Shown here: positions 1 through 64,000 of the stretch, one piece after another
Position numbering within the stretch: position 1 is the stretch's first letter
How the letters are laid out: each line of letters starts with the position of its first letter
Assembly (NCBI GenBank): GCA_001724265.1
Contig: MEDY01000051.1
Coordinates: 1-64,000, forward strand
DNA length: 64,000 bases
Direction of reading: 5' to 3'
DNA from: Rhizaria sp. SCN 62-66
Lineage: Eukaryota
Made by a program: the position numbers and the translations under genes
The notes under the pieces: generated by a model
Database searches by the model: none
What the model was told of the DNA's origin: nothing
What the model saw: only the letters and a program-made list of their open reading frames with translations

Positions 1-541
1 CATTTAACGGATGTTTGGCAAAGTTGTATGGATATTTAAAACCGCCCCTTCCAGGCGCGTTTTTGCGTTTTTCATAAACCTCTACATCAGGGGTACATAC
101 AAATGCAGTTACAATAAGGTGATGCTCACGACAATAAAGATACGTCCTCTATTTACGAGTCGCGATTTATTTAGGATTATAGACAATCAAGAAAGGAGTT
201 GTATTGTTAAGAGAGTAGTATTGTGTTCACTGAGAGGAACAACAAAGAACAGTCCTTGCTGTGTTGGTGTTCGTAAATAACGTTAAAAGAGGCAAGCCCT
301 GTCACAGACGTTCAGTTACGAGCAGACACACACAGACAAACGAATGGACGAGAGTATAGAGGTAATTATTCACAGCAAAGAGCGAGAGACAGAGAGAGAA
401 TAACAAAACTGCAAACGCAGCAGAAGTGTACATTGAGAGAACTCTCGGGACGCGGAACAAAGAGAGAACTCTAAAAGAGTCATCACATGTCACCAACCAT
501 TCCAGAGACTGACGCAGCGCCGACGACGAGCAGCAAGGCAC

Positions 542-3500
542 TTACAGGCCGTAGGTCTGGTGGATCCAGGCGCGAAGGTCAACGTTGCCCTCGGGGTCCT
601 TGGGCGCGACCTCGATGATGTAGGCAATGTCCTCCTTGGAGAGGTACTGCTCCATGAACTCGATGCGCGCGGCGTGGCCCTGGTTGACGAGCGTGAAGGC
701 CTCCTCGAGCTTCTCCTTGGTGTTCTGTCCGCCGAGCGTGACGACGGCGTAGTCGAGGAACTGCTCCCAAGTCACGACACCGTCCTTGCCGAATTGGGCG
801 ACGATGGCGGCGACCTCCTCCTTGGTGCGGGACTCGCCGAAGAGGTGGAGCGCAGAGCGCAGGTTGTCGCCCGACAGCGCGCCGGAGCCGTCCTTGTCGA
901 ACTCGGTAAAGGCGGAGCGGGCGTTGTCCCACTGCTCCTGGCTGAGGCCGCGCATGGCCTCCATCTTCTGCAGGTCCGCGAGAATGGCCTCCTTGGTGCC
1001 CAGGAAGGCGCCAAACTGCTCCCACTGCGTGCGCAGCGAGGCGTCCGTCTGCAGCGTGTGCGGGTTGGCCTTGACGTCGGCGGCGACGACGGCGACCCAT
1101 TCCTTGGCGAGGATTGCGGCGAGGCGCGAGTCGGACTCGTACGCGGCCTTGGCGGCGGCGATCGTGGCCTGCTGCTCGGCGACAGAGCCGGCGGCGTTGG
1201 TGATGGCGTCCTTCTTGGAGTTGATGTCGGCGACGAAGGGGTCGGCGACGGCGGCGAAGGCGGCGCACGCGGCGTCCTGCTGCTGCAGAGTCGTGACAGC
1301 GGAGGAGTAGCGGGTAGCGCGCTGCTGGAGAGCGGCGTCGATGTCGGCCTTGAGCGCGGCGGCCTCGGCGGCGCCCTTGCCCTCAGCGTACGGGTTGGCG
1401 CTGCCGGCGGCGTCGGCGGACGCGAGGGCGGCGATGGCCTCGTAGCGCTGCGCGGCGTCGGCGGCCACGGCGGCACTGTCGTCGTTGTAGGCGCGCGCCT
1501 CGGCGAGGGTAAAGCCGAACTGCGTCTCGCCAATGGCAGAGATGGCATCCTTGGCCCACTGAGCAAAGCCGGCGAACTGGATGGCGAACGAGAGGTGCTT
1601 CTCGTCGGTGGCGATGTTGCGCGCGAGCGCGGCCTCGAGCTCGGCCTTCTTGTCCGCAAGCGCGGCGTCGAGGGTCGCGAGCTTGGCGGCCACGGCGGCA
1701 GCAGCAGCGTCGACGGCGCTGATGGTGTTGGCGCAAGGGGACCAGTCGCCGTGAGACGCGGCCTTAATCTTGTCGCCGATGGCGGTGAACGAGGCGACGT
1801 TGTCGACATGCTCGCTCCGGTCTCCCTGCAGCACCTTGAGCGCCGTCAGCGAGCCCTGCGTCGCAGTGATAGAGCTGGTGTCGAACGCGCCGCTGACCTG
1901 CGCGAGCACGCGGTCCGCCCAGGCGAGAATCGCGCCCTCGCGGGTCTTGTGCTGCGACGCGAGCGAGACGACCTCGTCGCGGTGCTCGTTCAGCGCGAGC
2001 GCGGCGTCAACACCGGAGGCCTTCTGGCCGGCGGTGGCGAGCAGCGCATCGAGACGAGCGCCCTGCTCCTGCTCGGCGGTCTTGAGCGCGGCCGCGTTCT
2101 CGTAGCGCTCAGCGACGAGCGCAGCCGTGAGAGGCGCGACGTGCGCAACCAGAGAGTCAGCCTTAAGCGCGCGGAGCTCGTCCTGCGTCGCCGTGAGCTG
2201 GTTCTTCTGGTACTTAGCGTCGGCCGTGGAGGCCAGCGCGGCGGGGTTGAGCGCGGTGAGCTGGGCCTCGAGCTCGTCCGCGCGCTGGCCGATCTTGGCG
2301 AGGCGCGCGGCGTGCTGCTCGGCCTTGCGGCGGAGCGAGATCTGGCGGTTGAGCTCCGCGACGAGCGCGGCATGGCGCACGGCCTCGGCCGACTCGACCG
2401 TCTTAAACTGATCGCGCAGCTCGGGGACCGTGAGGCCCGCGGGCGGCGTGAACGGCGGGCGGTTCGCAGACGCGAGGCGGGCGACGATGCGCGCCATCAG
2501 GGCCTCAAGCTGGAGGAACTCGGCAGTGAGCGGGACCTTGACCTGCTCCTTGAAGTGAAGGAACTCGTTGAGCTTGCGCTCGGCGCCGGCGTAGGTGTCA
2601 TCGATCTGCTCGTCCTGGAGCATCGCCACGGCGGGGTCGAACTTGGTCTTAAGGCGCGTGGCGAGCTCGACGTACTGGTGCTGCAGCTCAGCCATCTCCT
2701 TGTTGAAGGCGATGAAGTCGGAGATGCGCTGCGCGCTCTGGCGGATGCGGGCGAAGCCGGTGATGCCGGCGTACCACTCGGAGACGTAGACGACGAGGGA
2801 CTTCTGGTCCAGGATCTCGATCTCCTCGGGGGCGATGTACTTCTCCAGGCCAAAGAACTTGAAGGCGCCGTCCTGCGCGAGGGCGATATTGGCATGCGCG
2901 TTCTCCGCCTTGAGGGCGTCCCAGTCGCCGATCAGGTCGGGGCGGTGCTTGTGGATGAGAGCGCAGAACGCGAGGCCGTTGTTGAAGGAGTTTCCGGAGA
3001 AATCAACGACGTTAACCCCGCTGTAGCCCGCAGTCTCACGCTGAACCCAGCGCAAGAGCGCCTCGGTGGCGGACAAGTCCTCGTCGCCGACGTTCAAGTA
3101 CGACAGAATAATGGCCCACACGGCGCCCAGGACTGCCACTTCGAGGCCATCAACAAAGTTCTCAGCCGAGGGAAGCAGAGTGATCTTCACACCCTGCTCC
3201 TTGTTGGCAAGAGCCCACTGAATCGCCTCGTTGCACGAGTTGATCTGGAAGATACGACCCTTGGTCTTGGATTCGGCGGAGACCTTGCGAGCCCTGTTGG
3301 GCATGCTGTGGCCGCTCAGCGCCTCGATGAGGTCGACCAGCTCAACACCGGTGTCCCACCCAGTCACGATGGTGTCCGCAGTAAAGCGGCTCTTCTTGCC
3401 TCCGAAAATCATCTTCTGCGACACCCAGCGCGCGAAGACCTGTGATGTGACAGTAGCGGAGACAATAAATGAAGACACAAAACAGAACGGATAAGAATTG

Positions 3501-3772
3501 AATGAGAAAAAAGAGTATGAATGAAAAGGTTACATATGAGAGAGTGTAGAGCCATTGTTATAATGCAAGTTCTGCGAAAGGAAAGGGATCATACGCGTGT
3601 GACATGCGGGCGGCGCGCGCTTGCACGCGACTCGCAGTTTGGATCATTGAACTAAAAGGGCGAAACCAGGACACAAATAAAGCAGATACAACAAAAAACC
3701 AACAGAACACGATATATGCGTTAGACGTACACGGCGTTGGAGAAGCTTCCAGTCCTTAGTAGTGTTGGACAT
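542..3772 (-). CDS. Alpha-actinin-like actin cross-linker (2 CH domains, about 5 spectrin-like repeats, C-terminal EF-hands); exons 3731-3772 and 542-3439; about 979 aa
   Basis: Exon 1 MSNTTKDWKLLQRR, GTACGT donor at 3730, CAG acceptor at 3440-3442, joining in frame to VFARWV. CH motifs (LVDLIEALSG; ALLRWVQRETAGYSGVNVVDFS; NGLAFCALIHKHRPDLI), helical rod, EF-hand FDKDGSGAL. Ends TAA. Confidence 0.9.
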
Positions 3773-4736
3773 GGCGAACGAGCTATAAAAGTAAATGGCG
3801 ATGGAAGAGGCAGCAGTTGGATGAAACCGAGTTCGGAGATGCATGGATTTGGCAGTGTTAACTCAATAATGACGCAGTACCCAATTCAGATAATAGAGAT
3901 AAACACATAAGATTGCAGCGACACAAGAAATCACTGCAAAAAAAGGTACATATATTGTGGAACTTGCTTTGCTTGACATCGCTCTTCCCGCTCTGGTTTC
4001 ATGGCTGCCTCCGCCCATCCGCTAAAAACCGTTTGTGGCCAGATAATTTTCCAGAACACCCCGGTCGAACAGTGACGACGGCTTGTTTTTGATGACGCAA
4101 GAGAAAGTTTCGGGAGAATGATAAGCGCGAGTCAAATAGACGCGTTCCGGATTCGCTTCAGGAGAATCAGTTGGACGTGGGTTTGTTTGATTTGTTATTG
4201 TTGTTTTAGGACTTGTGTGGCGACGGCATGGGGGTTTAAACGCGTGTTAGGCGTGGCGTTGACGAGACCAAGCTGGGCTTTTATGCGTGTACGCTATTCT
4301 AGATGGCGCCGCGCCCTAATGCGTCAGCGGTGTTAATGTACTTCCTGCGACGACGTCCCCACTCTTTTTTCACTTCGTACAACTCGGTCTGCGCGTCGGT
4401 TGTGCCCCGGTTGGGCTTCTGAGACCTTCTGCCCAGTCAGCTCAAACCAGAGTCGTCGGCCCAGGCCACGCTTGCCCTCCGGTTCGCTGTTTGCGCCACG
4501 CCTTTTTGCTTATGCTAGATCGTGCCGAGTTGTATTTTTTTGAATGTCACACTTATACTAGTTGTTTTATTATCTCCTCTTTTGTTGTATTCTCTGTTTG
4601 CTCCCACTATCACTCATACTGTGGCTCAATTCAACGTCGTCCACTCACCCTCCCACCCCACACGCGCACGTTTTACTTTGCCGCATTTCTCTCGATTTGC
4701 ATCATTTCCATGCGCGTTTTGCTTAAACTTCCAGCT

Positions 4737-5669
4737 ATGAGCACTACCGCCGCTCCCGCTTCCACCCCCGCTGCCGCCCCTGCCCCCGCCGCCGCCTCCC
4801 CCGCGGCCGCCGCTGCGCCCGCCTCAGCTCCCCAGCAGAAGCAGCAGCAGCAGAACCGCCGCCCCCGCGCTCCCCGCTCTGACAACGCTGCCCCCCGCTC
4901 CGACGCTACCGGCAACAACAACCACCGCAACAACCACCACCACCACCACAACAACAACAACAACAACAGCGACGACAAGGCTGAGGACATTGAGGGCCTG
5001 CAGATCAAGATCTCCGCCACCACCAACCCCAAGCTGTCCGCGGGCTCCATCGCGCACGCTATCCGCCGCGGCGAGTCCCCCAACGTCATGTGCACTGGCA
5101 GCACTTCCGTCAACCAGGTACGCACGCGCACAGAACTGCTGCACCGACGTTGTTTCACTCCAACTATAAACTACAGTCGCATCACTCGTTCGTCTCGCTC
5201 TTCTAACTTTTCTCATTCTCGTGCTTCTTCTCTCTTGCTTCTTGCTCCACAGGCTATCAAGGCGATCGCCATTGCCCGCGGTTTCCTCTCTGCGGAGAAC
5301 ATCAACATCGTGGTCTGCCCCTCGTTCCGCGACTACCCCCAGCGCCTGCGCATGATCTTCAAGATCACCCGCGGCGACGACGTCGAGGCCTCTGCCGACG
5401 CCGAGTCGGATCTCCGCGTCGCCCAGGCTTCGCAGTTCGCCATCGTCGCGGGCGCCATTGCCAAGAAGGTCCGTGCCGAGGAGGCCCCCTTCATCACGTG
5501 CATCGGCGCCAACGCCATGGGCATCGCCGTGCTGTCGATCGCGCGCGCGCGTCTGTACCTCAAGCAGGACAACCTCGACCTCGTGTTCCGCCCCCAGTTC
5601 GTCCACGTCAACATGCAAAACGAGACGCGCTCGGCGATCCGCTTCGCCATCTTCTCGCGCCCGCTCTAA
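4737..5669 (+). CDS. Protein with two tandem SpoVS (stage V sporulation protein S, Alba-like fold) domains and a low-complexity N-terminus; exons 4737-5117 and 5253-5669; about 265 aa
   Basis: Removing the GT..AG intron 5118-5252 restores IKISATTNPKLSAGSIAHAIR...GSTSVNQAIKAIAIARGFL...VCPSF, matching the SpoVS signature (KVS..S.P..VAGA.A...GAGA.NQAVKA.AIARGF). Second copy: LRVAQASQFAIVAGAIAKKVR...IGANAMGIAVLSIARARLYL...PQF...RSAIRF. Ends TAA. Confidence 0.85.
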   Translation: MSTTAAPASTPAAAPAPAAASPAAAAAPASAPQQKQQQQNRRPRAPRSDNAAPRSDATGNNNHRNNHHHHHNNNNNNSDDKAEDIEGLQIKISATTNPKLSAGSIAHAIRRGESPNVMCTGSTSVNQVRTRTELLHRRCFTPTINYSRITRSSRSSNFSHSRASSLLLLAPQAIKAIAIARGFLSAENINIVVCPSFRDYPQRLRMIFKITRGDDVEASADAESDLRVAQASQFAIVAGAIAKKVRAEEAPFITCIGANAMGIAVLSIARARLYLKQDNLDLVFRPQFVHVNMQNETRSAIRFAIFSRPL

Positions 5670-7459
5670 GTAACTCGCCCGCGCTGTATAAGCAGGTGTA
5701 TGCGGACAGTGTAGTGTGTAGCATAATAGTGACAGCTGCGGCAGGTAACGGACGAGACAAAAACACTACATGAAGCGCCGCACACGCACGGGGAAGTGAA
5801 CTTGTGCTTTGCATGCAATTTCATTCATTCATCATCATTTGGTGTTACGTTGTGCGTGAATGAAAAACATAATAATTAATGAGCAAGCATAAGCATACGC
5901 CACATCACGTTTTAAAAAGAAGCAAGTTTGACGGCAAAGTTAGTTCTCTACCGGTCGTTATATATCAAAACGAGCAAACTATGACTCATCTTTGTGAGGC
6001 TTATGAGTGCGATATATGACCCTGGACCGGCGGAGATACAACCAGAGCCAGAATAGCCAGGGCCGCCTTGCATTTACAGTCGTTGTTTGCTGTATTTTAG
6101 CAGCTGTTGGAGCTGTAGCTGTAGCTGTTGCTGTAACTATTGCAGTAGTCGTCGTTTCTGTTTGTTAATCGTCGTCGTTGTTGTTGAACCGAGCTGTAGT
6201 TTTTGTTTAGTTCTGTGCCTAGCCATGAGCTAGCTAACACCTCGGGCGGTTTGTTAACTCGGGTGACCGTGCGCATTTGTGCAATATCACACTCTACAAC
6301 CAACATTCATATGACCCGCACATATATGACCTGCTGTCATTTATATATGCACTGCACGACACTCCCTGGTCGGTCAGTTCTGATCTCGTACTCTGCTTTG
6401 TATGCAGGGACTGAGTGATATGATGTTGATGTTGTGTTGTTATGTTGTCCGGTGTTTCACTTTTGTGTTACCTGACCCCGTTGCGTTAGTTTGTGTCACT
6501 AATACGCCGCTCCTCGGCCGGCCGAACTTGAACAAACAACAACTCCTTCGCAGTGCGTTTTTTTTGTGGAACTAACTTAAACTTCTCGATTGCTTATTTA
6601 CTACGCTGACTACTGTTTCTGCCGCGCCATGTAAAAGCCATCTCTTTTGCTGTGCTGTGTGTTGTTGCTTTGTTGTGTTGATTATACGTGTGTTTTTGAC
6701 GACTCTGTTCTAATGTGTTATTTATGCGTGCATGTGCGTTTACGTGCGTGTGTTGTGGTTGTACGTTCTTCGTACATCACCGTTGGTGTCAGTAGGTCAG
6801 TAAGTCAGTGCTAGAGGTCAGGTCGCAGTGCCTGCGCTAGTGTAAGTGGTAATGCTTGTGTTTGAGTATGTGAGTGAGTGTGAGTATGTGTATATGTTGT
6901 TGCTGTTTTTATGGTAATTTAGAGGTAGGGGAGGAACTTGAATGTCTCTTGTTCGTGGTACTTGAGAGTAATAGTAAGTATTATTGCAATAGATTCTGTA
7001 ATTCATGTTACCTTTTCAATTCCGCTTCACTATCAATTCGCTACACCAGCGACCAATGCGGAAAGTAGATTGCAATACAACAAGAATTTGAACAAGAACC
7101 AGGTTGGTCGGCGAGTTCGGAATAATGGACGTAATGTGATCATATAACAGTTTAAAGTTTCTGAAAAAGATACTTTATGTAGTACACTTACAAAAATCTA
7201 AGAAAACACAACCACTTACTTTCTAAAAATGACTGATTGTGACATTACTAACTAGTAACAAAACAAACTAAAAAAATACACTAATCGTAACAAACAACAT
7301 CAACACAGCAAAGTAACTTGAAGCTAACTCAACAGTGATATCTTTTCTTCAGGAAGCCATGCTAGAGTCGTCATTGTTGTTGATCTTTTAACTTATTTCC
7401 GCCTCCAACTTGCGGACAAACCGCCCAAAACACAAGATTCTTACACAATAGGTTCTCGC

Positions 7460-9944
<2,485 letters not shown>

Positions 9945-11274
9945 CAAAACAGCCTGAGGACAATAACGGAGTAAAGAAATAACAGGTGCGAGAAAGTTTT
10001 GAGCATATAAAACATCTGTTGACATCGGTCTTGTTTGATTTGGTGCGTAAGGCAAAGCTGGGACTATGGATTCGTAGAGCGAGTGTGGCGACGGGGATGC
10101 CAGCGGTGTTGGTGCCCGGCGGTCAATTGCAGAGAGTGTTGTTCATCGTCAACAGTCGCGAACGAAATGATTCAAGATACTAAACCAAGTCTTATACTTG
10201 ATTCATAAATCACAATGGTGCTGGAAACCTTGTGCGTCGACAAATAGCTTGTTTCCTTTCCCCCTGCAGCTGACTCGGTCAGACAAGGGGAAATTAAGCC
10301 GCAGCTCGTCGCGCCATTTTGTTCAACAAGATATACACACAAACTCTCATCAGACCACAGTCAAACTGATATGATATTATATGAGCGTGCTTATTTAACA
10401 TTAATATTTATATTAATCCGGTGTAGGATTCGTTAATACGTAGTTACACGATGGTTTCGTGATGGAGAGCAATCCGGAGATCATCGTCAAAACACCACAT
10501 TTCGAGTGATATCATCATTAGGACGACACGTTTTAGCGGTTATCACAGGGCTATACTAAGGATATGGACCGCCACGTTTCATTCCTACGAGTTTGCTTTC
10601 ATTGCTACTCGTTATATTGTCATGTAGCAATGGTTTTTGTCGTGTGCTCGAAATTGATAACTGTCTCCTTTTACCTTCCAGCACAGCACAACTTTGTTGA
10701 AAAGAAATCTGAAGCTTGAAATAACGTGAAAGCCGATGTGTCAATGCTTACTTCTTGGCTTGATGATGCTACAACAAGGTATACTACTGACGCGGCCGCG
10801 AAAGTGGCTGAGTTTGGCCTCTTGAGTTGTTGCAGAAATGAGGGAAAACATGAGATATGAATGCGTAAATCTGACTTTAGGAGGATAAAACAGAGTACTA
10901 CATGGAACTATTTACGAAATACAAGGCGCGTGAAGGTTGTTTGAATTGACTCACATTAAGACGTACGGGCACGCTAAATTACCCTATTCATAGTCTATCC
11001 GTTGCAGGCTCGAGGGCGTCACTTTGGACGCCGATGCGCGGATAATCTCATGATCAGAACTCGCACCAGTGTCCGACGCTAGCGTCAAGTTTGAACACCC
11101 TAATTTTATGAATCACATTCTCTATGATCTTCTTTTTAAATCTCACAGATCTTTGTTGTTATTCCACAATCCCCCTTCTTAGACCCGGTAGAAGACAACA
11201 CCTGTAGCAAGCGAGATCCAATACTACCTTTGTTCTCCGTTCGCAACCTCTCGCTCTCATCCCCGACCCTCCCG

Positions 11275-13561
11275 ATGTCCAACTCCGCGCCCGCGCCGTG
11301 TCCCGCGATTGGCATCGACCTCGGCACGACGTACTCGTGCGTGGCCGTGCACCGCCAGGGCCGCGTCGAGATCATCGCCAACGAGCTCGGCGAGCGCACA
11401 ACGCCGTCCTACGTCGCCTTCACCGACGCGGGCGCGCTTGTCGGTCAGTCCGCCAAGAACCTCATGGCCGAGCGCGACCAGGCGAACATCGTGTTTGACG
11501 CCAAGCGGCTGATCGGGCGCTCGTTCGACGACCCCTCGGTGCAGGCCGACGCGCGGCTCTGGCCATTCAAGCTCGTCAGGGACGTGGCGACAGGCGCTCC
11601 CATGATCGAGGTCACCTGGGCCGGGAAAACCATCACGCGCTCGCCGCAGCAGATCTCCAGCCTCGTGCTGGGCAAGATGAAGACGATCGCGGAGGAGTTC
11701 CTGGGCACGCCCGTCACGCGCGCAGTCGTCACCGTGCCGGCCTACTTCAATGACGCGCAGCGCGCCGCGACCAGGTACGGACATGCTTGACTGCAAAGAT
11801 CGCCATATGCCAAAGTATCAGCTCACGTCAATATTACGTTCTCTTATATAATTCTTTGTTTTGTATTCGTGTTCTATAATTCGCTTGTCTTGCCTCGCTG
11901 TCATAATATTTGTTTACCCTCACTTTTGCATCGTTTCTTGCTCTCTCCAACGACACAGGGACGCCGGTCAGATGGCCGGTCTTGAAGTGCGCCGCATCAT
12001 CAACGAGCCCACCGCCGCCGCCATCGCCTACGGCCTCGGCGCTTGCCGCAACACCGACACCGCCGACGACACCGAGATCACCCCTAACTCTAGCAAAGCC
12101 CACGGTAACTCTGACGGCTCCGACGCTGCTGCAGTGCTGGGCGAGGACGAGAAGCGCATCCTCGTCTTCGACCTGGGCGGCGGCACTTTCGACATTTCTC
12201 TGCTCTCGGTCAGTGCGGGGCTGTTTCAGGTGCTTGCGACCGCGGGTGACACGCACCTGGGCGGCGAGGACCTGGACCAGGCACTCATGGGACACCTGCT
12301 CGCCGTGTTTTCGCGCTCGCACCGGGCGCTGCTGACGGACGCGCCGATCGACCCCGCGTCCCCGGCCGGCGCACGCGCGCTGCGGCGGCTCAAGGCCGCG
12401 AGCGAGCGTGTCAAGCGCGCGCTGTCGGCGCAGACGCTCGCGAGCGTCGAGATCGACGCCTTCTGGGGCGGTGCTGACCTCAAGGCCACGGTCACGCGCG
12501 CGCGCTTCGAGGCGCTGTGCGCGGGTTTTTTTGCGCGGTGCATTGCGCCGCTGGACGGCGTGCTGGCCGACGCGCGCGTGAGCAAGGGCAAGGTGGACGA
12601 GGTCGTGCTCATCGGGGGCAGCACGCGCATCCCCAAGGTCCGCGAGCTCATCACGGCGTACTTTGACGGTCGCGCGCCCAACACCAGCGTCAACCCCGAC
12701 GAGGCCGTCGCGTACGGCGCTGCTGTGCAGGCCGCTATGCTCGCGGCGGGCGGCGCCCATAGTGGCGAGGCGGGGGACACGGCCGCGGGCGGCGTGGCCG
12801 ACATGCTGCTGGTGGACGTGGCGCCGCTGTCACTGGGCGTCGAGACGGCGGGCGGCGTCATGTCCGTCGTGATCCCGCGCAACACTGAGGTGCCGTACAA
12901 AACGACCAAGTACTACTCGACGGACCGCGACGGGCAGCGCGCCGTTGACGTGAGCATCTACGAGGGCGAGCGCCCCCAAGTCGCGGACAACCACTTCCTG
13001 GGCAAGTTCTCGCTCGAAGGGCTGCCCGACGCGCCCGCGGGCGTGCTGCGCGTCAAAGTCACCTTCGCGCTCGACGAGAACGGGCTGCTCGCGGTCTCCG
13101 CGGTGGAGGAGAGCACCAACACGCGGTGCGCCATCACGATCGCGAACGACGCCGGCGCAGGCCGGCTCACTGCGGCGCAGGTCTCCGCGCTCGTCGCCGA
13201 GGCCGAGCAGTTCCGGCTCCAGGACGCCGCGGCGCGCGCGGTCAGCGTCGGCCGGCTGCGCTGCGAGGCGCTGGCGGCGCAGGTTACGGCCGCGGCGGCG
13301 GCACTGGCGGCGCGGCTGAGCGCGGCAGACGTCACACGGCTCACCAACGCCGTCGAGGACTGCAAGGCGTGGCTCGTGGTAAACCGGGACGCCAATCGCG
13401 CGCAGTATGAGGGCGCGTTCGCGCGGCTCGACAAGGCGTGTGATGGTATTCTTAACAGGGCGTATGCCGAGCACGTGGCTGCGGGCGGCGAAGTGCCCTC
13501 CTCCGCGTCCGCGTCTACGTCTGCTGCTGCGACAGAGGCTAAGACCGATGCAAGTGCTTAA
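11275..13561 (+). CDS. Hsp70 family chaperone, divergent cytosolic type lacking EEVD; exons 11275-11774 and 11959-13561; 700 aa
   Basis: [110 protein letters not shown]. Intron 11775-11958 (GTACGG..CAG) restores [11 protein letters not shown]. Ends TAA. Confidence 0.95.
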
Positions 13562-14607
13562 CGAGTGAGGCTAGAGCGCGTTTGGCAGCAGATGAGTCGG
13601 CATGGAGTGCGATGAACGATAATGATACTTAGATCTGATGAAGATGAACATGGCCGTCGCGTGGTGAGTTGTTACAACTTGACGTCTGAGAGCGTGAGTT
13701 TTGATTGTGACTGTGTAGCTGCTGCTTGTGTCTGTGGTTTGTTCATGAATGCGCGCGTATACGCATGAATAATACAATCTTGTAAGTTATACTTGTCTTT
13801 TCGTGCCTAAACCCGAATACTCTCTATAATACTCACCAACTGGTTATTATGACCTTGTTTAACAGGCAATGAGCAAGTAAACGTATCAATCATAGAGCGC
13901 AATTCGAGATTTTACAGTGGTGGCCTCGAGGATGGACAATCGACGATCTTTCACTTGCGCTTTAAACATGCATTGCGACCGTCGATACCGTTCAAACATA
14001 GATAGTGGTTGATAAGGCAATAGAAAATGTTCTATTTTAAGTTTGGCTTTTCATATGAATGCGGATATAACTCGGCGACGCTCGTTCAAGCAACTGCCAC
14101 TCGTGCCGTCGATGGTGGTGTGTCGCTCGTTTCGTTCCATCAGCTCAGCCCTTACCTTCTCCATGTTTCCCAAATTTAAAGACGTGATTGACATTATCGC
14201 GGTTATATAACACTTTCCATCCTGCACATTTGAAGTAACACACCGAGTATCTTTCTGGACAACGGCATCCTTCGTCTCTGCGCTCGGAGTTCTTCAGTAG
14301 TCCGTCATCAACGCTCTCGCTCTCACTCGCGCTCTCTTTCATACTCTCCACATTACTATCATTATCTTGTCGTCGGTTAGCAATTCACGCGACGCACGCA
14401 TTGCGCGCACTCGGTGCCTTTGCGCTGCGACCTACCTCTCACTCCATCAGAGCAATCGATTGCTCTCCCAGCTCCTTCAAACACCACCACCGTCGCCTGG
14501 CCAACTAAGCAGACGCGTGCGTGTAAACAGCCGCAACAAGCCGCACCAGCACAAGCAAGCCCCGCTTGCGCATTTAGCTCAGCGTTCGCCGCCGCCCGCC
14601 CCGCGCG

Positions 14608-17600
14608 ATGTGGCTGACGTCGCTGCTGACGGGCCCGCCCCGCGTGGCTGGCGCGCCCCGCCGCCCGCCGCTGTCGCTGCTGCTCAGCTCGCAGGTCTCG
14701 CGCCTCCGCGCGCTCTGGTCGCGCACGCGCCCGCAGTGGCTTACCACGCTGCTCCGCGCTCTGCTCGCGCTTGTCCGCTCGCTGCTGCGGTACCGGCCCG
14801 TCGCGTTCGTGTATAACACCAACGTCGCGCTCTTTCGCGTCGTGTTCGATGTCGCCCGCTGCGCCGCACGCTGGACCGTCTACCTGTTCGACCCCGCCGC
14901 GGTCACCACGCTCGCGCTCAAGCACTACGTCCTCCTCTGCGCGCTCTACGCCGTACTCATTGTCTGGCGGCTCTGCTTCCAGGCCTCGGCCGCGCGCCTG
15001 CGCAGCGCGATAACGCTCTGGCTCTCGCCGCCCGCCGTCCGCGCGCGCGCGCACGCGCTGCAGCGCGAGCTGGAGGCCGCCGAGAGCTACGCGCAGTGGC
15101 GCCGCGCTGCTGAAGGACTGGACGCGCTCGACGCGCGGTCCGCGGAGTGGAAAAGTCAAGCCGCGTCGTCGTTGTACGACTTCCGGCGCATCTCGATGCA
15201 CCTGCTGCGGCTGCGCGAGCTCTACGACGCGCGCGACACGCAGGGCCTCATGTGGTTTCTCCGCGCCTCGCTCGTGCGCAACATCGTCGGCATTAACCAC
15301 AAGCACCTGTACAGCCGCCTCCGCGCCGGAACAAAGACTTTGATCGAGGACTACATCAGCGAAGTCGTGCGCGCGCTGCAGCTCGTGTGTGTGACCCCCT
15401 CGCCCGCGCTCTCACTGCAAGACAAGCTCGCGTTTTTCAACGAGACGCGGCACGCGTACGGCCGCTCAGCGCTGCTGCTCTCGGGCGGCGCGACCCTGGG
15501 GCTGTATCACACGGGCGTGGTGCGCGCGCTGGCTGAGAATCAGCTGCTGCCACGCGTCATCGCAGGCTCCTCCGTCGGCAGCATTATCTGCGCCATCGTC
15601 GGCACGCGCACGGAGCCGGAGCTGCTGGACCTGCTCTCCGGCCGCGCGGGCGCGCTGAACCTCTCCTTCTTCCCGTCAAACGAGAGCTCCGTGAGCCGTA
15701 AGGTGCGGCGGCTGCTGTACGAGGGCCGTCTCATGGACATCGACATCCTCAGCCGCGCCGTGCAGTCTAACGTGCCGAACCTGACCTTCCAGGAGGCATT
15801 CGACCGCACGGGCCGCATCGTCAACATTGTTGTTTCGCCCGCCGCTAGCGCTGGCAACCGCGAGCGGTTCCGCATCCTCAACTACCTGACCGCACCTAAC
15901 GTGCTCATCTGGTCCGCCGCGCTGGCGTCGTGCGCGATCCCCCTTGTATACCAGTCCGTGGAGCTGCTGGCCAAGGACGACCAGGGCAACACCGTGCCGT
16001 ACTTGAGCAACGAGAGCGTCAAGTGGGAGGACGGGTCCTTCTCGCTCGACCTACCCATGGCGCGGCTGTCCGAGCTCTTCAACGTGAACCATTTCATCGT
16101 CTCGCAAGTCAACCCGCACATCGTGCCGTTTCTGACGTTTCTTCCGGACATCGACGCCGGTCACGCTGCGGGCACGGGCGCGGCCGCGCGTAGCGCCGGC
16201 GGCGTCCGCAGCGCGCCCTGGGACTTCCTTTGCAACCCGGTGTCGCGGCTCCTGCGCTTCCTGGGCCAGTCGCTGTCGCAGCTCGTGCTGAGTCTCGGCG
16301 ACCTAGGACTCGTCCCCGTGCACTCGTACGTTGGCGCGCTGCTGAACCAGTCCTACACGGGCGACATCACTATCCTGCCGAGCCAAATCACGCACCGCGA
16401 CTACCTGACGCTGCTGCACAACCCGACGCCCGAGTCGCTGGATAGGCAGATGCGCGCCTCGCAGCGCGACTGCTGGGCCATGCTGCCGCGCATCGAGGCT
16501 GCGTGCGCCATCGAGTTCACGCTCGAGGAGTGCGTCGCGCGGCTCCGGGGCGTGCAGCTCATGGAGGCCTTCCAGAAGCGTACCAGGCTCATCAACAACG
16601 CGAACGCGATGAACGCTGCGAGTGCGGCGGCGATCCCGCTCGGCAGCAGCTTTGTCGGCGCGCATGTTGACGCGATGGGAAGCAGAGAGAGACTAATGTT
16701 GCAGCAACAGCAGCAGCAACACTCTCGCAGTGCTTCGCGCTTGCACCAACATGCGCACTCGCAGTCCCTGTCGCGGCCGCAGTTTGCACACTCACAGTCG
16801 CTGTCGCAGTCGGATCTGCCGCCGGAGCAGAAGTATGCGCAGTATGCCGTCCCTCTGCAGTCCCAGGTGCGACCGCTACAGCAGCAACAAAGGCAGAGCC
16901 TCCCGGGATCTGTGCCTCAGCAGCAGCAACAGCAACACAAGGGTCCGTTCAGCGCCCTCGCCCCCACAGTGACCGTGTCGGCCACTGGCAGGGGTTCGCA
17001 GTCCGGCGCGACCGTGAACACCACAGGTTCCTGGTCCGGCACCATGGGTTCCGCTGTGGGCGCCACGGGTGCGCCGATCCGCCGTGCGTCTGCGTCGCTG
17101 CTCAGTCTGAAGCTCGAGCGCGAGCGCAGTCGTCGCAGTGACCCACCGCGGTCCGCGCAACAGCAACAGGAACAACAGCGGACGCATCAGCAGGCGCACA
17201 GGACAAACACCGGCAGCGCTGTGACCACGGTGCAGTTGCACTCTGAGTTCCCGTCTGGCACCGGAGGACTGCGTCTCTCCACGACCACAACGGCAGCCCC
17301 CGTCGGCGGCGTTGATGTGACTAACAACAGTAGTAGCAACAGCAGCAGAGCGACGCACAGCGTTGTCGCAGGCGGCGCCAGCGCGAACATGTGCCGCGTG
17401 CGCTCGTACGCTGCGGACATGCTGTCATTTGGGCCCCTCTGTATGCCCGAGCCCCAGTCGGAATACTATCAACCTCAGAGTGCGGCGCAGCCAAGTCAAG
17501 CAGTCGCTACGACCACGGCAATGCGTGTTAACTCTGATGACAAGCGCCGGTCTTCCTCTACTGCCACAGCTGCCGCCGTCAACGCCGGCGTCGTTGCAGC

Positions 17601-20600
17601 GACTGGCGACCGGGATAGCGAGGGCGACCTCTGCGACGTCGCCGGTGATGACGCGGAGGAAGAGACTGTGAGCGTTTCGTTTACCGGTGGTTCCCCGCTT
17701 GGCGACCAGCTTTTCGTCGACGACTACTATGCCGCGAACAACGCGAGCAATGGCGAACCTCTCATTGGCACTGCCGCGGGCGGCAGTAAAGCGAGCTCTG
17801 GCGCGAGGCAGGATGTCTGCGGCGAATCTTCAAGCGTCCCCCCTGGGGTCACCGACATCAACGCTCTTCCTGCTGCGAACAAGGACGCCGCAAGCGCTGC
17901 GGGCGCGGGTGGCGGCGCTGGTGCGGATGCTGCTGGTGCCTATCTGTCACCCGGCGCTCAGTCCCAGCTCCAGTCCCCGCCTGCCTCCGCCGCCGCGCTC
18001 GCTGCTGCGATACAGTCTGGCGCCAACGCCCCTGACGACGACGCAGGGTTCGGAATCTCTCTCGTGCCCCTCTCCCCGCCGCATTCGCAGTCGCAATCCC
18101 ACACCCAGTCCCACCCTCTGTCGCTACTGTCACCGTCCGTGCTGTCGCCCTCGCTGTCGAGCGACCCGCGCCGGCCGTACCGCGCCAGTCTCGCGGCGCA
18201 GGACGCGCTGGCGGTGATGGACCTTGTCGATGACGTTATCGGGGCGAATAACGCGGTTGTCAACGCGCCGCTTGTCGACGGTACTGCGCACCTACGCCAC
18301 TTTGCTGATGACGATGAAGCCACTGTTCAGAGCCAGTTTGACTCGACTTATGGGCGTTTTCCGGGCCAGGAGCAGCAGTCGCAGCAGCTGGAACCGCTGC
18401 GTCCGCAGATTATCGGCAACGCTAACAGCATCTACATGGGCAGCCGCAGCAGTCGCAGTAGCTTTGGTTACGATCAGAGCCAGAGTCACGCTCATGTCGC
18501 CGCTGTTCCCACAGCCTCTGATGCTCTTGGCCACCCGACGGCGCAGGGACGGCGCCTGAGCATTGGGCTCACTGTGTCGCCTTCGCACATGTTCGCACTC
18601 GACGGCGGTGTCGCGCCCGCCTCATCCAGCGCTGAAGTGAGCGATCACATGCACACCACCGCGGAGACTCACGATGGCGATGACGGTGCCGTTAATGCTG
18701 CTGCACCGTTGCCGAACCCGACTGTGATCATGCCGTCCGCTCTCGTGGCCACAACTTCCGCAGCCTCTGCGCCTGTTGCTCCGACGACAACAGCAGCTGG
18801 GCCGGCCGTGACCACTCTTGTTGCCCCTGCCTCTGCTCCTCTACCTGTTCCCGCCTCTTCTGTTTCTGCGCCTGCTGTAACGGCAGTGTCGGTGGCGACA
18901 GGCTCCTCGGCGTTCGAATCGACCCCGCAGCGTCCCATCTCGCGGAAGTTGAGCCGCCAGCAGCTTGCCTTCCTCACCAACACGCCCTACCAGCAGTACC
19001 CACAGGCGCAGTTGCAGTCGCAGTCGCCCGTCCCTGTGCTCGGCCCGTCCCTCTCGAGCGTCAGCCACAGCAGCAGCGCGTACGGCCACCCCGCTCTCAG
19101 CCTCGGCCTCCCCGCGGCAGTCTCGCTCTCGCCCCAGTCGGGCACCGTCTCGCTCACTTCCGCGCCCGCGCCTGCTGCCGCGCCCGGCTCCGCCTCCGCT
19201 CCCGCCACTGGGTTAATCACTGCCGCTGCGCCTGTCCCTGGAACTGCTGCCTCTGCTTTTGCTCCCATCTCGGGTGCGCCGGCGCTGTCTGCGCTCACTG
19301 GCGCCTCGACTCTAGTTGGCGCTGGCGGCGCTGGTGTTCTGGCCGAGGACCGCGGCGACTGCAGCGTGCTGGAGCAGTTGTGGGCGATCGCGCCCGTGGT
19401 CAACGACCGCGGCGAGCTCGAAGTTGAGCAGAGCCCGGGGCCGAGCCGCGGGCAGAGTCCGGGCTACGAGTACGCGCACAGCCACGGCCACAGCCACAAC
19501 CAGGGGTATGACTACAGCCAGAGCCAGAACGGGAGCAATAACAACAGCTATGGTGACGGTTACGACGACCATACCGGTGACGGTGAGGACTACAACAGTC
19601 CTGTTGGTGTAGATGCGCACAAAGACGGCGGCGAAGACGAAGGCGTGGCCTTGTGCTCTGGGCCTGCGTCGCGCTCACAGTCGCGGTCACGGTCGCGGTC
19701 TCGTACGCGGGCTCGCTCGGGCTCGGATGCTGATGAGGAGGACGGCTCTGAATCTGATTCGAACTTGAACAGTTCTAAAACACGCGCTAAAGCTAAGACC
19801 CAGTCACCGACGCATCCCCCTTACACAACGGGCAACACTGGCTTCATCGATCTCGACGCTGACGACACCGCGACGGGTTTCGTGATGATGCAGCCGAGCG
19901 CACTTGCTGCGAAGCCCGCAGCTCCTGCTCCTGCCACTCCCCACCCCACAACCGCTCCTCTCAGCGCCGCAAGCGTCGCCGGTGCTGGTGCCCACGCGGT
20001 CGGACACACGCGGCCTCGGTCGCACACGGACGCTGAAGTCACTGGCTCAAGCACTGGCATCGACGCCGACACTGATACTGGCGCTGCTGGTGCTGCTGCA
20101 ACGCAGCGCAAGCGTAGTGGTGCTGGCGTTGTTGCCGGCGACAATGAGCTTGACCACGACGCCGACGGCGACGCCGCTGTGTACGCGTCGGACTCGTACG
20201 ACAGCAACGACAACGACGGTGCTGGCAGTGTGAGCAGTGGCACTCAAAACAACAACATCAGCGCCGCCAGTGTCCCCAAACACGCAACGACGCACGGCCA
20301 CGCTCGCGGACACGGCCAGGGCAGTGCGCGCAGGGGCAGGCACCGCAGCAGCAGCGGCAGCGTCGCGCACAGCCACGGCCACAGCCACAGCGGCAGCTAC
20401 CGCGGCAGTCTCGACTCAGCTGCTGCTTCCGCAGTTGCAGCGCTGCCACAGTCCCCGTCGCAGCCGTACGGGAGCGTTGCGCACAGTCAACAGCCGCCAG
20501 CGCCGGGCACTCCCGCTCCGGCGCAGCCCCAGCTGCCGCTGCCACTGTCGCTCCCGCGTTTCCGCGCGACGATGCCGCGGCAGCTGTCTTCTGTGCAGCT

Positions 20601-21384
20601 CGCCAGCGTTCTCGCACAGCCTCCGCTGTCGCAGTCGCACTCTCAGTCGATACCGCTGACGAAGTCGCTGGCCCAGTCTCTGTCGCTCGCGCCGTCACAG
20701 CAGGGGCGCGCGTCCCCGGCTCTAGGCTCGCTCAACGCGTCCGCGGCCGCAGTGTCGCCTCAACAGCTGCAGCAGCAGCAGCAGCAACGGTCGCGGTCTC
20801 CGGCTCTTGTGCTGTCGCCGTCGCAATCATACGGATACGCACAGACCTACCTGCAACAACAGCGGCCGGGAGGTCAACAATCGTATGAAGTTGCGAAGTC
20901 ACTCTCTATGTCGCCGCTCCAGGCGCATCAGACCCAACGGCTGTCGCATTCGAAGTCTCAAACCATGTTGCCGGCGGCTCCCGACTTTTCTGATGCTGCG
21001 ATGGAGACAGCAGCTGTTTCATCAGCCTCTTTTGTGGCGGCTGCCCCTACTGTCACCCTTGTTTGTGGCCACCATGGCTCTCTTTCGCTTGAAGGTGGAC
21101 AGCCAGAGCAGTTGTCGCAGGCACAGGCGCAGCCGCAGCTGAACCAGGCACAGCTCCAATCACAGCCGCCGGTGCAGCAACCGAACAGGGGCATGGTTCG
21201 CGCTTCCGCTTCTGCGCGCGCTCTCTACGGGCTGTTATCGGGTGATACAGGACCTGGGGTTACAAGCTCTTCAGGTGCAACGACATCCAATGAAGCAGCA
21301 ATGGCCCAAAATGTCACTGAATCAGTATCTGGCCAGGTGAGTCCGAGTGATGACGATGCATACCGCGCGTATCGGAGCGAATAA
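14608..21384 (+). CDS. Patatin-domain triacylglycerol lipase (SDP1/Tgl3-5 family) with about 1600-aa disordered C-terminal tail; 2258 aa, no intron needed
   Basis: N-terminal hydrophobic segments; DUF3336-like region (YAQWRRAAEGLDALD..WK; LRASLVRNIVGI...LY...GTKTLIEDYI); oxyanion SGGATLGLYHTGV; nucleophile GSSVG; LNYLTAPNVLIWSA; catalytic DGS; LSELFNVNHFIVSQVNPH. Ends TAA. Confidence 0.9.
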   Translation: MWLTSLLTGPPRVAGAPRRPPLSLLLSSQVSRLRALWSRTRPQWLTTLLRALLALVRSLLRYRPVAFVYNTNVALFRVVFDVARCAARWTVYLFDPAAVTTLALKHYVLLCALYAVLIVWRLCFQASAARLRSAITLWLSPPAVRARAHALQRELEAAESYAQWRRAAEGLDALDARSAEWKSQAASSLYDFRRISMHLLRLRELYDARDTQGLMWFLRASLVRNIVGINHKHLYSRLRAGTKTLIEDYISEVVRALQLVCVTPSPALSLQDKLAFFNETRHAYGRSALLLSGGATLGLYHTGVVRALAENQLLPRVIAGSSVGSIICAIVGTRTEPELLDLLSGRAGALNLSFFPSNESSVSRKVRRLLYEGRLMDIDILSRAVQSNVPNLTFQEAFDRTGRIVNIVVSPAASAGNRERFRILNYLTAPNVLIWSAALASCAIPLVYQSVELLAKDDQGNTVPYLSNESVKWEDGSFSLDLPMARLSELFNVNHFIVSQVNPHIVPFLTFLPDIDAGHAAGTGAAARSAGGVRSAPWDFLCNPVSRLLRFLGQSLSQLVLSLGDLGLVPVHSYVGALLNQSYTGDITILPSQITHRDYLTLLHNPTPESLDRQMRASQRDCWAMLPRIEAACAIEFTLEECVARLRGVQLMEAFQKRTRLINNANAMNAASAAAIPLGSSFVGAHVDAMGSRERLMLQQQQQQHSRSASRLHQHAHSQSLSRPQFAHSQSLSQSDLPPEQKYAQYAVPLQSQVRPLQQQQRQSLPGSVPQQQQQQHKGPFSALAPTVTVSATGRGSQSGATVNTTGSWSGTMGSAVGATGAPIRRASASLLSLKLERERSRRSDPPRSAQQQQEQQRTHQQAHRTNTGSAVTTVQLHSEFPSGTGGLRLSTTTTAAPVGGVDVTNNSSSNSSRATHSVVAGGASANMCRVRSYAADMLSFGPLCMPEPQSEYYQPQSAAQPSQAVATTTAMRVNSDDKRRSSSTATAAAVNAGVVAATGDRDSEGDLCDVAGDDAEEETVSVSFTGGSPLGDQLFVDDYYAANNASNGEPLIGTAAGGSKASSGARQDVCGESSSVPPGVTDINALPAANKDAASAAGAGGGAGADAAGAYLSPGAQSQLQSPPASAAALAAAIQSGANAPDDDAGFGISLVPLSPPHSQSQSHTQSHPLSLLSPSVLSPSLSSDPRRPYRASLAAQDALAVMDLVDDVIGANNAVVNAPLVDGTAHLRHFADDDEATVQSQFDSTYGRFPGQEQQSQQLEPLRPQIIGNANSIYMGSRSSRSSFGYDQSQSHAHVAAVPTASDALGHPTAQGRRLSIGLTVSPSHMFALDGGVAPASSSAEVSDHMHTTAETHDGDDGAVNAAAPLPNPTVIMPSALVATTSAASAPVAPTTTAAGPAVTTLVAPASAPLPVPASSVSAPAVTAVSVATGSSAFESTPQRPISRKLSRQQLAFLTNTPYQQYPQAQLQSQSPVPVLGPSLSSVSHSSSAYGHPALSLGLPAAVSLSPQSGTVSLTSAPAPAAAPGSASAPATGLITAAAPVPGTAASAFAPISGAPALSALTGASTLVGAGGAGVLAEDRGDCSVLEQLWAIAPVVNDRGELEVEQSPGPSRGQSPGYEYAHSHGHSHNQGYDYSQSQNGSNNNSYGDGYDDHTGDGEDYNSPVGVDAHKDGGEDEGVALCSGPASRSQSRSRSRSRTRARSGSDADEEDGSESDSNLNSSKTRAKAKTQSPTHPPYTTGNTGFIDLDADDTATGFVMMQPSALAAKPAAPAPATPHPTTAPLSAASVAGAGAHAVGHTRPRSHTDAEVTGSSTGIDADTDTGAAGAAATQRKRSGAGVVAGDNELDHDADGDAAVYASDSYDSNDNDGAGSVSSGTQNNNISAASVPKHATTHGHARGHGQGSARRGRHRSSSGSVAHSHGHSHSGSYRGSLDSAAASAVAALPQSPSQPYGSVAHSQQPPAPGTPAPAQPQLPLPLSLPRFRATMPRQLSSVQLASVLAQPPLSQSHSQSIPLTKSLAQSLSLAPSQQGRASPALGSLNASAAAVSPQQLQQQQQQRSRSPALVLSPSQSYGYAQTYLQQQRPGGQQSYEVAKSLSMSPLQAHQTQRLSHSKSQTMLPAAPDFSDAAMETAAVSSASFVAAAPTVTLVCGHHGSLSLEGGQPEQLSQAQAQPQLNQAQLQSQPPVQQPNRGMVRASASARALYGLLSGDTGPGVTSSSGATTSNEAAMAQNVTESVSGQVSPSDDDAYRAYRSE

Positions 21385-22253
21385 TGTCACATAGGTGACA
21401 TTTAACCGACTTAATATCGAGGTTGTATTTTAATTCTACATATTTATTGAAGTTATATTTTGAATAAAGCTTTCCTTGCAGATGTATATCGCTTTTAATA
21501 TTGAAATCTGACCCTTCGCCCAGGCAAGGCGGCTAAACTTCCCTGGACCGGCCAGTCTGCCGTGCCCAGTTCGGCCGGTTGCAGGAGAGAGAGTCTGTGG
21601 GCGAGCGGGCCGAGGCAGCTCGGGCCGAGGCGGCTTGCGGGCGGGGGGAATTGTGTAATTGGCATTTGACTTTTGCCTTTGTGAGAAGAGTGAATGCAGA
21701 TTTTGATAATGTTTTGTTATGGTCTCTCGACGAACGCGCTTTGAGCATTTCGCGCTTCTGTGGGGGCACGCGCGTTGGGCTTGGAGTCAACGACTAGCAT
21801 TTATCATGACTTTCAAGCCCCTATGTTTTGCTGCGGCGTGCATACGCTGGGTGTTATCTTTGTAACGGTTTTTTCACACACACTCTTTTAAACCTGTGCT
21901 CTCTCGACTTTCTTTCGTCTCGAATAGGCGTGACAGCTTGCTCGTCACACCCCCTTCCCTGAACCTCGGTCTCCCTCTCGTCGCCGCCCACTCTCTCGGC
22001 ACGTCCTAGGTACATCGCTGTTCTGCTTCAGCTCGATTATGCGACTGATATGCTTTTATCGGCGCCACTGTCTTCGTCTCGGCGATATACGGGTTAATTT
22101 CAGCTGCGCATTCCCACACCTTTCTCCTCCACTCCACCTTCTGCCTCCTCTCACGCTTTCTTCTTCTCACCTCTCATGCACGCCTAAACCGCCCGCGTAG
22201 CGCATTTCCCGCGCCTTCACACGATTGCGTCTGAGTTTTCCCACGTTTCCGGC

Positions 22254-24250
22254 ATGTTTTCCCACTCCACACAAGACCCGGCTCGCGCTCGGGGAGGCTT
22301 TTCGCCATATCCAGCTTACGTGTCAGCAACCGCCCCTCCCGCACCCGGCTCTATCTCCGTCTCTGCCACCGGCGCTGGCGCAAACCCCGCAGCCGGCGTT
22401 GCCGGTTCCGGTGTCGCGCCCGCCGCGGGTCTGTTCTCTGTCGCCACCACGTCGCCGTCGCCTTCGCCTTCCGGCATGCTCAGCAACGCGGCCGGCGCGA
22501 TTAAGAACCCCGCTGACACTAAAAACACTCCTGGCGGCGGCAGCACTTCCCACAGCGGCTCTCTCGACTCCAGCGCGGCCCCGTCGTCTGGCCTCGCGGG
22601 TCTCCCGCAGGCCGTGCGCCCCGCGAAGCCCGCGCCGATTTTCACCGGATCCTTCGCTCCGTTGCTGCCCGGCGCTGGCGCGGGCCCCGGCTCGGCCCCT
22701 CTGATGCAGGCGCAGCACCAACACTACCACGGCGCCCACGGCCAGCAGGGCCACGGCCTCCACGGCCAGTTCGCGCACCACCAGAGCCACGGCAGCCACG
22801 GCGGCGGCCTCGGCGGCTCGCTCGCAGGCTTCGACGTCACCATGTCGGCCTCGACGCAGCCCGCGAGCCCCGGCTCCGTGGGTGGCGCCGGCTCTAGCTC
22901 CGCCTCCGTCCCCGGCGGCTCCGCGCTCAGCCCGTTCCCGTTCCCGCCCGTCTCCGCCACCGTGGCCAACGCGTTCTCCGGCGCCAGCTCCAGCGCGAGC
23001 TCCAGCTCCGGCGCGGGCTCGGCGCAGCAGCAGGGCGGCCACCTCAGTCCCAATCCGCATCTGCACCCGCACAACCAGCCTCAGTATCCGCCGTCGCACG
23101 CGCACGCACACACGCCCAACCCCAGCTTTAGCAGCGGCATGGCCGGCGCCGGCGGCCAGTTCCAGCCCCACGGCGGCCACGGGCTTGCGCAGTACGGCGC
23201 GCTGCCCCCACCGCCGCACCTGGGCTACCCGGGCGGCGCGCACGGCCACGGCCACGGCCACGGTCACAGCCAAGGTCACGGCCACGGGCTGTCGCCGCAG
23301 CCGCAGTCGCAATCGCCCGCGGGCTCGTTCCCGTCCTCGACGCCCACGACGTCGCGCTTCCTCTACCCGACGGCCAACAGCAACGGCGGAAGCAACAGCG
23401 GCAGCAACGCGCATAGCAACGCGCAGGGCCTGCAAGGCCAAATGTCTCAGGGTCAAATGCCCCAGGGCCAGCAGGGAGGCCAGTTCGGCGGCGGGCTGAG
23501 ATCGCAGTCGCAGATGGCTGGCCTCCACTCTATCGCGGCGTCCTCAGCTCACGGCCACTTCGGCATGATGGCTACGGCGTCCCCCGCGCTGCCCACAGCG
23601 GCCTCCCCAGCGCCCACCTCGGTCTCCACGACGCTCTCGTCCTCGGTCTCGGTCGCCGCCCCCGCCAGTGGCCTCGCCGCCCCCGCGCCTACCTCGGCCT
23701 CGGCCTCCGTGTCCGGTGGCGCTGCTGGCGCTGCTGGTGCCGCCTCTGGCGCCGCTTCAGGCGCCACCGGCTCCGCCTCCGGCAAGGGCCCGGTGGTGCC
23801 GAACGCGAACCTGTACGTGCGCAATTTGCCGCTGCACTGGACAGCGACCGAGCTCACGGCGTACTTCGCCCCATTCGGCGCGCCCGCGTCGGTGCACGTC
23901 ATGGCGGACCCCGTCTCGGGACTCTCCAAGGGCGTCGGCTTCGTCCGCTACCCGCACCTCTCCTCGGCCAACGCGGCCATCGCGGCGCTGCACAAGGTCG
24001 CCCCGCTCGACGGCGCCAAGGTGCTCGTCGTTAAGTACGCGGACCGCAACGACCGCCCGCCGCGCTCCGCCGTGCTCGGCGCTGCGGGCACCGTAGGCTC
24101 TGTTGGCGGCAACGGCGGCGGCAACAACAATGCCGCCGCTGGGGGCAACGCGCCCGCGGCTCTCGCAGCGGGGCTGCTGGGACAGAACGTACGGCAGCAG
24201 CAGCTGCTGATGAGCATGCAGGCGATGCAGGGCATGGCCGGGCTGATTGG

Positions 24251-24315
<65 letters not shown>

Positions 24316-27300
24316 TGCAGCAGCAACAGCAGCAGTCGGACGCCTTCTTCCAGCAGCAACAGATGATGCTGATGATGGGCCAGAATAACATCAACAACAA
24401 CAGCGGCAACAGTGCGTCGGCGACCGCGACTGCTGCGACCGCGGCTGCCACAGCCATGTCCGCCGCCTCGCTCACCCTGTCCTCGTTCAACCAAATGGGC
24501 GGCAACGACGACGGCGATGGCGCCGACGGCAACGGCGCCGACAACAGCGGCGCATTCCCCCCCGGCGTGGACCCCGCGGCCGTGGCGGCCGCCGTGGTGG
24601 ACTCGATCGCGCTCGCGCTGGGTCCTTCGGTGGGCACCGTGTTCCGCTACCTGGCGGCGCCCATGCTCGCCGCGCCGCCCGCCACGCAGGAGGACTTGAT
24701 GCGCCAGATCGCCTACTCTGCGGCCACCGCGGCCACAGCCACGGCCTCAGTTACCGCAGGCGCCCCCGCCGTCCCACCCCTGCCGCTGTCGACTGCGCAG
24801 AGCGTGGCTGCGCTCAGCAGCAGCGCCGGGCTCGCCAGCGCGGCGCTGTCCGTCACGTCGGACTCGCCCGCGCCCTCGCTGCCCAGCGGCATCCTCGCCG
24901 CGGGCAACAACACGACCTTCGTCAACAACAACTTCGTCAACACCAGCAGCAGCAGCAGCAGCGCCTCGAACGCCCTGCTCGCGCACGCGCTCAGCAGCCT
25001 GCCGCCGTCGACCGCGCTGGCGACCAAGAACAACAGCAGCAGCAGCAACAGCAGCAGCGACATGGTCGCCCACACGAGCGCTGGCGGCGTCGGCAGCGCA
25101 ACCGCAGCAGCCTCGCACCTCGGCGTTCCGGACCAGATGTCTTTCGGTGACATGTCCTCCGTCTGCGCGTCCTCCGTGCTGTCGCCCGCGTCCACCGCGC
25201 CCGCGCCCGCCGCGCCCGCCGCCGCCAACGCCGCCGGCATCGCCGCCGGTAGCACCGGCGTGACCATGAGCACCGCGACCATGCAGCGCGCGAGTGTGGG
25301 CGCGAACTTCTTCAAGCACTGCTCTGCCGCCGCGACAGCGGCCGCTGGTGCCGAGGACGCTGCGCAGCTCCGCACCGCTGGCAAGGGCAGGCTTAGCACC
25401 GACAACACCAGCAAGAAGACCAGCTCCGACGCCACTGGCGCTGACAACATCGACGCTGGCTCTGCTGGCGCTGCCGGCGCTGCAGACGCTGCTGGTGACG
25501 CCCTCGCTGCCGCGGGTGCCTCTGCCGACTCCGACGAGACCGCGGCCGCCACCCCGACGACTGCGACGGCGACGGCGACCGCTGGCGCGCACCGCCGCGG
25601 GCTGTCACTGCCCGCCGGCCACACCGGCGCGATGGCCGCGGCCGCCGCGGCCGCCGCTGCCAGCGCCACCGTGGGCGCCAACTCCGGCCGCGGCACGCGC
25701 TCGCGTGCTCTCGACACGAGTGCGGGCAACGCCGCTGCGGGCGGCGCTGCGGCGGGTCCTCGCCCTGGCCCGGAGGACGAGGACGAGGACGGCAACGGCA
25801 ACGGCGACGGCGAACAGGACGAGGATGACCACGGCGACGGACTGTCGCAGGTGCCGTCTTCGGTCGCGCTCACCGCGAACCCGCGCCGCGGCCGCGCTGG
25901 CAACAAGGCCGGCACCGGCGCCGGCAGCAGCAGCGACAAGCAGAGCGCTGTTGATGGCGAGAGCGCCAACGCCGCCGCCGAGAACGACGACGTCGACGAC
26001 GAAAGTGTTGACAAGCCCAAGCCCCTGCCGTGCCCTTCGATCCGCGCCAAAGTCACCACCTTGAACGCCGCCCGCAACATCCCCAACGACGACGCTAGCG
26101 ACGGCGACGGCGACGACGCCAGCGACGCCCTGCCCTCCGAGATCTGCCTGTCCTCGCCCGCGGCGTCCCCCGTCCCCGCGTCCAACGGCGGCGGCGCCTC
26201 TGGTGCGGGCTCGGGTCTCCCGTACGAGAGCCTCTTCGCGCGCGGCCGCCCCGGTCTGTTCGTCGGCGTGTCGGGCCCCGCCGCGGTGCCCCGCCCCAGC
26301 AGCGCGCTGGCCACGCCCACGCACACGCCCAACGCCGCTGCCGCCGCCGCCGCCGCCGCTGCCGCCGCGAACGTTTCTGCTGGCGCCGCTAGCGGCTCCG
26401 GCAGTGGCGCGAACGGCGCACCCCCGACGCCCCGCAGCGCGCTCGCGCTGGCGATGGCCACGCACCAGCGCACGCCGCCGCCGCAGTCGTCGGCCGCCAC
26501 CGCGGCCACTGCCGGGGCCGCGTCGTCGAGCGCGACCAAGCTTGCCACTGCGGCAGGCAGCAACAACGGTAACGGCAACGCTGCCGCTGCTGGGTCGTCC
26601 CTCGCTGTTGCAGTGGGCTCATCGTCCGCGACCCGATCCACAGGCTCCGCCTCCGCTTACGCCTCCGCGTCCTCCATCTCCGGCTCCGACTCCGGCGCCA
26701 GCGGCAACGGCAACGGCAACGGCAGCGGCAGCGGCAGCGGCGTGCGTATGGTGATGCCGGTGCCGTCGCCGTCGAATCACCGGCTGCGCGAGCAGGTGCA
26801 GGCGCTGCAGAGCTCCGCGGCGCGCTGCGACGACAACAACAATGCCGCGGACAACAACTGCGAGGACGAGTCGCCCGACGCCCCCGCGCGCTCCCTCGCG
26901 AGCGTGCGCGAAGGCGCTGTCGATGACTCGGACAAACAACAGCAGCAGCATCAGCATCAGTAGCAGCAGGGCGATGACAGCAACGCCAACGACGTCGCCG
27001 CCGCTGCCGGTACGAACGCGCAGCATCTCGCGCTCCCCCAGATGCAGCTCCAGCAGCAGCAGCAGCAACAGTTGCAGCATATGCAGCTGCTGCAGCAGCG
27101 CCAGCAGCAGACGCAGGTTCAGGCGCAGCTCCAGGCGCAGCTGCACGCGCTGCAGACGCAGCTGCAGCTGCCGGGCCAGTCGCCGCAGGCGCAGGCGCAG
27201 CTGCTGCACCAGGTGCAGCTGCACATGCACGCGCTGCAGCTCAACGCCATCGCGCTCAACAACCCGGCCGTAGCCAGTTCCGCCGGTGGCGCCGCGTTTG

Positions 27301-28703
27301 GCGTGTCCGCGTCGGCGCTGTCGCAGGCGCAGCGGCCGCCGATGCCGCCCTCGCGCACGGCCCCGTCGCCCGCGCCCAGCAACACGACCAATAGCAGCAC
27401 GCCCGCCGGCGCCGGCAGCCAGGGCCTCAACTCGGCCCGCTCGCGCCCCGGCCAGAGCGTCACCAACTCTGCGCGCGGCGACAACAACGCGTCTCCGTCC
27501 CCCTCGCTGAACGGCTCCGAATCCTCCTTGGCCTCCGCGTCCGCCTCGGCTTCCGCGGCCGCCGCCGCCGCCGCCGCGTACGCCGCGGTCCTGCAGGGCG
27601 CTAACGGGCTTGCCACGCCCGGCATGACCGTGACGCCCACGCTGTCGCCCTCGCCCTCAGTCATGGCCGCTGCTGCCGCCGCTGCGGCGCAGGCCGCCTC
27701 CGGCAGCGGCGGTGTCGGCGGCGTCGGCGGCGTCACCCTGCCCGGCTACACGCTCTCGGGCCAGGCGCTCTCCGCCGCCGCCGCTGCTGCCGCCGCTGCC
27801 GCCGCGGCGGCCGCGTCCAACGCCGCACTGTCGGAGCGCTTTTCGTCGACGAACATTTACGTCGGCGGCTTCGGCGACCACGTGACTGAGGCGGAGCTGC
27901 GGAACGTCTTCGGCGTCTTCGGGCCCATCTCGTCCGTGCGCATCATGTCGGACGACGCGACGGGCCGTGGCAAGGGCGTCGGGCTCGTGCGCTACACCTC
28001 GGCCGACGCCGCTTCGGCCGCCGTGCTCGCGCTTAACGGCGCGCTGGCGCCCGCGCAGGCTCTCGGCGGCACGCGTCCCCTGCAGGTGCGGCACGCGCGC
28101 GTCGGCGTCGCTAAGGCGCGCGCCATGGCCAAGGCCGGCGGGCCGATGCCGCCCATGCCGCCCATGCCGCAGATGGGCCAAATGGCCCAAATGGGGCAGA
28201 TAGGGCAGACGGGGCCGCTGGCGGTGCCGCAGATGTCGATGGCGCAGATGGCGATGCTGGGCATGGGGCTGAACAACAGCACCAGCAACAGTGTTGGACA
28301 GCAGCAGCAGCAGCAGCAGTTGGGGCAGCTGTCGATGCCTGTGGGCATGGGCATGGGCGCCTCTCTGCACGACGGCAACAACAACAACGGCTTGATGAAC
28401 AACAACGGTATCAGGGCTGCGGGTGCGTTCGGCGACTTCAATATCAACGGTAACAATGCGGGCAACTTGATGCAGCAACAACAGCAGATGCAGTTCAATG
28501 CGAACAACGGCTCGTTCGGCTTCGGAGACGCTTCACTCACTGGGAGCAACAACGCCACTAATGGTGTTTCTGGCTCCGGTGGCTTGGATGCGGCGACGCT
28601 CGCGTCGCTGCCGCCCCACATCTTGCAGCAACTCATGTCGACTCAAGCTGTCGTCATGCAGCAACAGCAACAGCATCAGCAGCAGCAGCAACAGCAACAG
28701 CAT

Positions 28704-28760
<57 letters not shown>

Positions 28761-29354
28761 CAGTTTGATAATAACCAGTTTGATAACGATGGCAGCGCTA
28801 ACGGCAGCATGTTTTCCCCTTCTTTCGGCAGTTTCAACCGCGGCGGTGGTGACATGGACACCAACGACAACTACGCTGACAACAACAACAACAACAACAA
28901 CAACAGCAACAACAACAACAATAATAACACCTTTGGCAATAGCAACAACGGTAGCAACTTTAGCGGCGACGTGAGCATGCCGATGAGTTTGCCCATGAAC
29001 ATGAACATGAACAACAACGGCCCCAACATGTTTGCTGACGGCGGTCTCAACAACAACGGTTTGTTCCATGGCGGCAACACTAACGCCGGTGGCGCGTTCA
29101 CGGCGTTCGACTTCGGCGCTTTTGACAGCAACACCGCCGCCGACGGCATCGACCTGGGCCTCGTCAACGGGCTTAACGGCATGGACTCCGGCATGGGCAG
29201 CCTCAACGACATGAGCCGCGGCATGAACGCCGGCATGGGCTTCGGCATGGGCGGGCTCGACTCGATGCTCGGCGGCGGTGGCGGCGCCGGCGCCTCGCCC
29301 AGCCCTTTTGGGCAGCAGCAACAGCAGCAGGACAATGACGGTAACATGATGTAA
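22254..29354 (+). CDS. Two-RRM (ELAV/Sxl-like) RNA-binding protein with polyQ/N/A tracts; one ORF of about 2366 aa if TAG 26961-26963 is read as sense
   Basis: RRM1 NLYVRNLP...SKGVGFVRY (about 23805-24040); RRM2 NIYVGGF...GKGVGLVRY (about 27850-28100). ORFs 22254-26963 and 27042-29354 share a frame and are separated only by one TAG plus 26 open codons. Ends TAA. Confidence 0.8.
24252..24314 (+). repeat. (CAG)21 coding polyglutamine tract; further CAG/CAA tracts at about 28660-28762
   Basis: Direct reading; in frame with the RRM gene. Confidence 0.9.
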
Positions 29355-30034
29355 AGCGAATGTGACCGAGATCTAACACGGTGTGGGTGGTGCTCGCTCA
29401 TATGCGTCATGCTTGTTTGCGTCTGGTTAGACAAGATATTGATTTTGCATCATGCTATTTCTTCACGAACACGTTTTTATTGAGCGATTACCAACATCAC
29501 ACACATTCATGGATTCGCACACTTTACCTCTCTGCGTACGCGCTTCCACGCACATTTTCACTTTCGTCCTCCCTATTTTCATTTTGCCACTTTCCGTCAA
29601 CACCTCCAACTTGATTTGAAATCCTCTTAAAAACATGCGTTGGGTCACACCGCTCTAATTTTATGCGGAGACGTTGCTGCTACTTTGATTGATTTCGGTC
29701 AGACTTTGTTGGTATTCTCTGGTTCATTGTGTCCCTCTAGTCCTCCCTCCAGCCTTTTACTTTCCCTCCTCAACTCTCTGCTTACCACATCTTTGTTTCG
29801 CGTCCCTTCCCTGCACTTTGAGTCACTTCCCTCAAATTTTTTTTTTTTTTTTTTTTGTAATTGCATTGCCGAAGCTTTTTGCAGTTCCAGTATTAGTCGC
29901 ATTAGCAACAGTAACGCAACACGACGCCTGGCACGTCACTTTCGTCGTCTCGCTGTCTCGTCGTCTAGTTAATACGTAGTTAAATTGTTTCGCTTGTCCT
30001 TTTTGTCTTTATTTTTCTTCTGCCTCAATACGCT

Positions 30035-30036
<2 letters not shown>

Positions 30037-30078
<42 letters not shown>
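30037..30078. repeat. (AC)21 microsatellite
   Basis: Direct reading of the sequence. Confidence 0.95.
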
Positions 30079-30079
<1 letters not shown>

Positions 30080-33000
30080 GTCTTTTGGTCAGTGCAATAC
30101 GCGTACGGTCCAAAATACTGTTGAGTGCAGCGCAGTACACTTGTGCATAGCTCAATCTGTACTCTGTGCTATCCTTGCTTACTTGTTTGTGCTTGCTTTC
30201 AACATGTTTTCGAGTCATGTTTGTTGCTTGAGATTGTCTTTGTTTCCTTTTTAGACTGCAATAATTCATCTCCATTTCACTCGACGAGATGTTGCGCTTT
30301 CTATTTTCATTTTTATGCCTGGGTTTTGCTGCTTTCATTGTTGCATTGCTTTGCTATACTGATTGTGAATGTGGTTTCGCACAATGATGTTTTCACGCGT
30401 ACGTTGCGCGTTGGGCGACAATCTCACCACCAAACACACCGCCACAGCAATTCATCAACACTATTCTGTGTGTGACAGTCATCACGCATTAGCACGATCC
30501 ACAAACAAACATCACAGACTCATCAAAGACTCATTCACGTCAACACTGATTAGATTTGCACCCGCAAGAGCTTGCCTATTTGTACTCTCCTACTCCAATT
30601 ATACTATCACACAAATATCACACACCAACACACTGCGCTGCAAAACCCTGCAGTGTACTGCACTGGGAGTATTTTATACCCCGCGAGATAACACGTTCGA
30701 TTTCGGTGCGAGCGAACTTCACAGAGCACTTGTACACGGCGCGCCACTGCCCAGCGCCGGTCCACACTCTTGATCATTAGCTGACGCTGCTCTAGCGTGT
30801 TTTCTCATGGACGACGGTTGCACTCCTGTTGTTGTTGTGGTGAATATTCAAGCAACGATGACATACGTTGATATTTTTTCCTAAACTCTGTTTTCTACTT
30901 GCATCTTTTCGAAGCACACCACATCCAGTCTAATTCTCCAAGTTACTTCGATCTTGACAAACGGCGGCTTAACGATGTGCGTTTTTCCTGCACATTGCTG
31001 TCTTTTGCACACTATCTTCTTCATGTAACTTTGTTCTATTACCACTGTGAGTGCTGTTGGTTGGGATTTTGCAAGTACTGTGCATCCTTGTGATGTCTTT
31101 TATGTACGCATTCATCACATTGTATTTTCATACTTTTTCATATTTTTATTCTTTGTCCTGTATCCGCGTATGCTCTCGTGCACATTACGACTGGTAGCAG
31201 TTTATATTTGCTCCGGTTGGTGCATTTGTTGCTGCTCACATTGCATTATTACATTCACAGTTGTGTTTTGCTTTAAATTCCGCGATCTCCCTCTGTGTCA
31301 CCCTCGCTGTGCTGTCTCCAGTCAATTGATCCAATTGCTATGTTATGCTCTGCCTTTTTTATTTTCTTCATCTTGCTTTTAAAATTTGTTAATTGCTGTT
31401 TCACTTCATGTCAGTTTATTTCACACCGTATCATTTGCGCACACGCTATAATACCAGTTTTTTGTCGTCTTTTTTTTTCTTCTTCCGTTTACGTCATCCC
31501 AGACTTCCACTACGAATTGTAATAGTCGTGAAACTGATAACTATGATTGTCTTCGTTTACATTCTCATCCCCAACACACTTTTCCTGTTGTGTTTTTAAT
31601 AATAATCATGCATGCTTACTTTTTTCACATTCATGTTTGCCGCAAGTTTTCAGTAGTTTATGTTTTATGTAATTTACGTTTTACTACCATTGTGACACCT
31701 AATTACGATGTATTGTACTGTTGTCACAAAACTGTGTACACACAAAGACGAAGCTAGCGGATTTCAGTCACCTTCTCAACAACACACTGCATTCTTATAT
31801 TTTCTCGGTGACCATGTATTCATTAGTAATCGCCGAGGGGGAATGAGCAGTGGCTGTTGAGTTATAGTGCTGTGCTGTACGTACAGTGCATTAATAATGC
31901 GTTCGCATCTTGTGTCCGTCATTATCTCGCTCAACTCCCCTTAAAAGTATCTCTTTATCGAAGTCACACACACCAACCCACTTATGGTACACAACTCGCC
32001 GCTTAGCGTTATTGCGCTTTTCGACGCTACCTTTGCCTTACCCTTTGCTACACCACACTACGCCATCTTTTCACACCATCTTTTCACACACCTTGTTCCC
32101 GCACTGATTCATGTTGACACGTACTCCTGAGTGCTTGCCTGCGTCATCGCTCGCAACATCGGTTGTTCCAATATGTTTCGGCGCAGTTCTAGTGCCATAT
32201 AATGCTGTCAAACGCAGTGCAGTCGCACAACAGTCGCGTATTGTGTACATGTTGTCATTCGCCCACTTCCACTTATCTCCACATCATCATTCCTTGTTAT
32301 CACCAACTTTCAGTTAGTTACTACAACCCAACACTGCTCTTTTCTTTTTCTTGTTAAGTTACATGACGCGTGATAGTGCGTAGTATCTTTCCTTTTAATT
32401 TTTGTTGCTTGGTCATTTTTCTCACGTTCTCCTCAGCGCCTTTTTTTGTTTCTTTTACCCAACATTTCGTATATTTTCGCCCGTTTTATCCTCTACGTCT
32501 CTTTTGTTTTCTCCCAATCACTAACTCTTATCACAGCACAAGCGTTGCTTTCTGCCACATTCACTGTTATTGTGACTGGAGCTGTAGTTGTTACTGTCAG
32601 TGTCGTCACTGTCTCTCCATGGACTCTTTTTTAGTTTCTTTTAGCATTCGCGCGTCTATCCAAGACTCACTGTTGCTGCAACAGTGCCATTCTCAAGGCT
32701 TGCTTTTGCTTCGTGCTGACTCATCCCCACACACGTACAAAATCAACTCATCCCACCTCAACTATATATCTCTCCGATCTGTATCACACATCTTCTTTTC
32801 ACCACTTATGGACATAATAATATAACACATATACATGACTTCTTATAGTGAACACAAACCAACCATTAATCGTAGAATCAAGCGTAACCATCAGAAGCTT
32901 CAAATTGTGTGAAAAAAACACTGTGTATTTTTCGATTGTGACCAACTAACGCGTGGTTCAAGACGTCATGAAAAATCTGTACATTTTTTGAAAACAAAAA

Positions 33001-33131
33001 GAGGGATAGAGAGGACAACAAGTCACCGCACGGGCAACCTTGTAGTCGCAGCTTCAGTAACCATCAGCTGTGACAGGCTCGGAGAGACAAAACACGGCTT
33101 AACCTTCGGCGAGAGACGATGGCCGGTGCAC

Positions 33132-34691
33132 TTACTGGAAGCGCTGGGGCAGGGAGCGCTTCTTCTCGAGGATCTCGCGCTCCATCCACCAGATAGCGCC
33201 GTGGGGGATGGCGTCACGCTTCTTGATCTCCTCAAGGGCGGCCTGAGCGTCCTCCATCTTGACCTTGATGTCGGCGATGTGGGCCTCAACCATCTTGGTC
33301 TGGGCCTCGGCGGCCTCGGAGGCCTCGACAGCCTTGGCGCGGGCAGCCTCAGCCTGGGCGCGCTCGGCCTCGGCCTGCTTGCGGGCCTCCTCAGCCTGGG
33401 CGCGGGCATCCTCGGCCTTGGCGCGGTCCTCAGCGGCCTTATCGGCGGCGGCCTTGGCCTTGGCGGCGGCCTCCTCGGCGGCAGCGCGGTCGGCGACGGC
33501 CTGCTCGCGGTCAGCGACAGCCTGCTTGGTGGCAGCAGTGGCCTTGGCGCGGGCCTCCTCGGCCGCGGCGCGGGTCTTGGCGGCCTCGGCAGTCTTGGCG
33601 GCGGCAGCCGCGGTCTCCTCCTCGGCGGCCTGGCGCACGCGCTGGACCTTGCGGACCTGGGCGCCCTGGTTGATCTTGGCGCGCTGGAGAGGGAGGGGGT
33701 CGGCGCCCTTCAGGCGGGCGAGGTCCTGGACGGCGGTGTTGCGCTTGACGATGCCCGCGGACTCGTCCTTGGTGACGGCGTCGAGGCGGTTGATCTCGCC
33801 AGTGTAGGCGTCCTGCTCGGCCTTGAGGGCGGCCTCGATGGCCACGGCCTCGGCCTCGGCCTCACGGACGACCTTCTCGGCGGCGCGGAGCTTGTCCTCG
33901 GCAGCCTTGAGGGCGGCCTCGGCGTCGCGGGCGGACTCCTCGGCGGAGACGGCGGCGGCCTCGGCGTTCTTGGCGGAGTTCTCCTGCGCAACGGCGCGGG
34001 CCTCAGCAGCCTTGGCGACCTCGGCGGCGGCGTTGGCGAGCTCGGACGCGGCGCGGGCGGCGTTGTCCTGCTGCTTGGCGACCTCCTCGGCGGCACGTGC
34101 CTCGGCCTCCTTGGTCTTGGCGGCCTTCTCGGACTCGATGGCGGCGGCCTCGTTCTTGCGGGCCTCAGCCTCGGCAGACTTGGCGGCAGCCTCGAGCTGC
34201 TTCTGCTGCTCAAGCTGGACCTGGAGGTCGTCGAAGGCCTTGTTGAGGGCCTCAACACGCGCGGTGGCCTCAGCGAGCTCGCCGGGGTTGGTCTCGCCGC
34301 CCTGGGGGTTGTTGATCAGGGAGAGGACCTCACGGGGGGTGCCCATCTGGTTGGCGCGGAAGATAAGGTACTCAGCAAGAGCCATCTCACCGTTGGCATC
34401 GAGGTCGATCTTGCGGAGCTCGTGGCGGAGCTCGATCGCAGTCAGGGTGCGGCCGACCTTTTGGAGGTAGTGGTGAGAGAGGACCTCGTCGAGCTGGTTG
34501 CCGTTCTTGCCCTTGGCGTGGTCGACGGCAATGAAGTCGTGCATGGTCTTCCAGACGGACTCAGCCTCGGCGTCGCCACCCTGGGTCCAGAAGGCGTTGA
34601 GGTAGAACACGGCCTGCTCCTTGTAGGTCATGGCAGTGATCTTGCGGAACTTCTCAAGAGTCGCGTTGTCGAGCGCAGCGGGTCCGGACAT
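33132..34691 (-). CDS. Calcium-regulated actin-bundling protein of the Dictyostelium ABP34 family, with long Ala/Glu/Lys coiled-coil expansion; 519 aa
   Basis: QAVFYLNAFW, LTAIELRHELRKIDLDANGEMALAEYL (EF-hand), PLPLQRAKINQGAQVRK and C-terminal GAIWWMEREILEKKR match remembered ABP34 motifs (QAVHFLNAYW...GAIWWMNRDLEEKKKR). Ends TAA. Confidence 0.8.
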   Translation of the reverse strand: MSGPAALDNATLEKFRKITAMTYKEQAVFYLNAFWTQGGDAEAESVWKTMHDFIAVDHAKGKNGNQLDEVLSHHYLQKVGRTLTAIELRHELRKIDLDANGEMALAEYLIFRANQMGTPREVLSLINNPQGGETNPGELAEATARVEALNKAFDDLQVQLEQQKQLEAAAKSAEAEARKNEAAAIESEKAAKTKEAEARAAEEVAKQQDNAARAASELANAAAEVAKAAEARAVAQENSAKNAEAAAVSAEESARDAEAALKAAEDKLRAAEKVVREAEAEAVAIEAALKAEQDAYTGEINRLDAVTKDESAGIVKRNTAVQDLARLKGADPLPLQRAKINQGAQVRKVQRVRQAAEEETAAAAAKTAEAAKTRAAAEEARAKATAATKQAVADREQAVADRAAAEEAAAKAKAAADKAAEDRAKAEDARAQAEEARKQAEAERAQAEAARAKAVEASEAAEAQTKMVEAHIADIKVKMEDAQAALEEIKKRDAIPHGAIWWMEREILEKKRSLPQRFQ

Positions 34692-35524
34692 GCTGATTTG
34701 TGCTAAAGAAGTGGTTAGAAAAGTTGACAGAATAATAATATAGAGTCGATGGAATGTGAGAAGAATGTTAGGAGGATGCTTGTTCGATCCAAAAAGTAGG
34801 CACGCGACGTGCGCCTGGGAGGCAGAGGCTCAAATTGTTTTTTCTCCATGCATATCAGAGCATAAACAAAGCAATCGCATGCAAGAACTCGATTCCCATA
34901 TGAAGAGCACTCGTTAAAAGCTCTTTATAGAGAAAGCAATCGATGCCGGTGGTGATAATGCAAGGTAAAGCACCAGGATACGATGGCACGAGGTGGCACG
35001 AGGCGTTTCATGCGAGCGATTCGCGAACCCGTCGAAATGCAGCACACAACAACATTGTTTCGCAAAACGAAATATTAACCCAAGCTAAGAAGAGTTCTAT
35101 GGTGCCTAAACACCCAACTTCAATCGCGCTTGCCTTCGGCTTTGCACTAAACAGCTTTGGAAAAGAAAGTCCAAAGGACGCCACCATCTCTTTCCCTCGG
35201 TCCGCTCGTCGAAAGTCAAGCCGGGCAACATGTGTGCGGGCTGGAGTCGCAACGGGTCTCTGTCGCGCGTCTTATCGCCCCTGGTACACGGCACAAGGGC
35301 AAAAATGAAGATTAAAATGTTATAACAACATTAAAACAAACTTATATTTTGTATTTATCGCATTATATTCCAGAAGGCAGGTTACTATGGCCCTACAAGC
35401 CACTATAACTGACTCTCACCACAAACGAAAGAAAGTTATAATTAGTCACACAACACGCATAAACCGCTGTCATCCGTGCAGTATTCACGAAAAACAACAG
35501 TTTTAGCCGGAGTTATGCAGTTCT

Positions 35525-38065
35525 TCACACCCATGCAGCAATGATCTTGTCCATGGCGGTGACCTTGGCCTTCATCGCGATCGTCAGCGGGCTCTTGTCG
35601 CCGTAGCAGTTGACGTACACGGCGGCCGCCTTCCTCCACGCCTCGGCCGCGCTCTTGCGCTTGCGTTCGCTCTCAGGCGTCCGCGCCGCGCCCGCGCCCG
35701 TGCATGCGGCGAGCGTCGCGGCGTCGGCGCGGCCCTCGTTGACGACCACCTCCGGCACGCCACCTGCGACGGCGTCGGCGTCGCCCACGGCGGCTTGCGC
35801 GTTGGCGGCGGCGGGGTAATCCGCCATGCCGACTTGCTTGAGCGCCATGAGCGCCATCGTGGCCCACTTGCCCACGGCCTTGAAGTCGCGCGCCGCGCGC
35901 GCGAGCTGGACCAGCGCCGTGTATGCGTTGAACACCACGTAGTGGAACGGAACCAGGCCGGCCACGGTCTTGCACGGCGCGCCGTCGCTTCCGCGCGGCG
36001 CCGTCTTGATGACCGCCACGTCACTGCCACTGCTGTTGCTGCTGGTGTTGATGTAGGCGGGGAGCGTGGTCATGCTGACGACGTCGCCCTCGAGCACGGC
36101 GCGCGCGGCCTCGTTCTTGCCGTGCGCATACAGTGCCAGACCCTCGTGCAGCCGCGTCTGCACGCTCTCCACCAGCGCGTCCACCGCGCCCACGGTCACG
36201 CTGCGGTCACCGCACGCGGCGCACGTCAGCAGCGTCGCGTCGGTCACCGGCTCGGCAGCCGCGACCACCTCGGCCTCCGCCTCAGGGTTGGCAGTCTCAG
36301 CGGCGGCGGCAGCCTCGGGCTTGGCAGCCTCAGGGTCAGCAACATCCTTCTTGTCCTTGTTGTCCTCGTCTTTGTGCACGTTGGCAGCATCACTGTTCTC
36401 GCCGTCGGCAGTCAGGTGGTGGTTCTTGCGCTGCGGTCCGGCCCGCGCGCGCGCCTTCTCGGGGTAGTCGAGCTGCCCCTTGCCGCAGCGCAGGCACTTG
36501 ACGCCTGCGATGACCTTGTCCTCGGCCGCCTGCGCCGCGGGCGCGTGGCGGCCCTCGGCTGTGGGGTCGAAGAAATAGCGCCCGCGCAGCTGACCGCGGC
36601 GCACCCAGGACGGCGCATACAGGTCCACGTAGTTGTGGGTAAGCTCCTCACCGGCTTTGACCGCGCGCACGGTGCGCATGGTCATGTTGCAGCCGCCCGA
36701 GCCGCCCGCGCCGCCGAAGGTGTAGGAGCATGTCGGCAGACACGAGTGGTTGAGGTACGACGCGGCCGAGAAGATGCCCATGCCGATGGCGTTGTTGTTC
36801 AGGTCAGTGATGCTGTGCGCGTTGACGTGGTAGCGCAGGTACAGGCGGGCCGCGCGGACGGCGCCGGTGGCTTTCCACACCTCGGGCGCCATGATCATGC
36901 CCAGCGAGGACATCACCTGCCGGGCGGGTGCGGGGATATATCGAGTGAAACAAAAAATTCAAAAAAATAAATGCATATATATAGTTAGATAATTGCGTAC
37001 GTAATATTATTTCCTAATTTGGCTTCAGTCAAGTGAGACATATGTGTTCGAGAGTTCACTTAAGTAAACTACGCATCGATTGTGAATTCAGGTTGTACTG
37101 TGCTTAGTATGAAGCTATCTCTTCAAATTGGCACAGTGTCAACATTTCGCGCCGCAAGTATGCTTTATCTGCACGTACCTGCGTGGCCTGCGCAAAGACG
37201 GCGGGCGGGAAGCTCGCCTCGTGGGTCATGAGCGCCTCGACATCCGCGAAGTTGCACCCGACCTTGGGCTTCCACTGCTGCAGCGCAGCGGGGATAGCCG
37301 AGGTGGTGACCGTGGTAACCTTCTTGCCGTTGACCACGCGCGTCGTCGTCGTCTTGGTCACCGCGGCGTTGGCGTCCCCGGCCTTGGCGGCAGCGGCGAG
37401 GTACTGCTCCTCCTTGTGGCCGAGGTAGAGGGCGCGCATGACGCAGCGGAACGACGCCGTCTCGCCACCAAGGCGGATCAGCGGCAGCGCCTTGAGCGAC
37501 GCGCACTCAAGCTTGTGCACGGGCTCGGCCGCCGTGTGGCACGCGCGCGAGCAGTAGCTGGGGAGGAACGCAGACAGAACGCAGAGCGCACAGGCAGAAA
37601 GTGATGTGTGAAGTGAGTTAGGAGGCGTACAGGGACAAAACAAAGAGTTTTAAGAGCAAAACTAAGACATTCCAATAAAAAAGAAGCAAAAACGCAAAAA
37701 TACACACATTGTAGCCATATGTTGAGTATTTGTTGCGTATTAGCGTACCGCGCAAACTTGCAGTCAGAGCACTGGTAGACAGTGCCCATGCACTTGCCGA
37801 AGCACTGGTGGCAGAAGACCGACACATAGTCGTCAAAGAGCACGCCTGCAAAGGGCGCCTGGTCGAGCACAAGCGTGCCGGCGGGCAGGTCCTGTGCGGC
37901 GACGACGTAGCGGCCCTGGACGTTGTTGTACGCGAGCTTCATGTTGCCCGAGAAGAACTGGTGCGCGCCCAGCGCGTCGAAGGAGCCGGCGAGCTGCTCC
38001 ACGGAGGGGTCCACGCCAAACAGGGAACCCGCCGAGGAAGACGCGGCGGACGCGGAGGCAGACAT
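35525..38065 (-). CDS. SET and MYND domain lysine methyltransferase (SMYD family); exons 37749-38065, 37179-37557, 35525-36916; 695 aa
   Basis: GRYVVAAQDLPAGTLVL; MYND CHQCFGKC...CSDCKFARYCSRACH...HKLEC; SET GIFSAASYLNHSCLPTC, RAVKAGEELTHNYVD, RRGQLRGRYFFD; TPR-like C-terminus. Exons sum to 2088 nt in frame. Ends TGA. Confidence 0.9.
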
Positions 38066-38623
38066 GCGGTCGCGCTGGGAGAGCGTGGCGGGGCAGGGGA
38101 GCGGCGCAGAGGTGGGTGAGGGAGGTGAAGTTGGGTGCGAGAGTGAGGCACGGAGTGAGAGCTTTTAGCAGGGATAAATACCTTTCTGTGGGGTTTAATT
38201 AACACGTTGAGTTTCCAGTATTATCTTGTTTCTGTAACCACTAACGTCTTCAACTTTGACGATTGTATCCTTGTGCTAGGACTATGTTTCATACCACGCA
38301 ACTTGCCTCCTCCTCTCTCGTCATTGCCACCATGGTCACCAAAACTCACCAGTCACACCTCATTGTAACTTGACACTCGACTTAATCCGACATTACAACA
38401 ATCTCAGATACCATAATAACTTCGGCAAAAACAAATATCCAGACTCAATAAACACGGTTGTATTACATTAGATCTTAAAAATATGCATAAACAGTCTCGG
38501 CTAGTTACTTTTATCCCCCTGGCCCGCCGCAGCGACATGACCTTAACAGAGTACACACCCCTGACCAGTTACGCGTTCGAGATGGAATCATTGACTCGAC
38601 AACACAGCGTCTCGCGGCCGTCC

Positions 38624-40918
38624 TCACATGTCCCAGTCCTCCTGCCCGGCCTTAATGGCACGCGCGATGCCCTCCGCCTTGAACGCAAAGAGGTCCACAT
38701 CAAACCTCGCGGCCGCCACGCCCCCACTGCCACTATTGTTGTTGATGGTGAGGCTGACCACGCCCAGTCCGTAGGGCGTCGCCGCGTGGGTCCCGTCCGC
38801 GCTGACGATATAGCCCAGCGCGCGCAGCAGCGACAGCAGGCCGCGCGGCGCCGCCACAGCCGCCGCCCTGCCCGCTGTGCCCACGCCGCCGTCGCCGTCG
38901 CCGTCGCCGCTGCCGAGCCCGAGTCCGAGGCCGGCCTCGGCCCAGTCGGGGTCCTCGCCGCGCGCCTCCGCCGCCTGACGCCGCGCAGCCGCGATCAGCT
39001 TGGCGACGTTGATGCGGTGGAAGCGGGGATCGTCGGGCGTCGCGACCAGGTTCGCCACCACCTTGCTCTGGATCAGCCCGAGCAGCGCCGTCACCACGCC
39101 CGCGCTACTGCCGCCCCGCGCCGCGCCGCCGAGGCCGCCGCCGCCGAAGACTGTAGGCGAGGAGGGCAGGAGATCGCCGCCGACGCCGCGGCCGGCCGCC
39201 GCCGAGACGGAGCCCAGGTGGTGGCTGGGGGCCACGACGCCGCACTCGCGTAGCATGAAGAGCGTCACCTTAAACACAGAGCACTGCGGCGCCAGCGATG
39301 CGCCCACGTGCGCCAGCTCGTTAGCCGCCGCCTCGAGCAGCGACGCGTCCGGGGACACCACTTCAAGCGAAGACGACGACGACGAGGCGGCGGAGGCGGA
39401 AGAGGCGGCTTGATTTTGGTGGGGGAACGCAGCCTGACTTTGCTGCGTGTACCCGAGCTTTGAGAGGATCTCGAGCGCCCAGGGGTGGCGGCCCAGGTGC
39501 CGCCGGTAGCCGGGCGCGTCAGTCACCACGCAGCGCAGCTCGCGGTCCGCGGCGCTCAGCGCGGCCGCCACCGGGCTCCGGCCGCCATTGCTGCCGCTGC
39601 CGTTGCCCGCGCCGGCGCCGGCGCTGTGGCAGGACGCGAGCGCGTTGGCGACGACGCGGTGGAGCTCGCGGGCCACAAACGCCTGCTCGTCGGCCGTGCC
39701 GGGGTCCGTGACCGTGGTGGTCGCCAATGCGGCCGCCACAGCGGCCTCGGACGGCACGAACGGAGGGTCCGACGACGCCAGCGCAAAGCGGGCACTCACT
39801 GCGCCCCCGCTGCCGCTACCGCTGCGACGATCAGGCTGCCGCTCCTCCTCTTCCTCATTGTCTGTCATTGCGCGGCCGCCGCCAGCAGCAGCCGCTGTCG
39901 CGCTCCCCGCGCCGCCGCCCCGCTGCGCGTCTGCGAGGAAGCCGAGCGGGACAGCGTCGGCGGCGCCGGGCGCGGCCACGGGCGCGGTGAGCGCGGGGTC
40001 TGCGTCGACGGTCTGCGGCCAAAGCTTGCGCACGGGCGTCACGGTGCGGTCCAGCCGCGCCTGCAGCCGCGCCGCGGTCTCGGCCAGCGCGGCCAGTGCG
40101 GCGGGCGCGGGAGGGGACTGCGCCAGCTCGAACGCGGCGCCGTCGGCCGCGGGCCGGAAGCCGCAGCAGCGCAGGAGCGAGAGCCCGCCGGTGGAGCGCA
40201 CGAAAGCCGTGAGGATCGTGTCGTTGCGGCGCGAGACGCGGTGAAAGCGCGCGTTGGCGGGCTCACGGACAATGCGCGTGACGATCGCGAGCAGCGTGCG
40301 GCACACGAGCTGCAGCCGCGTGATGCCGTGGTGGCGGTACACGGCGCCCAGCGCGGCGGGGATGTCGGGGTACGCCGTCCACGCCGCTGCCTCGCGCGCG
40401 CGGGCCTCGGCGGCGTGTTCCGCGCGGTCTGCGCCCACCAGCGCCTCGCGCTTCAGCGCCTCTGTCTTGCGGCGCAGCTCGGCGGCCTCGCGCTCGGCGC
40501 GCGTCTCGGCGGCCGCGGCAGCGTTGGCCTCGCGGGCCTTGGCGCGGAGCGACGCCTGCAGCTCCGCCTCAACCGCGGCCGCCAGCTGCGCCGCCGGAGT
40601 CAGCACGGGCGCAGGCGCTGGCGCCGCGACGGGGCGCGAGGCCAGCGACGACACGGAGGACGACGAAGCCGAGGACGAGGACGCGCCCGCAGGTACCGGG
40701 GAGGAAGCTGTCTTGGAGGCGGCCGTCTTGGCTGTATTTGTGGTGGTGGCGGGCTTTGTGGCGGCCGGGGCGGGGGCAACGGGGACCGGAGCGGGCACAG
40801 GAGCGGGTGCGGGGGCAGCAGGTGCGGCGTTGCGAGGACGGGGCGCCTCACAGAGCTCGCAGATGGAGCGGGCGTAGTTGTTGAGATACGTGCAGGACCC
40901 ACAGGCCCACTCGCTCAT
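38624..40918 (-). CDS. RanBP2/NZF-type zinc finger plus two to three PUB(-like) domains; putative ubiquitin/p97 adaptor; about 764 aa
   Basis: WACGSCTYLNNYARSICELCE; PUB signatures LLAIVTRIVREPANARFHRV...GGLSLLRCCGF and VVANLVATPDDPRFHRIN...LLSLLRALGY; a degenerate middle copy (VVANAL...ALEILSKLGY). ATG directly follows a pyrimidine-rich CAG. Ends TGA. Confidence 0.75.
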   Translation of the reverse strand: MSEWACGSCTYLNNYARSICELCEAPRPRNAAPAAPAPAPVPAPVPVAPAPAATKPATTTNTAKTAASKTASSPVPAGASSSSASSSSVSSLASRPVAAPAPAPVLTPAAQLAAAVEAELQASLRAKAREANAAAAAETRAEREAAELRRKTEALKREALVGADRAEHAAEARAREAAAWTAYPDIPAALGAVYRHHGITRLQLVCRTLLAIVTRIVREPANARFHRVSRRNDTILTAFVRSTGGLSLLRCCGFRPAADGAAFELAQSPPAPAALAALAETAARLQARLDRTVTPVRKLWPQTVDADPALTAPVAAPGAADAVPLGFLADAQRGGGAGSATAAAAGGGRAMTDNEEEEERQPDRRSGSGSGGAVSARFALASSDPPFVPSEAAVAAALATTTVTDPGTADEQAFVARELHRVVANALASCHSAGAGAGNGSGSNGGRSPVAAALSAADRELRCVVTDAPGYRRHLGRHPWALEILSKLGYTQQSQAAFPHQNQAASSASAASSSSSSLEVVSPDASLLEAAANELAHVGASLAPQCSVFKVTLFMLRECGVVAPSHHLGSVSAAAGRGVGGDLLPSSPTVFGGGGLGGAARGGSSAGVVTALLGLIQSKVVANLVATPDDPRFHRINVAKLIAAARRQAAEARGEDPDWAEAGLGLGLGSGDGDGDGGVGTAGRAAAVAAPRGLLSLLRALGYIVSADGTHAATPYGLGVVSLTINNNSGSGGVAAARFDVDLFAFKAEGIARAIKAGQEDWDM

Positions 40919-41469
40919 CTGGGGAAAGCGACTGTGCGGCAAGATTAAGAGCAGAGAAAGTTTAAGCTAGAGATCAAGTCTGAGTTACATCGTCAAATGT
41001 TAAGTAGACGTCTGAAGCGCCTTTGACGATGGCAAGTGGTAGACTGGACAACGTTTTGAGTGCGATTCATGGGTCACCACAAATCGCAAAGCAGACCCTC
41101 GACTTTTTCGGTCCTGCCCCGAGCGCGACCTGCGCGTGCAATCGGGCGACGTCGATGATCAAAAACAAGCAGTTGTGCCGTATATACACGTCTTCATTTA
41201 ATATATGGAACGTAACCGCGAGATTTAAGTTATATTTTTATTACTTTCATTTGTTATGTTCCGTACCTGGCGCTGAAATGACCACTATGGAAGCCGAGTT
41301 TGCCGACTCTTGACCCGCGCCTCTTAACCGTTTTCTCTCCTTCCATCTCTCGCCTCAGGACTTTTCCCTGCTTATATCAACGAAAGTTACTGACATACTC
41401 ATGCTAACGCCATACTGTTCGACCTTGCCACACTCATTTTTTTGCTTTAAAAGTTTCCTTTATCGCGCA

Positions 41470-44051
41470 ATGTCCGCTGATAAGGTAGGTCCCTTGCTTC
41501 GCAACCAAGACCCGCAATATGACAGTCTGCATACCGCCCTCTACCCTTCGCGCATAAGCTATATAGACACAAGCATGACGATTATAGGAGGCTGCATGTG
41601 CGCTATGACGACATATTTGCGTAGATTTTGCATATGCTGTCATACTTGCTTTTGTTTCATCGTCCCGAGTTCTCGTCCCCCTCCTTCAAATCTCCCCTAC
41701 CCTCGCTCGCTTAACGCACGCTCACCCTCTTGCTTTCGTCCCCAATCCGCTCATCTATAACCTTGTCACGCTGTTTGCATATCGCTTTGCAGGAGTCTGC
41801 GATTGTGTTGGTCGACCCCATCTCCACCGGCGCCAACCTCGCGGACCTTCTCCTCAACCAGTACGTTCCCCGCCGCGACGCCCACTTTGGCGACGACAGA
41901 TCAGACATAACTGTGCACAGATCTTATTAATTTTACACTATAGTGTAATTCGTACCACGAAAATGTATTAACATGAATATTTCATCTTAAATCACCAAGG
42001 CGATACCAATACCATGACATACGTGTCTTATTTCTTTGATGCTGACATCACGTTGTCCCCCATGCTGCTCTCCGCACTCTTTTCCCACCCCCGCTTCACG
42101 CCACAGGGGGAAGAAGGTGATCGTGTTCTGGTCTACGAGCGTCACCACGGACCTGCACGCGCTGCTGCAGCCCGGCCTGCGGACCGACTACACGGCCACG
42201 CTGCACGAGACGTCCTCGGCCGCGGCCGCTGCACCGCTCGGCGACGACAGCTCGCGCGTGCGCTCCGACGCGGAGCTGGCCGCGATCGCCGCGCTGCTGC
42301 GCGCGACTGGGTACGACATTGCGGCCGTGGTGGCGGCTTCGGAGCTGGGCGTTGAGTGCGCGGACCAGGTAGCCGCACACATGGGGCTGCGCGGCAACGG
42401 CACCGCGCTGACCGACTGCCGCCGCGACAAGTTCCTCATGGGCGAGGCCGTGCGCGCGGCGGGCATCCGTGCCGTCAAGCAGCGCTTGTGCGCGACGTGG
42501 GCCGAGGCGCGCGCGTTCCTGCTTGAGTGCGGCATCCCCGACGGCAAACGGCTCAGTGTGGAGGAGCTGGCGTTGCAGCGCGCCATCGACGGGCCCGCAG
42601 AGGCGTCGGCCGCGCTGCGCATGGTCATCAAGCCCGCGCGCTCGGCCGGCAGCGACGACGTGTTCCTGTGCAGCCACATGGACGAGTTCGAGGAGAAGTT
42701 CAAGCACATCATCGGCAAAAAGGTACCCTACACCTATCGAAAACAAAAACATAGCTATAAAAAAAGAGGAGACTTGCACAAGAAGACCAGTCGAAATGTT
42801 TTTTTTTTTTTTCTTTTTTTTTTTCTTTATCATTGTTGAGCTTTTCTCTAAACTCTTAATTTCTACTTGGCTGTTGCATTATCTTATCTTTTGTCGCCTA
42901 GAACAAGGTGAACGTGGCCAACACGGCGGTGCTGTTGCAGGAGTACCTGCAGGGCGTCGAGTTCGTCATCGACACGGTGTCGCTGGACGGCCAGCACAAG
43001 ATGGCCGGGTGCTGGAACTACATGAAGGGCTCCGTCAATGGCGCCGCGTTTGTGTACTTCGGCATGAAGCTCGTCGACGGCGCGAACCCGGTCTCGCAGG
43101 AGGTGTTTGCCTACGTCAAGCAGGTGCTGGATGCGCTCGAGATCAAGAACTGGTGCGGACACGCAGAGGTCATGTATCACCCACTCACGGGGCCGTGTCT
43201 CGTCGAGGTTGGCTCACGGCCCCACGGCGGTGAGGGCATTTTCATCGAGGGCGCCAGGTAAGTACGCCCAATGTCCTGGCAATGTCAAGATTATGCGAGA
43301 CGAATATTTCATCACCAAAACATGAGATATCTCAGCTAAATTATATTTTTTTCAAGATGACATTTCAGATATTTGCATTGTTTTGCATTTATATTGATGC
43401 GCTACAATTTATCGTGATCAGGGCTCATATCATGCATGTATTTGATTGCACTACTGGTGATTTATACCACTCGTACAGGGCCGTGTGCGGGTACAGCCAG
43501 GTGGATCTGCTGGCCGCCGCCATGGCGGGCAGCGAAGAGTTTAGCACGTTTCCCGACACGTGGTCCGTCAAGACGGGCGCGGCGGCAATCATCGACCTCG
43601 TCAGCTACAAGGCGGGCGTCGTCAAGAACGTCAACGAGGACGCAAAGTACGTGCTTGTTCCACATGCATGCCACATGGAGGACACATAATCATCTTTATT
43701 GTGTTTGCTTGTTTGTTTGCTTTTGTTTCTTTAACTTCCCGTGTTGTTCCAAGACATTGCATGATTGATCTATGTAAGGCACATGTTCATGTCTTCATTT
43801 GTCTCCTCTCAAATTGTTTTCTTGCCATCTTCACGTTGTTTCACCTTTTTCCCAGGGCCAAAGTGGAGGACCTGGACTCATTCCGCCACTGGCACTGCCT
43901 GCCGGCCCCCGGCGCGACAATCTCGCCCACGATCGACTGCTTCACGACGGTGGGCTCGATCACGCTCGTGTCGGGCAGCGCCGAGGCCCTCAACGCCGAC
44001 ATCGAGGCCGTGCGCGAGGCTGAGGAGACGCTGTTCGACCTCGTTGAGTGA
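41470..44051 (+). CDS. ATP-grasp enzyme (L-amino-acid/peptide ligase-like); exons 41470-41484, 41793-41860, 42107-42722, 42902-43257, 43479-43646, 43856-44051; 472 aa
   Basis: IVLVDPISTGANLA, ELGVECAD, RRDKFLMGEAVRAAGI, VIKPARSAGSDDVFLC, LLQEYLQGVEFVIDTVS, GHAEVM...GPCLVEVGSRPHGG. Six GT-AG-bounded exons sum to 1419 nt in frame. Ends TGA. Confidence 0.88.
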
Positions 44052-44280
44052 CGAAGAAAGCAACATTTGACATGCGTTTGGAAACTCATTCAGAGAGAAA
44101 TACAGTTTTTTCAACTAACTAATACGGTGACTACATCGATGACTCTCAAAACTTGTCTGATGAAGATGGCAGCGAGGATGATTACTGTGCATTCTTTATT
44201 AAACTTATCACGTCTTACGACCATCTTCGTGATGACAAAGTGGAGGGTCCGATTTGTCAATTTCTAGAGCGTCACATTAT

Positions 44281-45744
44281 TCAGTACTTGTTGCTCCTTC
44301 GCACCTGCATCTGCCCTCCCCTCGCAGTCTGCTGCTGTTGATGCATCTGTCTCTGCCCCTGCTGCTGTTGCTGCTGCTGGCTCTGCGCCGCCCCACCACC
44401 GCTCTCGGCACCCACGCGCGTGGTGCGCACCGGCAGGAAGCGGTTGAGCCCGGTCTGCACAAGCGCGTTGCGGTTGCGCACCACGTTGGGGTTCACACGG
44501 CCGCAGCTCGTCACGGCGCTGCCCTCGACGTGCGAGCTCCCCACAGTGCGCGCGCTCCCGGCCGCCGCACCCGCCTCGTACCGCACCGGCATGCCCGGCA
44601 GCGCGAGGAACTGCGGCGCCTGGTCGCGCCGCGCCCATCCGGCCTGCCCGCGCGGCTCGATCCCCGCCGTGCCGAGCACCGCGGCGGCTGCGGCTGCGGC
44701 GGGCGGGGCTGCGGCGTCGGCGGCGGCCGCGCGCGCGGGCTCGGGCGCGGCGGCGTGCCCGAAGGCCGCCGGCGCGGCGTGGAACGTCGGCGTGCGGTGA
44801 TGCTGATGATTGGGTACGTAGTCGAGTCGCGGGCCCAAAGCGAAGGCCGGGTCAGTGACGCCGTAGCCGATGTCGCCCACGGCCGTGCCGCGCCGGCGCA
44901 AGGGGTGGTAGTTCGACATCGACGGCGGCGGCAAAGCGGACAGCTGAGACTGAGAATGGGAAAACCTAGACTTGCTTTCGTCACCGCCGCCACCGCCGTC
45001 GCCGCCGCCGCCCTTGTAGAGAAACCCGGAGACGACGCTGCTTTGGTCAGGGCTGAGGCTGTCGGGAGGGGTGTCTGCGCTCCAAGTCACGGTCTTGCCC
45101 AAGCCAGCCTTAGCACTCGCTCCAGCACCGGCACCAAAAGCTCCAACAGCAGCACTCGTAGCCGGAGCGTGGTGATTATTGTAGCTGCTGTGAGAGCTGT
45201 AGTTCCCCGACGGCGTGGGGGGATCATATGCACTGTATCCACTATTGACAGGGTTGTACGCAGCGTCCGCACTCGCGCTGGCGTTGTTGCTGTACGCGCT
45301 GGCGTTGGCATTATTGCTGTTTTTGTTGCCGCTGCCACTGGCGCTGGCGGCGGCGTGGAACGAGCCAGAGCTGGTGCGCATGTGCGTGGGGTAGGTCGAA
45401 AGCCCCACGGGAGCAGGCAGCGCGGGCGCGTAGGCCGCGGGCGCGGGGACGACACCGCTGGTCGACGCGATGGGCACGCCGCGGTAGGTGGGGATGCGGC
45501 CGACGCGTTGCTCGTACATGCGCGCTTCTTCGGCGTTGTCGCCGCGCGCGTGCATGACCGCCGAGAGCGCCGAGCCGACGCGACCGGAGGTGCTCAGGCC
45601 CAGGTTCACGTTCTTGTACGTCAAGGAGGTGGGCACAGCGGCGGCGGAGGCAGGGGAGTAAAGATGCTGGTGCTGCGGGGCGGAGATGCGCGCGCTGGAG
45701 CTGGGGCTGGTGGCCGAGAGATGTGGTTGTTGTTGCTGCTGTTG

Positions 45745-45793
<49 letters not shown>

Positions 45794-46041
45794 GGGTACG
45801 GCTGCTGCTGGGAGGGTGAGAATGAAGGGATAACAGTGGGCCGCGCGGAGGCAGCAATATCGGGGTTCTAGGCAATCGCAAGGTCGGCGTTCCAGGGCGG
45901 AATGCCAGCGCCGCCTGTCACGCGGCCGTTAAAGACGCGAGCGGTGTTATAGTGGGGGAGATCGTTGTTGTTCGTGCGCGCACCAGCGGTCTTTTGTGTG
46001 ATCTGGGAGTTGATCGGCGCCCACTGAGGAGGGTGCCACAT
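44281..46041 (-). CDS. Hypothetical low-complexity/polyQ protein; about 586 aa if TAG 45868-45870 is read as sense
   Basis: ATG at 46041 (MWHPPQWAPINS...) opens a frame that continues through one TAG into NPDIAAS...polyQ...VPTSLTYKNV and joins ORF 44281-45636 in the same frame. Ends TGA. No recognisable domain. Confidence 0.65.
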
Positions 46042-46832
46042 TTCAGCAACAACTAATCTATACAAAAATTGCAATAAACGCTCTGGTACGGGTTGATAGA
46101 ACGAGACTAGAGAGAGAAACCAACGAGAGTAGGTAGTGGCGGTGAGGGTTGGTTTCTTGACATCGGTTTCGGAGGACACATCACATTCCCGATCTTCATG
46201 AAAGCTATAATTTAAAGATAGTTGAAAAAAAAGTGTGATGTAAGAAATAAATGGTTTATGAAGTCATTAACGCCCAGTTTCCGCCACAGCACCATGTCAA
46301 ACAACGCGCTCGTTACTTTACCCCCCACCCCCTAACCAGCCGCCACCACAGATACGCAGGACGAGTCAAGCAAGCAGTCAATAGCAGCTGTTTTGAGCGT
46401 AGAGGTGATCTGAACAAACAGAAACAGAAACGAAAATAAACGTATAGTATACATGTACATATAGTGCGAATATTCATATAACGTAGTAGCCAACGAATAA
46501 CCTTGGAGAAAAGAACAAGAACTCGGAACAAAGAAAAAGAAAGGAACATAACAGCAGAGTCGTTATTTTACAAAACAAACAAGAAAACACAGAGACACAC
46601 ACAAAAAAATATTTAATTTGACTCAGCCACCAACATACAGACATGTCCACACGTGAACAATCAGAAAATAAGCGATATATATCCACGCGGGGCAGGCCCT
46701 CACACATCTATGCACGCTGCATCACCACTTCCGATAGCAAAACTTCGGTCACGTACGGACAAAGACTTACAAGACTTCGAGAAGTGAGGAGTCAGGATTT
46801 ATTTATGCTCACACAACAAACGCACCACAACC

Positions 46833-49800
46833 TCAGTCGAAGTTGTTGACGGCCTTGGCCTGGAGCGTCTGCAGCGCTTTGCGGTGCGCGATGAGCACCT
46901 CGATAGCGTTGACCCAGCGGTTGGCCTCCTTCTCGTCCGATGCCTCGAGGTCGATCGTGCGTTCGCGGCCCTGGACAGAGAAGCAGCACCGGTCGTTGGC
47001 GAGGAACTTGCCGAAGCGCTGGCGCTTGAGCTGCTCCGTGCAGCGTCCGCGCTCGACGGAGCGGATGCGGAAGATCTTCATGCGCGTCTCCTCCTCGACC
47101 ACCTTGGCCTTGGGATCCTTCCAGACGAGCCAGATCATGTCGTCCGTCACGTACACGTGGCGCGCGCGCGGCAGCGCCGTGCGCGAGTGCTTCTTGAGCA
47201 GCGCGCCGGCCGTGAGGAAGTTCTTGATCTTGGGCGGGATTTCCTTGATCTCGTCCGGAATCCGGTTCGTGGGCCCGGCAGAGTCGATGATCTCCTTGAC
47301 GTTCTTGCGCGTGCGGTCGAACGACAGGAAGTCGATGTCGTTGAACGAGAAGTCGACGCGGTTGAGCACGTCGATCACCGTCTGCGCAGCCGCCACAACG
47401 TCCTCGCGCGCGGCGTTCTCGGCCTTAATGCTCTCCATCGCCGGAATCACGCCCTGCGACTTCATCGTGTCGCGCACCGGCTGGCTCGCGTAGGCCATGT
47501 TCTCCAGCGGCTTGACGCCCGTGAGCACCACGGCCGGCGTCGCCACGTGCGCGCGAAGCACCTCGAGCATCGTCGCAACAAACGCCGTCTCGGCTGCCGT
47601 GACGGCGACGGGCGTGTGCACGAAGATGTTGGCAAGGAAGGTCGACACGGCGACGAGCGAGCTTGCCTCGCGCGCGCTGAGCAGCGTCGAGATAGACGCC
47701 TTGAGCGCGTCGTCGGCCATCGCCAGCGCGTTGTCCTCGGCGCGGCACATCGCACTGAGCGTGTTGAAGGCCTCGTTCACGACCTCTGGCGCACCGCCGG
47801 GGACGGTGGGCGAGTTGGCGCGCAGCAGCGTGAAGGCGAGCTCAATCGCTCCCTCGCCGGCCATGACCATGCTCGCGCGGTCGGAAAAGCACAGGTTAGC
47901 GAGCGTGCGGAGGCCGATGAGCGTGACGGCGGGGGCCGCGGCGTGAAGCTTGACGGCGCGCACGAGCTGCGACGCCACGCCGGGCTGGCTCAGGCGCTCG
48001 ACGTTGTTGATGGAGAAGGTGAGGTTGAAGATGAGGCGGAGCGCGAGCTCGGCGAAGGCGAGGTCGTAGCCGTGCGTGTTGAGCAGCGAGATGACGACTT
48101 CGGCGCCAATCTTGATGATCAGGTCCGCGATGTCCTGCAGCACCGAGAGGTTGCACAGGCCCGTGACCGAGAGGTGGCACAGCTCCAGGTTGGACACGTT
48201 GGCGCTGGCCACCTGCAGGATGGCCTGCACGGCGCCTTCGTCGACCATGGCGCGCATGTGGTCCGCGTTGCAGTTGGAGGCCAGCGTGGTGAGGGCGCGG
48301 ATGGCGACGTCAACCACAGCGGCGTTGTTGGTATGCGTCGTGAGCGCGACGACGGAGCACTGCACGCCGCCGGCCTTGATGATGACGTCTACCGTCTGCG
48401 GCACGGCGGCCAGCATCGACAGCGCACGGAACGCCGTGGTGAGCACGTCGACGTTCTCGTAGTTATTGAGAATGGCGAGCACGATGGCGTCGGCGCCGCC
48501 GGCGTTAGCGATGGCGAGCTTGTTGCCGTCGTTGGACTGGCACACGTTGCAAATGATGCAGATGGCCGAGTCCAGCACGTCGGGGTTGCTGATATGCTCG
48601 TTCATGAGCCCGATCACCACGGACGCGCCCTTAGTCGCCATCACGAACGCGCAGTTGGTCTCAGAGCCGTACGTCAGCTGCGCGAGCGCATACATCGTCG
48701 CCTCGAGCAGCTTCGCCTCCTTCGCGTGCTTCTGCAGGATCTGCATGATGAGACTGATACCGGACTCGACACCGATCTCCTCCTTGAGCGCGTCGTTGAC
48801 GGCAAAGTTGCCAAGCAGATACACGCCACAACGGACGAACTCGACGTTCTCGATGTTCTTGCGAATCGCGTCGATGAGCTCGCGGATCGAGTTGAACCCC
48901 GAGGCGGCGATCGCGGCCGCCACGTCATCGTCGTTGGATAGCTTGCCCAGCACCTTGGCCGCGGCGGCGATGACGTCGGCGTCCTCGTGCGTCGTCACAA
49001 TGCGCGTCAGCTGCTTCATCGTGCCGTTCGACGTCAAGTAGTCGGCCGCGGCACGGTCGTACGACAGCTTGCCCATGCCGTCGAGGTTCTTGCGCAGCTG
49101 CTTGGTCGCGACGGGCTCCTTGAACGTCACGTGCGGCAGTACGACCTGGCACTGCGCGCCGAGCACGTTGGGGTCCTGCAGCGCGGAGACAATGTCGTCC
49201 TCAAAATCACCGCAGAACTTCTGGAACGCGTTGGTGGCGCGCTTAAAGATGCTCTCGTTGTCGGGGTGCTTGACCATGAGCGCGGCCATGGCCTGCAGCG
49301 CGCCGTTGCGCGCGAGCGTGTGCACGGCGTCGGGGTTGTCGAGCATCATCTCGAGCTTGTCGAACATCTCAGACAGCGCATCCACGCCGTCGCCGTTGCC
49401 CGCCGCGGCCTTGACCATCGAGTGCAGGAATTTGGGCACTTCAGCCTCGTCCATCAGCAGCTTCTCGACGCTCGTGCGGCGCGCAAGCTTGTTGAGGTAC
49501 TTGCCGTAGGCCGTGAGCTCGTCGATGACGCGCTGCGTGACGACGCACGTGTCATCCTCCTTCTTGAAGCGACGCAGCACCCATCCCAGCAGCTCGAGCA
49601 TCGACAGCGGCTTTGCCAGCATGCGCTCCTTGTTGGCGTCCAGCGATGCGAGGGGCTCGAACAGCGTCGACGTGTTGAACGCGAGCCGCTCGGTGGCGTA
49701 GTGCGCGCGCAACGCCGTGGTGCAGAGCGGAATAACATCCTTTTCGCCCATCTCCGTGGCCATGGCCTCGCCGTGCGCGCCGGCCGTGAGCGTGATGAAC

Positions 49801-52480
49801 GTATTGACGCACTCGCGCTGCACGATGCCGTTGCCCGCGTGCTTCTTCATGACGGCGATGACTGCGTCAAGCAGGTTTGCCGCGATGAGCGCGCTCTCGG
49901 CCGTGGGGTCCTCGAGCAGCTGGTTCACGACCTGGAGCCCTTTGATAAGCTGGTCGGGGTCATGCATGTTCATGTACAGCGAGTCCACCACCACGCCCGC
50001 GCCGCCGGCAGAGACGAACTGCGCGGCGGCCGTGGCGTCGCCGATGGCGGCGGCCAGGATCTCGGCCGCGGCGGCCTTAATCACCTCGTTGCTGGGGTAG
50101 GTCTTGGCAAGCTGCACCACGAGCGGGATCACACCGGCCGCGGCGAGCGCGCTGATGTACTCGCCGCCCATCCGCGCGCAGTACGCCACGGACATGATCG
50201 CGTTCTCGGCCGCCGCCTCGTCCGTCGGGTCGCGTACCAGCGCCGCAAGCAGCGGCTCGAAGATGGGGTCGTTCATGCACGCCAGCGCCGTCGCACCGTC
50301 GCCGTACGCGAGCAGGTTCGCCAGCGCCAGCGTCGCTGCGCTTATGGTGCGCGCGCGCTCGCCGGCGTGCGCGGGCGTCAACAGCAGCGCGGCCTGCACC
50401 GCGGCAGTCAGCGCCACGCTCGCGTTGCCGCTGACGAGCTTCGGCAGATTCGCCGCGACGTTGGAGTAGGCGGCGACGGACTCGGTGGCGTTGGCTAGCG
50501 GGGCGGCGCGCGTCGCGGCCTGCTCGCGCGGCGCCTTGCGGAGCTCCGAGGCGTTGACCCAGACGGCCGAGATGGCGTCGTTGATCTGCCCCTCGCCCGT
50601 AAGGCGCGACATGAGCGCGGTGCCGAACTCGCGCATGGCGGCGTCCTCCTTGAGCGCCTCCAGCGCGTCGAGCACGGCGCGCGCGAGGCCGGCGGCGCGG
50701 AGCTTCTCGGCGCCGTTGGGGTCATGGTCCATGATGCCGTTCATGGCGCGGAACACGTTGCCCACGATCTCGGGGTCGTCCTTCCAGTGCGCGAGGATCT
50801 CGGCCAGCACGGCGGCCGCGCCTGCGGCCAGCAGCGCCGCCACGCCCTCAGGCGACTGGGCCAGGTTCGCCAGCGCACGGGTCAGCAGTCTGCGATAGGA
50901 GGAGAAAAATAGGAAGAGTTAGACGCAAAAAAATGTGAGTTTAACATATGTGGGCTCTCAGAAACGTAACGACAAAAGACAGACAGAAATCGACAAGAGT
51001 CAATGAAACGTGTGTAGAGTAGATGAACTAATACGTACTCGACGATCTCCCTGTCCTCGCTGTGCGTCTTGAGCAGGTCTAGGATCGAGGGCACGATGCC
51101 CGCGGCAATGATACGCGCATGCACGCCAGTATAGCGCGTCAGGCGCTCGTAGTTGTCCGACACGGCTTCGGCGATGTCGCGCGCGCCGGCGTTGACCGAG
51201 AGCGACGTCAGCAGCAGCTCCATGAGCGACGAGTCGAGCAAGTACACGGCGTTGGCTTCGCGCGTGAGCAGCTTGGCCAGTGCCTTGAGCACCGCGTACA
51301 GCGTCTCCGGGTCGCCGCCGTGGGCCGCTGCAAGCGCCATAAGCGCCTGCACGCCGCCCGCGGCGAGCACCTCGTACACCTTGCCGTCGTCCTTGCACAG
51401 GCGCAGCAGCGCGCGCGCGCCGGAGCGGGCAATCTTGTACGCCGTCTCGGAGCCTGGGGCCTGGGCGACGGTGTTGAGCACGTTGATGAGCCACTTGAGG
51501 CCCTCCTTCTGGATCATGAACTCTGCGTTCTCGTCGACGAGCATGAGCGACGAGAGCCGCGCCAGGGCCTGCGCCAGCTCGTCCGTGATGCCGATGCGCA
51601 TCGCCAGCGCGTCCGTCAGGTCCGACGGCTTGGCAATGAGCGTGAGCGCCGCGGCTGCGCACTTGAGAATAGCGGCGTGGTTGGGGTGCGCGTCGAGCGC
51701 GGCAGCGATGATGTCGACGGCGCCCAGCGAGCGCAGGTAGTCGACGTACTTGCCGCCGTGCGCGGCCGCGATGTTGGCGAGCGCGCCCAGCACGTGCTCG
51801 ACGAGCGCCTTGTCCTCGGGGAACTGGGACAGCGCCGTAAGTAGCTCCGAGACGATGGGCGTGCGCATGATGGCGTCGATGTGGCCGGCGTTGCGCGTGA
51901 TCGCACGCACGCACTCGGCGACGGCGGCCATCACGCCGGGCTCCTCGCGCATGCGCTGCGAGACGGAGCCGAGCGCGGGGGTGCACTCTGCGGCGACGAA
52001 CATGTCGACGTTGGGGTCGATGCGCATGAGCTTGGCCATGGCCGAGCACGACGCCGCTACCGTTTCGGGCTCGGTGTGCTTGAGCAGCGAGTGGATAATC
52101 TGCTCACCGCCGCCTAGGCGCTCGGCAATCATGCGCGCGATGTCGTCGTTGATGCAGAAGGCGGTGAGGCACTCGTTGATGGCGCGGTGCAGGTTCTCGT
52201 TGAAGGGGTTGAGCTTCTGGATGCGGAGGAAGGTCTCGATGACGCCCTCTTCGATCATTTCTTCGATCGACACGGCGTCAACGGCGAAACCCTTAAAGCA
52301 GGAGATCGAGTACATAACCATGTTGCTGAACTTCATGTTGCGGTTCATATCGCCCAGGTGGCGGTTAATCTCGGTCTTGTTTCGGGCGATGCGGCGAACG
52401 TTCTTGCGGGCCGGGCCGGCGCGCTTGAGGCTCGCCAGGGCTGCCTCGGGGGTCCAGCCCGCAGGGACTGGGTGTGCCAT
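46833..52480 (-). CDS. Large armadillo/HEAT-repeat protein with C-terminal PH domain (architecture of apicomplexan glideosome-associated connector, GAC); exons 51039-52480 and 46833-50889; 1832 aa
   Basis: Continuous ARM-like repeats (GAVDIIAAALDAHP, GGVQALMAL, GVIPLVVQLAKTYP, GGADAIVLAI). PH domain FLTAGALLKKHSRTALPRARHVYVTDDMIWLVWKDP...CFSVQGRERTIDLEASDEKEANRWVNAIE. Intron 50890-51038 (GTACGT..CAG) joins the exons in frame (5499 nt). Ends TGA. Confidence 0.85.
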
Positions 52481-53220
52481 ATGCGCAGCACTGCACGCAA
52501 AAATGCAGCACAAGGCAAGGAGTAAAGGTCGGACAGAGCGAGGTTCGGTGATGGCAGGGCGAAAGGAGGATCGGGGGGCGAGAGGGATTCGGGCGGGGAG
52601 AGACGAGGGTGAGTGGAACGGCGCTGTGAAGGTGATGCAACAATGGGACAAAGTACGGGCTATGCTGGGAAAGAAACTGATTCGGGGCGAGTAAATCAGA
52701 ATGGAGGGGCGCGATAGGCTCTTCGCGCGTGGACCGCACGCGGTCGTCCGACTTGGGCTAATCGGTAAACTAAAAGAGAACATAGCACTGCGGATCGACC
52801 GCCCATACATGCAGCCTTTCGGTATGAAGCAAATGCGACCACATAAAATACTTCATATAATTCTGTGATTTATCAAAGCTTTTTTTGACCCATTACGGGA
52901 CGTTTCTGATGTTGGGAGTTTCGTTATGGTCGTTGTCGACTCGCTCTGGCAGGCGGTTCGCAAAAAGTCTCCCGAGGATCGAAATTTCGTTTGAGCGAAA
53001 CGCAAGTTCTCGTTTACGGTTCGCCCTGCCATAACCACTCCGTTAGTGACTTAAAGACGCACTTTTGATTTAAAACTATGCCCTCAATTTTTATTTCTAA
53101 ATTCATTTCTCGTTTAGCTCTAACTTATTGATCGTAAACTCTTCCGCCGCTGACCACTTTCTCCTCCGTTTGCCACCCGTTGCCCCGTCCCCTTCGTCCG
53201 CCCGGTCTCTACTAACACAG

Positions 53221-54830
53221 ATGTGGCCTGCGGCCCCCTTTAGCGTACCTGGTACCCCCATTGTGCGGTATCCGCCGCCAACGCCCGTCGTGCTCACCAC
53301 GCTGGGTCCCTCCGCAGGGTTCGCCGCCAGTCCCGCCCCAGTCTCCGGAAACACTCACTATATCTCGGGCGCTGCTGCTGCTGGCGCGGCGGGGTCGGCT
53401 GCTGTGGGCACCGGCCACGGATATGCGCCCCAAGTGATCCGGCCCTACCGCTCAGTGCCCTACCTTCCCGGCGCAACGACCTCCACAGGCCCTCAGCAAC
53501 AGCACCAGCCTCAGCACAACAAGCTTCAGCCCCACAACTCTTACGGCCTCAGCTGCAGTCGCGGTCACAGCCAGGCTTACAGCCACGACGCCCAGCCGCA
53601 GCAGCACCAACCGCACCCGTCTCAGCACAGCACTAACGCCGGTCCCAGTGCTGTCAGCGCTGCTAGTGGTGTCAATGGTGCCAATGGTGTCTATGGGAAC
53701 ACGAGCTACGTGGCGCCGCCGTCGCGCCCCGCCTTCATCCTGCCTCACCAGGGCCTCTCAACCCCTGCCCTGGTCCCGATCCCCGTCCCCGGCTCCGGCC
53801 CTGTCCCGTCGACCGCGACCGCGACTTCGGCGGTGAGCGCGGCCACGGCGTCGGCGCGTCTCAGCGCCGCCCGCGGTGCCGCGCCCGCGCCCGCAACCGC
53901 CCCCCTAGCCCCCGCGTCCGCGCCGCGCTCTGCGCTGCCGACTCACAGTCACTCTGCCCACGGCCACTCTGCCCGCGGCCACGCGCCCGTGGCGGTACCG
54001 AGCGTGGCGGCGGCGACGAACGCGATCAATGTGCCCGCCACGGCGCCGCGGTTGGGGCTCGCCTCGGGGGCGCGCATCGGTGAGCACGTCCCTCACGTCC
54101 CGCACGTTTCACACGCTCCGCAGAGCGCCGCTCACGGTCATGCTGCGAGCAGTGCTGCTGCTGCTGAGGAGTACAATAGCAACGATGCGAGCTATCTGTC
54201 AGCCCTGCAGACGCCGCACCACACGCACAAGTCCTACAGCGGCAGCAACCACGCGAACAGTCATCGCGCCAGTCATCGCGACACCGAGGCGGCGACGACG
54301 AGTGCACACCCGGCTCAGGCCCAGGCTCAGGAGATTGCTGCAAGGACCGGCTTTGTACAGGCGACCCGCGTTGCCCTCACCGCGCCCTGCGCCAGCTCCC
54401 GCGGCGTCGCCCACAGTCACCAGCAGCACGCCGCCCACAGTCACTCCCACGGCGCCGCCGCCCACGGTCACCCCGCGGCCGCCGCCGTGCCTGTGGGGGC
54501 GCACGGCCACTCGAGCATGCGGCTCACCGCGCCCGCCGCGTTCGCCGCGAGTGCGAGTGCTGCACCGCTGAACCACGCCGCGCTGCGCTCGCACACGGGC
54601 GCGAACAACAACAACATCGCGCTGGCCGGTGGCGGCGGCGCGCTGGTCGGCGCGGTGCCGGTTGCGACCCTCGCTGCTGGTGGTTCCGCAGGTGTCATCA
54701 GCGGCGCTGCCCACGGTCACCCCGCTGTCCACGGTCACTCCGCGGCTGCGCACAATCAGGTGCACGATGTGGGGTCGCCGCTGCGCTGGTACTCCGCGCG
54801 CCCCGCACTCAACGCGCATAGCACCGACAA

Positions 54831-54871
<41 letters not shown>

Positions 54872-55350
54872 GCTAGGCCCACGGCAACGGTGGCCAGGCT
54901 CACGGCAACATGGGCCAGCATGTCGCGCTTGGCAGCGACGACGCGCCCGTGGCCACCGTGCTTGCGTATGATGACGACGAGGACGCTGAGGGTTGCCATG
55001 ACGGCTACAACAGCAACGGCGATCCTCGTACCGCTGCAGCGAATGGTAACGACTATACGTACAGCCAGGGCGCGTTCAACCAAGGCGTGTACCCCAACCA
55101 AGGCGCATACCCCGCGACACAACAAGGGGGCAGCAACCCTTCGCAAGCTGACAACCACGCCGAGAGCAATGCTGATGACTCTGACCAGTACGATAATCGG
55201 CAACAGCAGCCTCAACAACAACAGCAGCAACAGACGATGTCCGTGACTTCGGGTGCGACCACCGTGCATGTAAGTGCCTCGCCCACTTACACCTCGACCG
55301 TGGTTGTGGGCAACGACGACACTTACGTTGTTGCCACCTTGCCCCCTCAG

Positions 55351-55388
<38 letters not shown>

Positions 55389-56430
55389 GCCTTCTATGTC
55401 TCTGCCGCTGCCTGAGCTGCCTGCCGCTCTCGCCACCGCGTCAATGAACGCTGTCGATGTGACTGTAGCCTCGACCAAACCTCATCTTGCATATCAGCAG
55501 CGCCCGGCGCCTTACACTGAGCCTTACGCTGTTCAGCAGCAACAGCAGCAACAGCGTGGCGCGGCTGTCCAGGACGTGGCTAGCCCCAGATCCCTGCTGT
55601 CAGCAACCCCCGCGCCCTCGAAGCCGCTGCCGTCGCCCTTTTCGCCCCTCGACCACAGCCGCAACGCCGCTACAGATCCTCCCGAGGCGCATGCAGTCGA
55701 CCCGCATCAGGGCACTTACATTTCCGAGCGCAACCCTTACACGCAGCAGTCTAAGCCGCACCTGGGCTCGCCGCACCACCGTGCGCCACGCTCCCCTTTG
55801 CGCACGGCCACGCGCCCCGGCGCCGTCTTTGTGCCGCTGCCCGCTGCGCCCGCAGACGCGAGCGGGTTTGCCGTGCTGCCCGTTGGCGCGGTGGCTGGTG
55901 GCGCGTTCGTCGCGGTGCCCTCGGCCAACGACGTGGAGGCCGACGGCGGCGAGTACTGCGGGCTCTTTGCGCGCGAAGATACGATTAGCGGCGCCCGCAG
56001 TCACTTGGCAAGTGCTGGCCACATTAACGCCGGTATCAGCGTCAACATGAGCAAGCTGGGGCTGGCTCTGGAGGGCGCCGAGGCGTACTTGCGCCCGCAA
56101 GCGCCTCATCAGCAACAGCAGCAGCAGCAGCAGCAGGTTGGCTCCGACGACAGCGATCTGCCCGTGCTACCGTCTCCCCAGCAGCAGCATCAGCAACATC
56201 ACCACCAGCAGCAACACGGCGCCTTTGACGCCACAAGTGCTAATCTGAACATGAGCACGGTGCTCAGCCCCATCCACGCCCGCTACCAGCCGCGTCTCGC
56301 TGGCGCTGGCGACGCCGCTCACAATGTGCTGGCCAACGTCAGCGGCGACTGGGACGACGAGGAGGAGGCGGTGCGCCGCTACAGGGCCAAGCTGCAGCAA
56401 CAGCGCCAGCAGACGCAACAACAACAGCAG

Positions 56431-56471
<41 letters not shown>

Positions 56472-57273
56472 ACAACGGATGCCTTCTGCAGGCTCTCTCG
56501 ATGTGACCACCGCCGCCGCTGCCCCCGCGCCTGCCGCCGCCCCGAGTGCGACCGGCTTCGGCAGCGGTTCCGTTGCGCTGCCGGCGTGGACGCAGCTCCC
56601 AAACAGCCGCGTCGCCGCCGACATCACTGTCAACAACAGCAACAACAACAGCAGCTGGAGTGGCGCAAGTGCCGGGGACGCGAGCGGCGGCGTGCGGCTC
56701 AAGGTGGTGCAAGTGCCCGTTCCCGCCCCGCCGGGCTCGCCCTCCTCCCTCGCCGGCCCCCGCGCCAGCGCCAGTGCGAACGCGCCTGCGCCTAATGTTA
56801 GCGTGGCTGCCGTAGCTCCCAGCGCGGCCGACGACGTGGCTGTGAGCAGTGGTGGAGTGACCGTGACCGTGTGCAGTCCCCAGCGCCAGCCGCCCCCGTC
56901 TCAGGCTCAGTTGTCTCAGTATAGGCGCCCGTCCCTGCCCCTGCCCCAGCCCCAACCGGATCTTAGCTCTGACGCGCAGCAGCCGCCGCCGAACGTGACC
57001 GTGAGCGCTGGCGGCTTCACTATGAGCGCCACCTCGTCATACCCGACGTCCAGTGCACCGGCCGCGAGCAACAACAGCAGCAGCACCGCTATGATCTCGG
57101 GCGCGATTGCGACTGCAGCGTTGGCGACGGTGTACCAGCGCGTGCCCGAGTCGCCGCGGACTGCGATGGCGCGCGAGGACGCTGCCGCGCGGGCAGTGCT
57201 CGACGCACTCTTCGGCCACGAGGTCGCAGTCGTCACGCAGACTTGGCGCAAGGACCTCGGCCTTGTCGCTTAA
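53221..57273 (+). CDS. Hypothetical intrinsically disordered Ala/His/Gln-rich protein; about 1350 aa if TAG 54874-54876 is read as sense
   Basis: ORFs 53128-54876 and 54910-57273 are in the same frame, separated by one TAG and 11 open codons. ATG 53221 follows CTAACACAG. Ends TAA. No recognisable domain. Confidence 0.65.
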
Positions 57274-57949
57274 GCGAGCAAGCGGGCTGGAAGCAGCAAG
57301 TACGTAGCAACGTGTGTCACTTCACCGCCCAAAAGGATCCGTCGAGGTTGTGGTTGAGGTTTAAGCGATAGACGCTTAATATCACGATTTATAGATAGTT
57401 TCATTCGAGGTTTATAGTACAAATACAGCATGATATCTTAGATATGTCAAACACATCAATGCTTGCTCAATTGTAAATAAATGGATGACGACATCGACTG
57501 TGACGAGTCAATTGGTTCTCAAAAAAGTTTCGATGATGACAGCGGTCATCACCGACAGCGAAGAAGAAGAAAAACGAGATCGTGGCCAAAAAAGCACGTG
57601 ATTGAGCGACTTATCGCGGTCGATACCTGTGGGCCCTGGACACTAAAACCAAATTCTTTTGATGTTATTTGATTGAATGTATACGGGATAATTTTGTGGC
57701 TATTCGAAAAGACTATAATATGACTTATATCGACCTGGGGCATGCTCTCTTTTTCTTCGTCATCCACCTCTCACTTGAGGGTGCTCCTTTTCCTTCAACG
57801 CACAGTCTTGCGCACCGCACTCATTCCCAGCTTGTTTTATTTCCCGCTCGTATTTTTGGACACTCTCTTGCCTTCCGACCCACCCAGAACCCAACCAACT
57901 TCGCATCGTTATCCCTCCACTTTCCCCCACTTTCCGCTCCGCCTCGTTC

Positions 57950-60900
57950 ATGCAAGCGCCCTCCGCCCCCAAGGTCTCGCTCCCTGGGCTGGCGCCTCCG
58001 TCCGTGGCCCCGGGCACGGCGTCTGCCGCGTCGCTTGACTCGGGCCTTGGCGCCTTCGACCACCCGGGCTCGCCTGTGCCGGCGATGGGCCCCCAGGTCG
58101 TGATCACGCACTCGGCGCTCAGCTCCCGCACCAAGACGGAGCTGCCCGCGCGCCGCCCCGGAGGCGCCTCGCGCCGCGCGCCCTCGCCCCACGGCGCGGG
58201 CGGCTTCCACGGCCACACGCACCACACGCCATGGCGCGAGAAGGTCACCGAGGACTCGGCGGCGAACCCGTTCCTGGTAGACTTCCTCCGCAAGCACAAC
58301 GTCATGCCCGAGCCCTCCGCGGGCGACGCTACACAGGGCCAGTTCCCCTCCTCGGCCTCCTCTACCAGCGGCGGCGCGAACGGGAGCTCGACCACAGCCC
58401 CCAGAGGCGGACTGTCGACGAGCGGCGGACCCGCGCGCTCGCTGCCCGACTCGTCCACGGCGTCGACGGACGAGCTGGCCGACGCCAACTCGCCGCTCAC
58501 GCCCGACGCCTTCCATCAGCACGACCTCGCCGTGCCCGCCGGCTCCGGCTCCCCGCACGGACTCTTTGGCCAGCGCACGCTTGCGTCCGGCCCCGGCGCG
58601 GCCCCGGCCGTGTCTCTGGGCACCCCCAGCAAGGGCCTGCCGCCGCGCCGCCCGCCCTCCTCGGCCGCGAGCTCCGCCGCCGGAGCCGCCGCCGCCGGCG
58701 CAGCCGCGCCCTTGCTCTCCACCGCCGCTGCCGCTGCCGGCAGCTTCGCGGCCGCGCCCCCCGCGTCCCCGCGCTCGCTCGCGCACCCGCTGCCGCACAC
58801 CGCGGCCCCCGTCTCTATCTCGGGCCTGCCCGGTGCGGCGCCAGCGAGCCCCCTGGTGTTCCCCGCCGGCCGCCGCGGGTCCGACTCGACCTTCATCGCG
58901 CTCCCGCCACAGTCGCTGCTGCTCGCACAGGGCGGCAGCGCTGCCGCCAGCTCCACCATCGCCGGCGGCAGCGGTACGCATGTCTCCGCCGCCGGTGGCA
59001 GCAGCAGCAGCGGCAGCAGCAGCGGCAGCGGCAGCGGCGCGACGGGCTCGGGCGGCGCAGGGATCTCGTCGCTGCACATCGAGGTGCGCAACACGCCCGC
59101 CATGATGAACAGCACGCTTTCGGCGGCAGCAACCGTGGCCGCCGCGACTGGTGGCTCGCGGTCCAGCACGCCCGTCGTCACCAACGTCGCCGCCGCCAAC
59201 GCGGCCCTCGCGGCGCTGTCGGCGCTGGCCAGCTCGGGCAGCCCCGCCGACGGCAGCAACAGCCGCCCCGCGCCCACCGTCTTCAGCCTCAATAACAACA
59301 GCGCCAACGCGAGCATCCTGGCCAACATGGGCGGCAGCAGCGGCAGCCTCCCGGTGCCCGCCGTCTCGCTCATCAACAACCCCACCGCCCACAGCATCAG
59401 CAGCAGCAACAGCAACGCGGTCGCCAGCGCGCGCTCCCGCAGTAGCAGCACCGCCAGCACCGGCTCCACGGCCTCCGACACCGCCGCCGCCACGGCCGCC
59501 GCGGCGGCCGCAGCGCTGCAGCTCCCGGTGACGGCCAACGGTCCCGCGTCGCGCCGCGACTCCGCGTCTGGCGCGCCGGGCGGGTGCAACGGCGTGACGG
59601 GCGGACCGTCGATTCTCTCCGCGACGCCGCTGGGCGCGCACTCGATCGCGCGTGAGTCGCGCAAGGTCGCGCTGCAGCCCGAGTACTCGAAGGTTGCGTG
59701 GAACCGGCACGTCATGGAGCTCGAGCAGGCGGACAAGCGCCGCATCGCCGACCTCCAGTTCGGCGTCACTGACTCCACCGCCTCCGCGGACGGCGCCGCC
59801 GGGGCCGCCAGCGCGGCCAACACGGCCCGCGGCCCCGGCACCGCCCGCGGCCCCGCTGACGCTGACGCCGGCAAGGACGGCCAGGACGGCGGCGACGGCG
59901 CCGGCGCCGACAGCAGCGCGGACTTCGGCGGCCCCGCGGCGCCCAGCACTGCGGCGCCGGTGCCCGCGGAGCTGTCCGCTGCGGCCGCCGTGGCCTCCGG
60001 CGCGGTGTCGGGCATCACGGGCCCGCGCGTGGCGCCCGCGGGCGTGAGCGCGGAGATGTTCGCGGCGGCCGAGGCGCAGCTGACGCCCTACGCGCGCTCC
60101 AAGCTGCCCGTGGAGCACGCGCTGTGGCCGCGCACGGGCACAGGCGAGGTCGTGATCCCCTGGTCCGTCGTCGCGCAGCACAACATCAAGGCCGACTCGT
60201 GGATGGTGCTCGACAACATCGTGTACGACATCACGGCCTACATTGCCTTCCACCCCGGCGGCCAGATCGGCATCGTCAACTTCTCCGGCGACAATCGCGG
60301 CCACGCGCCCGCGGGCCACCCTCAGGGCCAGCACGAGGGCCGCGACGCCACCGAGGCCTTCAACCGCTACCACAAATACCTGGATCACCGCAAGATGCTC
60401 GGCCCCTACAAGCTCGGCGTCATCGCGCCCTCCAAGCCTTGTCCCAGCGCCGGCGCGCCGAGCGGCGGCAGCGGCTCCAGCGCGAGCAAGGCCAACACGG
60501 CCCCCGCGCCCGGCGCGACGGGTGGGGCTGGCAACAGCGGCGGCGGGGCGGGCGGTGGCGGCGCGGGCGGGCGCCCCCCGACGCTCTTCCCCCCCGAGTC
60601 CGTACTATGGCCGATGGTGCCGACCACGGAGCGCGAGTCGGGGTTCGAGCCGGTGATTCCGTGGAGCGAGATCCGCAAGCACAACATCCGCGCCGACGGC
60701 TGGATGGTGCTCGACGACATCGTGTACGACATCACAGCCTACATCCCCTCGCACCCCGGCGGCCAGATCGGCATCGTCAACTTCTGCGGCGAGAACGGCG
60801 GCGTGGCGCCCAACAAGGACCACCCACAGGGCGAGCACAAGGGCTCGAGCGCGACCGAGTCGTTCAACTTTTACCACAAGTACTTGCCGCACCAGAAGAT

Positions 60901-61165
60901 GATGAAGCAGTACCGCATCGGCGTTGCCGAGAAGCGCACACCCGAGCAGGAGGCCGCGGCCGCCGAGGAGATCCGCCTGCGCAAGGAGAAGCTGCTCAGC
61001 AGCAAGAGCAGCAGCAGTAGCAGCAGCAGCAAGAGCAGCAGCAGCAGTAGCAGCCGTAGCGGCAGCAGTCACAGCGGCAGTCACGGCGGCAGCGGCCACA
61101 GCAGCGGCCACAGCAGCAGCAGCAGCAGCAGCAAGCACAGCAGCCACAGCCACAGTCACAAGTAA
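57950..61165 (+). CDS. Protein with two tandem cytochrome b5 heme-binding domains (CYB5R4/Irc21-like) after a long disordered N-terminus; 1071 aa
   Basis: Two copies of HN...D.WMVLD.IVYDITAYI..HPGG...AT E.FN.YH (about 60150-60425 and 60650-60930) with both heme-ligand His positions present; upstream RKVALQPEYSKVAW resembles the CYB5R4/Irc21 pre-b5 motif. Ends TAA. Confidence 0.85.
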   Translation: MQAPSAPKVSLPGLAPPSVAPGTASAASLDSGLGAFDHPGSPVPAMGPQVVITHSALSSRTKTELPARRPGGASRRAPSPHGAGGFHGHTHHTPWREKVTEDSAANPFLVDFLRKHNVMPEPSAGDATQGQFPSSASSTSGGANGSSTTAPRGGLSTSGGPARSLPDSSTASTDELADANSPLTPDAFHQHDLAVPAGSGSPHGLFGQRTLASGPGAAPAVSLGTPSKGLPPRRPPSSAASSAAGAAAAGAAAPLLSTAAAAAGSFAAAPPASPRSLAHPLPHTAAPVSISGLPGAAPASPLVFPAGRRGSDSTFIALPPQSLLLAQGGSAAASSTIAGGSGTHVSAAGGSSSSGSSSGSGSGATGSGGAGISSLHIEVRNTPAMMNSTLSAAATVAAATGGSRSSTPVVTNVAAANAALAALSALASSGSPADGSNSRPAPTVFSLNNNSANASILANMGGSSGSLPVPAVSLINNPTAHSISSSNSNAVASARSRSSSTASTGSTASDTAAATAAAAAAALQLPVTANGPASRRDSASGAPGGCNGVTGGPSILSATPLGAHSIARESRKVALQPEYSKVAWNRHVMELEQADKRRIADLQFGVTDSTASADGAAGAASAANTARGPGTARGPADADAGKDGQDGGDGAGADSSADFGGPAAPSTAAPVPAELSAAAAVASGAVSGITGPRVAPAGVSAEMFAAAEAQLTPYARSKLPVEHALWPRTGTGEVVIPWSVVAQHNIKADSWMVLDNIVYDITAYIAFHPGGQIGIVNFSGDNRGHAPAGHPQGQHEGRDATEAFNRYHKYLDHRKMLGPYKLGVIAPSKPCPSAGAPSGGSGSSASKANTAPAPGATGGAGNSGGGAGGGGAGGRPPTLFPPESVLWPMVPTTERESGFEPVIPWSEIRKHNIRADGWMVLDDIVYDITAYIPSHPGGQIGIVNFCGENGGVAPNKDHPQGEHKGSSATESFNFYHKYLPHQKMMKQYRIGVAEKRTPEQEAAAAEEIRLRKEKLLSSKSSSSSSSSKSSSSSSSRSGSSHSGSHGGSGHSSGHSSSSSSSKHSSHSHSHK

Positions 61166-61857
61166 AAACAACTCGCCTTAGAGATGTACAAAAACATCTA
61201 CAAGAAACAAATGTGCTCATCTGTGCTCATCTGTAGTTCCGGTACTGCTGCATATGCTTGACGTTAACTTACCATAAGAACAGCCTACAATTCCAATAAT
61301 AATCAAAATACGTTTATTTTTGTCACTTTGCTCTGTTTACACGCAATGTGCAGTACGAATACGTGTTGGTTTTTGGCAACATTTTACAACATCTTTGTTC
61401 AAGATCTTTATTCCTTATGTTGACATCTTGCTGGTCGCAGTGTTTGTTGATTCAAAACACTGTTTAATCTTTTGGATGTGCATACGCGTGTGTATATCTT
61501 GGTCGTGTCTTATGTCTGTGTCTTCTGTGCTTCGTTTTTTTGAAGTTGCTGTCTCTTGCTGTCTTTTGCTGTCCTTTGCGATGATTTGTTTCGCATCTGA
61601 TTTGTTTCACATCCGCATATCATCGCATCGCATGCTATTCCGTGTGTATTCTTCTTTCTGCACTCTTTTACTAGCATTGTTGTTAGGAAACCTTTGCCCA
61701 TTTATACCCTACCTATTATCATGTCTCTTTTTTAAACACACAAGGGGATGCTTAGACACGATACGACACTCTCACGTTTCATGTTTCGCCACCAATATGG
61801 TGCGTTTCAGGGTTCGTTGTCTTATTATTACAAAACTTGTTTTTTGTGTTGTCCTTA

Positions 61858-61884
61858 TTGTTGTTGTTGTTGTTGTTGTTGTTG
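61858..61884. repeat. (TTG)9 microsatellite, non-coding
   Basis: Direct reading of the sequence. Confidence 0.9.
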
Positions 61885-63215
61885 TTTCGTTTCATATTGT
61901 ATCGATCGTTCGCCCTCTTGTTTCCCCCCACTCTTTGTACTCGCCCACACGTGTCGTGCTGTTTCCCTTCGAGTCATCATGCAAGTCACAAGCAAGCCGT
62001 TGCTGTTTCGCGACTGCGCCCGCGTTGCTCCTCTCTTCTCCGATCCGCTCCTGACTCTTGCTCTCTCCTCACATTCATCGCGCAACATCACGTACAGTCG
62101 TCTCAGATTTGTTTCGTACATTCCATTCTCTTATTTCTCCTGCAGTACATAGGAGTCGCAGTCGCCGCGTGGTCTTCTCCTCGCGCGCGTGTGCTTGCTT
62201 ACCAGTCTGTTTTGTCAGTTTATTTGTTCGTTTCGTCTCTTTCGCACCACAGTTTTGTTTGTTTTATTTTTATCTATGTGTCATATACGATTATGTATAT
62301 CTTCATTTATATATCTCAATCTTTCTCTGCACTGTATCTGCATGTCACTGCTGCACACACACACACACATATGGTTCTCGAATGAACGTATGTAGCGACT
62401 ATATCTGCGTTTGTTTCTGCCCCGCGTCGTGTTCGCCAGCTGCCCGCTGCCGATTTATTTGTCTCACCTGGCCACGTATGTCATGTCAATGACTGTTCTT
62501 TCTGCCCCCTGCATGCTCTGTCTTGTATTTTGTGTATAGTTCGTCTGTGTATGTCGTGATGTTACTTATTTTGACATCAATTTCTTCTTCTCGACCACTT
62601 TGGTCCCACGTGCGGCTGTGCTGTTTTAATAACAGATACACACACCAGCACGTCAAGCCAGGAGCATAGTGGGCTACCTGCGCTGCGACTGCAAAGACAC
62701 ATTTGATTCTGACTTTGTCCTGACCGCCTTCGCGAAGCAGCGTGAAGAGAGATAAGAGACTGTTTGAGTCGAGAGCACACTTCTTGAGTTTAGAATCATA
62801 TTAACGCATCGAATACAATTTGCATGGATATTATCCTCATACGATCTACGAAAAAACCACCCTTCAGTTTGCATCTGCATCATTTATCGGCATAATTTGT
62901 GACTGGTGACAGTAGTGTGGTGACCTGGCGACACACAACGGCAGAGAAAAGCAGCCGACCCCACTCGTGAGGAACGATTTTTCTGAACAAAAATTCAGTG
63001 TGTCTGTTCGGCCAACTGAAATGTAACCAAGTGAAATGACTACTATATCAACATTTATTTTGTAAATCCACAAGTTTGCTTCAAAATTGCGTATAACTAC
63101 GATGTAATATCTTGTGATACTTTTCCTTCTCCACCTTCCCTTACAACGCAATAATCTTCATTCTTCTTTGTCACAGGCTGTCTCCTCGAGCTCGGTGGCG
63201 TTTTCTTTACCACGA

Positions 63216-64000
63216 ATGGAGAGTATCCCGACGGAGCTTCAACGCGCCGTGCGCGAGGATGCGCCATCACTTGTCTTCCCCGCTGGCGACGCTACCTTGT
63301 CCGCGTCGCTATCCCAGTCTATGGTAACTTCTCCCGAGTTTATCTACCTCGCTGCGGATCACGGTGCTGCTGCCTTGCTCAGCGCCATCTTCAAACAGTA
63401 CCCCACGACTAGTCCCAACATTTTGCGCCCGTCTGCACCGCTGAATGCACCCGTCTCATACGACGCAAAGGCCTGTAGTGTTCACGACTCCCTCCTCACG
63501 ATTGCAGCGCGCCTTAACAGCGAGCCCCTCGTTGCCGCGCTCCTCGCCTCCCACGCAGATCCTAACGCAACTCGCTCTCTACTCCTTGGCGGCACACCCC
63601 CTCTTACTGCCGCTCTTGCGTTGCTGCCTGCTTCAGAGCCCGTTCTTAAGCTTCTGCTGGGTGCTGGTGCCGACCCTGCTCCTCCTGTCTTATTCCCGTC
63701 CTTTCTCTCCCCGCTCGCGGCCGCCGCGCGCGTGCCGATGACCGGCGCCGGGTACGAAGCTCTGGCTCGCTATCTTTGCTGCACGTTTGCCACGTATTCC
63801 CTTGCGTCGCCGCGGTTAATGACCTTGCTGCGCTCAGAGATCCGCGAGGCACTCGACCAGACCACAACGAAGCGGCTCGAGACACTCGAAGCACCCAAGA
63901 AGTCGGTCATCACTGAGAAGAAACGCAACAAGAAGAAGGCTATGAGCAGCTCCGGCGGTCCGTTTGGCTTTCTCGGTTTCGGCAGCTCTGGTGCGAACAC
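63216..64000 (+). CDS. Ankyrin-repeat protein, 5' part (runs off the window; absent from the ORF track)
   Basis: Hand translation from ATG 63216 is open to the window end: MESIPTELQRAVRED...IYLAADHGAAALLSAIF...SLLTIAARLNSEPLVAALLASHADPN...TPPLTAALALLPASEPVLKLLLGAGADP. Preceded by a TTCTTTGTCACAG acceptor-like site. Confidence 0.75.
   Translation, partial: MESIPTELQRAVREDAPSLVFPAGDATLSASLSQSMVTSPEFIYLAADHGAAALLSAIFKQYPTTSPNILRPSAPLNAPVSYDAKACSVHDSLLTIAARLNSEPLVAALLASHADPNATRSLLLGGTPPLTAALALLPASEPVLKLLLGAGADPAPPVLFPSFLSPLAAAARVPMTGAGYEALARYLCCTFATYSLASPRLMTLLRSEIREALDQTTTKRLETLEAPKKSVITEKKRNKKKAMSSSGGPFGFLGFGSSGAN

What the first reader, a model, noticed from the sequence alone, without database searches (positions are those of the whole stretch)
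26961..54876. Probable non-standard nuclear genetic code: UAG read as sense (most likely Gln) while UAA and UGA remain stops
Seen: all 14 complete gene models end in TAA (actinin, SpoVS, AGPS, Hsp70, lipase, RRM, ABP34-like, 57273, 61165) or TGA (SMYD, PUB, ATP-grasp, 44281, ARM-PH), none in TAG. Three long genes on both strands are each interrupted by exactly one in-frame TAG (26961-63 +, 45868-70 -, 54874-76 +), never by TAA, TGA or a frameshift. They continue in frame with coding-like composition for 797, 529 and 799 codons (stop included). No AT-rich intron surrounds any TAG. The 3' contexts differ (CAG, AAC, GCC), arguing against one programmed-readthrough motif. Two TAGs occupy Gln positions. 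Established: most nuclear UAR reassignments recode UAA and UAG together; UAG-only recoding is reported in very few eukaryotes (e.g. the fornicate Iotanema, UAG=Gln; an uncultured rhizarian, UAG=Leu; some ciliates). Inference: this organism has an uncoupled UAG=Gln code, which would need a tRNA-Gln(CUA) and an eRF1 that ignores UAG. Caveat: only three sites in roughly 14,000 codons, all in poorly conserved regions.
Basis: partly seen in the sequence, partly recalled or inferred. Interest (0 to 1): 0.95.

Follow-up and report, generated by a model that had tools for sequence, protein, structure and literature searches.

The report
Possible UAG sense codon, uncultured eukaryote
Three genes of an uncultured wastewater eukaryote each carry one in-frame TAG while none of the 14 complete genes here ends in TAG, which suggests, but does not prove, that this organism reads UAG as an amino acid, probably glutamine.

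Summary
Each lies in GC-rich sequence whose best coding frame is the same on both sides. None lies in an intron; introns here are AT-rich. An unbiased scan of 211 stop triplets found only these three inside continuous coding signal. All 14 complete genes end in TAA (9) or TGA (5), followed by a fall in GC; the TAGs are not. TAG1 sits between two RRM domains that a relative's ortholog carries in one open frame. TAG2 is the same in three studies, a JGI contig and 7 database contigs. TAG1 and TAG3 stand where neighbouring repeat units have CAG.

About 73-75% of possible nonsense point changes in these genes give TAG, so "only TAG" says little. TAG is 0.4% of glutamine-type codons, far below known UAG-recoded eukaryotes. 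All three sites are in low-complexity tracts, and none is at a conserved domain position. No genome, tRNA(CUA), eRF1 or peptide could be examined.

My odds: UAG decoded as sense 0.55 (Gln the likeliest meaning); fixed premature stops under the standard code 0.25; leaky or programmed readthrough 0.1. Separate genes or a uORF (0.04), assembly error (0.03) and unnamed causes share the remaining 0.1.

The parts
26961..26963 (+). TAG1, in frame, inside a Gln/His codon tract (CAG CAT CAG TAG CAG CAG)
   Evidence: An X1 contig covers 26712-27765 with 0 differences.
22254..29354 (+). Gene 1: 2366-codon low-complexity protein with RRM1 (about 23800-24070) and RRM2 (about 27855-28045). It ends in TAA at 29352-29354.
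   Evidence: Pfam RRM_1 on both sides of TAG1, E 5.4e-11 and 2.7e-15. GC3 is 0.86 in both halves. Ortholog P0014 holds both RRMs in one 1299-aa ORF.
45868..45870 (-). TAG2, in frame (GCC TAG AAC), 57 codons after the first ATG
   Evidence: Kept in X1, X3, X4 and L001. The 57-aa product is on 7 contigs.
44281..46041 (-). Gene 2: 586-codon low-complexity ORF (ATG 46041, TGA 44283-44281), no Pfam family
54874..54876 (+). TAG3, in frame (AGC AGC TAG GCC), at the CAG position of a 21-nt tandem repeat
   Evidence: Not checked in reads.
54863..54918 (+). 21-nt tandem repeat (2.7 copies, 77% matches) that spans TAG3. Copies 2 and 3 have CAG where copy 1 has TAG.
53221..57273 (+). Gene 3: 1350-codon His/Ala/Gln-rich ORF (ATG 53221, TAA 57271-57273), no Pfam family

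Best explanation
In this uncultured, GC-rich, intron-bearing eukaryote, UAG is decoded as an amino acid, most likely glutamine. UAA and UGA terminate. The inferred mechanism is a tRNA with anticodon CUA, derived from tRNA-Gln(CUG), plus weakened UAG recognition by eRF1. Shown: three in-frame TAGs lie in continuous coding sequence, and no gene in the window ends in TAG. Inferred: that the TAGs are translated, the amino acid, the tRNA and the eRF1 change. The very low usage points to a recent or inefficient reassignment. TAG would have been purged from gene ends and now reappears by neutral CAG>TAG changes only in tolerant Gln-rich tracts.
For: (1) 3 of 211 candidate stop triplets lie in continuous same-frame coding signal, and all three are TAG. 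GC3 is 0.74-0.86 on both sides and profiles are continuous. (2) The TAGs are not in introns, which are AT-rich. The 14 terminal stops are followed by GC 0.34-0.49; the TAGs by 0.63-0.68. (3) 0 of 14 genes end in TAG. The binomial P is 0.044 if TAG's usual share were 0.20 and 0.0068 if it were 0.30. TAA is preferred (9 of 14) although GC3 is about 0.88, as in published UAG-recoded taxa where UAA is the main stop (abstracts read). (4) TAG1 lies between RRM1 and RRM2. Ortholog P0014 carries both in one ORF, with 55% and 64% identity. RRM2 is intact (Pfam E 2.7e-15). A polyA-RNA contig covers 27136-27524 downstream of TAG1, while four of the 30 depth bins, those covering 29751-31084, 43091-43757 and 45759-46415, have depth 0 in that run. 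(5) TAG2 is identical in runs of three studies, including a strain with 3 differences in 605 nt, in JGI contig L001 and on 7 contigs of four source collections. X1 contigs run unbroken through TAG1 and TAG2. (6) TAG1 and TAG3 stand where sister repeat units have CAG. (7) No frameshift and no TAA or TGA interrupts any of the genes examined.
Against: About 73-75% of single-base nonsense changes in these genes give TAG, so TAG exclusivity has P of about 0.33-0.39 under plain mutation. CAG>TAG is the commonest route, which also explains the Gln-like positions. TAG is 3 against 609 CAG and 112 CAA in 12408 codons. Published figures are 8% of Gln codons in Iotanema and 18.5-31.8% in two ciliates, where 78-84% of genes contain UAG. 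No TAG occurs in any conserved domain. TAG2 may simply end a 57-codon upstream ORF, with the next ATG 104 codons downstream. TAG1 was seen only in run X1, which may be the source sample, and TAG3 in no other data. The sample is 14 gene ends. No tRNA, eRF1 or genome could be examined.
Confidence: 0.55

Rival explanations
1. Standard code. The three TAGs are genuine premature stops, CAG>TAG-type nonsense mutations fixed in this clonal lineage. They truncate dispensable disordered tails. The downstream frames are still open because the mutations are recent and GC-rich DNA rarely makes stops.
For: Nonsense changes here are strongly biased to TAG. All sites are in low-complexity, poorly conserved tracts. 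TAG usage is far below any known recoded species. TAG1 and TAG3 are one transition from the CAG of sister repeats.
Against: It needs 3 of about 15 genes to carry fixed nonsense changes, with no frameshift and no TAA or TGA anywhere. By coincidence, 0 of 14 TAG terminators as well. One truncation would remove a conserved, intact RRM that lies in polyA RNA. TAG2 predates strain divergence and is fixed in several assemblies.
Confidence: 0.25
2. Standard code with gene-specific or generally leaky UAG readthrough by near-cognate tRNA-Gln(CUG). There is no dedicated tRNA(CUA), so both short and long products are made.
For: Rare usage fits a codon that is tolerated but inefficient. Downstream of TAG3 the RNA folds better than shuffles, z -2.39, with 3 of 200 shuffles as good.
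Against: The 3' contexts differ (CAG, AAC, GCC). There is no shared structure: z is -0.06 and -1.30 at the other two sites. Basal readthrough would not explain the loss of TAG from gene ends.
Confidence: 0.1
3. The TAGs are ordinary stops between separate translation units: two adjacent genes for genes 1 and 3, and an upstream ORF plus main ORF for gene 2.
For: In-frame ATGs lie 26, 104 and 11 codons after the TAGs. The piece upstream of TAG2 is only 57 codons.
Against: There is no AT-rich spacer, unlike after all 14 real gene ends. The ortholog has both RRMs in one ORF. Repeat tracts run across TAG1 and TAG3. Coding signal fills the 104 codons between TAG2 and the next ATG.
Confidence: 0.04
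4. Assembly or sequencing errors in repeat-rich DNA.
For: TAG1 and TAG3 lie next to simple repeats where contigs break. TAG3 is unverified.
Against: TAG2 is identical in X1, X3, X4, L001 and 7 database contigs. TAG1 lies in an X1 contig of depth 28 with 0 differences.
Confidence: 0.03

Closest known systems
Iotanema spirale (Fornicata) nuclear code: UAG = Gln, UAA main stop, UGA stop (PMC5304391; abstract and passages read)
   Same: Only UAG is read as sense. UAA is the preferred terminator. Gln is the proposed meaning. A tRNA-Gln(CUA) derived from tRNA-Gln(CUG) is the proposed mechanism.
   Different: There UAG is about 8% of Gln codons and was placed at conserved positions by a phylogeny-informed test, and its eRF1 has a GTS-motif change. 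Here it is 0.4%, in no conserved position, and eRF1 is unseen. The lineages are unrelated: an anaerobic flagellate against a GC-rich eukaryote with actinin.
Hartmannula sinica and Trochilia petrani (phyllopharyngean ciliates): UAG = Gln (PMC11687900; abstract and section 10 read)
   Same: UAG-only reassignment to Gln, with UAA and UGA kept as stops.
   Different: There UAG is 18.5-31.8% of Gln codons, 78-84% of genes hold one, and suppressor tRNAs were reported for the related UAG=Leu MAGs. Here 3 of about 15 genes hold one. The window is not ciliate-like: GC3 is 0.88 and introns are long and AT-rich.
Rhizarian exLh and TARA phyllopharyngean MAGs: UAG = Leu (PMC5304391, PMC11687900)
   Same: UAG uncoupled from UAA.
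   Different: The meaning is Leu. Here two of three TAGs stand at CAG-equivalent repeat positions, which favours Gln.
Amoeboaphelidium protococcarum: UAR = Gln (as cited in PMC5304391 and PMC11687900; the original paper was not read)
   Same: A non-ciliate, amoeboid eukaryote with stop-to-Gln recoding.
   Different: Both UAA and UAG are recoded there. Here TAA ends 9 of 14 genes.
Programmed UAG readthrough of the tobacco mosaic virus type (UAG CAR YYA; motif recalled, not from a call)
   Same: UAG is decoded mostly as Gln by a near-cognate tRNA. TAG1 is followed by CAG.
   Different: There is no common context or structure at the three sites, and readthrough does not predict the absence of TAG terminators.

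Membership tests
UAG-only stop-to-sense nuclear code (UAG=Gln; UAA and UGA stops) | In-frame UAG inside bona fide coding sequence | tested here: met
   Three sites with continuous same-frame coding signal. TAG1 lies between two RRMs that ortholog P0014 has in one ORF.
UAG-only stop-to-sense nuclear code (UAG=Gln; UAA and UGA stops) | UAG aligned to conserved Gln in homologs, across many genes | tested here: inconclusive
   2 of 3 sites match CAG in internal repeats. 0 of 3 lie in a conserved domain. The TAG1 region does not align with P0014. No genome is held.
UAG-only stop-to-sense nuclear code (UAG=Gln; UAA and UGA stops) | UAG not used as terminator; UAA and UGA used | tested here: met
   0 of 14 gene ends are TAG; 9 are TAA and 5 are TGA. 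The sample is small: P is 0.044-0.007 for an assumed TAG share of 0.2-0.3.
UAG-only stop-to-sense nuclear code (UAG=Gln; UAA and UGA stops) | Widespread use of the reassigned codon, present in most genes | tested here: not met
   3 of about 15 genes; 3 of 724 Gln-type codons, against 78-84% of genes and 8-32% of Gln codons in known cases.
UAG-only stop-to-sense nuclear code (UAG=Gln; UAA and UGA stops) | tRNA gene with anticodon CUA and Gln identity | not testable with these tools
   No tRNA in the window, no Rfam match, no genome.
UAG-only stop-to-sense nuclear code (UAG=Gln; UAA and UGA stops) | eRF1 N-domain change (GTS, NIKS, YxCxxxF) | not testable with these tools
   eRF1 is not in the window, and no other contig of the organism could be fetched.
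UAG-only stop-to-sense nuclear code (UAG=Gln; UAA and UGA stops) | Peptides or ribosome footprints across UAG | not testable with these tools
   Only contigs of one polyA-RNA run were available. They cover the region downstream of TAG1, not the TAG itself.
Programmed stop-codon readthrough | Shared 3' context or downstream RNA structure | tested here: not met
   3' codons are CAG, AAC and GCC. Fold z-scores are -0.06, -1.30 and -2.39.

The most novel reading that the evidence does not exclude
A deep, unsampled non-ciliate eukaryote lineage of activated sludge is caught at an early stage of a UAG-to-Gln reassignment. TAG is already gone from gene ends, in favour of TAA despite GC3 of 0.88. It is re-entering genes only through neutral CAG>TAG changes in polyQ-type tracts. 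This would be a natural snapshot of how UAG uncouples from UAA.
Probability: 0.35. Interest if true: 0.85.

Novelty: new member of a known kind. Interest (0 to 1): 0.6.

Why it matters
UAG-only reassignments are known from few nuclear lineages: Iotanema, one rhizarian and some ciliates. All of those were found when the codon was already common. A GC-rich amoeboid-type eukaryote with TAG gone from gene ends but still very rare inside genes would add an independent origin. It would also make the order of events testable: loss as a stop, then gain of a tRNA(CUA), then spread. In practice, standard-code gene callers would split this organism's genes. The database already holds the 57-aa TAG2-ended fragment as a separate protein on 7 contigs.

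Tried and rejected
- Whole genome: none is held. No tRNA and no Rfam family in the window.
- Earlier-findings look-ups returned nothing.
- The metagenome scan with the ARM-PH protein gave only one 5.4-kb contig of the same organism, L001.
- Genome-contig scans: the actinin alignment found nothing. P0014 found only a bacterial RRM gene, L002, which is irrelevant.
- The viral-contig scan with the actinin alignment found nothing.
- The search for fused forms of gene 1 at lengths 1301-4141 aa gave no hit. It is uninformative: low-complexity words filled the 7999 candidates, and P0014 at 1299 aa fell just under the length limit.
- Exact look-ups of the split pieces of genes 1 and 3, of the downstream piece of gene 2 and of the TAG=Q fused forms of all three genes: 8 of 9 sequences are absent. 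This is probably because callers choose other starts and contigs break at CAG repeats. It is no evidence either way.
- Atlas searches gave no usable taxonomy.
- Read laying: no listed piece of X3, X4 or X5 covers TAG1, and X5 has depth 0 over TAG2. The tables are cut, so this shows nothing. TAG3 lay outside the single 20-kb stretch allowed.
- Intron hypothesis rejected.
- The shorter-window scan (20-30 codons) added only antisense-frame hits over known genes.
- The X4 variant CAA>TAA at 37130 is intronic.
- Literature searches for a wastewater or MAG eukaryote with this code listed none. Supplements were not seen.
Full report
**What the window is.** The 64-kb window is a gene-dense piece of a eukaryotic nuclear genome assembled from bioreactor or wastewater metagenomes. 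Runs of several studies hold it, three of them with 0.87-0.93 of the sampled words. No whole genome is held. Exons are GC-rich, with GC3 of 0.84-0.94 in confident genes. Introns and spacers are AT-rich.
- The lineage is unsampled. The best non-self actinin matches are 66% (metagenomes only) and 48% (an unnamed NCBI record). The nearest named match is a 34% cluster that contains Echinamoeba exundans.

**The observation.**
- I built a codon log-odds score from six confident coding stretches. The frame of each TAG is the best of six frames on both sides, with no dip in GC.
- The three introns I read are T-rich. The two whose 5' end I read begin GTACG, and the one read end to end is about 260 nt long. 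The TAGs are therefore not intronic.
- I tested every stop triplet flanked by at least 50 stop-free codons on each side: 211 in all (33 TAA, 118 TGA, 60 TAG). Exactly three sit in continuous same-frame coding signal, and they are the three TAGs (list). Shorter windows added only antisense-frame hits over known genes.
- The 14 complete genes end in TAA (9) or TGA (5). GC then falls to 0.34-0.49 over 300 nt. After the TAGs it stays at 0.63-0.68.

**Are the TAGs real?**
- TAG2 is unchanged in contigs of runs from three studies. One is a strain with three nearby differences; the one of those three that lies downstream of the TAG is synonymous.
- TAG2 is also unchanged in an independent JGI contig that differs from the window at two other sites.
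- The exact 57-aa product that ends at TAG2 is on record on 7 contigs from four source collections.
- TAG1 is covered by an unbroken X1 contig with no difference. X1 may be the source sample.

**Do they interrupt single genes?**
- For TAG1, yes. A full HMMER scan found P0014, a 1299-aa protein of a relative. It carries the counterparts of RRM1 (55% identity) and RRM2 (64%) in one open frame. TAG1 lies between them.
- RRM2 scores E 2.7e-15 in Pfam. A polyA-RNA contig matches 27136-27524, downstream of TAG1. Four of the 30 depth bins (29751-31084, 43091-43757, 45759-46415) have no depth in that run.
- A Gln/His codon tract runs across TAG1, and a 21-nt tandem repeat runs across TAG3. The sister units have CAG at the TAG position.
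- TAG2 is the weakest case. Only 57 codons precede it, and the next in-frame ATG is 104 codons downstream. Coding signal does fill that interval.

**What weakens the recoding reading.**
- With this codon usage, 73-75% of all single-base nonsense changes give TAG (63-84% in the three genes). "Only TAG" therefore has a probability of about 0.33-0.39 under plain mutation. CAG>TAG is the main route, which also accounts for the Gln-like positions.
- TAG is 3 against 609 CAG and 112 CAA in 12408 codons. It is far rarer than CAA. Published values are 8% of Gln codons in Iotanema and 18.5-31.8% in two ciliates, where 78-84% of genes contain UAG.
- No TAG lies in a conserved domain.
- The machinery (tRNA with anticodon CUA, eRF1) could not be examined.

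**Weighing.**
- Under the standard code one needs three fixed nonsense changes in about 15 genes, with no frameshift and no TAA or TGA. One of them would remove a conserved, intact RRM. One also needs zero TAG among 14 terminators. That has P of 0.044 at an assumed share of 0.2, or 0.007 at 0.3. The share for this organism is unknown. A higher-GC standard-code ciliate uses UAG at 30% of gene ends.
- Under recoding, the pattern fits a young or inefficient UAG sense codon.
- No shared context or structure supports programmed readthrough.
- I put UAG decoded as sense at 0.55, with Gln the likeliest meaning. Fixed premature stops get 0.25, leaky readthrough 0.1, separate units or a uORF 0.04 and assembly error 0.03.

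**Comparison with known cases.** The closest known cases are Iotanema spirale and the ciliates Hartmannula sinica and Trochilia petrani: UAG=Gln with UAA preferred as the stop. This would be a new member of that kind in an unrelated lineage, unusual for its very low usage. My searches of the held literature listed no such code for a wastewater eukaryote. Supplements were not seen.

Noticed in passing
window 4320-5669 (+): A 449-aa eukaryotic ORF whose C-terminus is a bacterial-type SpoVS domain (Pfam E 3.1e-35). The fusion or transfer is unusual and was not examined further.
   Followed up: no
window 34196-34512: A polyA-RNA contig of run X5 matches with 30 differences in 317 nt. The same sludge sample probably holds a related species that expresses the ortholog of the 33132-34829 gene.
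   Followed up: no
window 545-3529 (-): The actinin has no close named relative. Matches are 66% and 48% to unnamed metagenome or NCBI proteins and 34% to a cluster with Echinamoeba exundans. The organism belongs to an unsampled lineage.
   Followed up: partly
window 54874-54993 (+): The 120 nt after TAG3 fold better than shuffles (z -2.39; 3 of 200 shuffles as good). The other two sites do not, and the tandem repeat may explain it.
   Followed up: partly
window 11775-, 37177-36918 (-), about 51020-50890 (-): Introns are AT/T-rich against GC-rich exons. The one read end to end (37177-36918) is about 260 nt. The two whose 5' end I read (11775-, 37177-36918) begin GTACG. The two whose 3' end I read (37177-36918, about 51020-50890) end in CAG. 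Exon borders are easy to see from composition.
   Followed up: partly
window 37130: Strain X4 has G>A here, which reads CAA>TAA in the stop-to-stop ORF 37104-37649 (-). The site lies in the intron of the SET gene, so it is not an in-frame stop.
   Followed up: yes
window 22254-29354, 44281-46041, 53221-57273: These genes have very long Gln, Asn, Ala, Ser and His homopolymer tracts, for example 20 or more CAG in a row. Public contigs break at these tracts, which limits every read-based check.
   Followed up: partly

Follow-up and report, generated by a model that had tools for sequence, protein, structure and literature searches.

The window analysed here spans the initial 64 kb of contig C51 in assembly G000, which is eukaryotic and comprises 34.9 Mb in 714 contigs. 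One of its plus-strand genes encodes a long RNA-binding protein in a frame that runs from an ATG at 22254 to a TAA at 29352-29354 and contains, as codon 1570 of 2366, a TAG. The features of this gene and the further in-frame TAGs of the window are as follows.

22254..29354, plus strand: low-complexity two-RRM RNA-binding protein, 2366-codon frame from ATG to TAA, no intron needed
about 23805..24044, plus strand: RRM domain 1 (Pfam PF00076, motif coordinates and Atlas RRM clusters)
26937..26969, plus strand: Gln/His-rich run containing the TAG
26961..26963, plus strand: TAG lying in frame as codon 1570 of the two-RRM gene, putatively read as Glu
about 27849..28097, plus strand: RRM domain 2, accessible only via readthrough of the TAG (Pfam PF00076, best stretch aa 1868-1930)
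54874..54876, plus strand: second in-frame TAG of the window, within a 1350-codon frame (53221-57273) ending in TAA
45868..45870, minus strand: possible third in-frame TAG, uncertain, as the gene that ends at 44281 may have its true start downstream of it

The Two-RRM Gene and Its TAG

The Pfam model RRM_1 (PF00076) matches two stretches of the frame, one on either side of the TAG. The codon adaptation value is 0.65 in the 60 codons 5' and 0.71 in the 60 codons 3' of the TAG, compared with 0.20 in the 3' UTR. The gene is coding-like on both sides, and its downstream codon bias is intact. An initial annotation, made from the sequence alone, had proposed that readthrough gives one 2366-aa two-RRM protein and that the two halves form one gene; the domains and the codon use on both sides agree with this. 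It had also described the TAG as in frame. That the codon is genuine and in frame is borne out by the frame coordinates and by a 582-base contig of run X3 that covers 26712-27293 with zero differences, TAG included. Run X3 is possibly the source data of the assembly itself, so this contig counts as a second assembly and not surely as a second sample. The codons quoted in that annotation are as written, but they begin with a CAA at 26937-26939, three bases upstream of the start assigned to them.

Contigs of four of the 11 listed runs were compared with the window. The one from run X4 stops at 26960 and bears neither way on the TAG. The top runs containing window sequence are bioreactor and wastewater metagenomes; a habitat inference from runs X6-X10 was rejected, as the word shares are small. 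No orthologue of the low-complexity stretch around 26961 was obtained.

A purely local explanation would be that recoding is specific to 26961, by programmed readthrough, RNA editing or an intron that removes the UAG. The base following the TAG is C, and the codons UAG-CAG-CAG resemble a readthrough-prone context. Contig pieces of the poly(A) RNA run X5 flank 26961 on both sides and none among those listed crosses it, which leaves room for such an event; the listed RNA contigs in general span no TAG. Against an intron stands the absence of an acceptor-like T-rich tract in the 60 bases 5' of the TAG: their T content is 12%, while three real splice acceptors have 33-53%. The remaining evidence on this explanation comes from other TAG codons of the genome.

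In-Frame TAGs and Stop-Codon Usage across the Genome

A codon model was applied to 977 kb, consisting of the window and fetched stretches. The stops flanked on either side by coding-like sequence comprised 14 TAGs, some of them doubtful, one TGA and no TAA; on inspection, the single TGA was an antisense artefact. Among 90,313 codons predicted in a 604-kb sample (the window plus untargeted stretches), no more than 17 are TAG, and about four of the 17 are probably false. TAG is the rarest sense codon; ATA and TTA occur 22 times each.

The gene ends give the complementary picture. Distinct gene-end-like stops numbered 73 for TAA, 40 for TGA and six for TAG. A filter that removed stops close to a splice donor or followed by GC-rich sequence dropped 30, 20 and four of these, respectively, which left 43 TAA, 20 TGA and two TAG in a sample of about 1 Mb of the 34.9 Mb. 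Both surviving TAGs are doubtful, since the frame continues beyond them. All 13 window genes checked terminate with TAA or TGA, as do the genes for eRF1, ubiquitin and ubiquitin-L40. In the roughly 1 Mb of the 34.9 Mb sampled, UAG is not a terminator and UAA and UGA are. No sign of UAA as a sense codon was found, with no internal TAA against 73 gene-end-like ones.

Family searches yielded 11 exonic TAGs inside protein domains: in eRF1, six kinases, the SUV3 helicase, a Ras-like GTPase and two ubiquitin hydrolases. Alignments are ungapped across the eRF1, kinase and SUV3 (L223) TAGs. A hand tally of the base after 23 internal TAGs gave C 10, G 5, A 5 and T 3, a mixture that argues against a context signal common to the sites. 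Given these alignments and this mixture, recoding peculiar to 26961 is considered extremely unlikely.

The searches also produced candidates that were rejected. Two dynein TAGs flagged earlier are splice acceptors, and six of the 11 TAGs flagged in Pkinase matches, two of the three in Helicase_C, several in Ras, SNF2 and UCH matches, and those in kinesin, myosin, DEAD and two further kinase matches are acceptors or intronic. In the window, long TAG-interrupted frames at 46788-50969 (plus strand) are the antisense shadow of an armadillo-PH gene, and the TAG cases of L079, L082, L083 and L091:3052 are likewise antisense artefacts. No TAG lies inside ABC_tran, AAA or tRNA-synt_1c matches, and the readable frames listed for dynein heavy chains (20 stretches, 184 kb) hold no exonic TAG. 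A search for the pattern D-TAG-A-D/H gave 22 matches against 42 in the control, with the helicase motif in none of the 15 read. TAA and TGA codons flagged within family matches are intronic at the loci read, L109, L110 and L219-L222; further ones are flagged, for example on C147, C520, C178 and C66.

Some loci carry more than one TAG. A single plus-strand frame at L091 (2943-4442) has four, far above the genome rate, and one of them precedes what resembles, on visual inspection, a Nudix motif, with no Pfam match. A gene with a PH domain and a PTEN-like phosphatase domain at L085 (6665-8629, minus strand) has two in its linker, one of which sits in an acidic run. At L075 a TAG lies in a polyQ run, as at 26961.

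The ordinary reading of the data would be the standard code: the TAG at 26961 would stem from nonsense mutation, allelic variation or an error in assembly, and the gene would be truncated or decaying. Changes from CAG to TAG are frequent in repeats, a truncated product would retain RRM1, and errors do occur in metagenome-derived assemblies. However, the coding-flanked stops are TAG only, the codon bias downstream of 26961 is intact, and both eRF1 and SUV3, essential-looking single genes, carry a TAG that is present in other assemblies: a second assembly (L154) is identical over 1626 bases of the eRF1 gene, TAG included, and public databases hold SUV3 as two halves split at the TAG, on seven and four contigs. 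A cognate tRNA and an altered eRF1, described below, are also present. The standard code is thus very unlikely here. In-frame TAGs exceed chance, and the one at 26961 is one of many rare ones and not a lone polyQ mutation. It is very likely, in our judgement, that UAG is a sense codon throughout this genome.

The Release Factor eRF1

A search of the genome with PF03463 gave one eRF1 gene and one pelota-like gene.

G000:C63:101870-105199 (L031), minus strand: eRF1 gene with an in-frame TAG at locus positions 1594-1596

This TAG lies in mid-exon at the position of human E108, in the N domain, which recognizes stop codons. If amber codons were not decoded, the sole eRF1 gene found would give no full-length eRF1. 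The chance of a TAG in a gene of 435 codons at the sampled genome rate is 5-8%, and eRF1 was noticed after the fact. The gene is strongly biased in its codon use (adaptation 0.77), and the codon next to the TAG is the rare AAA.

Compared with 117 homologues, the predicted protein carries three substitutions: T32S (T in 116 of the 117), G57S (G in all 117) and T58K (T in 116). E55, NIKS, S70 and YxCxxxF are retained. Judged from the alignment, the changes thus appear to affect residues involved in reading the third base. According to the available part of PMC5304391, T32 forms a bond with the G of UAG, and Iotanema spirale has T32G in its eRF1. The change T32A is described in the excerpts of PMC3384315 as reducing release at both UAA and UAG, so the effect of T32S cannot be deduced from it. 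The closest eRF1 relative, P0004 (85% identical), also has T58K; T32 and G57 are unchanged in it, and Val occupies the TAG position. The source of P0004 is, by these residues, a candidate for a sister lineage that predates the recoding.

The tRNA with Anticodon CUA

If UAG is read as sense, a cognate tRNA is expected, and one gene was found.

G000:C84, L044 1505-1577, minus strand: tRNA gene with anticodon CUA (pattern search and ARAGORN; Rfam tRNA model, 58 bits)

The gene is followed by a T run and is flanked on C84 by host-like ORFs. Its anticodon arm has no exact match in a collection of prokaryote genomes. A single DNA match to it exists in the genome, which has eight loci for tRNA-Glu(CUC). 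The label tRNA-Pyl assigned by ARAGORN goes with the CUA anticodon; the gene fits the Rfam model for tRNAs in general, and its body is Glu-like.

Several features place this tRNA next to tRNA-Glu. Its acceptor ends, TCCCA and TGGGA, are those of both tRNA-Glu species of the organism (CUC and UUC). Among the tRNAs compared, its best-scoring partner is tRNA-Glu(CUC) with a score of 68, the next reaching 51.5 and the tRNA-Gln species 18.5-30.5. The T stem is identical to that of tRNA-Glu(CUC), with only 47 of 73 bases identical overall. Both tRNA-Gln species of the organism begin with GG and have U73, unlike tRNA(CUA). The molecule also has U11-A24, U13-G22 and A46, and lacks base 47, and these are elements of Glu identity in E. 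coli according to the available part of PMC9976931. In the same excerpts, U1-A72 and G73 appear as bacterial Gln elements, and no identity set for eukaryotic Glu is listed. Both U1-A72 and G73 occur in tRNA(CUA), and by bacterial rules they count against Glu identity. Taking acceptor stem, discriminator and A46 together, tRNA(CUA) is a tRNA with a tRNA-Glu body, as judged by comparison, and not one derived from tRNA-Gln.

A pattern search for a tRNA with anticodon UUA gave 10 matches, as many as the control, and none of them is readable as such a tRNA; an intron-containing or unassembled copy would escape this search. The result fits UAA remaining a stop.

The Residue Specified by UAG

Deep columns of homologues are available at three TAG sites, of which two are Glu columns. 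At the TAG of eRF1, 106 of the 117 homologues have E, 10 have D, one has V and none has Q. The V belongs to P0004, the closest relative, which suggests that the column is relaxed in this lineage. At the TAG in the hinge of the L137 kinase, E was found in all 147 covering homologues of the 150 listed, with the reservation that the query itself carried E; RAF and KSR kinases of known structure show Q and S here. Public gene calls truncate this kinase at the hinge TAG. The SUV3 column (n = 118) is dominated by D (99), followed by S (4), T (3), N (3), E (2), A (2), gap (2), and G, V and Q (1 each).

Pfam domain models were used to score eight residue readings at 10 domain sites; one kinase TAG that falls in an insert was left unscored. 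Relative to E, the summed bits were K -3.4, Q -3.8, D -7.3, S -7.4, Y -13.1, L -15.6 and W -19.9. E leads Q and K by a narrow margin, most of which one site contributes; the gap between E and Q is at most 0.3 bit at six of the 10, and the majority of single sites do not discriminate among E, Q and K. The TAG of a USP5-like gene gave no result in a large homologue search; it aligns to a C of human USP5, at the edge of a gap.

The initial annotation had derived the TAG at 26961 from CAG by a single C-to-T change and had taken the residue to be Gln. A code in which UAG alone is Gln and UAA and UGA are stops, as in I. spirale and some phyllopharyngean ciliates, would accommodate the TAGs in the polyQ runs at 26961 and L075. 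It would also accommodate the Q of RAF kinases at the L137 position, the mere 3.8 bits that separate Q from E over the 10 Pfam sites, and a ubiquitin-like copy on C681, within a virus-like ORF, that has a TAG where the host ubiquitin has Q. Against it, the sole CUA tRNA found resembles tRNA-Glu and neither of the organism's tRNA-Gln species, and Q is almost absent from the deep columns (0 of 117 in eRF1, 0 of 147 at L137 and 1 of 118 in SUV3). Conserved Gln columns are thus not where UAG occurs; the relaxed ubiquitin copy is the exception, and this copy is diverged, with eight further substitutions in 72 residues counted by eye. A step from CAG to TAG is a transition of a common type, and its occurrence in relaxed polyQ would be expected under either code. 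A Gln code is therefore improbable. The C-to-T origin proposed for the TAG at 26961 remains plausible, but Gln as the residue is unsupported: the tRNA body and the E or D of the conserved columns point elsewhere.

Homologue columns and tRNA body taken together make Glu the best call for UAG. We consider it probable that the nuclear code is a clean one with UAG as Glu and with UAA and UGA as stops. With the tRNA-Glu body of tRNA(CUA) and the E/D columns at the other TAG sites, the site at 26961 is best read as QHQHQ-E-QQG, that is, as a Gln-to-Glu missense change under genome-wide recoding rather than as a site-specific event. Its likely history is a change from CAG to TAG, with the replacement of Gln by Glu tolerated in a disordered stretch.

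Proposed Mechanism and the Completeness of Recoding

A sequence of steps can be proposed. UAG would have been abandoned as a terminator and would have reappeared rarely within genes, either from GAG (silent) or from CAG (Gln to Glu). The changes at T32 and in TASNIKS of eRF1 may weaken UAG recognition, the grip on a third-position G after A being lost. A duplicated tRNA-Glu may have acquired the anticodon CUA, which is one change from CUC. As CUA pairs with UAG and not with UAA, recoding would be confined to UAG. The ribosome would then insert Glu at 26961 and yield a single 2366-aa protein with two RRMs. From this set of parts we infer the expression of tRNA(CUA), its charging with Glu, an eRF1 blind to UAG, and the order of events.

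Decoding may instead be incomplete. In an ambiguous intermediate, tRNA-Glu(CUA) would compete with an eRF1 that is still partly competent at UAG, each UAG would give a mixture of full-length protein with Glu and truncated protein, and the UAG of eRF1 would act as a feedback switch. TAG is the rarest sense codon and was seen in none of the dynein exons read, one tRNA(CUA) gene faces eight tRNA-Glu(CUC) loci, T32S is a conservative change, and the eRF1 TAG sits in a gene of otherwise strong bias. Rarity also follows, however, from GC-biased codon use, given the low counts of ATA and TTA, and from keeping recoded codons out of highly expressed genes, as described for Blastocrithidia in the available part of the literature. 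Moreover, gene ends are nearly free of TAG, and the eRF1 TAG has the 5-8% chance given above in a gene singled out post hoc. The rarity of TAG, its absence from dynein exons and the single tRNA gene would fit complete and competing decoding alike. Weighing these points, an ambiguous intermediate is unlikely. The same doubt applies to its fullest form, an early stop-to-Glu reassignment in a GC-rich, probably rhizarian flagellate, in which negative feedback through the eRF1 UAG would set amber readthrough across the proteome and the two-RRM protein would exist in a long and a short form.

Precedents for such feedback exist. Bacterial RF2 controls its own synthesis by a frameshift in its mRNA. 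Plant eRF1-1 is autoregulated through readthrough and NMD, according to the excerpts of PMC5397192. As in both systems, the mRNA of a release factor could sense termination activity. Unlike in either, the stop-like codon here lies within the N domain of eRF1 and would be read by a cognate tRNA, and the feedback may be a matter of chance.

The Organism and Its Genome

The organism is a flagellated eukaryote, with 14 candidate places for dynein heavy chains and with spliceosomal introns. Its eRF1 shares the motifs LIRNL, SLVVPPK, ELRN and SAV[DE] with the sequence of the rhizarian exLh, as given in a supplement row of PMC5304391. These motifs occur in 0, 0, 1 and 1 of the 117 other homologues, the one being P0004 in each case. 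This hints at a rhizarian, with the qualification that few rhizarians are likely among the 117.

Low-complexity expansions are frequent in the genome. Within the window, very long low-complexity proteins are built around a patatin lipase domain (14608-21384, plus strand) and around two cytochrome b5 domains (57950-61165, plus strand). No close Atlas cluster was found for the large armadillo-repeat protein of 46833-52810 (minus strand), whose C terminus carries a PH domain. An intron-containing eukaryotic gene at 4320-5669 (plus strand) has three stretches matching SpoVS (PF04232), a family best known from bacteria.

An 18S rRNA gene at L133 (G000:C706), 1501-5945, is divergent and AT-rich; it measures 4.4 kb and has four matches to group I introns, and its first insertion contains a stretch that resembles, by eye, a His-Cys box homing endonuclease. 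Ubiquitin is unusually diverged (L242, L243, L245-L250) and takes the form of short monomers that carry a C-terminal tail; no assembled polyubiquitin junction was found. The host protein has, for example, Gln in place of human Ala28. The virus-like ORF mentioned above (L244, G000:C681:2300-4300) has a low GC3 and fuses a diverged host ubiquitin to a Peptidase_S74 chaperone domain, with an in-frame TAG; no relative of it was found among viral contigs.

Relation to Known Codes

Nuclear codes that reassign UAG alone are listed in the available part of PMC11687900 as Leu (exLh and TARA ciliates), Gln (I. spirale, two phyllopharyngeans and Protocruzia tuzeti) and Ser (Scotinosphaera). UAG as Leu in the rhizarian exLh and as Gln in I. 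spirale is described in the excerpts of PMC5304391, and those of PMC9161772 confine the Gln code to I. spirale. As in these codes, UAG here is a sense codon next to UAA and UGA as stops, and a single CUA tRNA suffices; T32 of the GTS loop is changed both in I. spirale (T32G) and here (T32S). The differences lie in the residue, where Glu is proposed in place of Leu, Gln or Ser, in the GC-rich genome (window genes are mostly 55-73% GC), and in frequency. UAG is used by 78-91% of genes in the recoded phyllopharyngeans (PMC11687900, available part), whereas it is found here in fewer than two per 10,000 codons.

UAG as Glu is stated in the same part of PMC11687900 to occur only alongside UAA as Lys, in PL0344. 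That ciliate, Oligohymenophorea sp. PL0344, has UGA as its only stop and has 10 CUA and 12 UUA tRNA genes, and its CUA tRNA genes are most similar to tRNA-Glu (PMC10553269, excerpts). The likeness to the present case is UAG as Glu with a tRNA-Glu-like CUA tRNA, a reading that comes here from sequence comparison. The difference is that UAA is Lys in PL0344; in the present genome it is the predominant stop, and the searches gave one CUA gene and no UUA tRNA.

In Blastocrithidia, UAR is Glu and UGA is Trp, AT pressure has been proposed as the route, and recoded codons are avoided in highly expressed genes (PMC12153298, available part). Peritrich ciliates also have a known code with UAR as Glu, as far as the sources at hand describe it. 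A tRNA-Glu(CUA) derived from tRNA-Glu is a further likeness to both groups. In contrast, both recode UAA as well, under AT pressure, whereas here UAA and UGA are intact as stops and S70 of eRF1 is kept. No description of UAG as Glu with both UAA and UGA as stops was found in the mainly openly accessible literature, and an earlier report may exist.

Nuclear codes that separate UAG from UAA are few, and those listed give Leu, Gln or Ser. If true, UAG as Glu with both other stops intact would constitute a further code table and would be the missing half-step toward the codes in which UAR is Glu or in which UAA is Lys and UAG is Glu. Its occurrence in a GC-rich genome would run against the AT-pressure route proposed for Blastocrithidia. 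For the organism itself, public gene calls cut proteins at TAG. The parts are few and can be named, one tRNA gene and three eRF1 substitutions, and the loss of UAG with UAA and UGA retained is thus directly testable; a eukaryotic release factor that loses UAG would also bear on amber suppression in eukaryotic cells.

Follow-up and report, generated by a model that had tools for sequence, protein, structure and literature searches.

In the uncultured eukaryote from which this 64-kb stretch of DNA derives (the window, by which we mean the whole of the stretch that was analysed), the codon UAG appears to be read as sense throughout the nuclear genes, and read as glutamine, with genes ending only in UAA or UGA; we give this reading a probability of about 0.6. 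TAG is the only stop triplet in the window that lies inside coding-grade sequence, and it ends none of the genes found there. That UAG is translated in this organism is very likely, because of a pattern that extends across the window and beyond the short repeat in which one of the TAG codons sits, and glutamine is, if UAG is translated, its likely meaning. Three in-frame TAG codons are central to this reading:

54874..54876, forward strand: in-frame TAG, codon 552 of the gene at 53221..57273, recognised from its letters and flank scores.
26961..26963, forward strand: in-frame TAG in a glutamine/histidine run (KQQQQHQHQ-TAG-QQG) of the two-RRM gene at 22254-29354.
45868..45870, reverse strand: in-frame TAG in a non-repetitive context (LAIA-TAG-NPDI) near the start of the gene at 44281-46041.

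The window comes from a eukaryotic contig; it is rich in GC, contains introns and carries 15 genes on its 64 kb, and such a GC-rich, multi-gene contig is unlike ciliate genomes. Domains recognised in its large frames include calponin-homology together with EF-hand, Hsp70, patatin/DUF3336, RRM, SET, PUB, armadillo together with PH, and cytochrome b5. The Hsp70 gene carries a GT-AG intron at approximately 11775-11958 and the armadillo/PH gene an intron at approximately 50890-51012, while an alkyl-DHAP-synthase-like gene on the reverse strand (approximately 7460-10142) is made up of several exons; exon GC3 ranges from 0.74 to 0.92, and the two introns that were checked have a GC content of 0.40 and pyrimidine tracts. 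Metagenome runs of several studies, on bioreactors, wastewater and activated sludge, contain the stretch, which points to an uncultured eukaryote of wastewater and bioreactor systems as the host. One conserved exon found its best named match in Capsaspora owczarzaki (63% identity), followed by animals, a ranking that reflects similarity and not phylogeny.

We begin with the gene that contains the TAG at 54874. Translation with table 11 yields two products in the same frame, one from 53221-54876 (551 aa from the first ATG) and one from 54910-57273 (787 aa), split by the TAG. The stop-free run before the TAG is 591 codons long, and a start at the ATG at 53221 gives a read-through frame of 1350 codons. 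The preliminary description of this locus had held that the frame stays open as far as the TAA at 57273, and it does: 798 stop-free codons follow the TAG before the TAA is reached.

53221..57273, forward strand: read-through gene of 1350 codons, coding for a low-complexity protein rich in A, S, Q, H and N, with no Pfam family.
57271..57273, forward strand: TAA, the real end of the gene, with GC down to 0.46 in the following 150 bases.

The frames on the two sides of this TAG are coding-grade and continuous. Frames were scored with codon frequencies learned from nine further genes in the window, which themselves have a mean log-likelihood per codon of -3.63 and a 5th percentile of -4.13. Judged by codon usage, it is this frame that ranks first among the six on each side of the TAG, over stretches of 30, 45, 60, 100 and 200 codons, and the 50-codon flanks score -3.74 and -3.71, with GC3 values of 0.86 and 0.76. 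GC content in the 150 bases 3' of the TAG is 0.66, as compared with 0.35-0.52 in the same interval behind real gene ends. In addition, a recurrent motif, AHG[HN], is found at residues 246, 304, 414, 427 and 497, before the TAG, and again at residues 553 and 560, directly after it, and is absent from the last 790 residues of the protein; both this motif family and the 21-base repeat described below span the TAG.

Public sequencing data were used to examine the region, by comparing Logan contigs from four runs over positions 42000-61900. The contigs of all four runs break in the repetitive segment at 54821-54876, and none of those listed spans it. A contig from polyA RNA covers positions 53313-53704 only. 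The summed depth of RNA words exceeds that of the flanks over the whole of 53288-57271, a signal that includes low-complexity matches from other organisms and so is not evidence of a single transcript.

The immediate surroundings of the TAG are repetitive, with a microsatellite on its 5' side and a tandem repeat that extends across it:

54828..54873, forward strand: (AGC AAC)n microsatellite, period 6, 6.7 copies, coding for an S/N run immediately 5' of the TAG; public contigs break here.
54863..54918, forward strand: 21-base tandem repeat of 2.7 copies (N-x-x-[TAG/Q]-A-H-G), detected by Tandem Repeats Finder.
54910..54912, forward strand: first ATG of the downstream frame, inside copy 2 of the repeat, with GGT at the same place in copy 1.

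The letters at the site read AGC AGC TAG GCC CAC GGC AAC GGT GGC CAG GCT CAC GGC AAC ATG GGC CAG CAT. These match exactly what had first been reported for positions 54874-54876, namely a seven-codon tandem duplication in which TAG stands opposite CAG, and the unit at 54874-54894 is identical to that at 54895-54915 in 16 of 21 letters. Tandem Repeats Finder assigns the interval 54863-54918 a period of 21, with 77% matches and a score of 63, and in its phase the column that contains the TAG reads TAG / CAG / CAG across the copies. Agreement of at least 16/21 letters between adjacent 21-mers occurs at 62 of the 4011 offsets within the gene, and these fall into four zones; since the other three zones are plain microsatellites of 3 or 6 bases, the 21-base unit is a real local duplication. 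The ATG at 54910 is a variant of the repeat and most likely codes for an incidental methionine, being an implausible start for a separate downstream gene.

The preliminary description went further, and took this repeat to be the best evidence that UAG encodes glutamine and not leucine or another residue. The alignment of TAG with CAG is real, and is compatible with glutamine; what it proves, however, is a single C/T transition. A fresh nonsense or missense change would give an identical TAG/CAG column, so that the repeat alone cannot prove glutamine, and the case for decoding of TAG is carried by evidence beyond it: the TAGs found across the window, the triplets at which genes end, the AHG[HN] motif and the conserved C-terminus of the protein.

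To survey the window, a stop triplet was retained if no other stop interrupted its frame for 50 codons or more in either direction and if, on each flank, that frame outscored the other five. The screen returned 3 of 60 such occurrences of TAG, 2 of 33 of TAA and 2 of 118 of TGA. All three TAGs have likelihoods in the coding range on both flanks (-3.54 to -4.00, with GC3 of 0.70-0.88), whereas each of the four TAA and TGA triplets falls short on one flank or both (-4.57 or worse, with GC3 of 0.34-0.54), and one of these is the real end of the CH/EF-hand gene. Codon-usage tests were used here in place of a scan based on GC3 only, which had given 22 'TAG' matches, most of them antisense, the wobble position being shared with antisense frames. 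One further TAG considered as an in-frame codon, at 8312-8314 on the reverse strand, was rejected, as it is the acceptor of an AT-rich intron.

Beyond the gene at 53221..57273, reading through a TAG joins frames in two further genes. The gene at 22254-29354 comprises 2366 codons when it is read through, with one RRM on either side of the TAG at 26961. The TAG at 45870 was found unchanged in other assemblies: it is identical in an independent metagenome contig (L001, 5.4 kb, from the same organism, the one contig found by a metagenome scan with the ARM/PH protein) whose 5418 letters include 2 mismatches to the window, and it recurs in a contig from a run of 2025, whose strain departs from the window close by, at 45856 and 45932. 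Pfam searches with the three TAG-containing genes, and with the C-terminus of the 53221-57273 protein, returned RRM domains alone.

In-frame codons of the gene models (approximately 14,000) include 639 CAG, 113 CAA and 3 TAG, with no TAA and no TGA, so that TAG would make up about 0.4% of glutamine codons if it does mean glutamine. Gene ends show the complementary pattern, with 9 TAA, 5 TGA and no TAG among the 14 in the window, a small sample in which the TAAs at 33132 and 5669 precede GT, and one or both may therefore mark splice donors leading to further exons. Left out of this tally were the TGA at 50882, which falls in exon 2 of the armadillo/PH gene but not in its reading frame, and the frame at 44341-45819, which is antisense to the better-scoring gene at 44281-46041. 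TAG accounts for about a fifth to a quarter of stops in eukaryotes that use the standard code, and at such frequencies the chance of finding none among 14 gene ends is approximately 2-4%. The conserved genes of the window (Hsp70, AGPS-like, patatin and CH/EF-hand) contain no TAG; all three TAG sites lie in fast-evolving, low-complexity proteins, and, as the protein searches found no orthologue covering any of them, none falls at a position seen to be conserved among orthologues.

Homologues of the protein encoded at 53221..57273 were sought in an exhaustive search of residues 151-1350 against 1.84 billion proteins. There were five matches in total, of which four were matches of low complexity; the other was a 165-aa metagenome protein (P0004), encoded on a 15-kb contig, that matches the last ~150 residues with an E value of 6.5e-13 and belongs to a cluster of one member, labelled 'hypothetical protein'.

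56833..57264, forward strand: conserved C-terminal stretch, residues 1205-1348, matching the 165-aa metagenome protein.

In a pairwise comparison the two C-termini align with a BLASTP value of 1e-21 and 57 of 150 residues identical, with a well-preserved motif over the last 45 residues. This conservation marks the frame that follows the TAG as real coding sequence. The end of the protein that is conserved in a relative sits 798 codons beyond the TAG, and translation entering from the upstream frame would arrive there only by reading the TAG. Other searches were negative within their scope: no match to the whole 1350-aa protein was found among proteins of near-equal length, where words of poly-Q had probably crowded the candidates; no homologue turned up for the N-terminus of the protein whose gene carries the TAG at 45870; protein searches found no orthologue covering any of the three TAG sites; and no protein spanning the TAG at 54874 was present in the public protein sets searched. 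Scans of viral contigs with the C-terminus, and of genome contigs with the CH/EF-hand protein and with the exact 51-base pattern behind the TAG, likewise returned nothing.

With the translation of UAG very likely on these grounds, glutamine has to be weighed against other residues. Two of the three sites have a glutamine context, in the TAG/CAG/CAG column of the repeat and in the Q/H run at 26961, which is suggestive of the meaning, although not decisive. Glutamine is also favoured because it would presumably take a single anticodon change in tRNA-Gln, and because UAG-to-glutamine is described as the commonest non-canonical variant (PMC5304391). On the alternative account, UAG encodes some other residue (leucine, glutamate, tyrosine, lysine or other), and the TAG at 54874 would be a missense change, away from CAG, that a low-complexity tract has tolerated. 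There are precedents: a phyllopharyngean lineage (PMC11687900) and the rhizarian exLh (PMC5304391) have both reassigned UAG alone to leucine. The one-step neighbours of TAG in the genes of the window number 639 for CAG, 489 for GAG, 362 for TCG, 353 for AAG and 214 for TAC; with CAG the most abundant of these, and a transition away, TAGs derived from CAG are expected in weakly constrained, glutamine-rich tracts whatever the codon means, and equally if they are nonsense changes. In addition, the site LAIA-TAG-NPDI has no glutamine context. Against this stand the glutamine codon column and glutamine run of the other two sites and the single anticodon change, and we regard a residue other than glutamine as unlikely.

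It is improbable that the code is standard and that the TAG at 54874 is a premature stop, produced by a C-to-T change in CAG, in a truncated or dead gene, with the other two TAGs being lesions of the same type. Such a history would suit the fact that all three TAGs are in fast-evolving, low-complexity genes in which truncation may be tolerated, and TAG is the main nonsense codon to be expected from CAG-rich genes; moreover, the letter T at 54874 comes from this assembly alone, and translation past the TAG is deduced from sequence. However, exactly one lesion would be required in each of 3 of the 15 genes, in every case a TAG, with no frameshift, TAA or TGA, and coding-grade sequence would have to have stayed intact for 528-798 codons behind each of them. 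Premature stops would also leave the absence of TAG from the 14 gene ends unexplained, and they fit poorly with the retention of the TAG at 45870 in a diverged strain and with the conservation in a relative of the C-terminal motif behind the TAG at 54874.

UAG might, instead, still be a stop that is subject to leaky or programmed readthrough at these sites by a near-cognate tRNA-Gln, giving short and long forms of each protein. The very small number of TAG codons is in keeping with this, as is the RNA 3' of 54874, which folds more stably than its shuffled versions (z -2.39, with 3 of 200 shuffles as good). The folds at the other two TAG sites are not notable (z -0.06 and -1.30), and the letters that follow the three TAGs are G, C and A, so that the sites have no motif, fold or context in common, which makes a shared readthrough element unlikely. 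As readthrough also fails to explain the lack of TAG at gene ends, we consider it very unlikely. Finally, it is highly improbable that the TAG at 54874 never meets a ribosome because of a short in-frame intron, U-to-C RNA editing or an assembly error: introns do exist in the host, the TAG at 8312-8314 (reverse strand) being an intron acceptor, and the site adjoins the microsatellite in which public contigs break, but of the 175 GT..AG spans that include the TAG and keep the frame, the 60 examined have a GC content of 0.63-0.71 and lack pyrimidine tracts, the nearest upstream GT (54789) gives a span of 88 bases to the AG of the TAG, which is no multiple of three, repeat misassembly yields length errors and not a clean substitution, and two more such TAGs exist, one of them confirmed in other assemblies.

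Under the preferred reading, in which UAG means glutamine across the nuclear genes, the TAG at 54874 would be an ordinary sense codon in one gene of 1350 codons. Decoding would be carried out by a putative tRNA-Gln with the anticodon CUA, one change from CUG, in the presence of an eRF1 that presumably lacks UAG recognition, as in known UAG-only codes, the stop-recognition motifs of the eRF1 N-domain (NIKS, YxCxxxF, GTS) being named in PMC5304391; within the 64-kb window, ARAGORN identified no tRNA gene, no Rfam family was found and there is no eRF1 gene. The scarcity of TAG may reflect its origin, if the codon arises by C-to-T change from CAG and has so far settled only in weakly constrained, glutamine-rich tracts. 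We propose, tentatively and with somewhat less than even confidence, that the host is an unplaced, GC-rich, non-ciliate eukaryote in an early stage of codon capture, in which UAG has gone from gene ends, is no longer read as a stop and has come back as a very rare glutamine codon through CAG-to-TAG changes in such tracts, representing an independent origin of a UAG-only code.

If the reassignment is real, it would add a further UAG-only code, of independent origin, in a GC-rich eukaryote of wastewater. With 3 TAGs in approximately 14,000 codons, it could give a picture of a young reassignment, and would bear on the debate between codon-capture and ambiguous-intermediate models; should early codon capture be correct, the organism would be a naturally occurring intermediate on the way to reassignment of a stop codon. 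On the practical side, standard gene callers split such genes at the TAG, so that this organism should be annotated with table 15 or after its code has been checked.

Few lineages are known to have changed the meaning of UAG in their nuclear code while keeping UAA as a stop: they comprise Iotanema, some phyllopharyngean ciliates and the rhizarian exLh (PMC5304391, PMC11687900). A literature search, with supplements outside its scope, found no eukaryote of wastewater or activated sludge with a UAG-only code. The codes in which both UAR codons mean glutamine (NCBI table 6), reported in PMC5304391 and PMC2984419 for many ciliates, hexamitid diplomonads and Dasycladales, resemble the present case in the change, here a probable one, from stop to glutamine and in having TAG beside CAG. 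They differ in that TAA is also a glutamine codon, whereas here TAA ends 9 of the 14 genes and is never found inside coding-grade sequence.

Codes in which UAG alone has changed come closer, in the pattern of gene ends and the restriction to UAG; the present case departs from them in how extremely rare TAG is, in its confinement to tracts of low complexity and in the type of organism. In the rhizarian exLh (Sainouroidea), UAG means leucine, with 384 in-frame UAGs in 71 genes, and gene ends are 56 UAA and 15 UGA, with no others (PMC5304391). The likeness to the present window lies in UAG being, in the window probably, the only stop codon read as sense and in ends made up of UAA and UGA only (here 9 TAA and 5 TGA); the difference lies in the leucine meaning and heavy use of the codon in exLh, as against a context that points to glutamine, and sparse use, in the window. 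The phyllopharyngean ciliates Hartmannula sinica and Trochilia petrani, as described by McGowan et al. 2024 (PMC11687900), read UAG as glutamine ('table 15'), and in them UAG is about as frequent as other sense codons; 363 and 130 internal UAGs were checked, of which 58-70% were at conserved glutamines. These ciliates share with the present host the change of UAG alone to glutamine, which in the host is the proposed one, the retention of UAA as a stop and a culture-free discovery from genome data. Unlike in these species, TAG is very rare here, on a contig that is GC-rich and carries 15 genes on 64 kb. In Iotanema spirale, UAG means glutamine, UAA is the main terminator and UGA is a stop (Panek et al. 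2017, PMC5304391). That organism differs from the present one in being an anaerobic fornicate, studied through its transcriptome, in which the meaning of the codon was deduced from many alignments at conserved positions, whereas the 3 TAGs among approximately 14,000 codons here include none at a position seen to be conserved. The two nevertheless have in common a non-ciliate host, a code in which UAG alone is, or here appears to be, sense, with glutamine as its proposed meaning, and the use of UAA as the main stop, together with UGA.

The 120 bases that start at the main in-frame TAG (54874-54993, forward strand) form a more stable fold than shuffled versions of this stretch do (z -2.39; 3 of 200 shuffles did as well). 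Pairing of the tandem repeat headed by this TAG with later sequence accounts for part of this. The same shuffle comparison showed no such notable stability at the other two TAG sites (26961 and 45870).

Within 42000-61900, where public sequencing runs were compared as Logan contigs, X4 and X5, which come from a 2025 study and include one run of polyA RNA, carry a strain slightly unlike that of the window; over 45811-46859, for example, one contig has six letters changed and 6 bases inserted relative to the window. Two further runs (X2 and X3) agree with L001, an independent 5.4-kb metagenome contig of the same organism, in both changes at 50330 and 50332.

Three further genes or frames were described in the window:

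46833-52810, reverse strand: armadillo/PH gene (armadillo frames 50882-52810 and 46833-50744)
about 7460-10142, reverse strand: multi-exon alkyl-DHAP-synthase-like gene (FAD-oxidase_C, E 7.7e-39)
4512-5669, forward strand: SpoVS-bearing frame of 385 aa (PF04232, E 1.7e-35)

The two armadillo frames form a single gene, spliced across an AT-rich intron at about 50890-51012, and the PH domain is the end of the encoded protein. In the alkyl-DHAP-synthase-like gene, whose top named match is from Capsaspora owczarzaki (63%), the TAG at 8312-8314 (reverse strand) is an intron acceptor rather than a sense codon.

GT lies directly 3' of the frame's end at two TAA codons, 33132-33134 (reverse strand; TAAGTG) and 5667-5669 (forward strand; TAAGTA). 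Each of these sites could act as a splice donor, and the two genes would then extend into more exons.

PF04232 matches two stretches of the SpoVS frame, preceded by a low-complexity N-terminus. This domain is of bacterial or archaeal type, whereas the rest of the contig is eukaryotic, and it may be a product of transfer.
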